In this document: positions 1-35,543 of the stretch, piece after piece | Layout of the letters: the number at the start of each line of letters is the position of its first letter | Position numbering within the stretch: the stretch's first letter is position 1 | DNA from: a virus | UHGV virus genome: UHGV-0085052 | Strand: one strand, 5' to 3' | Length of the DNA stretch: 35,543 bases | The notes under the pieces: model-generated | The model's database searches: none | Told to the model about the DNA's origin: nothing | What the model saw: only the letters and a program-made list of their open reading frames with translations | Program-made: the position numbers and the translations under genes

Positions 1-105
1 GCAATAAGCAGTGTCGTGAAACCACCTTCGGGGGGGTTTTTTGTATCTTCTTTTTCATTTCCGAAGATGCGTCCGAAGATGATTTTTCTCTGGACGCATC
101 ATCAT

Positions 106-516
106 TCATTTTCTCTGGCCACCAACTACGGGCACTACTTTAACTTTTCGGTCATATGCTGCTGTCTGTCGTGGGTTCTTATGCCCGGAAATTGCTTGCT
201 TCTCTTCCAGGCTGCCTTCCAGATCAGAGATACCTTTTGCTTTCAGATCATGAAATGTGAAGTCTATTTGCAGATGAGGATATTTTTCCTGTGCTGCCGC
301 TTTGACATCACGCCAACGAGAGTTAAAACCATCACGGGTGTACTTGCCTCCGGTAGTTTGATGAATCACAAACAGGCTACTGATTCCCGGTTTTAATGGC
401 AGAGAACGAGCCAGAGCTATCGCTTTCTGCAGACGAGGCGACCAGGCTTTGATTTGCTTAACGCCGGTTTCACCACAACCGGGAGCGCACTCCGCCATTT
501 CAAAATTTAACGACAA
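106..516 (-). pseudogene. Tyrosine integrase, C-terminal fragment only (N-terminal ~2/3 absent)
   Basis: 136-aa ORF resembling the C-terminal catalytic region of lambda-family integrases (FTFHDLKAKGIS...GHKNPRQTAAYDR). The track start is a TTG and an in-frame stop lies directly upstream, so no full-length int is encoded here. Confidence 0.55.
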
Positions 517-573
517 AGCTCAAAGTTGAGTCGATGAAGTGCGCTCTCGTGTTGTAGCCAGGACTCTTCCCTG

Positions 574-1011
574 GTGGTCACACCGTATCGCCTTGATGGT
601 GAATCAATCGCTCATACCTGGCTGTGGCTTGCACATTCCGGCTACGTACCAGGAATTTTTCAGAGAGCGTCTGAACTACTGGAGAGGGGTGATGGAGCAA
701 TGAAATACAAACGGTGGGTGCGTGCGGAAGTCGTAATCATCAAACAATGTGCAGGCAGCATGACAGTTGAACGTATAGGGCAGCTTATTGGCAGAACCGG
801 TGCAGCGGTACGCACAAAAGCGCGCGAGCTGAAAATCTGTATGTATCTGCGGGGTAATTATCACCAGTCAGCAAAATACTGCCAGGAGGATATCGAGCTG
901 GCAAGGGAATTACATCAGTCGGGTATTAATCGCCAGGATATCGCAGAAAAACTCGAAATGCCGATCGGAGCGGTGAATCAGTTTGTTTATTTTGAGCGGA
1001 GGATTTCATGA
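574..1011 (+). CDS. Hypothetical protein with two helix-turn-helix-like segments (possible DNA-binding regulator); real start may be the internal Met (MKYKRW...)
   Basis: ORF in the track; two segments (TVERIGQLIGRTGAAVRTKAREL and INRQDIAEKLEMPIGAVNQF) look HTH-like; no confident family match from memory. Confidence 0.3.
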   Translation: MVTPYRLDGESIAHTWLWLAHSGYVPGIFQRASELLERGDGAMKYKRWVRAEVVIIKQCAGSMTVERIGQLIGRTGAAVRTKARELKICMYLRGNYHQSAKYCQEDIELARELHQSGINRQDIAEKLEMPIGAVNQFVYFERRIS

Positions 1012-1232
1012 AAGAACTTTTTCTGGCATTTGTGCCCCGGTTTATTAATGACCAGATCGCACTGACTGATAATGGTGAACAATATGAAATTGCCTGCAGC
1101 ATGGTGGATGTGAATCCGGGCGAACGGTATGACGCGATGTGTGACCTGAAAATATTCACCTGGCTGGGTTGGGCCATTCCGTGTGGAGAACCAACAAATA
1201 TTCGCCCGTTTGAGAGCAGGGAGGCTGTATGA
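1008..1232 (+). CDS. Hypothetical small protein (74 aa), apparently translationally coupled to the upstream ORF
   Basis: Start overlaps the stop of the preceding ORF (ATGA); no recognisable domain. Confidence 0.3.
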   Translation: MKELFLAFVPRFINDQIALTDNGEQYEIACSMVDVNPGERYDAMCDLKIFTWLGWAIPCGEPTNIRPFESREAV

Positions 1233-1395
1233 GTGAATTGAAAATACGAATGAACCCAAGTCGCAAGGCGATCAAATTTGCGCACTGTGTCTTGCAGATG
1301 GCTGAAGGTGAATGTTATATAAAAGAGTGTCATGGATAACAAGGCACTCACTATCAATGATTATCTGTTAAAAAAGCAATCGACAAGGAGTTGAA

Positions 1396-1653
1396 ATGCA
1401 GACTCAATTAAAGGTTAAAGGCGGTTATAGTCATTTTTTCTTCGCCAATATTGAAGTCTCACAAAGAGAGTCAAATGGCGGTTTGGTTGTCGTTAGGGAT
1501 GTTAATATACCTATTACAACAACAACTCTCTCTCTGTTAGAGAATTACGCTGTAGGGCAGGTGTTGACGTTAGAACAAAAGAATGGCGATTTTTTTGATG
1601 TGTATTACGTTGGAACTGATGGGAATAACTTTCAGTTTTCAACGCACTGCTAA
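1396..1653 (+). CDS. Hypothetical protein (85 aa); its 3' region is duplicated at ~9850-9910
   Basis: ORF preceded by GGAG-like RBS (aaggagttgaaATG); followed by a strong hairpin; no family recognised. Confidence 0.35.
   Translation: MQTQLKVKGGYSHFFFANIEVSQRESNGGLVVVRDVNIPITTTTLSLLENYAVGQVLTLEQKNGDFFDVYYVGTDGNNFQFSTHC
1540..1600 (+). repeat. Direct repeat copy A (~60 bp, contains 26-bp exact core AGGTGTTGACGTTAGAACAAAAGAAT)
   Basis: Same core found again at ~9870-9895 with flanking near-identity (TTAGAGAATTA...GGG.AGGTGTTGACG...ATTTTTGA). Confidence 0.7.
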
Positions 1654-1658
1654 TTTAT

Positions 1659-1686
1659 CAAGGCCCTGTGAGCAGGGCCTTCGAAA
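1659..1686. terminator. GC-rich hairpin (AAGGCCCTG-TGAG-CAGGGCCTT), probable bidirectional terminator between convergent genes
   Basis: Perfect 9-bp stem seen directly, sitting between the 3' ends of ORF 1396-1653 (+) and ORF 1866-2789 (-). Confidence 0.45.
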
Positions 1687-1865
1687 GCCTACTAAAGTCT
1701 GTTTCATAGAGAGAGTTATTTGCGATTAAAAAGGTATTTGGTCACAACCAGCACGATAGAGAATACATCTTTCAAAGTACCGCCCATATAAAACAGTTAC
1801 ATATGCACTTGATGACTAAGCTGGCACCAGGTTAACACCAGGCGCCAGCTTGAAGGAGACTTCAG

Positions 1866-2789
1866 TTATTGGTTTCTGAGGAAAGCGATTCTTGAAAGGG
1901 TCATTTGCGTCTGGCAGTCGACCATTTTCTTGACTTCAGCATCTGTTCCCTGCATTGAAACTTTACCGCACATAGCATCCTTAGTTTTGATCCACTGGCG
2001 CTGAGAAGGCAGCAACTCTTTTTTCTTCGCCGGGGTTAACTTGCTCCAGACGGTATTCAAATCAGAGTCAGCATTTGCAAATGCCATTCGGGACTGATCA
2101 AGGCTTTCAGATTTTTGCGGCTGAAGTTGTGCCTGCCTCTCTTTTTGCTTCTCCGCCTCATACCTGGCCTGTTCCTGTGCCCTGAGTTGCACCTGTTGTT
2201 CCGCTTCAATTTGACTCTGTTGGGCATCCTTAGCCTGCTGGATTTTCTGCTGCTCAACGATCGGGTTGATAATGGAAAGCGATGTCAGTAAAGCGGCGCC
2301 CACTGATATCGGATTATCAGAAGAGGTTTTTACAAAAACGTTTTTCTGATCGTCGGTCGCCTGCACGGTGTAGGTGATACGTTTTGAAAAGGCGTTTGCG
2401 TTGTTCTCCAAAAACAGATTTTCCATTTGCTTATCGAGATTACGATTAAAATTCTTTCTGTAAGCATCAGAAAGCTGGATGTACTCGTTCGCAGGTAGAG
2501 TCATCGTCACGGTCCCTTCACAAGTTTTCATTGTGCTGCCCGTGTCACTTGATGTTGTGGAGATTTCAGAGATGGCTAGTTTGATCTTGTCCAATGTGCT
2601 TCGTTTGGTCTGATTAGTGACATCAGGGTATTTATCGACCTGTTCAGAGAGTCCTTCATAAGCAGATTTTTTTAATAAATCCATAAGTGCTGACTGGGTT
2701 ATTTCCGAAGAACAGCCGATCACATCTTTTTTGTTATCACAGCCTGTAAGGGCAATGGCGAGTAAGAGTACTGAGTATTTTAATCTCAT
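1866..2789 (-). CDS. Lipoprotein with C-terminal DUF1311/LprI-like domain
   Basis: N-terminal signal peptide with lipobox (LLAIALTGC); Gln/Glu-rich coiled-coil-like middle; C-terminal ADSDLN...W...QRQWIKTKDAMC...VDCQTQMTLSRI pattern resembling DUF1311. Confidence 0.55.
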   Translation of the reverse strand: MRLKYSVLLLAIALTGCDNKKDVIGCSSEITQSALMDLLKKSAYEGLSEQVDKYPDVTNQTKRSTLDKIKLAISEISTTSSDTGSTMKTCEGTVTMTLPANEYIQLSDAYRKNFNRNLDKQMENLFLENNANAFSKRITYTVQATDDQKNVFVKTSSDNPISVGAALLTSLSIINPIVEQQKIQQAKDAQQSQIEAEQQVQLRAQEQARYEAEKQKERQAQLQPQKSESLDQSRMAFANADSDLNTVWSKLTPAKKKELLPSQRQWIKTKDAMCGKVSMQGTDAEVKKMVDCQTQMTLSRIAFLRNQ

Positions 2790-3242
2790 GAATTCCCTTT
2801 AGAGTAAGGATTGGTTTTTAAGACGCGGTCTGTAATCAGTTCCGAGAGCTACAGTAAACAACGCTGAGCACTGAACGCATCACAGGCAAGGTAAAAGGTG
2901 ATATCGGCAAAGGCTGTGAAACCTTTAATTCAACAGATGGGAACGGTATGCACAGGATCCTGTAACGACGCTCCCAAAACCGGAAACCTGCAGGGCATGT
3001 TTTCGCTGCTGAACTTAATATACGAACCTGCACTATCATGAACATATTTTATATCGTTATACCCCGAGTGATTGTGCCCGGCAATGGATAGTGTCCTGGA
3101 GGAACTATTTCTACTGTAAAAGGTAGACATTTAATTTCAGTGTGGAATTATTCCCTGCTGTTAATAACCATGGCTGTATATGGCACCGAGTAGGCATTGA
3201 TTTTTTTTAAATTCAATTGCGTTATTAAAATTACTTCATTTT

Positions 3243-3803
3243 TTATTTTAAAGTACAGCCTGCCCGAAATGCACTGCTAATTTCAACATATTCCGCTCTG
3301 GCCGTACCTCTAAGTTTCTGAGACTCACGTTCAAAACTCGCCAAATCTTCCTTACATTTTGCCGAAGTAGACTGGAATCCTTTCCCGCACATCTGAAATG
3401 TGACTGTCGGATCCGCAAATCGGGTACGCTGGGCGTAAGCCTGGCAAACAGCGGATGCCCTCGCTTGTTTTTGTCGTGGGCTTAACGGGCGTGCTGGTGT
3501 AGCCTGTTCTGCCCTCTCCATTTTCAGGCGGTAGCAGCTTAAATTACGAGAGGCGATCACCTTTTTAATAGCCTGGGCGCGGCGATAATTTTCATTAAAT
3601 TCAGGATGAGATGATGGATTAAGGTTGAGCAATGGCTCTATATTATCTTCTGCTTGGCAAAGCTGTGAATCGGTGTACTGCGCAAGTTTTGCCGCCTCGA
3701 TTGCAGCCGGATCTGGTTGTGAATTTTTTGGGGTATGGCTTACACATCCGGACAGCGTAAATCCAGCGGTCAGTGCTAAGATGATTTTTGATATTCCGTT
3801 CAT
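3243..3803 (-). CDS. Cysteine-rich lipoprotein, unknown function
   Basis: Signal peptide plus lipobox (LTAGFTLSGC); 8 Cys; no family recognised. Confidence 0.45.
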   Translation of the reverse strand: MNGISKIILALTAGFTLSGCVSHTPKNSQPDPAAIEAAKLAQYTDSQLCQAEDNIEPLLNLNPSSHPEFNENYRRAQAIKKVIASRNLSCYRLKMERAEQATPARPLSPRQKQARASAVCQAYAQRTRFADPTVTFQMCGKGFQSTSAKCKEDLASFERESQKLRGTARAEYVEISSAFRAGCTLK

Positions 3804-3934
3804 TTTCTATTCCTGTTTCGATGTTTTGGTGGTGCACTTTCCCCACTCGGATAAGATTATGCATTCGGATTCGAGTGATGAGGCAACGCCATATAGGCGA
3901 TGGCAGCCAGCACGATGGTGATTAAAATATTTAA

Positions 3935-5170
3935 TCAGAATTTCCGTTCTTTCCAGCGTTTAACCAACGCGGCCATGTTCAGCGGCCATAATTTAGGCTC
4001 AATCACTTTGCCTTCAAACATCGCGCCGAGCTCAATACCTGGGGCAAAATGTACGGTCATTGTTTCAGGGTTGACGGCCATCAGCTCTGCGTCTAGTAAG
4101 TCGTGTATCGTTGGAGTCAACAACAGGCCATTATCAGCGCTAAAATTGCCTGAGGTAGCTGGCTCAATGTGCGCCGCTTGCAATCGTTCGCCGTTCTGCC
4201 AGCCAGTCACCGCGCAACGGCCAGCAAAATTATTCCATACCCATTCAACAAACTGCATATGCGCCGTCGCGTCGCGCTGCTCAACGATGCGCTGCGCGGT
4301 TCGGGTACTGTGGAGTTTGGCAGGTTGGCCAAGTGCGGGCGCGGGTTTCTCTTCCTCCACGACGACCACTACTTCCTGCGACATGATGATTGGATCATCG
4401 GCTACCAGTTCCGGAACAACGTCGGCCAGCTTCTCGGCTTCTCGGATGATTTGCTTTTCTTCCTGCTCATCCAGGTACCGCTGCACCAGTTCAATGGTCG
4501 TGGTGGCTTCATGCTGGTGTTTGTGGATATAAAGCTCAACATCACGACGCTGGCTGGCTGGAATGTGTTTTGCCAGAAAATCCTGTAGGACGCGATTATC
4601 CAGCTTTGTCGTAACTTTTGATGTCATGCTCACAGAATCATACCGTTTCGGTGTTTCCATCTGCGTTGATTGCAGGCCTGGTAATTCGGTGTTGATTTGA
4701 GCGGAAACCTTGCGCGGGATGATTGTCGGCGTAAATGCTGGCGTGCTGGCCTGGGACGTGCCACGGCGACGGGCATTCTCCCAAAGGGCTTCTGTTTCAG
4801 GGTTTTTGCGTGCGCCTGGCTTTTGCATAGGCATAGTGCGAATCAGCGCTTCCCAGCCCATATTGACCTTCTGTTTGGCCTCGCGGCGTTTATCGGCCAG
4901 CGTAGGTTTTGATGGTCGTTTTTTGGAGAGCGCTTTCTCTGGTTTTAATTTGATGCCGCGCGATAAACCATTTATCAGTGTTGGATGCACTGATAAGGCT
5001 TTGGCCAATTGCAAACCGTTTAAATTGCTGCCATCTGTATAAGCGTACATAAACAAATCCGCCCAGCCATCATGTTGAGGGGTCATACCCACGCTGGTTA
5101 AGGCTGCGCGAATCTCTTTTTTGCGAGCTTTGTCCAAGTTAAATTTTGGGGTTTTATTTCGCTTAGTCAT
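3935..5170 (-). CDS. HNH-type endonuclease domain protein (unknown N-terminal domain, basic low-complexity linker, C-terminal HNH)
   Basis: C-terminal motif CAVTGW...LQAAHIEP...NGLLLTPTIHDLLD matches the HNH nuclease pattern (Cys/His ligands plus conserved Asn). Confidence 0.55.
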   Translation of the reverse strand: MTKRNKTPKFNLDKARKKEIRAALTSVGMTPQHDGWADLFMYAYTDGSNLNGLQLAKALSVHPTLINGLSRGIKLKPEKALSKKRPSKPTLADKRREAKQKVNMGWEALIRTMPMQKPGARKNPETEALWENARRRGTSQASTPAFTPTIIPRKVSAQINTELPGLQSTQMETPKRYDSVSMTSKVTTKLDNRVLQDFLAKHIPASQRRDVELYIHKHQHEATTTIELVQRYLDEQEEKQIIREAEKLADVVPELVADDPIIMSQEVVVVVEEEKPAPALGQPAKLHSTRTAQRIVEQRDATAHMQFVEWVWNNFAGRCAVTGWQNGERLQAAHIEPATSGNFSADNGLLLTPTIHDLLDAELMAVNPETMTVHFAPGIELGAMFEGKVIEPKLWPLNMAALVKRWKERKF

Positions 5171-5250
5171 TTCAGTTCAGCACACTAATAATGGTAACCA
5201 TGACCGCAGCAAACACGATCCCCGAAATATTCATTACTGCCATATATTGG

Positions 5251-6108
<858 letters not shown>

Positions 6109-6298
6109 TCAATTGACAACTTATAGTTCCCACTAGTTAGCATTAAGATTTTTACAGAGAGGAATAATCAATGTCCGCTCTTGGCACAGAGTGGACGAAC
6201 AACTGAAGGTCCGCTGTGAGCGAAGTGCGGACTGTCTTTACCAGTCTTCCTGGCAGATGGCTTTGGACGCAGAAACGATTTCTAAACGCACGAACCCA

Positions 6299-7417
6299 TC
6301 ATTTTTTTGTAATACCAAATTTAATCAATGTTTTTTGTAAATCTTTAATTGATATCTCACCTGAATTACCGGTTTTGAAACTGGATTCAACTTCCTTACA
6401 TCGAATTATTTTCATAGTTCCAGAACTGGTAAGCTCAGTGTCAAATAAATAAAATGGGGCGCAAGGGCTATGTCTTCTATTATCGCGAAGAAGAAATTCG
6501 ATTGGTTCCTTTTTATGTTCATCGAAGCCTGGTCCAAAAATAACACCAGCTATCAATGGTGGGGCATGGTGATGTATACGTCCTGAATTATCATTAGACA
6601 ATGCAAAATTAAGCCTGCCAAAACTTTGCGTCAAATACCTTTTGGTGAGAAAAATTCTTTTTTCATCCTCATATTGCCAGAAGGTATTTTTCACTAAAAG
6701 AGTTTCTCTGATTGCAATATCATCCGTCAAAGCACTTTGAAGAACCGGTATATGTTTTTCATGGTTTCTATATTCAACGCTATCAATAGGGTAGTTAATA
6801 TATTCTTCTGAATAAATATTTCTCTTCAAAGGGATAATATTGTTTTGTGCATGGTAGATAATAACACAACCCTTGAAACCAGCTGCGTAATGTGCCCACA
6901 TCATTGGTTCTAAAGCATTGCTCGAAAATGAAACGCTAAAGACACCTACTCGCAATCCTTTGAGAACCCTCTCTCTAATGCCGCTGGAGCAAATAGATTC
7001 CAGTCGAGATATTGACTTATCTGAATCCTCGAGCACACCAAAATCAATTAAATCGACCTGTTTAATGTGTTGATTTAAAGCAGCCTTTACTTCAGAGTCG
7101 TATTTTGTGAAAACACTTTGAAGCCCTTCTATGGAGCCATCAATAGGAGAGCCTAAAAATATGCGACACAGTTGCTTTGCAAGCCTACCATCGCCCAAAT
7201 CCAGAAAGTCTTTTAAGTTTTTGACACCTAAAATCACCTCGCTTTCTAGAAGACTTTGCCAGAGATCAGGTCTATCCTCAAAGAAATAAGAAGTTTTCAA
7301 GTCATTAGGGTCATTTAGTTGCTCTGTAGACGAAAAATATAATTCGTTGTATCTGATGGCTTTTTCAAAGAAAAAATCCGGCCTGTAATATTTAAATAGA
7401 TACACACAACACCTCAA
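6299..7417 (-). CDS. DUF2971-like protein (372 aa), AT-rich gene
   Basis: N-terminal YLFKYYRPDFFFEKAIRYNELYFSSTEQLNDPND resembles the DUF2971 signature (kYr...LyfSsp..fNDP); codon usage is markedly AT-rich versus neighbours. Confidence 0.45.
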   Translation of the reverse strand: MRCCVYLFKYYRPDFFFEKAIRYNELYFSSTEQLNDPNDLKTSYFFEDRPDLWQSLLESEVILGVKNLKDFLDLGDGRLAKQLCRIFLGSPIDGSIEGLQSVFTKYDSEVKAALNQHIKQVDLIDFGVLEDSDKSISRLESICSSGIRERVLKGLRVGVFSVSFSSNALEPMMWAHYAAGFKGCVIIYHAQNNIIPLKRNIYSEEYINYPIDSVEYRNHEKHIPVLQSALTDDIAIRETLLVKNTFWQYEDEKRIFLTKRYLTQSFGRLNFALSNDNSGRIHHHAPPLIAGVIFGPGFDEHKKEPIEFLLRDNRRHSPCAPFYLFDTELTSSGTMKIIRCKEVESSFKTGNSGEISIKDLQKTLIKFGITKK

Positions 7418-7745
7418 AAAATATGGAAACCCCGATACAATTATTTATCACTTACAAACTACGATTATCAAATAAATACATCCAACGTAGTTCCAGTGTC
7501 ATTCGCAGAGATATCCTTATCTTTTATGATTAGAATGTAAAGCTTTGTGTGATGGTACAACTATGCATCCACAGTCTGCTCTTGCACAAAGCAGCCAGAA
7601 AAGGATTGGCAAATCCACCTGGAGCGAGAAGCGGACTTTCTTCTTGGTTCTGATGGCTCAGAAGTGGCAAGATTATTTGTGGCAATTCAAAACACATTTT
7701 TGACGAACTACGAATGAATGTTGCATCGGTTAAAGGTGATAAATA

Positions 7746-9599
7746 ATGAAGAACGAACGTTACCCGTTGGACTTGGCTATTTCGGTTCAGGACTTCAATA
7801 CGTCAGACTGGAAGGATTCAATTGCCCAAGCTACCCGCGAAGGATATTCGGCGATGTGGCAAGCGCTGTCGGATGCTGCGCGTGATGCCATTGAGCAAGG
7901 ACGAATTGAACACGGCAAGGTATTATGGTTGCTTGCAGATGCCTGTTCGATGATGCTTTCGCCGTCGAGTCCTAATGAACCCTTTAAGCCTTTTGCTGTC
8001 TTTCATGACCGCAGGTCAGTCGTCCCTGATGACATTTCTGATTCAGATATTCTGTTCTTTGCAGAGATCGTTGATGGGGTAGACAACGATTGGCTGAAGG
8101 CGCGACTCAGTGATTTGGTCTGGTTGAAGAGTAAGCCTCGTAACATCGAATTCGCTTTGAAGGCTATCGACGCTTACCGCAGCCTTCCACTAGACACTGA
8201 TACATGGATACATGGAGGGCGGGATTGTTGGTCTCGCGCCATAAGCTTGGCTCGAATGCTAAAAGGTGGTGCTGGAGATAGACTCCAGCAAATTGAGACG
8301 ACAATCGTTGCCGCGTTTCATGCGTCAATTCGAGACGACGGTTTTCTTGGGCTTTGGTTGGCCGACCTTCTAAAATCGAACCGCTTGGGGGGGGCACATC
8401 GAACGGATGTGTCAACGAAGCTAGAAGCGTTGGCCCGCGGGTTTGATGATGAAGGGGATTTGCATAAGGCGCGGGAGTATTTTTCTGCTGCTGCCGAGTG
8501 GTATAAGCTTATTCCTGACGAGGCCAAAGCTGCAGAAATGACAGTATTGGTAGCTGAAGGGTGGGTCAAAGAAGCCGTTGCGCGAGTTGCATCGGAAAGT
8601 CCTAGCCACATGGTGGCAGCGAGCTTTTACGAAAATGCCATTCAGATATACAGAACGATTCCTCGGGCCGAACGCTCTACACATCAGGTCGATGAGCGAA
8701 TTGCCGAGTTGCGAGTCCACCTAAACAATTCGGGAGAGAGAGCTATAGGAGAGATGGGGCTCATTCAAACTCCTGGAGTAGATCTCACTCAGGTTATCGA
8801 AAAGGCGAGGGAATCCGTCACCGGGAAATCTGCACAAAATGCGTTGCTCGCATTTGCGAACCTACATCGTGGCGTGAATGCAGAAGAACTGCGCAACAGT
8901 GCATTGGAAAGAATGCGTCAGCATCCCTTGCAATCACTGTTTGCCGTAACCGTGATGAGTCGCGATGGCAGGGTCATTGCCAAGCGCCCTGCGATGGGAC
9001 TCGGTGGAGAATTGACAGAGGACGACGAAATTGCAATTCGCGCCGAGATGATTCGTGACTATGGAATCTTAGTTAGTATTGTGGTTCAAGCCCACATCTG
9101 GCCAGCCCTTGAAGTACTTTTGCTTGAGCATCGTTTGCGCGAGAGCGATTTTATCGAGTTAGCTCGCCATTCACCCATTGTGCCAAAAGAGCGAGTTGGC
9201 CTTTTCGGCAAGGGACTTTTTGCAGGTTACGAACGTGATTTCGTTACCGCGCTTCATTTACTGATCCCTCAGATTGAGCACTTGGTGCGCGTGCATCTTA
9301 AGCAAGCAGGAACCAAAACCACTAACCTCGACAAGGATGGAATTGAGAACGAGAATGGTATGAGCACGTTGGTGGGTTTGCCAGAGGCCGAGCAAGTATT
9401 TGGTAAAGATCTCGTCTTTGAGTTCGAATCGTTGTTCTGTAACGCCTTTGGTCCAAATTTGCGGAACGAATTGGCTCATGGACTATTGGATGAGGATGGG
9501 TGCAATTCCCCTTTCGCTATTTATGCGTGGTGGCTAGCTTTAAGACTAACATTCAATACATGGTGGAACTCAGCAAATCCTATTTCTGAGCCTCAATAA
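7746..9599 (+). CDS. Large protein (617 aa) with C-terminal HEPN-like Rx4HG motif; candidate RNase/abortive-infection-type effector
   Basis: Mostly alpha-helical-looking sequence; C-terminal FGPNLRNELAHGLLDE contains an R-x4-H-G arrangement typical of HEPN active sites; contains a G8 homopolymer near 8387-8394. Confidence 0.4.
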   Translation: MKNERYPLDLAISVQDFNTSDWKDSIAQATREGYSAMWQALSDAARDAIEQGRIEHGKVLWLLADACSMMLSPSSPNEPFKPFAVFHDRRSVVPDDISDSDILFFAEIVDGVDNDWLKARLSDLVWLKSKPRNIEFALKAIDAYRSLPLDTDTWIHGGRDCWSRAISLARMLKGGAGDRLQQIETTIVAAFHASIRDDGFLGLWLADLLKSNRLGGAHRTDVSTKLEALARGFDDEGDLHKAREYFSAAAEWYKLIPDEAKAAEMTVLVAEGWVKEAVARVASESPSHMVAASFYENAIQIYRTIPRAERSTHQVDERIAELRVHLNNSGERAIGEMGLIQTPGVDLTQVIEKARESVTGKSAQNALLAFANLHRGVNAEELRNSALERMRQHPLQSLFAVTVMSRDGRVIAKRPAMGLGGELTEDDEIAIRAEMIRDYGILVSIVVQAHIWPALEVLLLEHRLRESDFIELARHSPIVPKERVGLFGKGLFAGYERDFVTALHLLIPQIEHLVRVHLKQAGTKTTNLDKDGIENENGMSTLVGLPEAEQVFGKDLVFEFESLFCNAFGPNLRNELAHGLLDEDGCNSPFAIYAWWLALRLTFNTWWNSANPISEPQ

Positions 9600-9847
9600 G
9601 GTAGCGACGAGCAAGCAGTGGCCTAGTAACCCCTCTGAAAAAGCGGCGTGTGCATAAGTAGAATTCTTTATTAACCTAAATGTAGGGGGGAGCTGTGTAT
9701 ACACTGCTCACCCCATTCAATCACACACCGCGATGTTTGTAGTGCCTGCTTCTGGCACAAAGTGGACTGTCAGATTAAATTCGGCTCCTCGCCATAGATG
9801 TGTCAGCTCATATCTTATCTAATACACACAATAATTCTCTCATTCTT

Positions 9848-9910
9848 AGAGAATTATTTTTTTAAGGGTAGGTGTTGACGTTAGAACAAAAGAATAGATA
9901 TTTTTGAAGC
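9848..9910 (+). repeat. Direct repeat copy B (partner of 1540-1600); looks like a remnant of the 3' end of a paralogue of ORF 1396-1653
   Basis: 26-bp exact identity with copy A plus flanking near-identity; not in an ORF here. Confidence 0.7.
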
Positions 9911-9989
9911 ATACAATATGACCTATAACCATAGGATGCATAAAAAAGCTTACGGTGTGGCCTTATAACTTAGCGCAAATAATTTACTA

Positions 9990-10017
9990 ACCCGCTTCGG
10001 CGGGTTTTCTTTTTTAT
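9990..10017 (+). terminator. Intrinsic terminator (CCCGC-TTCG-GCGGG followed by a T-run)
   Basis: Perfect GC stem with tetraloop and TTTTCTTTTTT tail, seen directly. Confidence 0.6.
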
Positions 10018-10049
10018 AGACTTCACGATGTGAAAACGAATAATAAATT

Positions 10050-10727
10050 GTGCAAATAATGCAGTTTTTATTATTCGAGGTAATTATGAAAACCTTCTAT
10101 GAGGACTGGCCTGAAACTTTCGTTAGCCGGTTAGATATGTTACGAGCTCTGGATGATCGCGGCTCGACCCGGAGGCTCTATCTTGAGCGGACCGGAGCAA
10201 TATTTGACGCTCTGGCAGAAGAGATACGTACAGCCGTTGCCGGGCATCCTGAAATCGACGCGAGTGAACTTGATATCGGGCCGCTGTATCGCTATTACAA
10301 ACGTGGAGAAAAGGGGGATCCGCTGGCTGATTTACTTATTGAGTTAGCTCCACCAACCTGTGAACGGGTTCGTATATCTCCTGAAGTGTACACAATCCCG
10401 TATCTGTTTTTTGCACTGTTGATAGCGCAAGGCGCTGACAACGATGCTCGCGATTTTTTCAATATGATGATGCGACCGTTGATCATCGCCTACCGTTTCA
10501 AACAACTGGCGCGTTACCTTGGCACTAAGGGCGGAGGACGACCACAGCACAGATTAAAAAGCGAAGCCATTGAACTGGCTGATCGTTTTTTTACTGAAAA
10601 CCCGACAGCGCCATTATCGCGTGGTGTGCAATACATATCCGGTATTTTTGTGGCGAAATACTCTGACCCACCTGCAGCGTCGACGATTAGAAAATGGTTA
10701 ATTTCAATTTACAGGAGTGATAAATAA
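10050..10727 (+). CDS. Hypothetical protein (moron); probable start at the internal ATG near 10086 (MKTFYEDW...)
   Basis: ORF with RBS-like GAGG before the internal ATG; preceded by a terminator and AT-rich promoter-like DNA and followed by a hairpin; no family recognised. Confidence 0.4.
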   Translation: MQIMQFLLFEVIMKTFYEDWPETFVSRLDMLRALDDRGSTRRLYLERTGAIFDALAEEIRTAVAGHPEIDASELDIGPLYRYYKRGEKGDPLADLLIELAPPTCERVRISPEVYTIPYLFFALLIAQGADNDARDFFNMMMRPLIIAYRFKQLARYLGTKGGGRPQHRLKSEAIELADRFFTENPTAPLSRGVQYISGIFVAKYSDPPAASTIRKWLISIYRSDK

Positions 10728-10878
10728 TGACCATAAACGGTTTAATCCCCTATAAAACCGTTTAATAAAATTCACGACGTGAATATAATTGTTCATTATT
10801 CCCTCATTGTATCTGGCGTTATGACAAATGCCATAAAATACTGTATAAATATACAGGTAATGGCGTTAGGGGGAAGAC

Positions 10879-11058
10879 ATGAATATTCAAGAATCTATAG
10901 GCGAACTACCGGAAACATGCCGAGCTGTTATCAAGCGTAAGGACGGACACATCGTTGGTGTGCGTGTTCTGACTGATGATGAACGGATTGCCAGCCTGAT
11001 GGCGTTTCTCGAGTTGGCAGAAATAGCTGGATATACTATTACACCCCCTGACGCGTAA
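10879..11058 (+). CDS. Small hypothetical ORF (59 aa, below the track cutoff)
   Basis: ATG preceded by GGGGGAAG RBS-like sequence; translation MNIQESIGELPETCRAVIKRKDGHIVGVRVLTDDERIASLMAFLELAEIAGYTITPPDA; located by eye. Confidence 0.2.
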   Translation: MNIQESIGELPETCRAVIKRKDGHIVGVRVLTDDERIASLMAFLELAEIAGYTITPPDA

Positions 11059-11135
11059 AACACGGTATAATATCGGTGCTGGATTGAACACCCGGCACCA
11101 TTTTCTGAACACTGCCGCGCCACCTGGAGTTAACC

Positions 11136-11732
11136 ATGGCGCAGCATTCATTTATCAGGGTATCCGGCGGTTCGCTAATACCCGCGACACCAGACACGCA
11201 ACGCTGGTTGACTGAACGAGTCAAACCAGGTGCTGTTGTGTATGCAGATTTCAAACAGGCGCGTAATCCCGCGTTTCATCGTAAATTTTTCTCACTTCTA
11301 AACCTGGGCTTTGATTACTGGCATCCGTCCGGAGGGGCTATTTCTCCTACGGAGCGCGAACTGGTCCATGGCTACGTTAAGTTACTGGCGTATTACGGTG
11401 GACACGGTGATGTCATGGCAGAGCTGGCTGATCAGTATCTTCTCGATGAGTCGGAAAAGCGCGCGGGGAATATCAGTGCGGTTAAGTCGTTCGAGGCGTT
11501 TCGCGCATGGGCGATTATGGAAGCTGGGTTTTATGACGTTCATCAGATGCCAGACGGCAGTTTGATGCGCGTACCTCGTTCAATCTCGTTTGCTGCGATG
11601 GACGATCTTGAGTTCGGTCAACTGTATTCAGCCGTTTTAGATGTGCTGTGGAATTATATTTTGTTCCGCACGTTTGCCTCTCAGGAGGCCGCTGAAAATG
11701 CTGCCGCGCAGCTGCTGGATTACACATCATGA
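11136..11732 (+). CDS. DUF1367-family lambdoid phage protein
   Basis: Sequence and position (immediately upstream of YbcO-like and Q-like genes) match the conserved DUF1367/YbcO/Q block of enterobacterial lambdoid prophages. Confidence 0.55.
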   Translation: MAQHSFIRVSGGSLIPATPDTQRWLTERVKPGAVVYADFKQARNPAFHRKFFSLLNLGFDYWHPSGGAISPTERELVHGYVKLLAYYGGHGDVMAELADQYLLDESEKRAGNISAVKSFEAFRAWAIMEAGFYDVHQMPDGSLMRVPRSISFAAMDDLEFGQLYSAVLDVLWNYILFRTFASQEAAENAAAQLLDYTS

Positions 11733-12022
11733 AAAAAATCGACCTGAGAAAAGCTGCACGTGGTCGCGCTTGTACTGTGCGTATCCCCGGTGTGTGCAAT
11801 CACAATCCTGAAACCAGCTTACTGGCTCATTATCGTCTCGCCGGAACGTGCGGCACAGCCATCAAACCTCACGATATGCAGGGCGCTATCGCCTGTAGTG
11901 CGTGTCACGATGCTATCGACGGACGTACAAAAACGGATTACGAGTACGACTCATTGTTGTTGATGCACGCTGAGGGAGTTTTAAGAACACTGGCTATCTG
12001 GCGCGATGAGGAGTTTATCTGA
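11729..12022 (+). CDS. YbcO-like (DUF1364) putative nuclease
   Basis: 97 aa, KAARGRACTVRIPGVCNHNPETSLLAHYRL with a Cys/His cluster resembling DLP12 YbcO; start overlaps the upstream stop. Confidence 0.55.
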   Translation: MKKIDLRKAARGRACTVRIPGVCNHNPETSLLAHYRLAGTCGTAIKPHDMQGAIACSACHDAIDGRTKTDYEYDSLLLMHAEGVLRTLAIWRDEEFI

Positions 12023-12693
12023 TGAGTAACGAGTATTTATTGGAATATACCCGCATAAAACTGCGCGCTGCATTACGGGATTTGTCTGGTGGTTCTAAGG
12101 GGCAACTGGAAGCATTGTGTGAGCACCCGCCAGCAGATAAAAACGCATACCCACGCAAACATATTCATCGTGTGCAACTGGAGGACCGGACCGTTGATGC
12201 TCTGGTTACGCCAGTTTATGCCCTGGAAAGTTTCAGCAGACGTCGTCCCGCGCCGCCGATGAATGATTTTGAATTCGCTGATTCATCGTGGCGCCGCGCC
12301 GTGAATTCGCTCGACGTTAGCCAGCAGGCGTGGTTGCGCTATTGCTACGGTGGTCACCTGGCGTTCAAACACCAAACAGCTATTTGTGAGGCTGTCTGGA
12401 TTCGCTATAAAGGACACATCCCCGCGTCAACTCAGAGAAAAGTAGCTAAGCGCCTGCTTTCGTTGGTATGGTTGTCCGTGCAGGCGGTTGCAGCAGCAAA
12501 TAAACGCGAGGATTTTAAGGAGATGGCTGGATCTGCGCTAGCTGGAATGTTGTCTGTTTCTCGTTCCACCTGGTGCGAAACATACTCCCCGCACTGGGAA
12601 GGAATGAAAGAGGCGGTGAGAGCACTTGATGAAGTGGCACTTTTTGCAACTTTGCATCATTATCAGAACCATTTAGACGACGTTTGCGTATAA
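12022..12693 (+). CDS. Late-gene antiterminator Q-like protein
   Basis: 223 aa; position directly upstream of a promoter/terminator pair and the lysis cassette; resembles the Q-family antiterminators of Gifsy/DLP12-type prophages. Confidence 0.55.
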   Translation: MSNEYLLEYTRIKLRAALRDLSGGSKGQLEALCEHPPADKNAYPRKHIHRVQLEDRTVDALVTPVYALESFSRRRPAPPMNDFEFADSSWRRAVNSLDVSQQAWLRYCYGGHLAFKHQTAICEAVWIRYKGHIPASTQRKVAKRLLSLVWLSVQAVAAANKREDFKEMAGSALAGMLSVSRSTWCETYSPHWEGMKEAVRALDEVALFATLHHYQNHLDDVCV

Positions 12694-12762
12694 TGCTTGC
12701 AAAACCGAACAAAATAGGCCATATTTAACGCTAATTTGGTATGTTGCCAAATTTCTAAGAAC
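12685..12762 (+). promoter_or_regulatory. Putative late promoter region (pR'-like, with TATAAT at ~12689-12694 and TTGCAA at ~12697-12702)
   Basis: Promoter-like hexamers between Q and the holin gene; exact -35/-10 pairing is uncertain. Confidence 0.3.
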
Positions 12763-12792
12763 CTCGCCACGGCGGGGTTTTGTCGTTTCTGA
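12763..12792 (+). terminator. tR'-like intrinsic terminator downstream of Q
   Basis: CCTCGC-CACG-GCGGGG stem followed by TTTTGTCGTTTCT, seen directly. Confidence 0.5.
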
Positions 12793-12805
12793 ATCAGGAA
12801 AAATC

Positions 12806-13189
12806 ATGTCTGAACCTCTAACCGCTGGCGTTGCTGCTGGCTCGGCGGGGGTGACGTTTGCTGCGTTATTTCCTGAGGCAACACCTGCAGTGATGATCTG
12901 TGCGCTGGCAGGCGCAGCTCTCTATGTGTTGTCGTCCGGGCAGCATCGATTCTGGAAGCAGGTTATTTTCGCACTCATTTCGTTTGTTGGCGGTGTGTAT
13001 TGCGCTGAGACAGCGTCAGCCATCATTACCGGTATTCTGAATGCGGTGCTGAGTCACCTGAACCCTCCCGTAACAGTAAAAGTCTCTCCCGCCATTGGTG
13101 CACTGGTTGCATCAGTAATCAGCGTTACATCACTGTTGCGGATCATGTCACAAGCTCGTTTATGGAAATCAGATAAGGGGATGAAATAA
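12806..13189 (+). CDS. Putative holin (multi-pass membrane protein)
   Basis: 127 aa with several hydrophobic helices, first gene of the lysis cassette, RBS GGAAAAATC before the ATG. Confidence 0.5.
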   Translation: MSEPLTAGVAAGSAGVTFAALFPEATPAVMICALAGAALYVLSSGQHRFWKQVIFALISFVGGVYCAETASAIITGILNAVLSHLNPPVTVKVSPAIGALVASVISVTSLLRIMSQARLWKSDKGMK

Positions 13190-13461
13190 TGACCCTGCAC
13201 TCTGTCCTCATCAATGCCAATGCAATTATCTGTCTGATGCTGGCACTACGGTTGATGTTTTTTCAAAAAACAGGCCGCTATCGTTTTTTTATCTCACTAA
13301 CTGCTTACCTCGCGATTCTGTCTGCTGCGTGGATAGCCCTACGAATTTTTTACGGGAAATATACACAGGTTGATCCCGCAGAGTTTTTTCTCAACCTCAC
13401 CATCTGTATTGCTGTCTGGCGGGCACGAGGAAATATTTCAAAAATAACAGGAGACAGGTAA
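13189..13461 (+). CDS. Second small membrane protein of the lysis cassette (holin/antiholin-like)
   Basis: 90 aa with 2-3 predicted TM helices; start overlaps the upstream stop (ATGA). Confidence 0.45.
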   Translation: MTLHSVLINANAIICLMLALRLMFFQKTGRYRFFISLTAYLAILSAAWIALRIFYGKYTQVDPAEFFLNLTICIAVWRARGNISKITGDR

Positions 13462-13940
13462 TGACCGATCCTAAATGGCTAATTGAGGCACGAAAAAATC
13501 TCGGCATTCGGGAAATGAAAGGGAAGCAACATGCTGCAGAAATTGTGCAGTACTGGAAAGATATCAAACGCGGCGGCATTAAGGATGATGAAACCCCGTG
13601 GTGCGCTGCCTTCACCGGAGCAATGCTGGAACGTGTAGGTATTCGCTCAACGCGTTTTGAGTCTGCGAATTCTTATCTCGATTGGGGTAATGAACTGAAG
13701 GAACCCGCCTATGGATGCATTGCTATTCTGTCTCGGTCTGGCGGTGGTCACGTTGGCTTTGTTGTCGGGAAAAATGCCGCCGGGGATTTAATGATTTTGG
13801 GTGGTAACCAGGCAGATGAAGTAAATATCAAAGCTTTTCCTCGTTCCCGCGTAACAGGCTACCGCTGGCCAGCAGGCCAAACTGATGTTCCACAATCACT
13901 TCCATTCGTGAATGCTGAGAAATCTATCTCAGAAGCGTAG
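13461..13940 (+). CDS. Endolysin, peptidase type (NlpC/P60- or CHAP-like)
   Basis: 159 aa; conserved Cys (ETPWCAAF) and His (GGGHVGFVV) resembling a cysteine-peptidase catalytic pair; position after the holins. Confidence 0.55.
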   Translation: MTDPKWLIEARKNLGIREMKGKQHAAEIVQYWKDIKRGGIKDDETPWCAAFTGAMLERVGIRSTRFESANSYLDWGNELKEPAYGCIAILSRSGGGHVGFVVGKNAAGDLMILGGNQADEVNIKAFPRSRVTGYRWPAGQTDVPQSLPFVNAEKSISEA

Positions 13941-13947
13941 GTAAAAC

Positions 13948-14142
13948 GTGAAAAAACTTCTCTTAGCTGTCGCGTTCTTCACGCTGGCAGGCTGCACACA
14001 TTCGACATACACCGAAGCGACTCGCGCTGACGACAGCAGTATTAAACACGTGACGATCGCGCCGGGTACGAAGACTACAACAGCGAACGGTGGTTGTATT
14101 GATTCAACCGGGGCAGTGGCTTCATGCCCCGTTGGAAAATAG
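13948..14142 (+). CDS. Small lipoprotein (possible Rz1/o-spanin-like or other lysis-associated lipoprotein)
   Basis: 64 aa with signal peptide and lipobox (FTLAGC); directly follows the endolysin; no partner i-spanin ORF found. Confidence 0.4.
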   Translation: MKKLLLAVAFFTLAGCTHSTYTEATRADDSSIKHVTIAPGTKTTTANGGCIDSTGAVASCPVGK

Positions 14143-14280
14143 GGTAATTTATCTTAATGAATTGACGATTGGTCATTTGGCCCAGGCAACCTGACCACAC
14201 AAAGGTGCTAAAGACAGAATCATAAATATGACATATTTTTAAATGCCGATTTAACTGGGTATTTTTTAATAGGAAATTAT

Positions 14281-14559
14281 ATGTCACAGTTTTTGTTCGT
14301 TGGTGGGCCTTTTCACGGTCGTGTTGAAGACATTTATTCTAATTCCGCTATTGAACCCGTAGGTAGCACGGAGTTAAGGGTTTCTGTGGAGGATGAGGTA
14401 GTAATTTATGAACGCTCCGATTTTAGTCGATGGAATGGACCGCATTATCGCGTTGCAGTTGCAAATGGCGCGAGTGAGTTAATTCCTCAGACTATCGACG
14501 AGATGAATTATCACACATCTAAAATTTCTCCTATTTCGAAAGTTACTAGCACTGACTAA
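14281..14559 (+). CDS. Hypothetical protein (92 aa)
   Basis: ORF with AGGAAAT RBS-like sequence upstream; no recognisable domain. Confidence 0.3.
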   Translation: MSQFLFVGGPFHGRVEDIYSNSAIEPVGSTELRVSVEDEVVIYERSDFSRWNGPHYRVAVANGASELIPQTIDEMNYHTSKISPISKVTSTD

Positions 14560-14897
14560 TAGCCCGGATAGTGACCTTCAAAGATGTGCACGGGATGTTT
14601 TGTACGAGCATATTCAGCAAGGATTTTGTTTGTTAAAGGTGTCTTGAGTGTTGTTGGCTCTTTTAATAGATCGATGGCATCAAGACGCCTTAGTGCATCG
14701 CCCTTCAGATAATTTATCGTAATGGTTGTGATTAAAAAATCACCGCAAAAACCACTGCAATGAATTTTCCAGCACGTATCGTGATTTGTCCATGTGGCAT
14801 CAGAGCCGCATACAGGGCAATTTTTTGATTCCTGCATACCAATAACCATAGAGCATTTCTCTTCATTGAATGTTCGAGTTAAAAGCATAGACGACAT
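14556..14897 (-). CDS. Cysteine-rich hypothetical protein (zinc-ribbon-like CPVCG...C..HC..FCG), antisense to the late operon
   Basis: 113-aa ORF convergent with the previous gene; Cys cluster suggests metal binding. Confidence 0.35.
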   Translation of the reverse strand: MSSMLLTRTFNEEKCSMVIGMQESKNCPVCGSDATWTNHDTCWKIHCSGFCGDFLITTITINYLKGDALRRLDAIDLLKEPTTLKTPLTNKILAEYARTKHPVHIFEGHYPGY

Positions 14898-14928
14898 CTG
14901 GGCACCATGAGAATACAGTAGGATTTAA

Positions 14929-15099
14929 TTACATGAGCTAACCGGGACTGGGCTTGAGCTTCAGAAGCGATTCCTGTCCGAGTACGTCAAATCATGTGTA
15001 TCACCGAAAGAATGGTGTGACGCGCAGGGACTGAGCTTCGCAACAGCTCGCCGACGTATAAAAAACAACTGCGCAATGTGCCAAAGAGCTGGTGGCTGA
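14929..15099 (+). pseudogene. Possible remnant of an HTH-type small terminase subunit N-terminus (no start codon)
   Basis: Open frame translating to LHELTGTGLELQKRFLSEYVKSCVSPKEWCDAQGLSFATARRRIKNN with no ATG/GTG/TTG start; faint resemblance to the N-terminal HTH of small terminase subunits; located by eye. Confidence 0.2.
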
Positions 15100-15165
15100 T
15101 GAAAGAGACGCTTTACTTAAACGAGAGGCCGCCTTTTTGTTTTAAGGCGGCACACATTCAACAGG

Positions 15166-15411
15166 TTAAGGTAACCGATTTGACCATTTAGTTGCGCGCC
15201 AGTTGTTCTGAATCATAATCTCCTCAAGTATCTCATCTGAAGGCTCTGCTTCGCCGCTTAACCATTCTCTTAAAGTTGGACAATGTAGGTAAGAGGAGTT
15301 CGCACGATAAAAAGATACGATGGCGTCCTCTGATAATTTCTCAGGAAATTTTTTGGGGTCAGCTTCTTTTAATATTACGCTCATTAAGGCTTCGATTTTT
15401 TCTTTGTTCAT
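15166..15411 (-). CDS. Hypothetical acidic protein (81 aa), antisense to the late operon
   Basis: ORF in the track; no recognisable domain. Confidence 0.3.
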   Translation of the reverse strand: MNKEKIEALMSVILKEADPKKFPEKLSEDAIVSFYRANSSYLHCPTLREWLSGEAEPSDEILEEIMIQNNWRATKWSNRLP

Positions 15412-15639
15412 TTTTTTGTGTGCTCATGGTTGTTGATTTTCTGTAAGAATATCAATAAGTTCAAGATATATACACATAGGGAAAACTTTGTTCGGTAGTC
15501 TATCGATACAGCGGAAAAGGATGGCTCGCTGCCAAAGTGAAAGCTTACGCTGATAATCAGATACACAAAGCTGAGGTATGCAAACAAGTACGTCGCGAGG
15601 CTACAGTTGAGTTTGATGAACCTGATGCGAGCCCCCAAT

Positions 15640-15780
15640 TCCTGTCCTGAAAGGGAGATAGCCCCCCCTGGTCGCGGGTCCTTTCCGAAATCCAAAACAC
15701 CGAGGGTCGGTAGACGCGCAAAAACTCGCTCATTTTTAGTATTTTTTCATTTTGGGTATTTCCGGTTCCGGTGAGGATTT
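15640..15780 (+). promoter_or_regulatory. Putative cos region (cosN/cosB-like) upstream of Nu1-like gene
   Basis: TGGTCGCGGGTCC and TTTCCGGTTCCGG elements resemble the lambda cos neighbourhood (GACCTCGCGGGTTTTCGC...TTTTCCGGTTT); identity of the nick site not determinable by eye. Confidence 0.25.
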
Positions 15781-15783
15781 TTA

Positions 15784-16350
15784 ATGGCAAGTCAGGCTGA
15801 GGTCGCAGCACATTTATTGCTATCAGATCGTCGGCTTCGCGATCTCGCAAAACTTCCAGGAGCACCAGTCCCACAAGGACGTGGTGATTGGGAGCTAGAC
15901 GCCTGGCGCCATTTCTATATTCATTATCTCCGGAGTAATAGACGCGACACAGTTGGTACTGACGAACCGGAAGTGGGGGACAATTCTCCCGAAAAAAGTC
16001 GCGAGCAGTGGCTGAAAAATGAGGAACGACAGGAGCGAATCCTGATGGCACGAGTAAAACGCCGCATTCTCGCTAAACGTTACGCACCAATTGAATTAAT
16101 CAGCGTCGCTGTATCTCGCGTCGCCGTTGAATTACGTACCCGCGTCGAGTCGTGGCCACCACGATTGAAAAAGGTGTGGCCTGAAATGCCGCAGGAGGCG
16201 AGCAGTGTTTTACGAGAGGAGCTGGCGATAGCCCTGAATGAACTGGCAGACATACGAGTCGACTTCAGCGATTACGATGTTAGCGATATCGAACACGATC
16301 TCGACAGGGTTGAATCCCTTGCGCGTGACGATACCGATGACGGGGGTTGA
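15784..16350 (+). CDS. Terminase small subunit, lambda Nu1-like
   Basis: N-terminus (AHLLLSDRRLRDLAKLPGAPVPQGRGDWELDAW) aligns with lambda Nu1 (ADIFGASIRTIQNWQEQGMPVLRGGGKGNEVLYDSAAV); immediately upstream of and overlapping gpA-like gene. Confidence 0.6.
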   Translation: MASQAEVAAHLLLSDRRLRDLAKLPGAPVPQGRGDWELDAWRHFYIHYLRSNRRDTVGTDEPEVGDNSPEKSREQWLKNEERQERILMARVKRRILAKRYAPIELISVAVSRVAVELRTRVESWPPRLKKVWPEMPQEASSVLREELAIALNELADIRVDFSDYDVSDIEHDLDRVESLARDDTDDGG

Positions 16351-18202
16351 GTGGGCTGATAAATATTTTTACCTCCCTGAGGGCTCCAGTCACATCGCTG
16401 GCCACTGGACGACTCAACCGGTCCAAGTAGTGATGCTCAATATGATGACTAACGACGCGATAAAAATCGTGTCTGTTCGCAAATCAGCTCGTCTCGGTTA
16501 TACAAAAATACTTGTCGCGGCGCTGCTCTATTTCGCTGAGCACAAAAAACGTAGTGCCGTGGTCTATCAGCCTATCGATGACGAATCGGATGGATTTGTT
16601 GCTGACGAGGTTGACCCCGCTATCGCCGAAATGCCGGTGATTCAGAAAATTTTCCCCGACTGGGATAAAAGCAACGAGCGTAACAATCTCCAGCGTAAAG
16701 AGATGAGCGGCGCAATTATTGATTTTCGCGGTGCGAGTACACCGGGTAATTTTCGTCGACTGACAAAACAGGTTGTTGAAGGCGATGAGGTTGACGGCTG
16801 GCCGCTGGAAGTAGCAAAAAAAGGTAAAGGAGAGGGCTCGCCAATTGAACTTGCGCTCGTTCGAATTAAAGGCGCAGCGTACCCGAAGGCAATTTTCGGC
16901 TCGACGCCAACAGTTACCGGGAAAAGTCATATTGAAATGCTGGAAGACGCTGCCGATCTGACGTTTCGTTTTTACCTGAAATGCCCGCATTGTGGCGAGG
17001 AGCAGGTTCTGGTATTTGGTTTCGACGGCATCGGATACGGCCTCAAATGGGATAACAACTTACAGACCAACGAGGCGAAATCGTCGTCCGCATATTACCA
17101 GTGTTGCCACTGCCCGGAGCATTTTTACTATCGCGATCTCGAAAAAATGGAACTCTCGGGGCGCTGGATAGCCGAGGACTGCACCTGGACGCGGGACGGT
17201 ATTCATTTTTTTGATCACGACGGAGGTGTCGTTCGCGCGCCGAAACACGCGGCGATCGTGATAAACGCCCTGTATTCACTGAATCTCGACGGCTGGGGAG
17301 AGATTGTCAGCGAGTGGCTGAAAGCGAAAGGCGACCCACTCAAAGAAAAAACGTTTCATAACACGACGCTCGGCGAGCTCTGGAGCGACGTGGCCAGCGA
17401 GCAGCTGGAGCACGATATTCTCGTTAATCGCCGGGAAAAATATGCCAGCCAGGTTCCTGATGGTGTTGTTTATCTAACCGGCGGCACCGACTCTCAGACG
17501 TCCGGGCGCTACGAGTGTTACGTGTGGGGCTGGGGAGCAGAGGAAGAGTGCTGGCTGATTGATAAAACAATCGTCCTCGGTCGCTACGACGAGGAGGACA
17601 CACTGCAGCGCGTCGATGGTGTCATTCGCAAACAATACCGGCGCAGCGACGGGACCACAATCGGCGTCAGTCGCTGGGCGTGGGATACCGGCGGTATAGA
17701 TGCGCAGGTCGTTTATAACCGCTCGCTGAAACTCGGTCCGCTGTGGGTCATTCCAATTAAAGGCGCGAGCTCATACGGTCAGCCGGTCGTAAATATGCCG
17801 CGGACACGTAACGCGAATAAAGTTTATTTGTCGTTAATCGGTACTGACACAGCAAAAGATTTGCTCGCAATGCGCCTGCCGCTGGAACCCGACTCCAAAT
17901 CGGCGACAGCAGGCGCGATTCATTTTCCCCACGACGACGAAATATTCGGCACGACAGAGGCAAAGCAGCTCGTCTCCGAGGTTCTGATCCCGAAGTTGAT
18001 TAACGGTCGCGTCGTTTACCGCTGGGACAACCAGGGGCGGCGAAATGAGGCGCTCGACTGCTGGGTATACGGGTTGGCAGCGCTCCGTATCAGTAAAATT
18101 CGTTTCCAGCTCAATCTCGAGACGCTCGCTGAGCAACGGAAAAAATCACAAAACAAACTGTCTCTCGAGGAGATGGCCAGAATGCTCGGAGGGAGCTCAT
18201 GA
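16238..18202 (+). CDS. Terminase large subunit, lambda gpA-like (start could alternatively be the internal ATG near 16337)
   Basis: Extended collinear similarity to lambda gpA (VEWADKYFYLP, VRKSARLGYTKIL, ACPHCGEEQ, GLKW, TTLGE, IPIKGAS.YG.PV, RNEALDC.VY.LAALRIS). Confidence 0.9.
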   Translation: MNWQTYESTSAITMLAISNTISTGLNPLRVTIPMTGVEWADKYFYLPEGSSHIAGHWTTQPVQVVMLNMMTNDAIKIVSVRKSARLGYTKILVAALLYFAEHKKRSAVVYQPIDDESDGFVADEVDPAIAEMPVIQKIFPDWDKSNERNNLQRKEMSGAIIDFRGASTPGNFRRLTKQVVEGDEVDGWPLEVAKKGKGEGSPIELALVRIKGAAYPKAIFGSTPTVTGKSHIEMLEDAADLTFRFYLKCPHCGEEQVLVFGFDGIGYGLKWDNNLQTNEAKSSSAYYQCCHCPEHFYYRDLEKMELSGRWIAEDCTWTRDGIHFFDHDGGVVRAPKHAAIVINALYSLNLDGWGEIVSEWLKAKGDPLKEKTFHNTTLGELWSDVASEQLEHDILVNRREKYASQVPDGVVYLTGGTDSQTSGRYECYVWGWGAEEECWLIDKTIVLGRYDEEDTLQRVDGVIRKQYRRSDGTTIGVSRWAWDTGGIDAQVVYNRSLKLGPLWVIPIKGASSYGQPVVNMPRTRNANKVYLSLIGTDTAKDLLAMRLPLEPDSKSATAGAIHFPHDDEIFGTTEAKQLVSEVLIPKLINGRVVYRWDNQGRRNEALDCWVYGLAALRISKIRFQLNLETLAEQRKKSQNKLSLEEMARMLGGSS

Positions 18203-18432
18203 CGTCGCGCGAGGTTTTAACAGAACGGCTGCTGGAAGCGGAAATCGCTCTGCACAAATTATTAACGGGTAAATCGACCGTGTCGCTGTCTCACGGTGAT
18301 TCAGCGGGAAATAACCGGAGCTATCAATACTCACAGGCGAGTATTGAGCAGCTCCGAACGTACATTATCGAGCTGAAATCACAGCTCGGTCTGAGTACGG
18401 GACGCCGCCGTCCCGTGGGAGTTCGATTATGA
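18199..18432 (+). CDS. Head-tail joining protein, lambda gpW-like
   Basis: 77 aa; LLEAEIALHKLLTGKSTVSL...QLRTYIIELKSQ resembles lambda gpW; overlaps neighbours by 4 bp. Confidence 0.75.
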   Translation: MTSREVLTERLLEAEIALHKLLTGKSTVSLSHGDSAGNNRSYQYSQASIEQLRTYIIELKSQLGLSTGRRRPVGVRL

Positions 18433-20000
18433 CTGCTCAGCAGCTGCTCGGGCCTGACGGTAAAACGCCACTACGCCGTTACGCGGGGTATAACGGCGGC
18501 GGTCCCGGCTTCGGTGGCCAGCTGATTGACTGGAATGCACCACAGCAAAGCGCCGATGCGGCACTGCTGCCGAATTTTTATCGCGGTAACGCGCGAGCAG
18601 ACGATCTCGTTCGTAATAACGGCGTCGCGTCGAACGCCGTCCAGCTGCACCAGGATCATATTGTCGGCAATCTGTTTAAGCTGAGTTACCGTCCTAACTG
18701 GCGTTATCTCGGAATATCTCGCGAGGACTCACGGGCGCTGGCGCGTGACGTAGAGGTCGCGTGGACTGAATACGCTGAGGACCCGCATTGTACGATTGAT
18801 ATCGAGCGGAAACGGACGTTCACAATGATGATCCGCGAGGGCGTGGCTACTCACGCTTTCAACGGTGAAACCTGCGTACAACCAGTCTGGGAGAGTAGTG
18901 CCGGCAGCGTTTTTCGGACGCGATTCAAAATGGTCTCACCGAAACGGATTCGAAATCCGGGTTACGCAGCTGACACCCAATTTCGCCGCGCCGGTGTTGA
19001 TATCGATAAAAACGGGGCCGCGGTCGGGTATTGGATAGCCGAGGATACCTACCCCCTCGGCGGAGTCGGTAAATGTCGGCGTATCCCAGCACAGCTCAGC
19101 AGCGGCAGACACGCATTCATCCACATATTCGAGCCGCTCGAGGACGGACAGACCCGCGGAGATAACATTTTTTACAGCGTAATGGAGCGGTTGAAAATGC
19201 TCGATACGCTGCAGCAAACACAGCTGCAGAGCGCCATCGTGAAAGCGATGTACGCCGCCACAATCGAATCAGAGCTCGACAGCCAGCAGGCGTTTGAATA
19301 TATCGCCGGCGCGGGTACTGATATCGACTCGAACCCGCTGAATTCGTTTATTCAGAGTTACGTGACGTACTACAACGGCGCAAATATCAAGCTCGGTGGT
19401 GTGAAAGTTCCCCACCTGCATCCCGGCGACAAACTCAGTTTACAGACCGCTCAGAATGCTGATGCTGGTTTCAGTTCGCTGGAAAAATCACTCCTGCGTT
19501 ACGTTGCCGCTGGCGTCGGCACGTCATATGAGGAACTGAGTCGGGACTACAGCCAGGTCAGTTACTCCAGCGCGCGGGCCAGCGCAAACGTGAGCTGGCG
19601 TTTTTTCATGGGCCGTCGACGTTTTATCGCCGCACGACAGGCGTCACTGATGTTCTGCTGCTGGTTTGAGGAGGCTCTGGTGCGCGGAATTATCACCCTG
19701 CCACGCTCAGCGGTCCGGTCGTTTTATGAGGCGCGGAACTCCTGGACGAACGCGCTCTGGATCGGCGCTGGTCGCATGGCGATTGATGGGCTGAAAGAGG
19801 TTCAGGAGAGCGCCATGCGCATCACGACTGGCCTCAGCACGTATCAGAACGAACTCGCGCTGCAGGGGCAGGACTACGAGGAGGTCATGGAACAACAGGA
19901 ATACGAAATTCAGCGCCGGCGCGAAATGGGGCTGAGCGAACCATCCTGGTCAGTATCTCACCCCTCAAATACCAACGATAACGGCTGGGGAGGTAACTGA
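18429..20000 (+). CDS. Portal protein, lambda gpB-like
   Basis: Long collinear similarity to lambda gpB (LLGPDG, YAGYNGGGPGFGGQL, ALLPNFYRGNARADDLVRNNG, LHQDHIVG, RKRTFTMMIREGVA, MAIDGLKEVQE). Confidence 0.9.
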   Translation: MTAQQLLGPDGKTPLRRYAGYNGGGPGFGGQLIDWNAPQQSADAALLPNFYRGNARADDLVRNNGVASNAVQLHQDHIVGNLFKLSYRPNWRYLGISREDSRALARDVEVAWTEYAEDPHCTIDIERKRTFTMMIREGVATHAFNGETCVQPVWESSAGSVFRTRFKMVSPKRIRNPGYAADTQFRRAGVDIDKNGAAVGYWIAEDTYPLGGVGKCRRIPAQLSSGRHAFIHIFEPLEDGQTRGDNIFYSVMERLKMLDTLQQTQLQSAIVKAMYAATIESELDSQQAFEYIAGAGTDIDSNPLNSFIQSYVTYYNGANIKLGGVKVPHLHPGDKLSLQTAQNADAGFSSLEKSLLRYVAAGVGTSYEELSRDYSQVSYSSARASANVSWRFFMGRRRFIAARQASLMFCCWFEEALVRGIITLPRSAVRSFYEARNSWTNALWIGAGRMAIDGLKEVQESAMRITTGLSTYQNELALQGQDYEEVMEQQEYEIQRRREMGLSEPSWSVSHPSNTNDNGWGGN

Positions 20001-21310
20001 TGCCGTGGAACAATTTTCCGCACCTCGCCGCTAGGGCGTTCAATCAACCGCTTTTGCTGGAGCCCGCCTACGCGCGGGTATTTTTTTCTGCGCTGAGCGA
20101 CCGGTTCGGTACCGGGCGACTGATTGATACAGCGTCAGGAGAGGTAATGAACAGCGACGAAATGAACGCGCTCGCGATGGGGTGGGACAGCAGCGAGCGA
20201 ACACGCCAGAAATCGTATCGCGTGGAGCGTGGTATAGCCGTTCTGCCGGTTACCGGGACGCTGGTTCATAAATTGGGTTATATCAATCCGGTCAGCGGGA
20301 TGAGTGGTTACGACGGAATCGCAAAACGCCTGCAGCAGGCGATTTCTGATCCCGATGTTAAGGGGATCCTGCTGGATATTGATTCCCCTGGCGGTGAGGT
20401 CGCCGGCGCGTTTGATACCGCTGATTTAATCGCCCGGGCGCGAGAGCAAAAACCGGTGTGGGCGCTGGCCAGCGATACGGCCTGCAGCGCCGCCTATTTG
20501 CTGGCGTCAGCGTGTTCGCGCCGGCTGATAACGCAGACCGGCACGGTTGGTTCAATCGGTGTCCTGATGGCTCACCGCTGCGTCGAAAAGGCGCTGGAGA
20601 TTGCCGGCGTTGACGTGACGCTGATTTACGCCGGCGCGCACAAAGTCGACGGGAACCCGTATTCCCAGCTGCCCGACGACGTTCGCGACGAATTCCAGCT
20701 GAGTATTAACAGCACACGCGAGCAGTTCGCGCAAAAAGTCTCGGATTATACCGGGCTGAAAAAATCCAGGGTGCTGGCCACAGAGGCCGCAGTATTTATC
20801 GGCGCGGACGCGATTAAATCTGGTCTCGCTGATCAACTCGTTAATTACGCGGACGCTATCGCAGTGATGGCCGACGCACTGAAACCAAAAACGGAGCGAT
20901 TTATGCCAGGTACAACAGAAACCACGGCGGAGACCACGACCACAGAACAAACCGCGGCTACGACTACGGTCGCGCCGGTTGAGTCCAACGCGGAGCAGAT
21001 TCGCGCGGACGCCGCATCGAGCGAACTGGCACGCGTGATGGCCATCATCAACTGTCCCGAAGCTGTTGGGCGCGAGGCGCAGGCAAAAGCGCTCGCTGCC
21101 GTCCCCGGGATGACGGTCGGGCAGGCGCAGGCTGTCCTCGCGGCAGCACCGCAAACAGCGCAGGCGCGGACAGAAACGGCGCTCGATACACTCATGAGCA
21201 CTGAATCACCGGAAACTATTCAGGATGCCGGCAGCACCACGGCAACAGGAACAACCGCAAACGTCTCGATGCTGGTCGCGGCAGGGCGTTCAATTTTAGG
21301 GGATGAATAA
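20000..21310 (+). CDS. Head maturation protease/scaffold, lambda gpC-like (S49/ClpP-type; may include a nested Nu3-like scaffold frame)
   Basis: Collinear similarity to lambda gpC (LLLEPAYARVFF, GIAVLPVTGTLV, GILLDIDSPGG, KPVWALA, HKVDGNPYSQLPDDVR, AAAPQTAQAR). Confidence 0.9.
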   Translation: MPWNNFPHLAARAFNQPLLLEPAYARVFFSALSDRFGTGRLIDTASGEVMNSDEMNALAMGWDSSERTRQKSYRVERGIAVLPVTGTLVHKLGYINPVSGMSGYDGIAKRLQQAISDPDVKGILLDIDSPGGEVAGAFDTADLIARAREQKPVWALASDTACSAAYLLASACSRRLITQTGTVGSIGVLMAHRCVEKALEIAGVDVTLIYAGAHKVDGNPYSQLPDDVRDEFQLSINSTREQFAQKVSDYTGLKKSRVLATEAAVFIGADAIKSGLADQLVNYADAIAVMADALKPKTERFMPGTTETTAETTTTEQTAATTTVAPVESNAEQIRADAASSELARVMAIINCPEAVGREAQAKALAAVPGMTVGQAQAVLAAAPQTAQARTETALDTLMSTESPETIQDAGSTTATGTTANVSMLVAAGRSILGDE

Positions 21311-21639
21311 TGACCACAGAAACGTATAGCCCGGATGATTTTATTCTGGGACCCGATCTTGTTGTGACGACCGTCGGTCATTTTCAGGGCGGGATCAACG
21401 TACCCCGGCTGACACCGATTATGCTCGACGCTACTGCCGGGACGTTTAAAGTCTGGGACGGCTCAATTGGTAAGGCGGTTGGTCTCACAGCCACAGCAGT
21501 TAATACAGGCTCCAGTTCTGCAGACTGCTCGTACTACAAATCAGGATCGTTTCGTTATACGGCGATTAACTGGGGTACGGTTACTGACGTCGCTAAACGC
21601 AAATCAGCGTTTGCTGGTACGCCAGTCAGCGTTGGCTGA
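21310..21639 (+). CDS. Head decoration protein, lambda gpD-like
   Basis: 109 aa; LTPIMLDATAGTFKVWDG...YYKSGSFRY...KRKSAFAGT aligns with lambda gpD. Confidence 0.85.
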   Translation: MTTETYSPDDFILGPDLVVTTVGHFQGGINVPRLTPIMLDATAGTFKVWDGSIGKAVGLTATAVNTGSSSADCSYYKSGSFRYTAINWGTVTDVAKRKSAFAGTPVSVG

Positions 21640-21654
21640 TAGCAAAAAAAACTC

Positions 21655-21686
21655 AAAACAAGCCGCCTCCGGGCGGTTTTTTTATA
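21655..21686 (+). terminator. Hairpin plus T-run between gpD-like and gpE-like genes (terminator/attenuator-like)
   Basis: GCCGCC-TCCGG-GCGG followed by TTTTTTT, seen directly. Confidence 0.35.
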
Positions 21687-21698
21687 CAGGATATATAA

Positions 21699-22733
21699 AT
21701 GAGCGATTCGTTTACTACGTCAGAACTGATTACCGCAACGCAGCAGGTATTTAAGTTCAATCCGTTGTTTTTAAGATTGTTTTTCCGTGAGACCTACACG
21801 TTTACGAGCGAAGAGGTTTTTCTGGATAAAATCCCGGGCAAAGTCAATATGGCGGTATATTGCGCCCCGATGATCACCGGCAAAGTTGACCGCACTCGCG
21901 GCTATTCAACGAACCACTTTAAACCTGGTTACACGAAACCGAAACACACGATCAATCCGAATATGAGCATCAAGCGCGCCGCCGGTGAGCAAATTGGCCA
22001 GCCAGAAACGCCGGTCGAACGTCGTGCAAAAATCATCATGCAGAATTTGCTCGACGAGGAGCTCAGCATCAGCCAGCTCGAAGAGTTCCAGGCAGTGCAG
22101 GCGGTTCTGTACGGTAAATACACCGTTTCCGGCAGCAATATCGAGACCTATGAGATCGACATGAGCCGCAGCGCGACGAATAACGTCACTCAGTCCGGTT
22201 CGACCGCCTGGTCGACTCAGGACGCGGAAACGTATGACCCGAGCGACGATATTGAATCCTATGCAGACCTCGCCTCCGGTGCGGTTAACGTGATCATCAT
22301 GGACGGTAAAGCCTGGAAGCAGCTTAAACGCTTTAAAAAATTCTGGACGGCACTGGATACGCGCCGCGGCTCAAACAGTCAGCTCGAAGTCGCGCTGAAA
22401 AACCTGGGCGATGTCGTTAGCTTTAAGGGCTATTACGGCGACACGGCGCTGTTCGTTTACAAGGGTCAATATATTGACCCGCTAACAGGCACTGAAATGC
22501 GTTATATGCCGGATAACACGATGATCCTGGGCAACACAAAAAATCGCGGGCTCCGCACCTATGGCGCGATCCAGGACGAGGACGCGCTGAAAGAGGGTAT
22601 CTGCGAAGCCACGCGCTATCCAAAAGTGTGGACGACGACCGGCGATCCGGCAGTGACGCAAACAATGACGCAATCCGCGCCAGCAATGGTGCTCACGGAC
22701 GCTGATGCTTTCGTCGTCGTAAAAATCGCGTAA
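21699..22733 (+). CDS. Major capsid protein, lambda gpE-like
   Basis: Strong collinear similarity to lambda gpE (FKFNPLFLRLFFRE, KPKH.INPNMS, IIMQNL.DEEL.I.Q.EE.QAV.AVL.GKYT, RRGSNS.LE.A.K.LG, LPDNTM.LGNT..RGLRTYG.IQD, RYPK.W.TTGDP). Confidence 0.9.
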   Translation: MSDSFTTSELITATQQVFKFNPLFLRLFFRETYTFTSEEVFLDKIPGKVNMAVYCAPMITGKVDRTRGYSTNHFKPGYTKPKHTINPNMSIKRAAGEQIGQPETPVERRAKIIMQNLLDEELSISQLEEFQAVQAVLYGKYTVSGSNIETYEIDMSRSATNNVTQSGSTAWSTQDAETYDPSDDIESYADLASGAVNVIIMDGKAWKQLKRFKKFWTALDTRRGSNSQLEVALKNLGDVVSFKGYYGDTALFVYKGQYIDPLTGTEMRYMPDNTMILGNTKNRGLRTYGAIQDEDALKEGICEATRYPKVWTTTGDPAVTQTMTQSAPAMVLTDADAFVVVKIA

Positions 22734-22734
22734 G

Positions 22735-22762
22735 AGCCGAAGGCTCTTTTTTTTAAGGAATT
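22735..22762 (+). terminator. Intrinsic terminator after the major capsid gene (AGAGCC-GAA-GGCTCT then T8)
   Basis: Perfect 6-bp stem and a run of 8 T, seen directly. Confidence 0.55.
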
Positions 22763-22765
22763 AAC

Positions 22766-23179
22766 ATGAGCACAAAAACAGAATTGCTGGCGCGCATTGA
22801 CGATTTGAGCGCCCAGCTCGGTCGCGAATTACCGCGCAGCGGGACTATTGCTGAACTGGAATCAATCGTCGCCGGCGCTGAGTCAGAGCTCGATATTCTG
22901 AACGAGCAATCCGGCGACGCGAGTGATGCCGACACAAATGAGAGCACATCAGATGAAACTGATGATAACGGTGTCGAACAACAGTCAATCGCAAGTACTA
23001 CGTCACAACCAGAACTGTCCCCCGCCACGCGCCGCGTCAAGCTGCGTAACACGCTGGACGTTTATCACTACGTTAATGGGCGTCGCGTTCGCGAGATTGT
23101 TGCCGCTGGACGTGAAATTGTTGTTGATTCACCGGAGGTTGCAGACCTCATCGCAGCTGATCACGTTTACGCGCTATGA
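22766..23179 (+). CDS. DNA-packaging/head completion protein, lambda gpFI-like
   Basis: N-terminus (TKTELLARIDDLSAQLGRELPRSGTIAELESIVAGAESELD) aligns with lambda FI (TKDELIARLRSLGEQLNRDVSLTGTKEELALRVAELKEELD). Confidence 0.6.
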   Translation: MSTKTELLARIDDLSAQLGRELPRSGTIAELESIVAGAESELDILNEQSGDASDADTNESTSDETDDNGVEQQSIASTTSQPELSPATRRVKLRNTLDVYHYVNGRRVREIVAAGREIVVDSPEVADLIAADHVYAL

Positions 23180-23556
23180 GCTACTACGATGACCTCCGGG
23201 CTGGCGACGAGGAGATGATCCGTGAGTGGGGACGGCCCGTTAAATTACGCGGTAAAACCGACCCCATTATCGCTATTTTCAACGAGCCTTACGCGCGCGT
23301 TGACGTTCCTCACGCTGGTTTTATTACCGGTACAGTAACGAGCCTGACAGCGCTCTCAGACGACGTCGCTGGCGTTGTTGCGCGTGACGTTGTCCAGGTC
23401 CCAAAGCAGCGCAGTACCACTGCTGACGGCTCTGTTACTTGGTCTGACTGGACCGATTACGTGGTTAAAGAGCCTCAACCGGATGGCATCGGTCTCACGA
23501 ATATTTTTTTAGAGCCTCACACGTCCAGCGAAAACAGCGAGTATTCAAAATACTAA
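23176..23556 (+). CDS. Putative head-tail connector/neck protein (position of lambda FII)
   Basis: 126-aa ORF immediately after the FI-like gene; assignment is by position only, similarity to lambda FII not evident. Confidence 0.3.
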   Translation: MSYYDDLRAGDEEMIREWGRPVKLRGKTDPIIAIFNEPYARVDVPHAGFITGTVTSLTALSDDVAGVVARDVVQVPKQRSTTADGSVTWSDWTDYVVKEPQPDGIGLTNIFLEPHTSSENSEYSKY

Positions 23557-23580
23557 GTGGGACCGCGGTCCCACTTAAGG
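23557..23580. repeat. Perfect 22-bp palindrome (AAGTGGGACCG/CGGTCCCACTT) at the head/tail module boundary
   Basis: Seen directly; no T-run on the + strand, so a simple terminator role is uncertain. Confidence 0.6.
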
Positions 23581-23588
23581 GGGGAACC

Positions 23589-24269
23589 GTGGCCGATTTA
23601 CGTAGTAACGCGCAGATGTTCGATATCGATGTTTCGGCGCTGGAGCAGCTCAGAGTCGAAATCAGCGCGACGCAACATCAGATGCTGATGGCATACAACA
23701 GAGCGCTGAACCGAACTGCAAAGCATATGCACCGAATTTCAGCAGGAATGATTTTGACTGCACTGGCAGCTAAAAATCATAAGGCCGTAGATAAACGAAT
23801 CAAACCGTTCATTAAGCGCCGTAATTTTACAAAAGAAGGGGCAGGAGATCTGAGCAGCGTAAAGCTCTGGTACGGCCTGAACGATTTCCGTGTATCTGAG
23901 CTAAAGGGGCGATTACAAAATCCCAGGAAGCAGAAGCAGCCTCGCAATCCAGAGACCGGTCAATTTTTGAAAACAAAAAAAGGCGCGCGTGGCGCAACGT
24001 TTACCCCCAGGAGCGCGGGGCTGGCGATGATGAGCTGGCCGGATTCATTCGTCGCTAAGCGTTACGGGGAAAAGAGTATCTGGCTGCGTCGTGACAGAGG
24101 CGGTATCGAGGAGGCTCGCGTACCTGTGCACGACGCGCTGGAGGATGCTATCGATGATTATATTTTTGAAAACATTGGCCCTGTTTTTATGGGCTTTTTT
24201 GAGAAAGATTTACGCGGTCGAGTGAAAGGAAGCGTTCACGTAGACCCTAAAACAGGTAAACGATTATGA
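23589..24269 (+). CDS. Putative virion/tail morphogenesis protein (unassigned)
   Basis: 226-aa basic protein between the head module and the baseplate genes; no confident family match. Confidence 0.3.
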   Translation: MADLRSNAQMFDIDVSALEQLRVEISATQHQMLMAYNRALNRTAKHMHRISAGMILTALAAKNHKAVDKRIKPFIKRRNFTKEGAGDLSSVKLWYGLNDFRVSELKGRLQNPRKQKQPRNPETGQFLKTKKGARGATFTPRSAGLAMMSWPDSFVAKRYGEKSIWLRRDRGGIEEARVPVHDALEDAIDDYIFENIGPVFMGFFEKDLRGRVKGSVHVDPKTGKRL

Positions 24270-24802
24270 GCGGACTGGATTCATTTGACGAATACCTCGA
24301 TCGCGTTAAAGGCGCGGTTTTACAAATACCGTTCATCAAAACATTCGGCATTTATCCAGAAATTCCGGCAGGATTTGAAACGCCAGCTCTGTTCCTGGAA
24401 ATCAGCAACTGGTCACAGAGTGATGAGCCTGTGTCGGGTTCAATTCAGTCAGTTGAGCTGTCGTGTAATTTGTATTTGCTGCGGGAGTTTGCGGCTGATC
24501 AGTACGGACTGAAATCGCAGAATGCAGCGCTCTATATGACGAGCTGGATTAATGGGCGAATGTTCGGTCCCGGAACTAAACCGGCAAAATTCAGCGACGC
24601 GGAACCGTGTGACTGGATTAAAAACGGGCAGTCAGTCAGTTCGCATTCAGTTCAGTGCGTGTCGTTCACGCAGGTTGTCGGCGTTGGTCCCGATATTTTC
24701 GATTATCCCTCACAGGGAACCCTGAAAAATATATACGTCGGAATAGCGCCAGATATCGGCGCAGAACATGAGAGCGACTACTATGGCCCAATCGGACGAT
24801 GA
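24266..24802 (+). CDS. Putative tail completion/neck-associated protein (unassigned)
   Basis: 178-aa ORF overlapping the neighbours and directly upstream of gpV-like gene; assignment by position. Confidence 0.3.
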   Translation: MSGLDSFDEYLDRVKGAVLQIPFIKTFGIYPEIPAGFETPALFLEISNWSQSDEPVSGSIQSVELSCNLYLLREFAADQYGLKSQNAALYMTSWINGRMFGPGTKPAKFSDAEPCDWIKNGQSVSSHSVQCVSFTQVVGVGPDIFDYPSQGTLKNIYVGIAPDIGAEHESDYYGPIGR

Positions 24803-25685
24803 ATACGCGGCAGCGGAGAACGCTCGCCGGCTGCGTGATGCAGTTAAACGCGGCACGATAGCTGCAGTTCAAATGAAACCACCTCGCTGTCGGGTCTCAT
24901 TTGGCGGCGAACACCAGTCGGGTTGGCTGCAATGGTTTACTCACGCAACGTCCGAGCGAATCGACTGGAGCGCACCATCAGTAGGTGACCCCGTTACTGT
25001 TGTTTCAGAGGGTGGGGACACGCGGAACGGCGTAGTTATGCTCGGGCTGCACATTGACAACGTAGATCCGCCCAGCGATGACCCTCATGACCACGTCACT
25101 GCGTATTGTGACGGGGCCAGGCTGACGTATAACACGGAAAACCACACGCTGACCTGGCAGGGCGTACCCGACGGAATTGTAAAAATTCTCGGTGAATCCA
25201 AAATAGAAATTTTTGGTCGCGCAGACGTTACTATTAATAGCGAAAACGTTGTCAATATTCACGGTGGAAAATTAATTAACGCAGACGCTGACATTATTAA
25301 TGTGACAGCAACAGACACAATTAACGCACATGCTGATTTAGTGAACGTTATAGCAACGAGTTCTGTTAGTGTTACTGCTGCGAACAGAATATCGCTGACA
25401 GCTCAAACAATCAGTGCGTGGGCTCCGGGTGGGATAACACTAGCTGGTCCAACTCATATTACCGAGACATTAGTAGTAGATAAATTAGCGACATTCCGTA
25501 ACGATATTTCTGTCACTGGAGATAACGGTGGAACAGGTAATATCACAACCCGCGGTAGTGTGTTAGCAGGGCAAGAGGTACAGGACCGACAAGGCACAAT
25601 GAATGAGATGCGTATTACATATAACGGGCATACGCACATATGCCCTGACGGAGAAACAGAGAAACCAAATCAACCAATGGCGTAA
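24768..25685 (+). CDS. Baseplate central spike protein, P2 gpV-like (start may be the ATG near 24783)
   Basis: N-terminal OB-fold region (PPRCRVSFGGEHQSGWLQWFTHATSERIDWSAPSVGDPV) aligns with P2 gpV (RCRVQTGGMCTDWLQWLTHRAG...WAPSVGEQV); C-terminal NGHTH motif. Confidence 0.8.
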   Translation: MRATTMAQSDDEYAAAENARRLRDAVKRGTIAAVQMKPPRCRVSFGGEHQSGWLQWFTHATSERIDWSAPSVGDPVTVVSEGGDTRNGVVMLGLHIDNVDPPSDDPHDHVTAYCDGARLTYNTENHTLTWQGVPDGIVKILGESKIEIFGRADVTINSENVVNIHGGKLINADADIINVTATDTINAHADLVNVIATSSVSVTAANRISLTAQTISAWAPGGITLAGPTHITETLVVDKLATFRNDISVTGDNGGTGNITTRGSVLAGQEVQDRQGTMNEMRITYNGHTHICPDGETEKPNQPMA

Positions 25686-25687
25686 AT

Positions 25688-26029
25688 ATGCTTGGAATGA
25701 ACCGTGACACCGGTAAGCCTTTATCGGGGACTGATCACATTTGTCAGTCTATCGTTGATATTTTAACGACCCCGCTGGGAACCCGTGTAATGCTGCCGGA
25801 ATATGGAAGCAAATTATTTGACCTTGTTGATAATCCCACAGATCCATCGCTTGCTATGCGAATAATTATGGAAAGCGCTGGCGCAATAGCACGCTGGGAA
25901 CCACGCGTCAGAATTGACAGAATAAATGTGTTAGCAGTGGATATCGGGAAAATAACAATATTAATTATCGCAACAGATATCGAAACACAACAGCGATTAG
26001 AGTTTAATAATATGGAGCTGATATTTTGA
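25688..26029 (+). CDS. Baseplate assembly protein, P2 gpW (gp25-like)
   Basis: LGMNRDTGKPLSGTDHICQSIVDILTTPLGTRVM aligns with P2 W (LGMNRSDGLTVTDLEHISQSIGDILRTPVGSRVM). Confidence 0.8.
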   Translation: MLGMNRDTGKPLSGTDHICQSIVDILTTPLGTRVMLPEYGSKLFDLVDNPTDPSLAMRIIMESAGAIARWEPRVRIDRINVLAVDIGKITILIIATDIETQQRLEFNNMELIF

Positions 26030-26946
26030 TAACATCAACAGTTCAGAACTCGATAGTGAAAACTATTGATATGAGTCTGCTGCCGCCGCCAGCATTCGTT
26101 AAGACCCCGTTATTTTCAGATGTTAAATCTAAGCTGCTGTCAGATCTGCAGATATTATATCCACAATTTAACGCACTCCTGGAGTCAGACCCGGCAGTTA
26201 AACTGCTGGAAATAGTTGCATACAGAGAAATCATTATTACAGCTCGGGTAAATCAGGGGATGCTCGCTGTATTGCTCGCGTTTGCAAAAGGGACTGACCT
26301 CGACCAGATTGGCGCTAATTTTGACTGCCTGCGGCTGTTGATAACGCCAGCTAATCCCGACTCAGTCCCCCCGACTGAAGCGGTTTACGAGAGTGACGAC
26401 GAGTATCGTCATCGCATACAACTATCATGGTACGCGCGGAATACTGCCGGCAGTACAAACGCGTATAACTATTTCGCGCTATCGAGTGATCCCGACGTTC
26501 TGTCAGCTCAGGCATACGGCCCGCCGGTGACACAACCAGGGTACGTCGATATGTATGTTTTATCCCGAACGGGCGACGGTGTACCCCCGCAATCACTACT
26601 GAATACAGTGAATGCGACCCTGTCTCCTGATGACACTCGGCCACTAACTGATTTCGTGACAGTAAAACCTGCGTCGAACATGAATTACCGGATTGAGGCC
26701 GAGATAATTGCGGGTCTTGGCCCCGATCAGAACGTATTACTCAACGGCGCGCAGAGCGATCTTGAAGTCTACGTGACCACACAACATAAAATCGGGGCAA
26801 CAGCAGCTCTGTCAGGAATTTACGACGCGATACATCGCGACGGCACTGAGCGTGTGATTCTGATATCACCGACAGAGGATGTGATCGCTGGCGTCGGACA
26901 GGCTCCACACTGCACAGAAATCAAACTCAGCGTGCAAATGGGGTAG
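26026..26946 (+). CDS. Baseplate assembly protein, P2 gpJ-like
   Basis: Collinear similarity to P2 J (EPLVKLLE..AYRE...RVN, LDVIGAN, RLTITPA, PVAD.VTV, SAIYAALH, CTE). Confidence 0.85.
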   Translation: MITSTVQNSIVKTIDMSLLPPPAFVKTPLFSDVKSKLLSDLQILYPQFNALLESDPAVKLLEIVAYREIIITARVNQGMLAVLLAFAKGTDLDQIGANFDCLRLLITPANPDSVPPTEAVYESDDEYRHRIQLSWYARNTAGSTNAYNYFALSSDPDVLSAQAYGPPVTQPGYVDMYVLSRTGDGVPPQSLLNTVNATLSPDDTRPLTDFVTVKPASNMNYRIEAEIIAGLGPDQNVLLNGAQSDLEVYVTTQHKIGATAALSGIYDAIHRDGTERVILISPTEDVIAGVGQAPHCTEIKLSVQMG

Positions 26947-26948
26947 CT

Positions 26949-27575
26949 ATGACAAGTCAAAGCGTACTGCCTCCGAACGCAATAACTCCCGAGAGGGCGC
27001 TTGAGGTTGTTTTATCTCACGTCGGCGATCTGCCTGGCGATATTCGAATTATTAAAAATCCCGATTTGTGCCCTGCAAATCTGTTGCCGTGGCTGGCGTG
27101 GGAGTACGCCGTCACCTACTGGAACCCCGACTGGAGCGAGCAGCAAAAACGCGAAATTATTAAAGCAGCTGCGTGGCAGAACAAGCACCGCGGAACGCGT
27201 GGAGCTGTTGAACGAGCGTTATTAACTGTTGGCTTTGAGAGCAAAATGAGAGAGTGGTTTGAAGCCACGCCCAGGGACGACCCGTATACATTCGCAATTA
27301 AAATATATCTGCTAAAAAGTATAGGGTTAGATTTAGAACTATTGAATACCTTTATTGCACAAATATTTGATGCAAAAAATTGTCGTTCATTATTAAAAGA
27401 AATAAATTTTGAAACAGGTGTAGAAGGGGAATTCTATATCGCCGGAACACCTTACGCAAAATTAGGCGTTGATATACCGGCAAGTGGTGATGGTGGTGTG
27501 AAATTAAATGGCGGATTATATATTTCAGGCTCACCAATCGTGAATCTGTTAGTGGAGATTGGACATAGTGGCTAA
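26949..27575 (+). CDS. Baseplate/tail fibre attachment protein, P2 gpI-like
   Basis: NPDLCPANLLPWLAWEYAV aligns with P2 I (NPDTCPANLLPWLAWAFSV). Confidence 0.8.
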   Translation: MTSQSVLPPNAITPERALEVVLSHVGDLPGDIRIIKNPDLCPANLLPWLAWEYAVTYWNPDWSEQQKREIIKAAAWQNKHRGTRGAVERALLTVGFESKMREWFEATPRDDPYTFAIKIYLLKSIGLDLELLNTFIAQIFDAKNCRSLLKEINFETGVEGEFYIAGTPYAKLGVDIPASGDGGVKLNGGLYISGSPIVNLLVEIGHSG

Positions 27576-28512
27576 ATTAAAATCAAATCTGAAAGCAAGC
27601 GCTAGCCAGGTATATGCAGTGCTGACAGACCGGGGGGCGCAACTTGAAGCCGCTGCGCTGGCATCGGGTGTACCTGTTGTGCTGAATAAATTTGTTATCG
27701 GTGACGCGAGCGGAAACGACGATGTAACGCCAGACCCGGCACGAACAGCATTAATTCACGAGACGTATCGCGGTGATATTAAATCGTCAGAAAATAGTGA
27801 TAACCAGGTTATCTTTACACTATACGTACCGCCAGAAACCGGCGGTTATACTATCCGTGAGGTGGGGATATTGACAGATAAAGGTGAACTGTACTCTGTA
27901 GCGCGTTCGCCGGATATTTTAAAACCTACGGATAGCAATGGTGCACTGATTTCAATCACGTATAAATACACCCTCGCAGTGTCCAGCACATCTACTGTTA
28001 ATGTTGTTATTGATAACAGTAGCGGTATGAGCCAGGCTGATGCTGACAAACGATATTTGCAGATAAACAAAAATTTATCTGAAATTAAAGATAAAGGCAC
28101 AGCGGCGCAAAAAACGGCACGGGAAAATATCGGCGTTAATCTTGATGATTATTACACCAAAAAGGACGTAGACAATTTAATTGATGATAGCGATGACCCC
28201 GCACCGGTGGTGCCTGCGTTTGCAGCTGTCGGCTCAGTTGTTTATGCAGGATTTGGATTTAGTAACGAGACTGTTATGCACTATAAACCCGGGGATACTA
28301 TTGCAGGTTCATTGATTTTTCCTGCGTATACATATAGAAAAAATGCGCAGTTAATTAGCGACGTTATTATTAGTATAGGATTTTCAGCAGAATCCCTGCC
28401 TGGCTTGTGGGCGCTCTCAGGGTATATGCCGTCGAGTTCCGAACCGACAGACGGTAATGCCGAAGCTATTTTTACAGCGAGTTTTGCAACAAATTTCATT
28501 AGAGTGGCCTAA
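27559..28512 (+). CDS. Tail fibre protein (P2 gpH-like N-terminal domain, short divergent C-terminus); appears to use a TTG start
   Basis: N-terminal similarity to P2 H (IGDASGN...P...ALIHETYRG versus VGDGGG...GQTGLIHEVWR; TIREVGILTDKGELYSVA versus WMRELGLYDDAGTLIAVA); only 317 aa; the gene sits in an AT-rich segment. Confidence 0.65.
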   Translation: MDIVAKLKSNLKASASQVYAVLTDRGAQLEAAALASGVPVVLNKFVIGDASGNDDVTPDPARTALIHETYRGDIKSSENSDNQVIFTLYVPPETGGYTIREVGILTDKGELYSVARSPDILKPTDSNGALISITYKYTLAVSSTSTVNVVIDNSSGMSQADADKRYLQINKNLSEIKDKGTAAQKTARENIGVNLDDYYTKKDVDNLIDDSDDPAPVVPAFAAVGSVVYAGFGFSNETVMHYKPGDTIAGSLIFPAYTYRKNAQLISDVIISIGFSAESLPGLWALSGYMPSSSEPTDGNAEAIFTASFATNFIRVA

Positions 28513-28517
28513 ATAAA

Positions 28518-28751
28518 ATGTTTAAAGATGATGATTTTTCAAATATAAAATTACCGCGCTATTCTAGCACATCAGGCAATAGTATTGATGTTAAATGTGA
28601 TATCAGAGGTATCGGTAGTGATATTTTATTTACTGCATCTAAAACCGATTCCACATTATATGGAAGGAATTTATACGAGCGAGCTTTGGCCGGTGAATTT
28701 GGTGATGTCGCTGAATATGTGGCTCCAATTATAATCGAATCAGGAGAGTAA
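28518..28751 (+). CDS. Small fibre-associated ORF (77 aa), function unknown (not a recognisable P2 gpG-type chaperone)
   Basis: AT-rich ORF 5 bp after the fibre gene; no family recognised. Confidence 0.3.
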   Translation: MFKDDDFSNIKLPRYSSTSGNSIDVKCDIRGIGSDILFTASKTDSTLYGRNLYERALAGEFGDVAEYVAPIIIESGE

Positions 28752-28756
28752 AATAA

Positions 28757-30250
28757 ATGAGCACTAATTTTTTACATGGGCCCCGGACGCTCGAATACGA
28801 CGACGGCACAAAAGAGATCAACACAGTCGATATTTCAGTTATCGGGATTGTTGGTACTGCACCGGATGTTGGGCTAGGGGAGAGGGCATCATTAACGTGG
28901 GGATCACCGCTGGCAAATAATGTAGTCACCTTTTTTCCGGTCTATTATGGGGATTACGGAAATAAATTTGCAGTTGAAATTATTAAGAAGGGTATTTCTG
29001 GAATTAAATACGGATATAGCACACTTCCAGACGGAACAATAAAATTAACGCTCGGGACCGACAGCACAACAACGCCGGAACGGCTGGCGCAAGACGTAGT
29101 GACTCACGGTGAAGGGCGAACCGCTGAGGATTATATTTGTGTAGGCATTGACGAGGACAGTAAAAATGACGGAATTGTTTATCAGATGCCCGTCACGAGC
29201 CTGACGGGCGGTTCTGACGCTCCATTTCCAGTCAACATACCCACACTAATTGCAGGTAGTCAGAAAAAAGCGGCGCTCCTGGGTGCAGCAGGCACTCTCC
29301 CCGCAGCCATCACTGATATTTTAAATCAGACAGATGCGCTAATTGTTGTTGTTCGCGTAGACGAAAACACAGACGCGACAAAAGAGCGTGAGAACGTAAT
29401 CAACGGCATTAACGTTTTGTTAACATCGGGACAAATAAACCAGGTGACTCCACGAATTTTGATTGCACCTGATTACAGCGCTAATGACGACGTCGCTGCC
29501 GCGCTGGAGGTAGTCACAAATAAATTACGTGGAGTCGGCTATATTGATTCTCCACGCACGGCATCGCCCGCAGACGTCGTTAACCGCCGCCATAAATATA
29601 GCGCGCGCATGGAAATACTACGCCCGCGTGTGTTTTCCACGGGCGATCTCAGTGATCTGTCGCGTCCATATTCAGCTATCGCCGCTGGTTTACGAGCCAG
29701 AATTGACAACGAAAAAGGGTTTTGGTGGAGCAAATCTAATCAAAATATTTATGGAATAACAGGGCTTGAGCAGGTTGATGATTTCATTATTGGCGAGACA
29801 AACTGCACGGCGAACCTGCTGAACGCTAGTCAGGTAAGCACCATCATTCGCTATGATGGATTCCGACATTGGGGTAACTATCTGTGCAGCCTGGATCCGC
29901 AGTGGTCGTTTGAATGCGTTCGTCGGACAGCTGACGTAATTGAAGATTCTATAGCCCGGGCAATGATGACAGATTTTATTGATCGCCCGATAGACCTGCA
30001 TCTCGGAACAGACGTTGTCGAGTCGATAAACGCATATCTGCACAAATTAGAGGAGCAGGGTGCGATTAACGGAGGGCGTGCGTGGTTAGACGGTGAGTTG
30101 AATACAAAAGAAAGTCTGGCCGCTGGTAATCTTTATATTAATGTTGATTTTGGTCCGAAATCTCCGGCACAAACAATTACGTTAATGTACCGCATTAATA
30201 ATGACTATACAGTTGAAGCGCTGGCCTCCCTTTTTAAAGAAACAGCCTGA
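28757..30250 (+). CDS. Contractile tail sheath protein, P2 gpFI-like
   Basis: N-terminus (FLHGPRTLEYDDGTKEINTVDISVIGIVGTAP) and C-terminus (GFRHWGNYLCSLDPQWSFECVRRTADVIEDSIARAMM) align with P2 FI. Confidence 0.9.
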   Translation: MSTNFLHGPRTLEYDDGTKEINTVDISVIGIVGTAPDVGLGERASLTWGSPLANNVVTFFPVYYGDYGNKFAVEIIKKGISGIKYGYSTLPDGTIKLTLGTDSTTTPERLAQDVVTHGEGRTAEDYICVGIDEDSKNDGIVYQMPVTSLTGGSDAPFPVNIPTLIAGSQKKAALLGAAGTLPAAITDILNQTDALIVVVRVDENTDATKERENVINGINVLLTSGQINQVTPRILIAPDYSANDDVAAALEVVTNKLRGVGYIDSPRTASPADVVNRRHKYSARMEILRPRVFSTGDLSDLSRPYSAIAAGLRARIDNEKGFWWSKSNQNIYGITGLEQVDDFIIGETNCTANLLNASQVSTIIRYDGFRHWGNYLCSLDPQWSFECVRRTADVIEDSIARAMMTDFIDRPIDLHLGTDVVESINAYLHKLEEQGAINGGRAWLDGELNTKESLAAGNLYINVDFGPKSPAQTITLMYRINNDYTVEALASLFKETA

Positions 30251-30267
30251 TAATTCGGAGAGTAAAT

Positions 30268-30780
30268 ATGTCAGATAGCAACGCTTACTGCGCGTTTGCG
30301 CTATTCGTGCAGGGTGAACGGGTTTTAAATTGTACTGAATATACTCCAGTCGATATGAAAATAATCGAAGACGAGTTTAAAACAGGTGCGATGGATACAG
30401 CCATCACCTTGGATGGTGGTATGGAGAAAATGTCAGCAAGTTTTAAAGTTTCAGGTTCTGATTCTGGTGTTATGAGCTATTTCGGGTTAATACCGGGAGT
30501 CAAGACACGGTTTGAAATTCGTAGTGCGTACACAGACTCCTATGGAATAAATTTTGAGCGTATTGATACCTACGAGGGACTTATTACGGCAATCACTGAT
30601 GATGCCCAGGGGACTGATTCAAAATCGTCAGTGGGGCAATCAGTAACGATTGCTCCGAGCTATTATAAACGAGTTCAAAATGGACGAATTATTTACGAAA
30701 TTCATCCTGCAAAAATGAAACGCGTTATTAACGGTGTTGATGTTCTTGCGGGCGTCGCTCGAATCCTTCATGTATATTAA
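30268..30780 (+). CDS. Tail tube protein (P2 gpFII position)
   Basis: 170-aa ORF directly after the sheath gene; weak similarity to P2 FII; assignment mostly by conserved order. Confidence 0.7.
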   Translation: MSDSNAYCAFALFVQGERVLNCTEYTPVDMKIIEDEFKTGAMDTAITLDGGMEKMSASFKVSGSDSGVMSYFGLIPGVKTRFEIRSAYTDSYGINFERIDTYEGLITAITDDAQGTDSKSSVGQSVTIAPSYYKRVQNGRIIYEIHPAKMKRVINGVDVLAGVARILHVY

Positions 30781-30792
30781 AAGGTAAGTAAA

Positions 30793-31074
30793 ATGGAATC
30801 CTTATTAGACAGTATGACTATTACTCTCTCTCGACCGTTTATTATTAAGGGCGAGAGCTGCGATACAATTACTATTCGCGAACCAAAATTACGCGACCGC
30901 ATTATGTTCAGTAACGATAAAAGTGGTCTTGAAGAGCGGACAGCGACAATGCTGGCGCGCCTGGCAAATCTGGAGCGAGAGGATTTATATGCACTGCCTG
31001 CGTGCGATTACGATCAAATGGAGGCCGCGTTTAACGAACTGGTAAAGCCCCCGAAAGACCGACATCAGATATAG
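30793..31074 (+). CDS. Tail assembly chaperone, P2 gpE-like (possible E/E' frameshift extension into 31075-31207)
   Basis: TITLSRPFIIKGESCDTITIREPKLRD resembles P2 E (TVTLETPIKRGNTEIITITLRKPNSGELRG); an alternative frame stays open from the end of the gene to just past the tape-measure start. Confidence 0.7.
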   Translation: MESLLDSMTITLSRPFIIKGESCDTITIREPKLRDRIMFSNDKSGLEERTATMLARLANLEREDLYALPACDYDQMEAAFNELVKPPKDRHQI

Positions 31075-31182
31075 TTATTCTGATTCCGTTTATTGCGAAA
31101 AAACTTGCTATCCCGCCCGATACGCAAATGGACCTGCCGTATCGGGTTTTTAATTTCTATGTAAACGAGGTCATGAAAACCG

Positions 31183-32823
31183 ATGGCTATTTCTCAAAAC
31201 TTTAAAACGCAGGTTGTATTTGGGGGGCGAATAGACCCGTCGTTTCGGCGCGGTACAACAGAACTCAACGACGCCATTCGGCAGACGTCGTCTACTGTCG
31301 GAAAATTAACGAAAAGCCAGGATAAATTAAAAGACAAAATCGCAGCAATGAAACTGGCGGGTAAAGACGTTTCTGATTTATCTGCTCAGTATCAAAAGCT
31401 GGACCGTCGGATAAAAGCGACAACACAGGACCAGGAAGCTCTGAATACTCAGCTCGCCAAAAAACAGCGGCTGGAGAATTGGACGGGGCGCGCAAAAGGG
31501 GCTGCAAAATGGGGAGGGCGAGCCGCCGCAGGTGCGGTGAGGGCCACGGGACGGGGTATCAAATGGGGGACGCTAGGGGCTGTGGGGCTGCTCGGCGGCG
31601 CGGCTGCTGGCGCGCTGGCAATGAATGCAGAGACGTCAGAAAAGCTCGGTCTGGCGAAGTCCTACGGTGTTGGCATCGAAAAATACGCTGCGTGGGAAAA
31701 TATTGGTAAAGCTGCAGGGCTGAATGGCGAAAACGTAGGAGATCTGTCGGAGGAGTTGACTAATAAAATCGGGGAGGTTGGAAACGAAAAAAACCTGAAC
31801 CCCATGTTGTTTCAAATTGGCCTGACAAAAAAACGGATGGCTAAATGGGATCGAGAAAAACAGTTCAATGAAGTTATGCGGCGTATCTCTGAAATGAAGG
31901 ATGATCAACAGGCGGCGAGTCTGGCTGATCAGCTCATGGGGGGAGAGGCTAATAAAATAATGACCTATATGCGGGCGACTGGTAAAAGCTGGGAGCAGAC
32001 TATGTCGGACGCTCAAAAATCGAACCTGCTAACGAAAGAAGGGGCTGAGGGGGCAGCGCGCGCGCACGTATCCGTCACGAATCTATGGGGGGCAATTACA
32101 TCGGGGTTGGCAGATACGCTCGGTAAAATCGGGGGGGAACTCGCGCCGACGTTTGACGCTATGCGAGACGAGCTGGCATCCTGGTTTAAAGAGAATCAAG
32201 GGGGGGGTGTTGATAGTATTAAAGAATGGGTTAAGCCAGAAAATATGAAAAAAATGTGGGAGGGGATAGTCAGTTTTGGCGAGGCGTGCGTTAAATTCGG
32301 AAAAATAATTTGGGCAGTAGCAAAAAAACTTGAGTGGTTAATACCGGACGAGAAAACAGACGAGGAACAGCGCGTATATAACGAAGAATATAATAAAGCG
32401 TATCAGGAATTCATGGATAGTGGTGGTAAATATTCACCGAACCCAGGACTGGCAGCAGATAATGTAGCAAAAGCAAAGGCCGACGAAGCCGTAGATAATA
32501 TGCGACACCCTGAACGTCTTGCTCGTGCAAAATCACAGGCTGAATCAATGCTCTCGTTTGCTAACCCGTTTACTGGATTAATAAATAAAGACTCAACGCC
32601 TGAATCACAAAACTCAGCAACCTTGAATATAGACGCGCTGAGACAGGCAGTCGCAACTCCAGCGCCAGAGCAAAACAATAAAATTGAAATCAATATTATC
32701 GGAGCGGCAGATCCACAATCAACACAGCAGGCTGCTGCATCGGGTGTGCTCGACGGGTTGAGACAAGTTGCGAGTTCGTATAATCGTGGCGCGATGTTTG
32801 ATAAACCAGCGGCGGCGGGGTGA
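31183..32823 (+). CDS. Tail tape measure protein
   Basis: 546-aa Gly/Ala/Lys-rich, coiled-coil-like protein in the tape-measure position between E and U; contains G7-G8 homopolymer runs. Confidence 0.75.
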   Translation: MAISQNFKTQVVFGGRIDPSFRRGTTELNDAIRQTSSTVGKLTKSQDKLKDKIAAMKLAGKDVSDLSAQYQKLDRRIKATTQDQEALNTQLAKKQRLENWTGRAKGAAKWGGRAAAGAVRATGRGIKWGTLGAVGLLGGAAAGALAMNAETSEKLGLAKSYGVGIEKYAAWENIGKAAGLNGENVGDLSEELTNKIGEVGNEKNLNPMLFQIGLTKKRMAKWDREKQFNEVMRRISEMKDDQQAASLADQLMGGEANKIMTYMRATGKSWEQTMSDAQKSNLLTKEGAEGAARAHVSVTNLWGAITSGLADTLGKIGGELAPTFDAMRDELASWFKENQGGGVDSIKEWVKPENMKKMWEGIVSFGEACVKFGKIIWAVAKKLEWLIPDEKTDEEQRVYNEEYNKAYQEFMDSGGKYSPNPGLAADNVAKAKADEAVDNMRHPERLARAKSQAESMLSFANPFTGLINKDSTPESQNSATLNIDALRQAVATPAPEQNNKIEINIIGAADPQSTQQAAASGVLDGLRQVASSYNRGAMFDKPAAAG

Positions 32824-33248
32824 CAATGAGTGATGCAATAAACGGTGCTGAGGATATCATGCTCGGCCTGGGTGATTTCATTTTTGCTATATCAACAGTA
32901 GCGTACAACAAACTGCAACGTAGTGACGCCTGGCGCTGGGCTCAGCAAACACGATTCGGGAAAAACGACGCGTTGCAGATAACCGGACGACCGAACCCCA
33001 CAATCACTATCGATGGAAAGATAAACGCTTTATTTCTTGACGGGTGCGGCGTCGGCCTGTTGACAGATTTGCGTGCGCTTGGGAACACGGGAGAACCCCA
33101 GCAGCTAGTGCTGGGGACCGGGGAGGTGAAAGGGTACTGGGTGCTGCGAGAACTAACTGAAACGCAAAACAGCTTTTTGATGGGCGGAACCCCAAAATCG
33201 CAGGACTTTTCACTCACGCTCGAATATTATGGAGCTTCGCTAGATTAA
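32820..33248 (+). CDS. Tail protein, P2 gpU-like
   Basis: MLGLGDFIFAIS...RWAQQTRFGKNDALQITG aligns with P2 U (MLALGMFVFMRQ...RWPSNSRIGKSDAFQFLG). Confidence 0.8.
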   Translation: MTMSDAINGAEDIMLGLGDFIFAISTVAYNKLQRSDAWRWAQQTRFGKNDALQITGRPNPTITIDGKINALFLDGCGVGLLTDLRALGNTGEPQQLVLGTGEVKGYWVLRELTETQNSFLMGGTPKSQDFSLTLEYYGASLD

Positions 33249-33409
33249 TATAAAATCAAGCGCTACCAGAGCACTTAACAAGTATAAAAATAATAAAAAA
33301 AACTACGAACATAAATGTAAAACAACCTGATGGTATTTTTTTTGACGCCGAAATACTAATACCTCTCCGACTACTAAAATTAATTCTCATTATGAAATCC
33401 TTTTAATTA

Positions 33410-33634
33410 ATGGGGCCCCAAATGATTACATACACTACACGGGACGGTGACCGTCTCGATCAGATCTGCCTTGCTGTCTACGGGAGAACAGCAAAAACGA
33501 CAGAAACCGTGTTATATCAGGTTTTAAATTACGGCGTAACGGATATGTGTGCCGTGTTTCGTGCAGGAGAAAAAATTGTTTTACCAGAAATCGACCCCGA
33601 ACCGGTTAAAAAAGAAACGCAATTATGGGATTGA
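33410..33634 (+). CDS. Tail protein, P2 gpX-like (LysM-like)
   Basis: RDGDRLDQICLAVYGRTAKTTETVLYQ...VLPEIDPEPVKKETQLWD aligns with P2 X (LQGDTLDAICVRYYGRTEGVVETVLAA...VELPDVQTAPVAETVNLWE). Confidence 0.8.
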   Translation: MGPQMITYTTRDGDRLDQICLAVYGRTAKTTETVLYQVLNYGVTDMCAVFRAGEKIVLPEIDPEPVKKETQLWD

Positions 33635-33637
33635 TGA

Positions 33638-34681
33638 ATGAGTGATTACGTAAATACTGGCGTGGAAGCATGGAAGCCCAATTTTTATATATCTGCTGAT
33701 AATGAAAACATCACGGATAAAATAAGAAAAGGTTTGATCAATATCACGCTCACAGATTATGGCGGTTCGAGTAAACAGACAGACGAATTACGCGTAGCAA
33801 TCGTTTCTGAAACTCTGAAAATTCCGGCCCGCGGAGTAAAAATCAGTATTGGGCTCGGTTTCGGTAATCAGATAATTGATAAGGGTGTATACATCGTTGA
33901 TGGTGCGAGCAGTGGCGGTGAACCCCGGGTAGTTGATTTCACAGCAAAAGCAGCGCCGATGAACGCATCAAAAGGCTCTCCGACAGTTCAGAGCAAAAAA
34001 ACTCGCTCCTGGAGCGACGTCACTGTCAGCAATATCGTTGCAACAATAGCGAGCGATAACGGGCTAAAACCACGCGTATCAAAGCGGTTTGCAGACAATA
34101 TTATCACGCAACTCGATCAAGTCGGCGAGTCAGATATGCACCTGATGTCGAGACTAGCAACACGATTCGACGCTGTGAGTAAACCCGCGGGAGGGTACTG
34201 GATATTCCTGCCGCGCGGCGCGGGCGAATCTGTTAGCGGAGCGCCGCTTCAGCACTACACGCTCACGCGTCGTGATAACTCCAGCTGGGGTTATTCACGA
34301 AACGGACAAAGTGGCGATAGTGGTAGCGGTGGCGAAAATCCGGAACCGACGTATCTGATTAAATATCACGACACAGCAACTGGGCAGATCAAAGAATTGC
34401 GGACAGGTAGTGGCGGCGATCCTGTCATTGAATGGCCGGCAGTTGAGCCGTCGCTCGACGCAGCGAAAGAAGCTGCACCAGGGCTCAAGGGCGGTGCAGC
34501 TAAAAAAGAGTTCTCTATGACGTACACGACGCCAGCGACGCTCGATTTAGTGTCGCTGACAGCAGAATGCAAAGTCACAACTCAAGGATTCGGGACCGAG
34601 GAGGACCGGGACTGGACTATCAACACGCTGAGCCTGACGCTTGCTGAAAACGGCTTTTCGGTTCGGCTGTCTCTGGAGTAA
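33638..34681 (+). CDS. Tail protein, P2 gpD-like
   Basis: N-terminal (ITDKIRKGLINITLTD) and C-terminal (WTINTLSLTLAENGFSVRLSLE) similarity to P2 D (WTITKVTHFLNNSGFTTSLELE). Confidence 0.85.
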   Translation: MSDYVNTGVEAWKPNFYISADNENITDKIRKGLINITLTDYGGSSKQTDELRVAIVSETLKIPARGVKISIGLGFGNQIIDKGVYIVDGASSGGEPRVVDFTAKAAPMNASKGSPTVQSKKTRSWSDVTVSNIVATIASDNGLKPRVSKRFADNIITQLDQVGESDMHLMSRLATRFDAVSKPAGGYWIFLPRGAGESVSGAPLQHYTLTRRDNSSWGYSRNGQSGDSGSGGENPEPTYLIKYHDTATGQIKELRTGSGGDPVIEWPAVEPSLDAAKEAAPGLKGGAAKKEFSMTYTTPATLDLVSLTAECKVTTQGFGTEEDRDWTINTLSLTLAENGFSVRLSLE

Positions 34682-34847
34682 ATTGGCTCGGCGAGCCGGT
34701 GGCGGGTATGAATTTAGTATTAACGACTGTCGACTGCAAACGGCACCTGCGATATTTTTAGGCGTAAGCCGGAGAACGAAGAGTCTCTGGTGCTGAACGT
34801 TGTTATCGTTAGATGCTGACATTTTTTAATATTGGGAGTTTTCAAAC

Positions 34848-35267
34848 ATGGTCGTTAAAAATGCTCTTGCCTGTGGGATTATGCTTGCTCTTGTCGGTTG
34901 TGCTACAAAACCTGTCTCAAATGAACAAGCCACACCTGTTCCTGAAAAACAAATAATCAGTACCGCGTTACTCGAAAAACGAGACGGTACGGGAGAGGTG
35001 ATCATCAAGCGTGACTCGGGGTTCTTTGGAAGCGCGTGCTTTTCCCGTGTTTATGTTGATGGTAAAGAGGTGGCAGATTTAGGTACAGCTCAGAAAGTCG
35101 TTGTATACCCAACGATTGGTGATCATGTCTTCAGCGCGTGGCCTAAAGGGGTATGTGGCGGTGGTATGAGTGAGCAGGCGGGTAAGGTGACAACAGATCG
35201 TACTTTGATGTATCGCATAGGGTATGGATCAAACGGTGAATATGGCATTCACCCAACTGCGTTTTAA
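34848..35267 (+). CDS. Lipoprotein of unknown function (moron between tail genes and att site)
   Basis: Signal peptide with lipobox (LALVGCA); GGAG-like RBS; followed by a strong hairpin; no family recognised. Confidence 0.5.
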   Translation: MVVKNALACGIMLALVGCATKPVSNEQATPVPEKQIISTALLEKRDGTGEVIIKRDSGFFGSACFSRVYVDGKEVADLGTAQKVVVYPTIGDHVFSAWPKGVCGGGMSEQAGKVTTDRTLMYRIGYGSNGEYGIHPTAF

Positions 35268-35274
35268 TTTGTGT

Positions 35275-35305
35275 TGGGGTATGTGAGTTTTTCTCATACC
35301 CCTTT
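35275..35305 (+). terminator. Hairpin (GGGGTATG...CATACCCC) after the terminal lipoprotein gene
   Basis: Imperfect ~10-bp stem seen directly, followed by a T-rich stretch. Confidence 0.45.
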
Positions 35306-35488
35306 ACCTCACTTTGCTCCTGACTGTTTGGTCACATCAAGGCGCAAAACATCACCATTTTTTGCCAAAAACCTTCAGAAGATGATGAGAAAGACGTGTC
35401 ATAACTATATGATTATTTGATATTCACACACACCATCATGTCCGGATAATTTGCCATAATTATTTGAATTTATTGCACAAAACGAACA

Positions 35489-35543
35489 ATTTAAAATCCC
35501 TCGGCGTTCGCGCTGTGCGGGTTCAAGTCCCGCTCCGGGTACC
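35489..35543 (+). tRNA. Partial tRNA: 3' ~55 nt of a tRNA-Leu (anticodon UAA, leuZ-like), anticodon loop through acceptor 3' strand; interpreted as prophage att core copy rather than a complete gene
   Basis: ATTTAAAATCCCTCGGCGTTCGCGCTGTGCGGGTTCAAGTCCCGCTCCGGGTACC matches the 3' part of enterobacterial tRNA-Leu(UAA) as remembered (long variable arm, GGTTCAAGTCC T-loop, ACC end). The upstream 30 nt is AT-rich and cannot form the 5' half. Confidence 0.6.

Follow-up and report, generated by a model that had tools for sequence, protein, structure and literature searches.

A variable, defence-enriched cargo slot upstream of gene Q in a defective E. coli prophage, probably a mosaic of independently acquired cassettes

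Prophage-encoded defence hotspots have been described in P2 and P4 (Rousset et al., 2022; PMC9122126), as have lambdoid-associated defence systems (Vassallo et al., 2022); in these, as at the locus analysed here, a fixed site between conserved phage genes carries anti-phage genes that vary between relatives. The stretch of DNA under study (35,543 nt, UHGV-0085052; hereafter the window) is a defective, crippled E. coli prophage that has kept a cargo slot and late genes, and its positions ~1233–9988 are an accessory-gene slot with different gene sets between conserved flanks. As a defence hotspot the slot is unremarkable and of a known kind, composed mostly of known parts and containing no new system: it carries one anti-phage nuclease of a proven type, two lipoproteins and a further two or three genes predicted to act as single-gene defences.

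Intact relatives form a prophage family of lambdoid type, integrated beside pgsA/tRNA-Leu. Across the annotated relatives L001–L004 and contigs L005–L011 the gene order is cI/cro/ydaT/repO/dnaB ... 74-aa ORF, variable region, 213-aa ORF, DUF1367, DUF1364 and Q. The corresponding backbone features of the window are as follows:

106..516, minus strand: integrase remnant, C-terminal 136 codons only (PHROG integrase matches)
~469–470: deletion junction 1 (window 1–470 equals L003 885–1354, then a jump to L003 6255)
638..645: deletion junction 2 (window 469–644 equals L003 6255–6430; 638–2000 equals L003 11399–12785)
1008..1232, plus strand: 74-aa backbone gene, left flank of the slot, 78–100 % identical in L001–L011, L021, L024, L029 and L030
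9989..10006, plus strand: intrinsic terminator at the right edge of the slot, where homology of all relatives resumes
10086..10727, plus strand: 213-aa backbone gene (phrog_5215), right flank of the slot, ahead of DUF1367, DUF1364 and Q; conserved in relatives
35489..35543, plus strand: 55-nt end repeat, 100 % match to L006 2175–2229, just left of the equivalent of the window start

Comparison with L003 showed that the window copy owes the loss of its early genes to two deletions of ~5 kb each: only a minor part of the integrase is left, and the genes for excision and recombination, the repressor and cro, and the replication genes have gone; at the second junction the repressor, cro, ydaT, repO and dnaB of the relatives are absent, and L001 agrees. 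The preliminary description had the cargo genes occupying the place of the phage early region. This proved incorrect, as full-length relatives carry such genes downstream of the replication genes and the early region was lost by deletion: relatives at pgsA/tRNA-Leu retain both repressor and replication genes, with the slot lying between the replication module and the DUF1367–DUF1364–Q late-control module, upstream of the antiterminator Q. The tRNA-Leu attachment site held for the relatives, which adjoin tRNA-Gly/Cys/Leu downstream of pgsA, but not for the window itself, within which no tRNA gene was found. Judged by its match to L006, a contig near-identical to the window, the 55-nt copy at 35489–35543 is probably the attR half of an attL/attR repeat, which would overlap the 3′ end of tRNA-Leu.

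The suggestion that this site is a variable cargo slot, to be checked against related prophages, was borne out, since relatives differ in their gene sets between the same flanks. A tblastn module map revealed at least five different cargo combinations, with CMoRE present without the HNH, LprI or second lipoprotein genes in L029, and LprI alone in L004, L021 and L030; homology with L003, L004, L029 and L030 resumes at 9989–9997. All six genes previously reported in the window (two lipoproteins, an HNH protein, a GIY-YIG protein, a DUF2971 protein and a HEPN-motif protein) are present as described, and the slot contains the following:

1396..1653, plus strand: intact 85-aa ORF holding the left repeat copy (1508–1594), then a hairpin at 1659–1682
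1866..2789, minus strand: lipoprotein with C-terminal LprI/DUF1311 domain (Pfam PF07007, 5.9e-8; phrog_5094; lipobox LTGC)
3243..3803, minus strand: second lipoprotein, 186 aa (lipobox LSGC)
3935..5170, minus strand: HNH_2 nuclease-domain protein, 411 aa (Pfam PF13391, 2.6e-8)
5251..6087, minus strand: PD-T4-3/CMoRE, GIY-YIG type IV restriction endonuclease, 5hmC/5ghmC-specific (PADLOC and PDB match)
6174..6232, plus strand: tandem GC-rich hairpins H1 and H2, left edge of the lineage-specific segment
6299..7565, minus strand: DUF2971 cassette (gene 6299–7405 plus 160 nt upstream; longest ORF to 7417)
7654..9743, plus strand: PDC-S39 cassette (gene 7746–9599, 92 nt upstream, 144 nt downstream)
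9745..9905, plus strand: H1-type hairpin (9745–9767), then the right repeat copy (9816–9905), a degraded remnant of the 3′ end of a gene of the 85-aa-ORF type

The profile searches proposed earlier (Pfam, PADLOC) were partly productive: they yielded PD-T4-3, PDC-S39 and PDC-S31 matches in the window, no PADLOC match for the lipoproteins and a weak one for the HNH protein. In the slot of the relatives, PADLOC matched NsnA/PD-T4-2_A-like, capP-like and PDC-S05-like proteins. These matches support an enrichment of the slot in defence genes, and the arrangement, with conserved phage genes flanking variable, defence-enriched content, is that of a prophage defence hotspot.

The product of 5251–6087 is identified by its sequence as CMoRE/PD-T4-3, an already characterised anti-phage nuclease. 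Given as 268 aa in RefSeq and contig annotations, it matches the PADLOC PD-T4-3 model (PDLC04031) over its full length (6.5e-138, profile positions 1–254 of 256) and PDB 9U7U (9u7u_A; E 5.5e-164, residues 11–268), and is ~95 % identical to the crystallised protein. The GIYxY-YIG motif and acidic autoinhibitory loop defined for CMoRE (PMC12923530) are present as GWYVY...FYVG and VDDDDELL, and the C-terminal sensing domain is likewise shared with the CMoRE structures (PDB 9U7U, 9U75); the only differences, none of them substantial, are ~14 substitutions and an additional Asp in the acidic loop. Work on CMoRE activity and mechanism (PMC12923530; 10.1101/2024.12.20.629700) has established for the ~95 % identical protein that its C-terminal domain recognises 5hmC/5ghmC DNA whilst the GIY-YIG domain cuts, giving direct (non-abortive) immunity to T-even phages, and that CMoRE protects as a single gene. 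From the slot, CMoRE would be expected to cleave the hydroxymethyl-cytosine DNA of T-even phages and so confer direct immunity.

The HEPN-motif protein has a DUF7380/helical repeat/DUF4209 (HEPN) architecture, with Pfam matches to PF24098 (DUF7380, 2.4e-49) and PF13910 (DUF4209, 6.3e-20) and a full-length match to the PADLOC PDC-S39 model (PDLC05012; 3.9e-265, residues 1–612). DUF4209 belongs to the C6orf70 HEPN family, which has been linked to R-M operons and for which the HEPN RNase motif Rx4-6H is defined (PMC3710099). The window protein shares with this ERMARD-type family the Rx4H motif, the combination of DUF7380 and DUF4209 and, at family level, the R-M operon link, but is itself solitary in a prophage. 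Its motif reads R-N-E-L-A-H, and 27 homologues (74–94 % identity) show no variation at R573, N574, A577, H578 or G579 of the consensus R573-N-x-x-A-H578-G. PDC-S39 could be a latent HEPN endoribonuclease whose N-terminal two-thirds would sense infection and which, once activated, would cleave host or phage RNA and abort infection. A parallel is provided by PrrC of EcoprrI, an anticodon nuclease inside a type I R-M operon, which has a C-terminal HEPN RNase motif in common with PDC-S39, and whose position in hsdM–hsdS–X–hsdR is taken by an 84 % identical E. coli homologue of PDC-S39 (P0011), located between hsdS and hsdR with overlapping start/stop codons on a Tn7-like element. PrrC carries an ABC-ATPase domain, whereas the N-terminus of PDC-S39 consists of DUF7380 and helical repeats; the slot has no R-M genes, and Pfam searches returned no ABC-ATPase N-domain. 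More speculatively, PDC-S39 might act like PrrC as a second-line RNase, guarding type I restriction systems but also able to work by itself.

For the DUF2971 protein we obtained a Pfam PF11185 match of 26.7 bits (cut-off 22) and a PADLOC PDC-S31 match (PDLC04990; 6.2e-20) that covers residues 155–311 only and leaves subfamily membership uncertain. In the literature searched we found no experimental validation of PDC-S31 or PDC-S39, both computational PADLOC candidates. The predicted fold is nearest to DarT, an ART fold with conserved Tyr and ExE motifs, and YExE is invariant among DUF2971 homologues. Among DUF2971 proteins, Aristaios has been validated as a defence in lactococci, and the family has been described as DarT-like. 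Compared with DarT, Aristaios and PDC-S31, the window protein has large helical inserts and matches the PDC-S31 model only partially; moreover, DarT of DarTG has an adjacent DarG antitoxin, whereas Pfam and PADLOC detected no DarG macrodomain antitoxin next to the DUF2971 gene, its neighbours being CMoRE and PDC-S39. From the fold model, we infer a DarT-like ADP-ribosyltransferase that would modify nucleic acid, or protein, upon infection. With no antitoxin alongside, such an enzyme would need to keep itself inhibited.

The HNH protein pairs a basic, low-complexity N-terminal region of ~280 aa with a C-terminal HNH core that is invariant across its homologues, of which only 14 were found in 5.8 billion proteins. 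Its match to PDB 6yex (‘HNH endonuclease’), which we take to be VcaM4I, an EVE-HNH enzyme, is weak and not significant (E 0.12). Type IV HNH restriction enzymes, in which a sensor is fused to HNH, have an HNH_2-type C-terminal core in common with the window protein, but the latter lacks a recognisable EVE/SRA/PUA sensor domain. The 186-aa lipoprotein, without a family match in Pfam, PADLOC and PHROG profile searches, co-occurs with the HNH gene at every locus of the tblastn module map having either. Our best guess is that HNH_2 with the downstream 186-aa lipoprotein, and the LprI lipoprotein, would provide nuclease-based restriction and envelope-level exclusion or lysozyme protection; alternatively, the HNH protein could be a nuclease of the homing type or one that serves phage maintenance.

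Phages commonly carry HNH nucleases as selfish elements, and the genes other than CMoRE might all be of an ordinary accessory or selfish kind (a homing-type HNH, lipoproteins for lysis or lysogenic conversion, toxin genes in decay) with no anti-phage role. The gaps in PADLOC coverage of the lipoproteins and HNH protein fit such a reading, as does the assignment of all these genes to PHROG families of ‘unknown function’, and two other PADLOC candidates were inactive in their native host in a study of a natural isolate. We nevertheless consider it unlikely. The catalytic motifs of PDC-S39, DUF2971 and HNH are invariant in homologues and therefore argue against decay, relatives carry other defence-type genes in the same slot, one homologue of PDC-S39 is embedded in a type I R-M operon and one DUF2971 protein is a validated defence.

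Adjacency of the HNH, GIY-YIG, DUF2971 and HEPN genes, four genes of the block lying on the same strand with short gaps, together with the frequent multi-gene make-up of defence systems, might suggest a single multi-component system. This is highly improbable given that CMoRE works as a single gene, that the DUF2971 and PDC-S39 genes are divergently transcribed, that GC content differs (0.36 vs 0.50; per-gene range 0.36 for DUF2971 to 0.51 for HNH, whole window 0.48) and that HNH homologues elsewhere have other neighbours. Furthermore, DUF2971 and PDC-S39 are separate cassettes, with DNA homology to other elements ending at 6299–7565 and 7654–9743, respectively, and their homologues occur singly, without a neighbour in common, in unrelated elements: DUF2971 on an island of Serratia and an ICE of Pantoea, and PDC-S39 in a Dickeya ICE (88 % DNA identity over exactly 7654–9743), a further homologue being found beside HEPN_AbiU2 in Achromobacter. 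An uncharacterised anti-phage system, as had been anticipated for this block, is not what the slot holds: its GIY-YIG protein is the characterised CMoRE/PD-T4-3, the HEPN and DUF2971 proteins are catalogued candidate single-gene systems, and the genes are separable. The slot is, in our assessment, quite probably a mosaic whose cassettes, for the most part single genes, were each acquired independently, CMoRE, PDC-S39 and DUF2971 among them.

The repeat reported in the preliminary description, a 26-bp exact core with flanking similarity, was confirmed in two copies: the 26-mer AGGTGTTGACGTTAGAACAAAAGAAT occurs at 1559–1584 and 9870–9895 (0 expected from 100 shuffles), within a longer similarity of ~90 nt (~1508–1594 vs 9816–9905, ~80 % identity, 2-nt indel). 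Its role as the bracket of one 8.3-kb island was not upheld. Such an island, inserted in the prophage with the direct repeats as duplicated target or att sites, would account for a significant direct repeat flanking the block and for the exact six-gene block found in many assemblies. Nevertheless, in relatives the right copy is found where no left one exists, and ETEC1738 and EC958 differ from the window in where, and how many times, the repeat type occurs. The flanks, moreover, are the reverse of those left by insertion, the single full copy in EC958 reading U-core-D, whilst in the window the left copy is core-D and the right copy U-core. Sub-blocks also vary separately: relatives share 1717–6223 but not 6223–9751, in place of which stand three different genes, and CMoRE and LprI are found apart elsewhere. 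No recombinase gene was detected inside the block by Pfam or PHROG. A single mobile island bounded by direct repeats is thus largely refuted and, of all the readings weighed here, the least probable, since copies and content are not present or absent together and the flanks are unlike an insertion. Instead, what the 26-mer tags is a small 85-codon gene cassette present twice within the slot, intact on the left and decayed on the right. The intact ORF, annotated as WP_033814620 in ETEC1738, is complete in only 4 of 5426 complete genomes and has no family match in Pfam, PADLOC or PHROG profile searches. The right-copy relic carries stop codons and a frame shift, with no ORF of ≥ 50 aa between 9599 and 10050, and EC958 retains one longer copy (L004 8935–9186, a 55-codon tblastn match).

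The 3.5-kb segment that only this lineage carries is bordered precisely, on either side, by GC-rich hairpins of ~24 nt, and homology with L001 and L029 stops at 6223–6232. Present as single or ~60-nt tandem units, the hairpins are also found at other cargo junctions in E. coli. Homology breakpoints fell within 30 nt of a hairpin in 12 of 54 cases (1.9 expected; the breakpoints are non-independent, as the loci are related), the other 42 lying away from hairpins, and a hairpin covariation test was not significant. Cassettes appear to be swapped by homologous recombination at short conserved sequences, hairpins included. A bolder and rather doubtful proposal is that the hairpins (GTCCGCTyyTGGCACrrAGCGGAC) are a portable junction element: near-identical copies in the same orientation would separate cargo genes both in this slot and in the variable part of CP4-like islands, offering ready-made homology arms through which phage recombination of the Red/RecT type, or that of the host, could move defence cassettes from one mobile element to another, unrelated one; perhaps they also act as insulating terminators. 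If true, hairpin-separated cargo would amount to an integron-like cassette array without an integron integrase.

Our non-exhaustive literature search found no account of this particular hotspot. In position, the slot of this prophage family corresponds to the nin region of lambda, and, as in known prophage hotspots and nin/moron loci, its genes bring regulatory DNA of their own and frequently lie antisense to transcription of the phage. It differs from the known prophage hotspots in its phage family, which is leuZ-integrated with lambda-like head genes and a Q antiterminator, and in its site between the replication and Q modules.

At about 1233-9988, a prophage that is now defective has a genuine cargo slot enriched in defence genes, its content being a mosaic of single-gene cassettes that are separable from one another. 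The six genes named in the preliminary description are genuine ORFs with the features predicted for them (two lipoproteins, an HNH_2 protein, a GIY-YIG protein, a DUF2971 protein and a 617-aa DUF4209 protein), and base composition is indeed uneven between genes, ranging from GC 0.36 to 0.51. Related prophages carry different content at this place between conserved flanks, as a variable cargo slot would. These flanks are:

1008-1232, left flank of the slot: conserved 74-aa ORF
9989-10006, right flank of the slot: terminator upstream of a 213-aa ORF, where the homology of every relative resumes

Using tblastn with the window proteins over 32 loci, we generated a module map in which the supposed single island of 8.3 kb falls apart into separable modules. 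Four loci (CFSAN061769, E24377A, L027 and L028) have the LprI-domain lipoprotein (LprI), the 186-aa lipoprotein, the HNH protein and the GIY-YIG endonuclease CMoRE, with three quite different genes replacing 6223-9751. In locus L029, CMoRE is present without LprI, lipoprotein or HNH, whilst in EC958, L021 and L030 LprI stands alone beside other cargo, and in ETEC1738 the 85-aa ORF precedes an IS3 element and a DUF262 gene set. Other cargo in the relatives includes NsnA/PD-T4-2_A-like DUF262 proteins, proteins resembling the PADLOC candidate PDC-S05, an Aga-REase-like protein and a capP-like ImmA/IrrE protease accompanied by a partner gene. The last of these, encoded next to a 201-aa partner, was found in the same slot of seven relatives (among them EC958, at L004 9202-10305, L021, L022, L023, L029 and L032), and the two genes may make up a cargo module that no PADLOC model picks up as a system. 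A search of NCBIfam gave no match for any of ten proteins.

The preliminary description had bounded its island by a repeat, and the exact 26-mer does occur twice (1559-1584 and 9870-9895; none expected in shuffled sequence), its left copy within ORF 1396-1653 and its right copy non-coding. Similarity in the flanks is also present and covers about 90 nt (1508-1594 vs 9816-9905; about 80 % identical, with one indel of 2 nt) rather than some 60 bp of near-identity. EC958 has a single longer copy, with the layout U-core-D (L004 8935-9186); in the window, the right copy consists of U and core, and the left of core and D, the latter containing a hairpin at 1659-1682. The flanks are thus arranged opposite to the outcome of an insertion. 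The left copy makes up the 3' part of an ORF of 85 codons that is intact; stop codons and a frame shift mark the right one, and 55 codons are still recognisable in the EC958 copy. Two copies exist in ETEC1738, at positions that differ again, whilst in E24377A and similar relatives the right copy is present and an ORF6N gene replaces the 85-aa ORF of the window. We therefore rejected a site-specific att reading of the repeat, as its flanks are the wrong way round and the relatives disagree; from flank layout and the differing copies, the repeat is instead two paralogous remnants of cassettes, both within the slot. As such, the proposed coordinates nearly coincide with the hotspot, but the reason given for them, a repeat-bounded island, was wrong. 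A possible promoter in the repeat core (TTGACG-N18-TATTTT, 9875-9904) was dropped, as its 9/12 consensus match is at chance frequency in that region.

The window is an E. coli prophage whose full-length relatives adjoin pgsA and tRNA-Gly/Cys/Leu; no tRNA gene was found within the window. Its last 55 nt (35489-35543) repeat the sequence directly left of the window start in the 99.99 % identical contig L006, so that the window is essentially one whole prophage with its att repeat; the 55-nt direct repeat at both ends is probably attL/attR. In CFSAN061769, E24377A, ETEC1738, EC958 and contigs with an identical island, the gene order is integrase, recombination genes, cI/cro/ydaT, repO, dnaB and small genes, followed by the variable region, the 213-aa ORF, DUF1367, DUF1364, antiterminator Q, lysis and late genes. 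Because the cargo follows the replication genes in this order, the island does not replace the early region, as had been proposed; in relatives it lies downstream of the early genes, at the position of the lambda nin region. The early region is absent from the window and from L006 owing to two deletions relative to ETEC1738 (L003 1354-6255 and L003 6430-11399), with junctions at:

469-470, deletion junction 1: ~4.9 kb gone vs the ETEC1738 prophage (integrase N-terminus, excision and recombination genes)
638-645, deletion junction 2: ~5.0 kb gone vs the ETEC1738 prophage (cI, cro, ydaT, repO, dnaB)

The copy in the window is thus a defective prophage that has kept its cargo and late genes. ORF 574-1011 is an artefactual extension over the second junction, the near-identical contig having a gene called at 700-1011. 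For ORF 14556-14897 (minus strand), the counterpart in L006 weakly matches Lar (restriction alleviation, PF14354) in Pfam, and on the strength of this match an anti-restriction gene may accompany the defence genes of the prophage.

CMoRE (5251-6087), whose sequence fits the PADLOC PD-T4-3 model over its whole length (6.5e-138), is an already known gene and the sole fully characterised cassette of the slot. As a single protein it restricts Tevenvirinae phages, its C-terminal domain sensing 5hmC/5ghmC and its GIY-YIG domain cutting; restriction proceeds without abortive infection and is active in a native host (PMC12923530; 10.1101/2024.12.20.629700). A pairing of HNH with CMoRE was rejected, CMoRE being alone in L029. 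The HNH protein (3935-5170) has a conserved C-terminal HNH_2 core behind a basic, low-complexity N-terminus and only 14 homologues in the protein database; around a 60 % homologue and one distant homologue, no conserved partner common to both was found. Both lipoproteins have canonical lipoboxes, and one has an LprI/DUF1311 domain. These three are the genes of the slot that remain without a characterised function.

The 617-aa protein (7746-9599) is a full-length match to the PADLOC candidate PDC-S39 (3.9e-265), carrying DUF7380 and a C-terminal DUF4209 with an R-N-E-L-A-H motif; R573, N574, A577, H578 and G579 are invariant across 27 homologues. DUF4209 is the same as the C6orf70 HEPN family, for which catalytic activity is predicted and occurrence in R-M operons recorded (PMC3710099). 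Homologues 75-94 % identical occur in gamma-, beta- and alpha-proteobacteria (Yersinia, Dickeya, Achromobacter, Methylococcus and Ochrobactrum; P0003-P0120), a pattern indicating that one conserved cassette has recently spread widely by horizontal transfer. The homologue is solitary in an ICE in Dickeya and adjoins HEPN_AbiU2 in Achromobacter; an E. coli homologue (84 % identical; L018-L020 6001-7911) lies between hsdS and hsdR in the operon BrxR-hsdM-hsdS-X-hsdR of a Tn7-like element, its start and stop codons overlapping those of its neighbours. An exact-pattern scan of GTDB species representatives for the 5' end of the gene gave no match. PDC-S39 is thus a catalogued candidate with good in-silico support for a predicted HEPN RNase.

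Its neighbour, the DUF2971 protein, is likewise a catalogued candidate, with good in-silico support for a predicted DarT-like transferase. This prediction agrees with the published assignment of DUF2971 proteins as DarT-like ARTs, and Aristaios, a validated lactococcal DUF2971 defence, is consistent with it; no DarG-like neighbour was found at the locus. Homologues are solitary on a Serratia island and a Pantoea ICE, and DNA homology to Serratia spans exactly this cassette (6299-7565). The lineage-specific 3.5 kb consists of two independent cassettes back to back. With 6200-9760 as query, megablast gave no match in the 5426 complete RefSeq E. coli genomes, and a 'distant' mode search of the same genomes gave weak DUF2971 matches only. 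The exact 617-aa protein is present in 978 collection blocks of an exact-protein index, in the same gene block in every context read; among heavily sampled lineages there is one, outside the complete-genome set, in which the segment is common.

The 3.5-kb segment is bounded exactly by GC-rich hairpins, of a family GTCCGCTyyTGGCACrrAGCGGAC that often stands in tandem with GTCCGCTGTGAGCGAnnAGCGGAC. In this prophage slot, in the window and in relatives, and in other E. coli islands, the units stand between cargo genes, always in the same orientation:

6174-6232, window: tandem pair
9745-9767, window: single hairpin
15127-15184, 16835-16891 and 18027-18090, L001 (CFSAN061769): hairpins
4708-4765, 5928-5991, 6827-6890 and 7750-7772, L029: hairpins
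near 7000, L033-L035 (other E. coli islands): hairpins

Related copies occur in 1482 of the 5426 complete genomes; at three loci inspected, they lie in the variable part of islands with a GTPase gene (two of the three also with an Ag43 gene), next to DUF2971, GNAT, dynamin-like and reverse-transcriptase genes. A hairpin lies within 30 nt of 12 of 54 homology breakpoints vs 1.9 expected, the breakpoints not being independent. RNAalifold preferred cross-pairing between the two tandem units, and an explicit two-hairpin structure (82 % paired) showed covariation no better than shuffles; we therefore limit the claim to conserved palindromic sequence with a putative structure. Rfam gave no match (E ≤ 1, window 1-14000), so that repeat and hairpins belong to no curated RNA family. 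A role in cassette exchange is a lead rather than a finding.

Taken together, the observation is confirmed and its interpretation partly supported: the suggested single uncharacterised system gives way to the known CMoRE and other separable single-gene cassettes. That a decayed prophage still has stacked anti-phage genes fits the idea that immunity is what such remnants are retained for, and the region offers a natural setting for two catalogued candidate defences, the DUF7380-DUF4209 HEPN protein and the DarT-like DUF2971 protein. The DUF4209 family is the bacterial counterpart of the ERMARD/C6orf70 HEPN proteins of eukaryotes; a phenotype, if found, would be the first experimental handle on that family. 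Should the junction hairpins be functional, they would go some way towards explaining the movement of defence genes from the hotspots of one mobile element to those of another. The Tn7-borne E. coli homologue of PDC-S39 occupies the same locus position as PrrC, between hsdS and hsdR, and the slot itself belongs with the hotspots described for P2 and P4 (PMC9122126) and with those noted for lambdoid prophages.

Follow-up and report, generated by a model that had tools for sequence, protein, structure and literature searches.

What does a solitary, AT-rich gene for a DUF2971-like protein do in a phage genome, and by what route did it come to lie there? The question is raised by a locus in the virus genome UHGV-0085052, of which the whole stretch of 35,543 nucleotides (the window) was analysed, and on which an earlier note had been made from the sequence alone. 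The window is a lambdoid prophage of the E. coli type, with a backbone that runs from replication genes (DnaB) through a leftward cargo block to NinB/DUF1367, the antiterminator Q, lysis genes and terminase. Relative to the phage genes for replication, Q, lysis and terminase, the DUF2971 gene is encoded on the other strand. The features discussed below are collected in Table 1.

Table 1. Positions of the features at and around the DUF2971 gene in the window
Feature	Position	Strand	Remarks
GIY-YIG protein, PD-T4-3	5251..6087	-	E=6.5e-138; downstream of the DUF2971 gene, same strand
Inter-cassette double-hairpin element	6166..6233	-	66 nt downstream of the stop; E=2.6e-18
DUF2971 / PDC-S31 coding sequence	6299..7405	-	368 aa from GTG 7405
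Longest ORF of the same gene	6299..7417	-	372 aa, start TTG 7417
Conserved upstream region, probable promoter and leader	7406..7565	-	160 nt, travels with the ORF
Shine-Dalgarno-like GAGG	7412..7415	-	6 nt upstream of GTG 7405; read from the sequence
Candidate TG-extended -10	near 7450-7442	-	weak
Candidate -35 TTGATA	7471-7466	-	weak
Degenerate same-strand element copy	7572..7643	-	E=6e-4; between the DUF2971 and PDC-S39 cassettes
DUF7380 + DUF4209 protein, HEPN-like, PADLOC PDC-S39	7746..9599	+	E=3.9e-265; divergent neighbour, RNELAH motif
Element half-copy	9739..9776	-	E=5e-4; right junction of the variable region

Coding sequence and family membership

The open reading frame reported in the earlier note was found in the sequence as described there. 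The true start is likely to be the GTG codon located 12 nt inside the TTG that opens the longest frame, because the GAGG motif lies 6 nt ahead of this codon and because the N-termini of homologues point to the same position. The motif is kept in Serratia, an E. coli protein (P0001) that is 99% identical to the window protein has 368 aa and its Met at the GTG position, and an N-terminal Met is found there in most of 72 aligned homologues. The Serratia orthologue has an ATG at the position of the window's TTG, so that the longer form is possible. The DUF2971 protein is intact and under purifying selection. The reading frame is uninterrupted, all family-invariant residues are retained, and other E. 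coli copies differ from the window gene by a single nucleotide. Comparison with the Serratia orthologue, which is 82% identical, gave a dN of 0.10 and a dS of 0.75 (dN/dS of approximately 0.13).

Membership of the family was confirmed with the Pfam DUF2971 model (PF11185), the check that had been proposed for the gene. The window protein scored 26.7 bits (E=1.5e-5) against a curated gathering cut-off of 22, and the full model (positions 1-89) aligned to residues 169-251 of the 368-aa form, which correspond to residues 173-255 of the 372-aa form. The N-terminal DUF2971 signature noted earlier is a conserved block of the family that lies outside the 89-position Pfam model, whose match is not N-terminal. 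This N-terminal string, YLFKYYRP...ELYFSS..LNDPND, is the best-conserved block of the family, and the signature is real since 42 sequences of about 20% identity all have N31 and D32, with almost no variation at E21 and P33. The same 42 sequences also share W170, Y173, G179, Y212, K239, E246, E248 and R250 without exception, and position 5 is always occupied by a basic residue (K, R or H). The conserved blocks beyond the Pfam model, [YF]-[KRH]-[YF]...ELxF..ELNDP.D at the N-terminus and W.YE.E.R, are both present in the window protein, and DUF2971 was matched by all 42 of the 42 diverse relatives searched against Pfam.

In terms of defence annotation, five PDC-S31 models of PADLOC matched the protein, the best being PDLC04990 (E=6.2e-20) and the other four ranging from E=2.6e-15 to 0.023. 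PDLC04990 is matched only in part, with residues 155-311 aligned to positions 108-235 of the 259-position model, which places the window protein in a divergent sub-clade. The same PDC-S31 models are matched by a relative from the P2 hotspot of E. coli, and no mention or validation of PDC-S31 was found in the literature searched. The database search returned 109 homologues, nearly all of 365-380 aa, from Enterobacterales, Pseudomonas, Acinetobacter and Vibrio. A profile of the clade reached 23 clusters (50% identity) at E<=1e-30, 1,069 at E<=1e-10 and 11,122 at E<=1e-3, and the clade is therefore a small one inside a very large family. The family has a phage protein family of its own in PHROG, phrog_1762. 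In summary, the gene is a fresh member of a known candidate defence family and does not represent a new type of system.

A search of 5,426 complete E. coli genomes did not turn up the window allele. A distant relative is carried by 27 of these genomes, with at most 77% nucleotide identity over short conserved stretches, and the same gene arrangement as in the window occurs on seven contigs from read or metagenome assemblies.

Exchange unit, upstream region and linker element

The position of the gene in its prophage was compared with that of related elements. The window is 98.9% identical to the prophage of E. coli E24377A over 1717-6223 and 97.5% identical over 9751-13240, while the interval 6224-9750, with the DUF2971 and DUF7380+DUF4209 genes, takes the place of approximately 4 kb with three unrelated hypothetical genes in E24377A. 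The DUF2971 gene had been described as much more AT-rich than its neighbours, and this was borne out: its GC content is 36.1% versus 48.4% in the rest of the window, and 500-nt bins gave 0.36-0.38 at the gene versus 0.45-0.51 next door. The same holds for 14 of 14 family genes, whose GC content falls short of that of their flanks by 7-24 points in hosts ranging from 34% to 62% GC. Low GC is consequently a property of the whole family and does not date the acquisition. In the proposal of a recent horizontal acquisition, the acquisition itself is supported by the exchanged unit (flanks 98-99% identical to E24377A around a differing 6224-9750), but its recency does not follow from AT-richness that is shared by the whole family.

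The extent of the mobile unit is defined by the Serratia orthologue, with which homology spans the interval from the stop codon (6299) to position 7565, that is, the ORF with 160 nt upstream of it and nothing else. The gene moves between mobile elements as this ORF together with its upstream stretch of about 160 nt and with no partner, and the DUF2971 unit is a swappable 1.3-kb cassette in the prophage cargo region. The upstream 160 nt are 82% identical to Serratia, compared with approximately 53% at synonymous sites, and the blocks 7506-7545 and 7466-7485 are 95-100% identical. Conservation so far above that of synonymous sites indicates that the region is constrained, and it is probably a promoter with a leader. 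The earlier statement that the gene has its own promoter region is plausible in view of the 160 nt conserved together with the ORF, but a sigma-70 consensus scan of the minus strand called no strong promoter, and the candidate -35 and -10 elements are weak.

Folding of the flanking spacers was also analysed. The 160-nt upstream region of the DUF2971 unit gave a z-score of 0.07. The whole 340-nt 5' spacer folds better than its shuffles (z=-3.3 and -3.1), with the signal in 7566-7715 on the plus strand (z=-2.4), towards the PDC-S39 gene. A perfect 12-nt inverted repeat, GTGATAAATAAT (7440-7451 / 7736-7747), was set aside as being at the chance level for AT-rich DNA. The 3' spacer (6088-6298), which the earlier note had called a structured intergenic region, did not fold better than shuffled sequence (z=+0.24) and holds a repeat element instead. 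No transcription terminator was called in this spacer, no Rfam family matched it, and there were 0 compensatory pairs among 25 copies of the element, so that a stable RNA or terminator was rejected.

The repeat element in the 3' spacer is approximately 65 nt long and has two hairpin-like units of the form GTCCGC-N12-GCGGAC. In the copy at 6166..6233, it is made up of GTCCGC-N12-GCGGAC, CTTCAGTT and GTCCAC-N12-GCGGAC. A profile built without this copy found exactly three significant copies in the window, all of them on the minus strand, which mark the two ends of the variable region and the point where its two genes meet. The copy between the two genes sits just beyond the end of the Serratia homology (7565). 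Homology to E24377A breaks at 6223, inside the element, and resumes at 9751, and homology to the L071 prophage ends at 6232 and resumes at 9748. Between these breakpoints the L071 prophage has three different small cassettes, which are set apart from one another by copies of the element, and in E24377A three copies separate the three cargo genes. Weak copies with the same relative orientation lie on both sides of the Serratia DUF2971 unit.

The element was also found in 29 viral contigs of IMG/VR by a scan for 20 specified core bases, in which some loci are redundant and the pattern itself biases the core. Two or more copies were present on 24 of the 29 contigs, and adjacent pairs were on the same strand in 31 of 32 cases with a median spacing of 1.8 kb. 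Almost all copies (58/61) were intergenic, although ORFs cover 66% of the bases in these contigs. An integron attC-like reading was rejected because the cargo genes are found in both orientations with respect to the element and because no integron integrase is nearby. No description of the element was found, and a literature search for the linker core returned unrelated primers only. Judged by its sequence, the element is a conserved linker, and it may serve as a junction at which cargo cassettes are exchanged.

The divergent neighbour had been labelled HEPN-like, and the label is a fair one given its DUF4209 domain and RNELAH (Rx4H) motif; the HEPN superfamily paper (PMC3710099) deals with DUF4209. 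This PDC-S39 gene is a separate cassette. It was found beside DUF2971 in no other context, the pair being confined to the window's prophage lineage, and a functional pairing was rejected on the grounds of this single lineage, a GC gap of approximately 14 points and the linker copy between the two genes.

Genomic contexts of relatives

The description of the gene as solitary stands, since no neighbour is conserved across nine distinct contexts. Eight of these contexts are prophages or ICEs. Two E. coli relatives occupy a slot of P2 prophages that is bounded by the replication gene (gpA)/DinI and by the portal gene, and one of them adjoins a PD-T7-4-like DUF4145 gene. The Serratia orthologue is located at a prophage end beside umuDC, and a Morganella relative with 38% identity lies alone in the same lambdoid slot (DnaB/Dam ... 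DUF1367/Q), on the opposite strand. Other relatives are found in ICEs of P. aeruginosa, Salmonella and Pantoea, where a small HTH_3 gene precedes the Pseudomonas copies at a distance of 166 nt, and a Thorsellia relative lies 1.3 kb from a complete Thoeris system. The Enterobacter relative is in an ordinary chromosomal neighbourhood (frmRA-queH).

A pooled PADLOC scan covered 143 ORFs from the 5-kb flanks of 14 family genes. The neighbourhoods consist mostly of mobile-element backbone, with a minority of the 143 ORFs matching defence models. The scattered matches include ThsA/ThsB, REase-like and mad-like proteins, phage Dam methylases and a DpdF-like neighbour (E=1.7e-93), the locus of which was not found on follow-up scans. 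In terms of the neighbourhood survey suggested in the earlier note, the window gene sits among defence genes (PD-T4-3 and PDC-S39), and PD-T7-4-like and Thoeris genes lie near relatives; the defence matches are a minority, and one site is plainly chromosomal.

Predicted fold, proposed function and known systems

DUF2971 has been classed as a new ADP-ribosyltransferase (ART) family related to DarT, AbiGi and Tox-ART-HYD1, and this relation was reported as significant by other methods than ours (PMC12522546). According to the same paper, the family has large helical inserts and keeps an ExE motif, and its motif I histidine is only poorly maintained. The AlphaFold2 model of the window protein, based on 72 homologues, is a confident one (pLDDT 89.7, pTM 0.86), and this protein, too, is predicted to be an ART-fold enzyme. 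The values listed with the model were 7.5 for M. tuberculosis DarT (131 residues aligned), 7.0 for yeast Tpt1, 6.9 for Thermus DarT, 6.7 for Thermosipho DarTG, and 6.2 for both E. coli DarT1 and KptA. In the predicted ART-like core, K5 lies on strand beta1 (residues 2-7) and a large helical insert (about residues 25-150) separates the first two core elements. S159-F-S161 closes the strand 152-161 and is followed by a helix at 167-173, E246-x-E248 opens the strand 248-256, and an alpha/beta region forms the C-terminus.

The order of the conserved residues and their secondary-structure setting fit the catalytic motifs of ARTs (H/R on beta1, Y or S-T-S on beta2, E or [QE]xE before beta5), and K5, S159 and E248 would line one putative pocket. 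The putative triad resembles the R-S-E type with Lys first, and in the window clade Lys takes the place of the His or Arg of motif I, a residue that is His in the H-Y-E ARTs. Searches of other kinds gave no such relation. Foldseek found no significant match in the PDB or BFVD, which is probably due to the large inserts, and a PDB sequence profile search returned no ART family at E<=10. None of the 42 family members matched a Pfam ART family, and none matched Pfam AbiGi at E<=1. The probability from hhalign against DarT was below 1%, with a DarT profile of only three sequences that makes this a weak test.

We think it reasonably probable that the DUF2971 gene is a lysogen-expressed, single-gene antiphage cassette of the abortive-infection type, whose ART-fold product uses NAD+ on infection to act on nucleic acid or the transcription apparatus. 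The protein would be inactive in uninfected cells, possibly through its large helical insert or its C-terminal region. Once a phage infects the cell, the enzyme would transfer ADP-ribose from NAD+ to a target, for which nucleic acid (the type of substrate modified by DarT and Tpt1) is the likeliest candidate and the transcription machinery the alternative. Phage gene expression would be arrested as a result, and the infected cell sacrificed. The basic residue on strand beta1 (K5), S159-x-S161 and E246-x-E248 would be the active-site motifs. The enzymatic activity, target, autoinhibition and trigger are those that we infer for the protein. The location on the strand opposite to the lytic operons and the gene's own upstream region fit lysogenic rather than lytic expression, and the variable prophage slot houses other defence genes.

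One member of the family has been tested. Aristaios, a 316-aa DUF2971 protein with an ART-like fold that is encoded on the Lactococcus plasmid pUCCL641_199, acts as an Abi-like antiphage system that consists of this one gene (Grafakou et al. 2024, PMC11381338; sequence data under PRJNA1086404). It affects phage transcription by a mechanism that is unknown according to a 2026 review (PMC13064643), and escape mutants were not sought (PMC12184496). The opinion in the earlier note that the family has no assigned biochemical function therefore needs qualification: no activity has been demonstrated in the literature found, but there is the ART prediction (PMC12522546), the tested Aristaios (PMC11381338) and the PADLOC class PDC-S31.

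A second reading, which we regard as possible and hold only tentatively, makes the gene one unit of an undescribed enterobacterial prophage array. Single cargo cassettes would be split by linkers (core TCGCTCACAGCGGACCTTCAG) that mediate swaps, and the product would be an antitoxin-free, self-sensing nucleic-acid ADP-ribosyltransferase. The linkers of about 65 nt would lie on the same strand, the cargo would often be defence genes (DUF2971, PDC-S39, PD-T4-3 and unknowns), and the linker would act as a recombination junction between prophages and perhaps as a transcriptional insulator. This linker-bounded architecture is a more unusual lead than the DUF2971 gene itself, and the linkers, present at each cassette junction, offer a concrete, testable sequence basis for the exchange of cargo and defence genes between prophages.

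It is rather unlikely that the gene is an ART-like toxin serving the element itself, whether in addiction, in competition against other mobile elements or in taking over the host during lytic growth. ADP-ribosylation by the Alt, ModA and ModB proteins of T4 is the phage model for the last of these. The predominance of prophages and ICEs (eight of nine contexts) and the phage protein family phrog_1762 would suit such a toxin, and the HTH_3 gene upstream of the Pseudomonas ICE copies could be its regulator or antitoxin. However, an antitoxin-like partner is conserved nowhere in the contexts examined, the window and Morganella genes lie opposite to lytic operons with their own upstream region, which points to lysogenic expression, and the family also occurs in ICEs and at a plain chromosomal site. 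The tested relative, Aristaios, also protects against phage. A gene can, however, serve both superinfection defence and the selfish interest of its element.

The product might instead be a nuclease or another non-ART enzyme, in which D32, E246, E248, K239 and R250 form a PD-(D/E)xK-like or other hydrolytic site. In this reading, which we consider improbable, the resemblance to ARTs would be only topological. It is very improbable that the protein is a secreted or injected virulence effector, as has been proposed for the Legionella DUF2971 protein lpg1268. Approximately 18% of DUF2971 proteins are predicted effectors, but 82% of the family are classed as non-effectors (PMC12522546), no signal peptide or secretion-associated neighbour is evident, and the contexts are prophage and ICE defence hotspots in free-living and commensal bacteria. 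Just as little can be said for silent or decaying cargo that is currently functionless: the allele is rare, lacks a strong promoter consensus and is AT-rich enough to be a typical H-NS silencing target by inference, but the intact frame, the low dN/dS against an 82%-identical orthologue, the near-identity of the other E. coli copies, the retention of all family-invariant residues and the upstream conservation all speak against it.

The DUF2971 family is huge, yet only Aristaios has a tested phenotype. The clade is a convenient model because its proteins are compact (368 aa in the window), partner-free and provided with their own 160-nt control region in E. coli prophage hotspots. The questions that such a model could address are whether the protein is an NAD+-dependent ADP-ribosyltransferase, what it modifies, and how a toxin with no antitoxin is kept silent until infection.

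In terms of known systems, the window gene is similar to Aristaios in being a single gene with a DUF2971 domain and a predicted ART-like fold. They differ in that Aristaios has 316 aa and is encoded on a Gram-positive plasmid, whereas the window protein has 368 aa and belongs to an enterobacterial prophage. A tblastn search of plasmids (PLSDB, E<=1e-3) with the window protein gave no Lactococcus match and a single match, to a Vibrio plasmid, and the kinship of the two is established only in so far as they share a Pfam family and an architecture. The single-gene architecture and the defence-island context are shared with PDC-S31.

DarT of the DarTG system is an ADP-ribosyltransferase of thymidine or guanosine in single-stranded DNA, to which the window protein has no significant sequence or profile similarity. 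The window protein is approximately 160 residues longer than DarT, owing to its helical insert and C-terminal region, and has Lys for the motif I His. Neither a DarG macrodomain nor any other conserved partner was found beside the gene in the window or in the nine contexts, and identity with DarTG was rejected because the macrodomain partner is absent. AbiG is a two-gene system composed of AbiGi and AbiGii and differs in this respect from the single gene in the window. AbiGi is the sequence-nearest known ART-like family to DUF2971 (PMC12522546), and AbiG interferes with phage transcription and replication (PMC13064643).

A parallel in genome organization is found in the morons and defence hotspots of temperate phages (P2 gpA-portal; lambdoid nin region), which are likewise AT-rich, lie on the opposite strand and have their own upstream region. 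As with these, the cargo of the window is swapped between otherwise near-identical prophages. The cassettes in the window differ from them in being separated by a specific conserved element of approximately 65 nt, at which the homology between prophages breaks.

The cargo island and the linker between cargo genes

The DUF2971 gene and four further leftward cargo genes that adjoin it (see the table below) form a prophage defence/cargo island, and the direction of transcription of this island opposes that of the phage lytic genes. In the variable regions of enterobacterial prophages, single cargo genes are set apart by copies of a dispersed double-hairpin linker of approximately 65 nt, which consists of two GTCCGC-N12-GCGGAC units with the core TCGCTCACAGCGGACCTTCAG. 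The homology breakpoints among three related prophages coincide with this linker. In the 29 IMG/VR viral contigs matched by a scan for the linker core, where some loci are redundant and the core is biased by the search pattern, 58 of the 61 copies were intergenic, adjacent copies lay on the same strand in 31 of 32 pairs, and the median spacing was 1.8 kb. No match to the linker was found in Rfam, and no covariation was detected among its copies. A candidate role for the linker is in the swapping of cassettes, either as a recombination junction or as an insulator.

Coordinates of cargo genes, linker copies, upstream features and related loci
Feature	Locus	Position	Strand	Detail
Four leftward cargo genes	window	1866-6087	-	adjoin DUF2971 gene
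LprI-family protein	window	within 1866-6087	-	
Unknown protein	window	within 1866-6087	-	186 aa
HNH_2 protein	window	within 1866-6087	-	411 aa
GIY-YIG protein	window	within 1866-6087	-	PD-T4-3, E=6.5e-138
Linker copies	window	6166-6233, 7572-7643, 9739-9776	all -	
Linker copies	L001	13172-13233, 14880-14942, 16074-16141		
Linker copies	L071 (third related prophage)	within 2244-5311		
Linker copies	L052-L080			
Upstream ORF	window	7502-7452	-	16 codons, MTLELRWMYLFDNRSL; inside conserved 160-nt leader
Inverted repeat	window	7440-7451 and 7736-7747		12 nt, perfect, GTGATAAATAAT; upstream of both divergent genes
PDC-S39 gene leader	window	7566-7745	+	180 nt
PDC-S39 gene	window	7746-9599	+	DUF7380+DUF4209 protein, 617 aa; divergent from DUF2971 gene
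HTH_3 (Xre-type) gene	L036 (P. aeruginosa ICE; L036-L039)	7532-7834	same as DUF2971 gene	100 aa
Complete Thoeris system	L006 (Thorsellia kenyensis)	12309-13705		ThsB E=2.5e-78; ThsA with Macro domain E=1.3e-121

The divergent neighbour and the intergenic features

The divergent neighbour matched the PADLOC candidate PDC-S39 (E=3.9e-265), and its product carries an RNELAH motif (Rx4H, HEPN-type) in the C-terminal part. No copy of this gene was found in 5,426 complete E. coli genomes at the megablast level (roughly at least 85% identity). Within its leader, the fold of the 150 nt at 7566-7715 on the + strand was better than that of shuffled sequences (z=-2.4).

On the DUF2971 side, the upstream ORF has a Serratia counterpart in the same place, VILKLRWMYLFDNRS, with two synonymous Leu changes, and it contains MYLF, which is also the N-terminus of the DUF2971 protein. 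This ORF may encode a leader peptide, may be left over from a duplication of the start of the gene, or may have arisen by chance. One arm of the inverted repeat overlaps the DUF2971 gene's putative -10 and the other the PDC-S39 start codon; the repeat probably arose by chance in AT-rich DNA.

DUF2971 relatives in other elements

The Pseudomonas DUF2971 copies (L036-L039) have the HTH_3 gene 166 nt upstream, and the enterobacterial copies are without it; this gene is possibly a regulator or an antitoxin. In Thorsellia kenyensis, the Thoeris system is located 1.3 kb downstream from a DUF2971 homologue. A tblastn search of 50,697 phage records gave only four matches (PQ189304, PQ189312, PQ189385 and PQ189305), all of which are small, phage-like 'PE' elements of Vibrio cyclitrophicus, 13-15 kb in length, with a distant DUF2971 core of about 31% identity over residues 145-265. 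The DUF2971 family may be carried as cargo by these elements.

Follow-up and report, generated by a model that had tools for sequence, protein, structure and literature searches.

A prophage-borne DUF7380/TPR-like/DUF4209 (HEPN) protein as a candidate self-contained anti-phage RNase

HEPN ribonucleases are recognized by an Rx4-6H motif in which a polar residue (N, D or H) follows the arginine, and by an upstream Ex3[KR] element; for the Rx4H motif, mutagenesis precedents exist in PrrC, RloC and RNase L (Anantharaman et al. 2013, PMC3710099). The same study placed DUF4209 in the HEPN superfamily (C6orf70/ERMARD family), predicted it to be catalytically active, and tabulated TPR fusions and an R-M operon setting among its bacterial members. 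Several HEPN proteins act in phage defence. HepS, from the Salmonella prophage Gifsy-1, is a solo HEPN protein that is latent, triggered by siphovirus tail-tip protein and cleaves tRNA anticodon loops, and its Rx4-6H histidine is essential (Sargen et al. 2026, PMC13043305). Tha, carried by S. aureus prophages, is switched on by a structural protein of the phage (PMC11087260). HEC-08, a DUF3644 HEPN protein, loses its defence activity when the HEPN histidine is mutated, and PrrC occurs almost solely inside type I R-M systems (Payne et al. 2024, bioRxiv 10.1101/2024.01.29.577857). That 2024 study also put forward, by 'guilt-by-embedding' and as a prediction, the candidate PDC-S39. It is not among the candidates validated there or in the cold-seep study; the literature searched contained no experimental work on the DUF7380/DUF4209/PDC-S39 family, with DUF4209 mentioned in one paper and PDC-S39 in census lists only, and nothing was returned for DUF7380, for P2-EC46 or for ERMARD in combination with HEPN.

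In this report, we analyze a 617-aa protein encoded by the virus genome UHGV-0085052, a stretch of 35,543 nucleotides that we call the window. Our main conclusion is that this protein is probably a cytoplasmic, single-chain sensor-effector of the DUF4209 (C6orf70/ERMARD-type) HEPN family, borne on a defence cassette in a lambdoid prophage slot. The idea of a HEPN RNase is already known, DUF4209 having been called HEPN in 2013 and the whole protein being catalogued as PDC-S39: it matches that PADLOC profile (PDLC05012) with an E value of 3.9e-265, residues 1-612 aligning to profile positions 1-606 of 615. Given the HEPN fold and the invariant catalytic residues of its C-terminal domain, it most probably works on its own as an anti-phage RNase and does not represent a novel type of system.

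Coding sequence, domains and active site

The gene, its ribosome binding site and the parts of its product are as follows.

7732..7739, + strand: Shine-Dalgarno-like AAAGGTGA, 6 nt 5' of the ATG (direct sequence reading)
7746..9599, + strand: coding sequence of the 617-aa DUF7380 / TPR-like / DUF4209 (HEPN) protein, PADLOC PDC-S39 family (ORF list, Pfam, PADLOC)
7770..8276, + strand: N-terminal DUF7380 domain, aa 9-177 (Pfam PF24098, 168 bits, E 2.4e-49)
8283..9005, + strand: central helical-repeat region, TPR/SNAP-like, aa ~180-420 (TPR-like profile and fold matches)
9018..9581, + strand: C-terminal HEPN domain, aa ~425-612 (Pfam DUF4209 spans aa 510-600)
9276..9290, + strand: Ex3[KR] motif of HEPN helix 2, E511-H-L-V-R515, the second active-site element (invariance in 147 sequences)
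9462..9482, + strand: Rx4H catalytic motif, R573-N-E-L-A-H578-G579, with polar N after R (conservation)

The sequence-only reading had placed a 617-aa protein at 7746-9599 and proposed that a C-terminal R-x4-H-G motif follows a long helical region that could act as sensor. The ORF list agrees with the first point (+ strand, ATG start codon), and the frame cannot be extended upstream because an in-frame TAA stands at 7740-7742, two codons 5' of the ATG. The identical protein is present on 456 contigs, whose names give E. coli or Enterobacteriaceae, and there it is labelled 'DUF4209 domain-containing protein'.

Three parts make up the protein: DUF7380, TPR/SNAP-like repeats and the HEPN domain. 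Its Pfam matches are DUF7380, DUF4209 and a weak SNAP only, and no NCBIfam model matches it or its neighbours. Residues R120, D123, W126, Y144 and R164 of DUF7380 are near-invariant in an alignment of 147 sequences (20-94% identity to the 617-aa protein; alignment A1), and this region gave no match when the full-length profile was searched against the PDB. The central repeats are the least conserved portion of the protein and the HEPN effector domain the most conserved. Helical repeats run throughout the predicted model, and the segment preceding the Rx4HG motif is almost wholly helical (pLDDT 95.5). The helical part of the earlier proposal thus stands, in the form of DUF7380 and the repeats; a sensing role is a candidate one, the repeat region being a candidate sensor or scaffold.

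The C-terminal domain scores 71.5 bits with DUF4209 (PF13910), for which the cut-off is 22.3 (E 6.3e-20, model positions 1-88 of 89); all 60 C-terminal domains scanned match this family too. An absent HEPN fold, or a variable Arg/His pair, had been named as grounds for giving up the RNase idea; both points were checked, and neither spoke against it. In the predicted structure the fold is present, as a four-helix up-down bundle with a hairpin insert, placed between helices 2 and 3, and with similarity to solved HEPN domains. A Foldseek search of the domain model against the PDB returned nothing significant (best E 0.6), and sequence searches of the PDB, run with the protein and with profiles of its full length and of its C-terminal domain, yielded only TPR-type matches or noise, and no HEPN protein. 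Pfam at a relaxed E-value detected no second HEPN-clan family in the 60 C-terminal domains, and no match to Abi2 (AbiD/AbiF) or other named Abi HEPN profiles came from Pfam, PADLOC or NCBIfam.

The proposed motif is found within FGPNLRNELAHGLLDE (aa 568-583, nt 9447-9494), which contains R573, H578 and G579, and the stretch R573-N574-E-L-A-H578 has the expected polar residue after the arginine. In alignment A1, H578 and G579 never vary and at least 90% of the sequences keep R573; in a separate alignment of 143 sequences, R573 is conserved in 99% and N574 in 92%. The upstream acidic element is represented by E511-H-L-V-R515: among the 147 sequences E511, R515 and P508 are invariant and Q509 reaches at least 90%, and E511-x3-R515 falls inside helix 499-520 of the model. 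Distant relatives in P2 phages keep RHxxAH at the equivalent position. A bare Rx4-6H match does not exceed chance here: composition-preserving shuffles of the protein lead one to expect 3.65 matches, and 5 are present (P = 0.30). Only the fuller RNxxxHG signature is rare by chance (P = 0.002 in such shuffles); what makes the motif significant is that it is conserved, that Pfam recognizes the domain and that the fold agrees. As modelled, the C-terminal domain folds like a HEPN ribonuclease and carries the corresponding invariant active-site set (E511-x3-R515, R573-N-x3-H578-G579). A catalytically inert role, in which the helical-repeat protein serves as scaffold or regulator and its HEPN-like domain only binds, like that of MtlR or the NTase-associated HEPN domains, is extremely unlikely: non-catalytic HEPN families lose Rx4-6H (Anantharaman et al. 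2013, PMC3710099), whereas in the window protein and its relatives the R, the H, the polar N and Ex3R stay at 92-100% conservation even where overall identity falls to 20%.

Relatives, their genomic settings and the proposed mode of action

The family is large (4,621 clusters at 50% identity), is spread over bacteria, archaea, plasmids and phages, and maintains its full-length architecture at about 600-640 aa. Carriers seen include a prophage, an ICE, a Tn7-like element, plasmids and P2-like phages. Close relatives reside in a Tn7-like element with BrxR and type I R-M, beside Gabija, and in an ICE; distant ones occupy the gpA/gpQ slot of P2-like phages. Identity is 74-98% across alpha-, beta- and gammaproteobacteria. 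Such conservation is unusual for a phage sensor, and a conserved cue or recent transfer would account for it better than an arms race with phage proteins would.

The context of the relatives was examined at 75 related loci, in a genome set independent of the work that defined the PDCs. The arrangement hsdM-hsdS-gene-hsdR was found in about 19 of them, and DISARM embedding (drmD-drmMI-gene-drmA-drmB-drmC) in five, so that the R-M/DISARM embedding that defined PDCs is reproduced independently. The window copy itself lies outside any R-M operon; the operon setting and TPR fusion tabulated for DUF4209 are recovered here through relatives.

Embedding raises the possibility that the protein is a PrrC-like guard or back-up for restriction systems, silenced by a type I R-M or DISARM complex and freed when an anti-restriction protein of a phage disables that complex, the copy in the window then acting in trans with R-M genes of the host or being an orphan. 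Indeed, for about one third of the sampled relatives the gene is inserted, in the same orientation, into the hsdS/hsdR or the drmMI/drmA interval, and PrrC too is almost always located inside type I R-M systems; the Tn7-like copy of E. coli has overlapping frames (hsdS 5721-7004, gene 7001-8911, hsdR 8911-12036), and the high conservation of the family would be expected if the cue were a conserved host complex. However, about two thirds of the loci, the window included, have no adjacent R-M or DISARM genes, the single-gene cassette travels with its own leader, the protein has no ABC-ATPase domain of the PrrC/RloC type, and unrelated solo defence genes are often R-M-embedded without depending on it (Payne et al. 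2024). We therefore regard the guard role as possible but unlikely. A somewhat weaker possibility still is that DUF7380 and the TPR region form a dedicated sensor of restriction-complex integrity, or of a conserved anti-restriction protein, whether the gene is embedded or solo. Were that so, the family would amount to a very widespread 'anti-anti-restriction' guard, of about 4,600 clusters at 50% identity, and, being nearest among prokaryotic proteins to the LECA-age HEPN domain of ERMARD, it could also offer a first biochemical handle on that human protein.

With C6orf70/ERMARD the protein shares the PF13910 match, the RNxxxHG signature, the TPR-like fusion and relatives in R-M operons. It differs in being soluble and bacterial or prophage-borne, with an extra N-terminal DUF7380, whereas the eukaryotic prototype is anchored in the ER membrane and has been proposed to act in RNA decay; the Pfam-level tie is nonetheless of some comparative interest. 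PDC-S39 is resembled in the full-length HMM match, in the single-gene organization and in the equal R-M/DISARM embedding of relatives, but the copy in the window is not R-M-embedded and sits in a lambdoid prophage cargo slot. PrrC and RloC have, likewise, a C-terminal HEPN RNase domain with catalytic R and H and a location at hsdS/hsdR in type I R-M, as do many relatives of the window protein; their N-terminal part is an ABC-ATPase, where the window protein has DUF7380 and TPR-like repeats, no NTPase match in Pfam and no adjacent R-M system. Tha and HEC-08 are also single-protein HEPN defences, prophage-borne or embedded, but belong to other HEPN families with other accessory domains (zinc-ribbon-like in HEC-08) and have no detectable sequence similarity to it. 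HepS, like the window protein, is a single-gene HEPN protein without an inhibitor partner, located in a lambdoid prophage accessory slot between replication and late-regulation genes. Its motif lies at residues 100-105 of a small HEPN-only protomer that forms a latent tetramer, against 617 aa in three parts here; the common ground is genomic position and single-gene logic only. HepS is the best functional model: a latent enzyme, triggered by a phage protein, that cleaves tRNA anticodons.

From the analogy with HepS, Tha, PrrC/RloC and RnlA, we infer anti-phage, RNase and toxicity functions for the 617-aa protein. The lysogen would produce it in latent form, with the HEPN domain kept off by the N-terminal and repeat module until that module meets an infection cue, which might be a phage protein or the loss of a restriction complex. 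Upon activation, two HEPN domains would pair to form a composite, metal-independent RNase site, of the kind that in the HEPN superfamily leaves a 2',3'-cyclic phosphate, and this site would cut tRNA or mRNA; the ensuing halt of translation would abort the infection and thereby shield the lysogen population and the prophage. It is conceivable, though improbable, that an active HEPN RNase serves a role other than defence, for example in processing RNA of the prophage or host, in the control of induction or as a selfish addiction module that stabilizes its mobile element. The gene is always carried by mobile elements, and eukaryotic C6orf70/ERMARD members are predicted to function in RNA degradation, not immunity; yet it occupies swap-in cargo slots and not the conserved phage backbone, it adjoins PD-T4-3, Gabija, R-M and DISARM in unrelated elements, and addiction requires an antitoxin or labile inhibitor, of which none is conserved.

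If the anti-phage function is correct, the protein adds one more prophage-borne, single-protein HEPN abortive-infection nuclease to the theme of HepS, Tha, PrrC and RnlA. In practical terms, it offers a well-defined target for validating the PADLOC candidate PDC-S39, in a very large and highly mobile family with clear predicted catalytic residues (E511, R515, R573 and H578). Because the same gene exists in solo and in R-M-embedded form, it also lends itself to studying how far embedded defence genes rely on the operon around them.

The mobile cassette, its cargo slot and the divergent neighbour

Two nested units surround the gene.

7622..9762, + strand: mobile single-gene cassette (2.1 kb) comprising the coding sequence, ~124 bp upstream and ~163 bp downstream (blastn)
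6224..9750, no strand: variable cargo slot of the lambdoid prophage, holding the DUF2971 gene and the DUF4209 gene (sister-prophage comparison)

By blastn, the cassette is 95.3% identical to a Providencia smpB island over window positions 7622-9762, and 88.1% identical to a Dickeya ICE over 7654-9743. It moves among prophage, ICE, Tn7-like element and genomic island, and could be cloned unchanged in its native 2.1-kb form. Megablast did not find it in 5,426 complete RefSeq E. coli genomes or in phage records. The flanks of the slot are 97.7-98.7% identical to E. coli CFSAN061769, in which 6224-9750 is swapped for three other genes; strain SK1144 has yet another cargo in the same prophage slot. 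A PD-T4-3 homologue lies beside the slot (E 6.5e-138), and the local neighbourhood of the DUF4209 gene also includes the PDC-S31-like DUF2971 gene.

The DUF2971-like gene (6299..7417, - strand; its start is annotated at 7405 in other assemblies) is divergent from the DUF4209 gene across 328-340 bp, in keeping with the ~330 bp reported earlier from the sequence. This common intergenic region, and the fact that both genes make up the 3.5-kb segment differing from the sister prophage, would suit a two-gene system in which the DUF4209 protein is one half and DUF2971 (PDC-S31-like) acts as sensor, antitoxin or co-effector. Such a system is nevertheless very unlikely. A homologue of the window DUF2971 was nearby in none of the 75 related loci; the cassette common to Providencia and Dickeya begins at 7622-7654, which leaves out the DUF2971 gene; composition differs sharply (GC 36% and GC3 31% versus GC 50% and GC3 48%); and the PADLOC match of each protein is to a single-gene candidate of its own. 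DUF2971 was therefore rejected as a partner, on the grounds of co-occurrence, of where the cassette ends and of GC content.

The earlier view that the gene stands alone, with no antitoxin-like partner, was upheld: the cassette holds one gene, and the 75 loci revealed no conserved partner gene or universal neighbour. Neither an MNT antitoxin gene nor another conserved small partner was detected in the window or at these loci, which places the protein outside the HEPN-MNT toxin-antitoxin systems. Scanning the entire window for Rfam families and tRNAs gave no matches, and hence no candidate for a ToxI-like RNA antitoxin.

In the flanking intergenic regions, nothing convincing emerged among small ORFs, repeats and hairpins, and a scan of the 124-bp leader found no convincing sigma-70 promoter. 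A palindrome at 9685-9714 showed no better folding than its shuffles (z = -1.3). One further element was recorded downstream of the gene.

9989..10006, + strand: intrinsic-terminator-like hairpin with T-run (scan)

This hairpin lies outside the cassette, in conserved phage backbone, within a region common to E. coli prophages.

A C-terminal domain with predicted HEPN fold

The DUF4209 gene had been read from the sequence as a 617-aa frame with an R-x4-H-G string near the C-terminus of its product, and both the frame and the string (R573, H578 and G579, within residues 568-583, FGPNLRNELAHGLLDE) are in place.

The DUF4209 gene and its start
7746..9599, + strand: coding sequence, ATG start, 617 aa
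7732-7739: ribosome-binding site AAAGGTGA, 5' of the gene

A TAA lies in frame at 7740-7742, two codons 5' of the ATG. A plain Rx4-6H match carries little information in this protein, which has 5 of them versus 3.65 expected from shuffles (P = 0.30); the RNxxxHG string is improbable by chance in the same kind of comparison (P = 0.002). Since the Rx4-6H match alone is near chance, the motif was tested by conservation and by fold.

Conservation was taken from two alignments, one of 147 sequences that are 20-94% identical to the window protein and a separate one of 143 sequences. P508, E511, R515, H578 and G579 are invariant columns, R573 is conserved in 99% and N574, N571, G569 and A577 in 92-97%; in a distant clade from P2-like phages, at about 22% identity, R-H-x-x-A-H occupies the equivalent position. 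Along the protein, conservation is highest in the HEPN core (residues 499-612) and lowest in the repeat region 181-270. Active HEPN domains are recognisable by sequence hallmarks: helix 3 ends in an Rx4-6H motif whose R is directly followed by a polar residue (N, D or H), and, upstream, helix 2 has an acidic residue as part of an Ex3[KR] motif (Anantharaman et al. 2013, PMC3710099). Judged from the alignments, the conserved residues correspond to these hallmarks, and a non-catalytic scaffold appears less likely than a putative RNase bearing such residues.

The full-length AlphaFold2 model, built with the 147-sequence alignment (pLDDT 95.5, pTM 0.84), is nearly all helical, with two small hairpins. 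Its ExxxR motif sits on helix 499-520, followed by a hairpin and short helices at 526-543, which are a typical HEPN insert, by helix 546-565, by a distorted turn bearing R573-H578, and by a long last helix (589-610); this modelled topology fits HEPN. Among 48,164 chains searched, at least 24 of the 30 best structural matches are HEPN proteins: stand-alone ones (AF0298, YutE, TTHA0636, TT1696 and ST0689), Csm6 (four entries) and Csx1, the sacsin HEPN domain, Las1, LAS1L and roquin, and AbiA, RnlA and LsoA, with MtlR lower in the list. Model and alignments together show a three-part protein (DUF7380, TPR-like repeats, DUF4209) with a predicted C-terminal HEPN fold and a complete, invariant set of putative HEPN active-site residues. 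The sequence-only reading had proposed a HEPN RNase of abortive infection, refutable by lack of the fold or by loss of the Arg/His among homologues; it survives both tests, its function remaining a prediction.

A large family already listed as a defence candidate

In Pfam the window protein matches DUF7380 (residues 9-177, E 2.4e-49) and DUF4209 (residues 510-600, E 6.3e-20), and PADLOC-DB matches it over its full length to PDC-S39, a single-gene phage defence candidate (E 3.9e-265); no NCBIfam model matches it. When 1.84 billion representatives were scanned in full with HMMER, the family came to 4,621 clusters at 50% identity for E <= 1e-3 and 1,600 for E <= 1e-30, and those listed are nearly all 600-640 aa long and aligned end to end. 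Relatives 74-98% identical are spread over alpha-, beta- and gammaproteobacteria, and Methanoculleus encodes others at 56-60% identity.

DUF4209 has been counted among the HEPN families since 2013, when it was described as the C6orf70 (now ERMARD) family and predicted to be catalytically active; its bacterial members were noted to be 'fused to TPR' and to occur 'in R-M related operons', and its eukaryotic members were dated back to LECA (Anantharaman et al. 2013, PMC3710099). PDC-S39 is one of 145 'guilt-by-embedding' candidates from BREX, DISARM and type I R-M operons, all of which entered PADLOC as predictions (Payne et al. 2024, bioRxiv 10.1101/2024.01.29.577857). It is not among the seven systems validated in that study, whose supplementary files do not contain the name, nor among eight candidates tested in a later one; in the literature searched, the name otherwise occurs only in genome censuses, and we found no mention of 'DUF7380'. 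An identical protein is public under the name 'DUF4209 domain-containing protein [Escherichia coli] / MULTISPECIES Enterobacteriaceae', on 456 contigs whose labels read E. coli or Enterobacteriaceae (index of 978 blocks). Given the HEPN assignment of 2013, the defence candidacy of 2024 and a protein common in public assemblies, the reading of the gene is not new. Megablast of the cassette that carries it (7622-9762) against 5,426 complete RefSeq E. coli genomes (the ecoli_genomes collection) gave no match, yet the identical protein is on those 456 contigs, which suggests that the prophage bearing the cassette is a lineage-restricted variant, under-represented in finished genomes.

An exchangeable cargo slot in a lambdoid prophage

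The window is a lambdoid prophage, with NinB, an HNH protein, Q antiterminator, holin, endolysin, large terminase and portal protein, and with a DnaB-type helicase upstream in sister contigs. The replication genes are separated from the nin/Q region by a run of accessory genes, among them the PD-T4-3 homologue, the DUF2971 gene and the DUF4209 gene.

Genes in and around the cargo slot (6224-9750)
1866-2789, - strand: accessory gene, LprI-family (lysozyme-inhibitor-like) protein, 307 aa (phrog_5094)
3243-3803, - strand: accessory gene, 186-aa protein without match in any library searched
3935-5170, - strand: accessory gene, HNH_2 protein, 411 aa (phrog_23050; weak PADLOC 'HNH' match)
5251-6087, - strand: PD-T4-3 homologue, GIY-YIG protein, 278 aa (Pfam LEM-3_GIY-YIG; PADLOC match near full length, E 6.5e-138)
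6299-7417, - strand: DUF2971 gene (weak-to-moderate PADLOC PDC-S31 match, E 6e-20)
10050-10727, + strand: phrog_5215 ORF, 225 aa, GTG start (elsewhere annotated as 213 aa, hence a start near 10086)

PD-T4-3 is reportedly a defence gene from the functional screen of Vassallo et al. To the right of the slot, the conserved backbone begins with the phrog_5215 ORF.

In the sister prophage of E. coli CFSAN061769, the flanks are 97.7-98.7% identical and 6224-9750 is swapped for three unrelated genes; strain SK1144 holds a third cargo. With different cargo in both strains between near-identical flanks, sequence comparison identifies 6224-9750 as a swap-in cargo slot. Unlike the slot, the segment with the LprI, 186-aa and HNH_2 genes is 98.7% identical in CFSAN061769; SK1144 retains only its LprI part. 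The slot encodes three hypothetical proteins of 459, 220 and 259 aa without PADLOC match in CFSAN061769 (locus L089, 5043-9000), and an ImmA/IrrE (CapP/RmrA-like) peptidase with small neighbours in SK1144 (locus L090, ~5335-9150); these could be uncatalogued defence genes.

Within the slot, the recurrent unit is 7622-9762 only, which is 95% identical to Providencia (7654-9743 is 88% identical to Dickeya) and consists of the coding sequence, a leader of ~124 bp and a trailer of ~163 bp. A GC-rich palindrome of 19 nt (GGGGGGAGCTGTGTATACA / TGTATACACTGCTCACCCC, 9685-9714) lies inside it, 86 nt past the stop codon; it has no T-run and folds no better than shuffles (z = -1.3).

The DUF2971 gene is indeed divergent from the DUF4209 gene, as had been noted, 328-340 bp separating the two. 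We rejected it as a partner: it lies outside the cassette, no homologue of it lies near the DUF4209 gene at any of 75 loci of relatives, and its GC is 36% (GC3 31%) versus 50%, its neighbours having 45-51%. Without linkage to the DUF4209 gene elsewhere, it is probably independent cargo of foreign origin, and a two-gene system formed by this pair is less likely than a single-gene one. The absence of an antitoxin, also claimed earlier, is borne out: the cassette holds the coding sequence alone, the flanking intergenic regions contain no credible small ORF, and a scan of the window found no Rfam family and no tRNA gene.

Neighbourhoods of relatives and a possible mechanism

Loci of relatives were drawn from species-representative genomes (80, of which 75 were usable), their genes called and the neighbours clustered. 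No neighbour family is universal among the 75. Same-strand hsdS, hsdM or hsdR occurs at about 19 of them, usually in the order hsdM-hsdS-[gene]-hsdR-YgjP, and a Schlafen/AlbA_2 protein is often downstream. At five loci (L005, L017, L022, L025 and L045) Pfam identities place the gene within DISARM-type operons; L017 and L025 have the full order of SNF2 helicase, Eco57I/MmeI-type methylase, [gene], helicase, MZB-domain protein (PF09369) and PLD nuclease, L005 has two additional genes ahead of the large helicase, and L022 and L045 have their upstream part broken up or absent.

Several relatives reside on mobile elements. An E. coli copy, 84% identical, belongs to a Tn7-like element with the order BrxR-hsdM-hsdS-[gene]-hsdR and overlapping frames. 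On the E. coli contigs L091-L093, this cargo accompanies TnsA/B/C/D/E, with the gene at 7001-8911; the frame overlaps of 4 and 1 nt around it suggest translational coupling to the R-M subunits. The Dickeya copy (89% identical) is within an ICE, adjoining type IV secretion genes, and the Providencia copy (94%) adjoins Gabija in an island at smpB that bears an integrase. Distant relatives are carried by 35 plasmids and by P2-like phages, between gpA and gpQ, a position that we take to be the old/tin defence hotspot.

Divergent relatives in P2-like phages
5593-7524 of L002 (vB_EcoM-569R9): divergent-clade gene between gpA and gpQ
220-2058 of L001 (P2-EC46 ORF612): 2.2-kb record bearing ORF612 alone, without flanking genes

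The majority of this clade (RHxxAH) match DUF7380 alone in Pfam.

The DUF4209 gene is an autonomous and mobile unit, consistently linked to defence genes, and an RNase with a non-defence role is less likely. The leading alternative is a guard role like that of PrrC, connected with restriction complexes, for which the embedding of relatives in R-M and DISARM operons and the unusually high conservation of the family both speak, but many copies, that of the window among them, are solo. For the favoured abortive-infection RNase, a mechanism can be proposed by analogy with HepS, a latent tetramer that is triggered by the tail tip and cuts anticodon loops (Sargen et al. 2026, PMC13043305), and with Tha (PMC11087260), PrrC/RloC and HEC-08 (Payne et al. 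2024, bioRxiv 10.1101/2024.01.29.577857); HepS of Gifsy-1 occupies the same kind of prophage position as the slot. The lysogen would make the protein in an inactive form, and DUF7380 and the TPR-like repeats would sense an infection cue; two HEPN domains might then join into a composite, metal-independent RNase site, which would cleave tRNA or mRNA and so abort the infection. The observation on the gene is confirmed; it amounts to a sound but unexceptional annotation of a candidate already known, of some value as a ready validation target.

Archaeal loci of the family include L024 and L038, both from Methanoculleus. In L024 the gene is inside an hsdM-hsdS-X-hsdR-YgjP operon, which, with the Methanoculleus relatives, points to a recent transfer of the whole R-M-plus-HEPN unit between domains. 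A haloarchaeal plasmid (Natrinema, H21) also holds a copy.

What the first reader, a model, noticed from the sequence alone, without database searches (positions are those of the whole stretch)
15784..34681. Chimeric virion module: lambda-like packaging and head genes joined to a P2/R-pyocin-like contractile tail
Nu1, A, W, B, C, D, E and FI are collinear with the lambda head region. They are followed without an intervening lysis or regulatory block by a myovirus tail cluster in P2/R-pyocin order (V, W, J, I, fibre, sheath, tube, E, tape measure, U, X, D). The junction near 23.2-24.8 kb contains a perfect 22-bp palindrome and two unassigned ORFs that would have to bridge a lambda-type connector to a P2-type tail. 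This mosaic is far less commonly described than standard lambda or P2 arrangements.
Basis: partly seen in the sequence, partly recalled or inferred. Interest (0 to 1): 0.45.

Follow-up and report, generated by a model that had tools for sequence, protein, structure and literature searches.

The report
Lambda-type head, P2-type tail prophage
This stretch is the complete particle-building gene set of a common E. coli prophage that pairs a lambda-like head with a P2/R-pyocin-like contractile tail, a hybrid design that is real but already known and widespread.

Summary
Window 15784-34681 is one co-oriented block of 24 genes.

- **Head and neck (lambda order):** TerS, gpA, W, portal B, S49 protease C, D, E, FI and also FII. 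They are 35-63% identical to lambda.
- **Junction ORFs:** a distant gpZ-like tail-completion protein (23589-24269) and a homologue of the R2-pyocin collar PA0615 (24266-24802).
- **Tail (R-pyocin order):** V-W-J-I-fibre-sheath-tube-E/E'-tape measure-U-X-D, 26-41% identical to P2.

So the two "unassigned bridging ORFs" are ordinary neck and tail-terminator proteins. The palindrome is 24 bp, not 22 (23554-23577). It sits exactly between FII and the Z-like gene.

This is not rare and not an artefact. The block occurs in 588 of 5426 complete E. coli genomes and in four deposited vB_EcoM phage records. FII-Z-collar-V-W-J is linked in all 61 related loci examined. Lambda/P2 chimeras have been described since 2001 (phage WO, Xylella XfP1/2).

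A real module joint does exist at FII|Z. One viral contig has the same tail (76-89% aa identity for most tail proteins) on an unrelated HK97-type head, and nucleotide similarity starts 88 nt into the Z-like gene.

This copy of the prophage is defective: the integrase is truncated and the immunity and replication genes are deleted. Verdict: already known, low interest.

The parts
15784..16350 (+). Terminase small subunit (Nu1 position)
   Evidence: phrog_57 at 4e-38. No Pfam hit. Only weak N-terminal similarity to lambda Nu1.
16337..18202 (+). Terminase large subunit, lambda gpA type
   Evidence: GpA_ATPase plus GpA_nuclease. 42% identical to lambda A. ATG at 16337, in frame with the ORF that opens at 16238.
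18199..18432 (+). gpW head-tail adaptor
   Evidence: PF02831 at 6e-16. 35% identical to lambda W.
18429..20000 (+). Portal, lambda family (gpB)
   Evidence: PF05136 at 7e-91. 63% identical to lambda B.
20000..21310 (+). S49 prohead protease/scaffold (gpC)
   Evidence: PF01343 at 3e-38. 55% identical to lambda C.
21310..21639 (+). Head decoration protein (gpD)
   Evidence: PF02924. 40% identical to lambda D.
21699..22733 (+). Major capsid protein (gpE)
   Evidence: PF03864 at 8e-59. 57% identical to lambda E.
22766..23179 (+). DNA packaging protein FI
   Evidence: PF14000. phrog_92 at 2.5e-31.
23176..23556 (+). FII head-closure / head-tail attachment protein
   Evidence: PF05354 at 3e-10. phrog_82 'Hc1' at 4e-24. 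No BLASTP match to lambda FII.
23554..23577 (.). Perfect 24-bp palindrome (hairpin) in the FII|Z gap, at the head/tail module joint
   Evidence: Sequence and position. Not expected by chance. Variants, one compensatory change, a terminator version in L038 and absence in some relatives.
23589..24269 (+). gpZ-like tail-completion / 'Neck1' protein
   Evidence: phrog_27 at 2e-41. 4 of 27 homologues hit Pfam Minor_tail_Z, best 2e-12. AF2 model pLDDT 80 with no PDB fold match.
24266..24802 (+). Tail terminator/collar, homologue of R2-pyocin PA0615
   Evidence: phmmer E 0.0087. Profile E 4e-4, near full length. Foldseek 6u5j_A/6u5f_A at E about 6e-6, prob 1.0, followed by weak tail-terminator hits.
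24768..25685 (+). Baseplate spike/assembly protein V
   Evidence: PF04717. 36% identical to P2 V.
25688..26029 (+). Baseplate wedge W (gp25-like)
   Evidence: PF04965. 38% identical to P2 W.
26026..26946 (+). Baseplate J
   Evidence: PF04865. 41% identical to P2 J.
26949..27575 (+). Baseplate/tail protein I
   Evidence: PF09684 at 4e-37. 34% identical to P2 I.
27559..28512 (+). Tail fibre (short variant, 317 aa)
   Evidence: PF12571 N-terminal domain. Variable C-terminal part, but the C-terminal end motif seen in relatives is retained.
28518..28751 (+). Small fibre-associated ORF (77 aa), resembling the N-part of the ORF that follows the fibre in relatives
   Evidence: phrog_1795/1141. Alignment by eye to the ORFs that follow the fibre gene in 705R4 and L007.
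28757..30250 (+). Tail sheath
   Evidence: PF04984 plus PF17482. 35% identical to P2 FI. Nearest named relatives listed.
30268..30780 (+). Tail tube
   Evidence: PF04985 at 2e-21.
30793..31205 (+). Tail assembly chaperone E (30793-31074) with putative -1 frameshift extension E' (open 31035-31205)
   Evidence: PF10109. The -1 frame is open across the E-T gap and ends 22 nt into the tape-measure gene, as in P2 E/E'. No canonical slippery heptamer was found, so the frameshift is inferred.
31183..32823 (+). Tape measure protein (assigned by position)
   Evidence: phrog_3654 at 1.5e-248, function unnamed. No Pfam hit. Lies between E/E' and U, as P2 T does.
32820..33248 (+). gpU-like tail protein
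   Evidence: PF06995 at 3e-31. 35% identical to P2 U.
33410..33634 (+). Tail protein X
   Evidence: PF05489 at 7e-16. 40% identical to P2 X.
33638..34681 (+). gpD-like baseplate hub / late control D
   Evidence: phrog_52 at 3e-92. 26% identical to P2 D at 3e-24. The Pfam hit is below the cutoff.

Best explanation
Window 15784-34681 is the complete late morphogenesis gene block of a lambdoid myovirus prophage integrated at leuZ, next to yecA.

Shown by homology:
- A lambda-type cos-terminase, portal, S49 protease, decoration protein, capsid protein and FI would build and fill the head. gpW and FII would close the portal.
- A P2/R-pyocin-type baseplate (V, W, J, I, D, U, X), fibre, tube, sheath, E/E' chaperones and tape measure would build a contractile tail.
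- The tail's head-proximal end would be capped by a homologue of the pyocin collar PA0615 (24266-24802). A distant gpZ-like tail-completion protein (23589-24269) accompanies it.

Inferred:
- Heads and tails assemble separately and join when FII on the head docks on the collar hexamer, as lambda FII docks on gpU.
- The whole block is read as one lambda-style late transcript. A Q antiterminator (12022-12693) and the lysis genes lie directly upstream. No terminator with a T-run follows the FII hairpin, and none of the virion-block ORFs or the ORF after gpD scanned against Pfam hit an Ogr-type family.

Evolution:
- The neck-plus-tail block (FII-Z-collar-V-W-J...) is an old, conserved unit that always sits behind a lambda-family portal.
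- What varies between lineages is the head module upstream of the Z-like gene, including the capsid type: lambda C/D/E or an HK97-type protease-capsid fusion.
- The exchange point lies in the FII|Z gap. The 24-bp palindrome there is most likely an RNA hairpin or terminator remnant marking that module boundary.
For: Family assignments.

Identities: 35-63% to lambda head proteins and 26-41% to P2 tail proteins, with no hits to P2 head genes or to lambda tail genes.

Collar: sequence match E 0.0087, improving to 4e-4 with a profile, and fold match at E 6e-6, prob 1.0. Weaker fold hits to tail terminators follow it (lambda gpU, T5 p142, T1).

Z-like protein: phrog_27 and transitive Pfam Minor_tail_Z hits.

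Gene order: collar-V-W-J-I-fibre-sheath-tube-E-T-U-X-D. X lies between U and D, unlike P2, where X sits in the head/lysis operon.

Prevalence: 588 of 5426 complete E. coli genomes, 442 of them with at least 80% coverage. Four vB_EcoM phage records match at 91%.

Co-divergence across the junction:
- L007: head 50-84%, neck 59-66%, tail 43-85%.
- L006: head 42-80%, neck 44-48%, tail 37-59%.

Linkage: 61 of 61 related loci have FII immediately upstream of the Z-like gene. All that extend further have the collar downstream, followed by V-W-J. None has lambda U or V, or P2 R, S, N or Q. 29 have a lambda E-type capsid and 26 an HK97-type fusion.

L038: same tail (V 89, J 88, I 88, U 85, X 87%), but FII 33%, portal 24% and an HK97-type capsid. 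Nucleotide similarity begins at window 23676.

Regulatory context: Q, holins and endolysin upstream.
Against: - There is no experimental evidence here that particles are made, or that FII contacts the collar.
- The Z-like protein shows no significant direct similarity to lambda gpZ (hhalign E 0.12) and no solved-structure match. Its role is inferred from family labels and position.
- The collar model has only moderate confidence (pLDDT 64).
- No canonical slippery heptamer was found for E/E'.
- The hairpin is absent in some close relatives (L011 at 87% identity, L031, L035-37), so it is dispensable.
- This copy lacks the integrase N-terminus and the xis, exo, cI/cro and O/P genes. The block may never be expressed in this host.
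- The 61 loci were collected by similarity to this Z-like subfamily, so the linkage applies only to that subfamily.
Confidence: 0.85

Rival explanations
1. A recent, unusual recombinant: a lambda-like prophage that only lately acquired a P2 or pyocin tail, so the junction ORFs are ad hoc adaptors and the arrangement is rare.
For: A true head/tail exchange has occurred in this lineage. L038 has the same tail on an unrelated head, with the break at FII|Z. Among deposited phages, only four records carry this head together with this tail.
Against: Head, neck and tail diverge in step in L006, L007, L012 and L035. The block is in 11% of complete E. coli genomes. FII-Z-collar-V linkage holds in 61 of 61 loci, down to 24% identity. 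Lambda/P2 chimeras were described in 2001.
Confidence: 0.05
2. Two adjacent defective elements instead of one virion module: a lambdoid head remnant lying beside a P2-like tailocin or prophage remnant.
For: This prophage copy is defective. The tail gene order equals that of the R-pyocin cluster, including a PA0615-like first gene.
Against: All 24 genes are co-oriented, with overlapping or closely spaced stops and starts. There is no att site, integrase or lysis cassette between head and tail. There is a single neck set, W-FII-Z-collar. The same contiguous block occurs in intact prophages with integrase, cI/cro and replication genes (TUM13936) and in records deposited as phage genomes.
Confidence: 0.04
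3. The block is a decaying relic in this genome, with no function as a phage. It may at most be retained for some host benefit, such as tailocin-like killing or as a carrier of the defence genes upstream.
For: The integrase is truncated to residues 217-338, and the recombination, immunity and replication genes are deleted. The prophage carries defence genes: PD-T4-3, PDC-S31 and PDC-S39.
Against: Every virion ORF is full length and 93-100% identical to the intact TUM13936 copy, except the variable FI (81%) and the fibre cassette. No frameshifts or stops were seen. The deletion is therefore probably recent.
Confidence: 0.2
4. The 24-bp palindrome is a DNA binding site for a dimeric protein (a regulator or recombinase) and not an RNA hairpin.
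For: It is a perfect palindrome with no loop. It lies exactly at the recombination joint.
Against: Variants change the two central bases, which would be the loop, while keeping the arms (705R4, L020, L026). L006 and L028 carry a compensatory A:T to C:G change. Other relatives have an unrelated GC-rich hairpin at the same place, and in L038 that hairpin is followed by T8, a classical terminator. Similar hairpins with T-runs follow genes D and E. The sequence occurs only once in the window.
Confidence: 0.1

Closest known systems
Escherichia phage vB_EcoM-705R4 (ON470624) and the leuZ/yecA prophages of E. coli (e.g. strain TUM13936, NZ_CP134358)
   Same: The same element: 91-96% nucleotide identity over 94-98% of the block, with identical gene order including FII-Z-collar.
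   Different: The fibre cassette and part of the sheath differ (sheath 78% to 705R4; the fibre C-terminus is replaced). The window copy has lost its early region.
Bacteriophage lambda, head and neck module (Nu1-A-W-B-C-D-E-FI-FII-Z)
   Same: Same families, same order, 35-63% identity for A, W, B, C, D and E. Late genes sit behind a Q antiterminator and lysis genes.
   Different: TerS, FII and Z are too diverged for BLASTP. After Z comes a contractile-tail collar and P2-type tail in place of U-V-G-T-H-M-L-K-I-J.
Bacteriophage P2 tail genes and the R2 pyocin cluster PA0615-PA0628
   Same: V, W, J, I, fibre, sheath, tube, E/E', T, U, X and D are homologues, 26-41% identical to P2. The first gene is homologous to the pyocin collar PA0615. 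The placement of X between U and D and one uninterrupted cluster match my recollection of the pyocin gene order (own knowledge, not tested here).
   Different: There are no P2 head genes, and no P2 R or S detectable. No Ogr-type family was hit by the virion-block ORFs scanned against Pfam. Unlike P2, the tail genes are not split into three operons by lysis and accessory genes. Unlike a pyocin, a full head module is attached. The sheath is about 100 aa longer than P2 FI.
Jilinvirus / Iiscvirinae myoviruses (Arya, vB_EcoM-ep3, ECO1230-10, HeidiAbel) and relatives (Hafnia yong2, Vibrio Valp1)
   Same: A lambda-type terminase and lambda-family portal, then FII-Z-like-collar-like-V-W-J-I ... sheath-tube-E-T-U-X-D.
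   Different: The capsid is an HK97-type protease-capsid fusion instead of lambda C/D/E. Only 25-45% identity. Some have sheath/tube placed before W-J-I.
Wolbachia phage WO and Xylella XfP1/XfP2 'lambda/P2 chimeras'
   Same: Described as having lambda-like terminase, portal and minor capsid C joined to P2-like baseplate and tail genes. The WORiC gene list even has a 'minor tail protein Z' near baseplate V (PMC3235987). The WO sheath is 42% identical over 64% of this sheath.
   Different: Different hosts, integration system and accessory modules. WO module order is rearranged in some variants (PMC9203015). I did not compare WO head genes directly.

Membership tests
Lambda-type head/packaging module | gpA-type large terminase, lambda-family portal, S49 protease C, decoration D, capsid E, FI, W and FII in lambda order | tested here: met
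   All Pfam families score above the gathering cutoff, in lambda order. 35-63% identity to lambda for A, W, B, C, D and E.
Lambda-type head/packaging module | Nu1-type small terminase | tested here: inconclusive
   phrog_57 TerS, but no Pfam Phage_Nu1 hit. 22% identity over 51 aa to Nu1, E 0.012. Relatives L007 and L008 do carry PF07471.
Lambdavirus-like siphovirus (whole virion) | Non-contractile tail genes U, V, G/T, H, M, L, K, I, J | tested here: not met
   No hit to lambda U, V or G in the window or to lambda U or V in 61 related loci; lambda H, M, L, K, I and J were not queried. Sheath and baseplate genes are present instead.
P2-type contractile tail | Homologues of V, W, J, I, H (N-terminal part), FI sheath, FII tube, E, U, X and D | tested here: met
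   Pfam families. BLASTP to P2 proteins at 26-41% identity, E 7e-4 to 4e-67. The tape measure is assigned by position only.
P2-type contractile tail | E/E' programmed -1 frameshift chaperone pair | tested here: inconclusive
   The -1 frame is open from 31035 to 31205 and overlaps the start of the tape-measure gene, as in P2. No canonical X XXY YYZ site was found.
Peduoviridae (P2-like phages) | P2 head and packaging genes Q, P, O, N, M, L | tested here: not met
   No BLASTP hit at E<=1 between the head/packaging proteins of the window and P2 Q, P, O, N, M or L (only short chance-level alignments of tail or fibre proteins, E 0.24-0.95). None in 61 related loci for N or Q.
Peduoviridae (P2-like phages) | Tail completion genes R and S, and Ogr-type late activation | tested here: not met
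   hhalign of the two junction proteins against P2 R and S was not significant. A lambda-type Q gene is present upstream. Ogr was not searched for exhaustively.
R-type pyocin / tailocin | PA0615-type collar followed by V-W-J-I-fibre-sheath-tube-E-T-U-X-D | tested here: met
   Collar homology. Gene order. The pyocin gene order itself is from my own knowledge.
R-type pyocin / tailocin | Absence of capsid and packaging genes | tested here: not met
   A full, intact head module lies directly upstream in the same orientation.
Jilinvirus / Iiscvirinae | Close genome-wide relatedness and an HK97-type protease-capsid fusion | tested here: not met
   Only 24-45% aa identity to Arya, with no hit for W, C, D, E, FI, FII, the collar, the 77-aa ORF or the tape measure. 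The capsid here is lambda E type, against the fusion in Arya, yong2 and L008.
Lambda gpZ family (Pfam PF06763) | Direct match of 23589-24269 to the family model | tested here: inconclusive
   The window protein has no Pfam hit. 4 of 27 homologues (33-44% identical to it) hit PF06763, best 2e-12. hhalign to lambda Z gave E 0.12. It matches phrog_27 'tail completion or Neck1' at 2e-41.

The most novel reading that the evidence does not exclude
The Z-like protein and collar, which travel with the contractile tail, together with the FII encoded just upstream of the joint, may form a portable neck cassette. It would let any head built on a lambda-family portal accept a contractile tail. The FII|Z intergenic hairpin would mark a preferred crossover point for swapping whole head modules between myoviruses. 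If so, the long-unexplained lambda gpZ family would have a function that does not depend on tail type, and it could be located structurally in this simple system.
Probability: 0.3. Interest if true: 0.35.

Novelty: already known. Interest (0 to 1): 0.15.

Why it matters
It matters little as a discovery. The element is a common, already-deposited E. coli prophage type, and lambda-head/P2-tail hybrids have been in the literature for two decades.

There are three modest gains:
1. The two 'hypothetical proteins' that PGAP leaves unnamed at the junction can now be annotated as a gpZ-like tail-completion protein and a PA0615-like tail collar/terminator.
2. The head/tail module boundary can be placed at the FII|Z gap. 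A natural example exists of the same tail on two different head types.
3. gpZ-family proteins have no solved structure and an unclear role in lambda. They are shown here to be tightly linked to a contractile tail, which offers a second system for studying them.

Tried and rejected
- **Profile comparisons.** hhalign of the Z-like alignment against lambda Z and P2 S, and of the collar alignment against P2 R and lambda U, were all non-significant. The alignments were shallow.
- **Structure searches for the Z-like protein.** Foldseek of the Z-like model against the PDB gave nothing below E 0.2. Against BFVD the best hits (E about 2e-5) were unnamed, and the named hits were weak HK97-gp10-like or 'virion morphogenesis' proteins (E 0.1-0.2). 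Sequence and profile searches of the Z-like protein and FII against PDB chains gave nothing.
- **Literature.** The phrases 'lambda-like head' with 'P2-like tail' or with 'contractile tail' found no papers. The one paper naming vB_EcoM-705R4 concerns CRISPR-Cas diversity in urological E. coli, judging by its title and abstract; I did not read it. A 2026 bioRxiv P2 tail preprint that mentions PA0615 could not be opened. The P2-like virus survey (PMC13100340) says nothing on hybrids.
- **Locus collection.** The GTDB genome scan with the Z-like profile returned only 4 loci, because the peptide pattern was strict.
- **E/E' frameshift.** No canonical slippery heptamer was found, and the E' extension has no Pfam match.
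- **Fibre pseudogene idea.** I considered that the 317-aa fibre plus the 77-aa ORF might be a broken fibre gene. I rejected this as unproven. The fibre ends with the same C-terminal motif as intact relatives, and the 77-aa ORF matches the N-part of a separate downstream ORF in relatives.
- **Mu-like (SfV-type) tail.** Rejected, because the Pfam families and BLASTP matches are P2-type.

Full report
**1. What is there**

The window is a 35.5-kb prophage. From 15784 to 34681 it carries 24 co-oriented ORFs whose stops and starts overlap or are separated by at most 162 bp.

Head and neck genes:
- gpA terminase, ATPase plus nuclease domains. The start is at the ATG at 16337.
- gpW, lambda-family portal, Peptidase_S49, lambda D, capsid E and FI.

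The first gene (15784-16350) is a small terminase by PHROG (phrog_57, 4e-38). It has no Pfam Nu1 hit and only marginal similarity to lambda Nu1.

Tail genes:
- V, W (gp25), J, I, a tail-collar fibre, sheath, tube, the E-type chaperone, U and X.
- gpD is below the Pfam cutoff but clear by PHROG (3e-92) and by BLASTP to P2 D (3e-24).

BLASTP against lambda and P2 proteins taken from the reference records:

| Reference | Protein: % identity |
|---|---|
| Lambda | A 42, W 35, B 63, C 55, D 40, E 57, FI 44 (partial) |
| P2 | V 36, W 38, J 41, I 34, sheath 35, tube 30, U 35, X 40, D 26 |

There is no match to any P2 head gene or any lambda tail gene. The tail is therefore P2-type and not siphovirus-type.

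**2. The junction ORFs**

*ORF 24266-24802 (178 aa).* This ORF is a homologue of the R2-pyocin collar protein PA0615.
- phmmer E 0.0087.
- A profile of 11 homologues gives E 4e-4 over nearly the full length, including a shared C-terminal G-x-HE-x-DY motif.
- An AlphaFold model (pLDDT 64, pTM 0.65) finds the two collar structures 6u5j and 6u5f as its only strong Foldseek hits (E about 6e-6, prob 1.0).
- Weak hits to tail terminators follow: lambda gpU, T5 p142 and T1.

I conclude it is the head-proximal cap of the tail. It is the first gene of a cluster in the same order as I recall for the pyocin locus PA0615-PA0628. That recollection is my own knowledge and was not tested here.

*ORF 23589-24269 (226 aa).* This ORF is best described as a very diverged gpZ-family or 'Neck1' tail-completion protein.
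- It falls in phrog_27, 'tail completion or Neck1' (2e-41).
- It has no Pfam hit itself. Four of its 27 aligned homologues (33-44% identical to it) hit Pfam Minor_tail_Z, best 2e-12.
- Several phage records annotate its relatives as 'minor tail protein Z'.
- Direct profile comparison with lambda Z is not significant.
- A good model (pLDDT 80) has no PDB counterpart. In BFVD its best matches are unnamed, and the named ones are weak HK97-gp10-like matches.

The neck gene order here is W ... FII - Z-like - terminator. That is the lambda order W ... FII - Z - U, with a contractile-tail terminator in U's place. No exotic bridge is needed.

**3. The palindrome**

The palindrome is a perfect 24-mer at 23554-23577, TAAGTGGGACCG/CGGTCCCACTTA. 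It overlaps the FII stop codon and lies just before the Shine-Dalgarno sequence and GTG start of the Z-like gene. It is not a chance feature. No 12-nt-arm inverted repeat appeared in 100 shuffles, and the expectation is 0.02.

Behaviour across relatives points to an RNA hairpin and not a DNA binding site:
- The central two bases vary in 705R4, L020 and L026.
- L006 and L028 have a compensatory A:T to C:G change in the stem.
- L007, L032 and L034 have a different GC-rich hairpin at the same spot.
- L038 has a hairpin followed by T8, a classical intrinsic terminator.
- L011 (87% identical), L031 and L035-37 have none.

In the window no T-run follows on the + strand. Terminator-like hairpins with T-runs also follow genes D and E. 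I read the palindrome as a dispensable intergenic RNA hairpin or terminator remnant at a module boundary. It would be read through by Q-modified polymerase, which is an inference.

**4. Is it an unusual chimera?**

It is not. Four lines of evidence show the arrangement is common and old.

*Prevalence.* The block is found in 588 of 5426 complete E. coli genomes, always chromosomal. In 442 of them the match covers at least 80% of the block. Four GenBank phage records (vB_EcoM-705R4 and others) match at 91%. PGAP annotates the same order in strain TUM13936 and leaves only the two junction proteins and the tape measure as 'hypothetical'.

*Co-divergence.* More distant relatives keep the same lambda head plus P2 tail, with similar divergence on both sides of the junction:

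| Locus | Head | Neck | Tail |
|---|---|---|---|
| L007 | 50-84% | 59-66% | 43-85% |
| L006 (Klebsiella aerogenes) | 42-80% | 44-48% | 37-59% |

L012 and L035 behave the same way.

*Linkage.* I examined 61 loci carrying a relative of the Z-like gene, from IMG/VR, GTDB and Logan. The results are:
- All 61 have FII immediately upstream.
- All that extend far enough have the collar-like gene immediately downstream, then V-W-J and sheath/tube. The one odd exception is L041.
- None has lambda U or V, or P2 R, S, N or Q.
- The portal is always lambda-family.
- The capsid is lambda E type (with C and D) in 29 loci and an HK97-type protease-capsid fusion in 26. The second type is the Jilinvirus/Iiscvirinae layout.

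*Literature.* PMC3235987 states that WO phages combine lambda-like terminase, portal and minor capsid with P2-like baseplate genes, citing Masui et al. [quoted passage not shown] The BASEL paper describes Jilinvirus as small myoviruses with prophage relatives in E. coli.

**5. A real module joint**

L038 (IMGVR_UViG_2529293142_000021) carries the same tail on an unrelated head:

| Region | Protein: % aa identity to the window |
|---|---|
| Tail | V 89, J 88, I 88, U 85, X 87, tube 78, tape measure 76 |
| Neck | collar 63, Z-like 66 (N-terminal part) |
| Head side | FII 33, portal 24, gpA 27, HK97-type capsid |

Nucleotide similarity starts at window 23676, which is 88 nt into the Z-like gene. 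Apart from the fibre cassette and the adjoining start of the sheath gene (no match 28087-28755 and 28868-29239), it runs on to gene X. Head modules have therefore been exchanged against this tail, and the break lies in the FII|Z gap where the hairpin sits. The Z-like gene travels with the tail, as Z is classed in lambda.

**6. Mechanism**

Shown by homology:
- Lambda-type packaging and capsid assembly.
- P2/pyocin-type baseplate, tube, sheath and collar.

Inferred:
- Separate head and tail assembly pathways, joined by FII docking on the collar hexamer.
- A -1 frameshift product E'. The -1 frame is open from 31035 to 31205 and overlaps the tape-measure start as in P2, but no canonical slippery site was found.
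- Single late-operon expression under the lambda-type Q protein (12022-12693), with holins and endolysin at 12806-13940. P2, by contrast, uses several separately activated late operons.

**7. State of this copy**

The window runs from just after leuZ to the partial tRNA repeat at attR. Only integrase residues 217-338 remain (109-474, minus strand). The xis/exo region and the cI-cro-repO-dnaB region that are present in TUM13936 are deleted here.

All virion ORFs are nonetheless full length and 93-100% identical to the intact copy. The exceptions are FI (81%) and the variable fibre cassette. Electron microscopy should therefore be done on a strain with an intact copy.

**8. Verdict**

The 'chimeric head/tail' reading is right, but the arrangement is a known, widespread and old design, and this element is already in the public databases. 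Novelty: already known. Interest: 0.15.

Noticed in passing
window 1-1700: The prophage is defective. Only the C-terminal third of the tyrosine integrase remains (residues 217-338; 109-474, minus strand). Two deletions relative to strain TUM13936 remove int-N/xis/exonuclease and cI/cro/ydaT/repO/dnaB. The window starts 26 bp after leuZ and ends in the partial tRNA copy of attR (...GGTTCAAGTCCCGCTCCGGGTACC).
   Followed up: yes
window 1866-9599: A low-GC accessory island lies between the early remnant and the Q region. It encodes an LprI-domain protein, a 411-aa HNH endonuclease, PD-T4-3 (GIY-YIG; PADLOC 6.5e-138), a DUF2971 protein matching candidate PDC-S31, and a 617-aa DUF7380/DUF4209 protein matching candidate PDC-S39 (3.9e-265). 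This looks like a prophage-borne anti-phage defence hotspot.
   Followed up: partly
window 1554-1594 and 9865-9905: A 41-nt direct repeat (90% identical; AGGGCAGGTGTTGACGTTAGAACAAAAGAATGGCGATTTTT) brackets the defence-gene island. It may be a repeated promoter/operator or the edges of a cargo-exchange hotspot.
   Followed up: no
window 21660-21679 and 22732-22748: GC-rich hairpins followed by T-runs lie directly after the decoration gene D and after the capsid gene E, on the coding strand. They are terminator-like elements inside the late operon, presumably read through or used to stabilise mRNA.
   Followed up: no
window 27900-28751: The receptor-binding cassette is swapped. GC is about 40%. 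The fibre is only 317 aa against 391-407 aa in relatives. It is followed by a 77-aa ORF that resembles only the N-terminal part of the 111-129-aa ORF that follows the fibre gene in 705R4 and L007. In TUM13936 that segment is fused to the fibre C-terminus.
   Followed up: partly
window 14556-15695 (minus strand): Three reverse-strand ORFs sit between the lysis genes and the small terminase. One has a weak Lar-type restriction-alleviation zinc-ribbon match, below the Pfam cutoff.
   Followed up: no
L038 (IMGVR_UViG_2529293142_000021) 9968-10683: In this contig the Z-like gene is split into two overlapping ORFs (9968-10399 and 10312-10683). That means a frameshift or a sequencing error in the gene at the recombination joint.
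   Followed up: no
L006 11223-12349; L012, L035-37, L046-48: Some relatives carry an extra tube-like gene and/or a gpU-like gene between the collar and V. Hafnia phage yong2 places sheath-tube-E-T-U-X-D before W-J-I. The tail gene order within this group is therefore not fixed.
   Followed up: no
window 33249-33409: A 162-bp gap between U and X contains a minus-strand hairpin and a promoter-like site. The 705R4 record annotates a small antisense ORF there.
   Followed up: no
L002 43813-48903 (E. coli TUM13936): The TUM13936 chromosome holds a second, partly degraded copy of the same head module about 10 kb downstream of the first one. Its terminase is split, its portal is frameshifted and it interrupts araH.
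   Followed up: no
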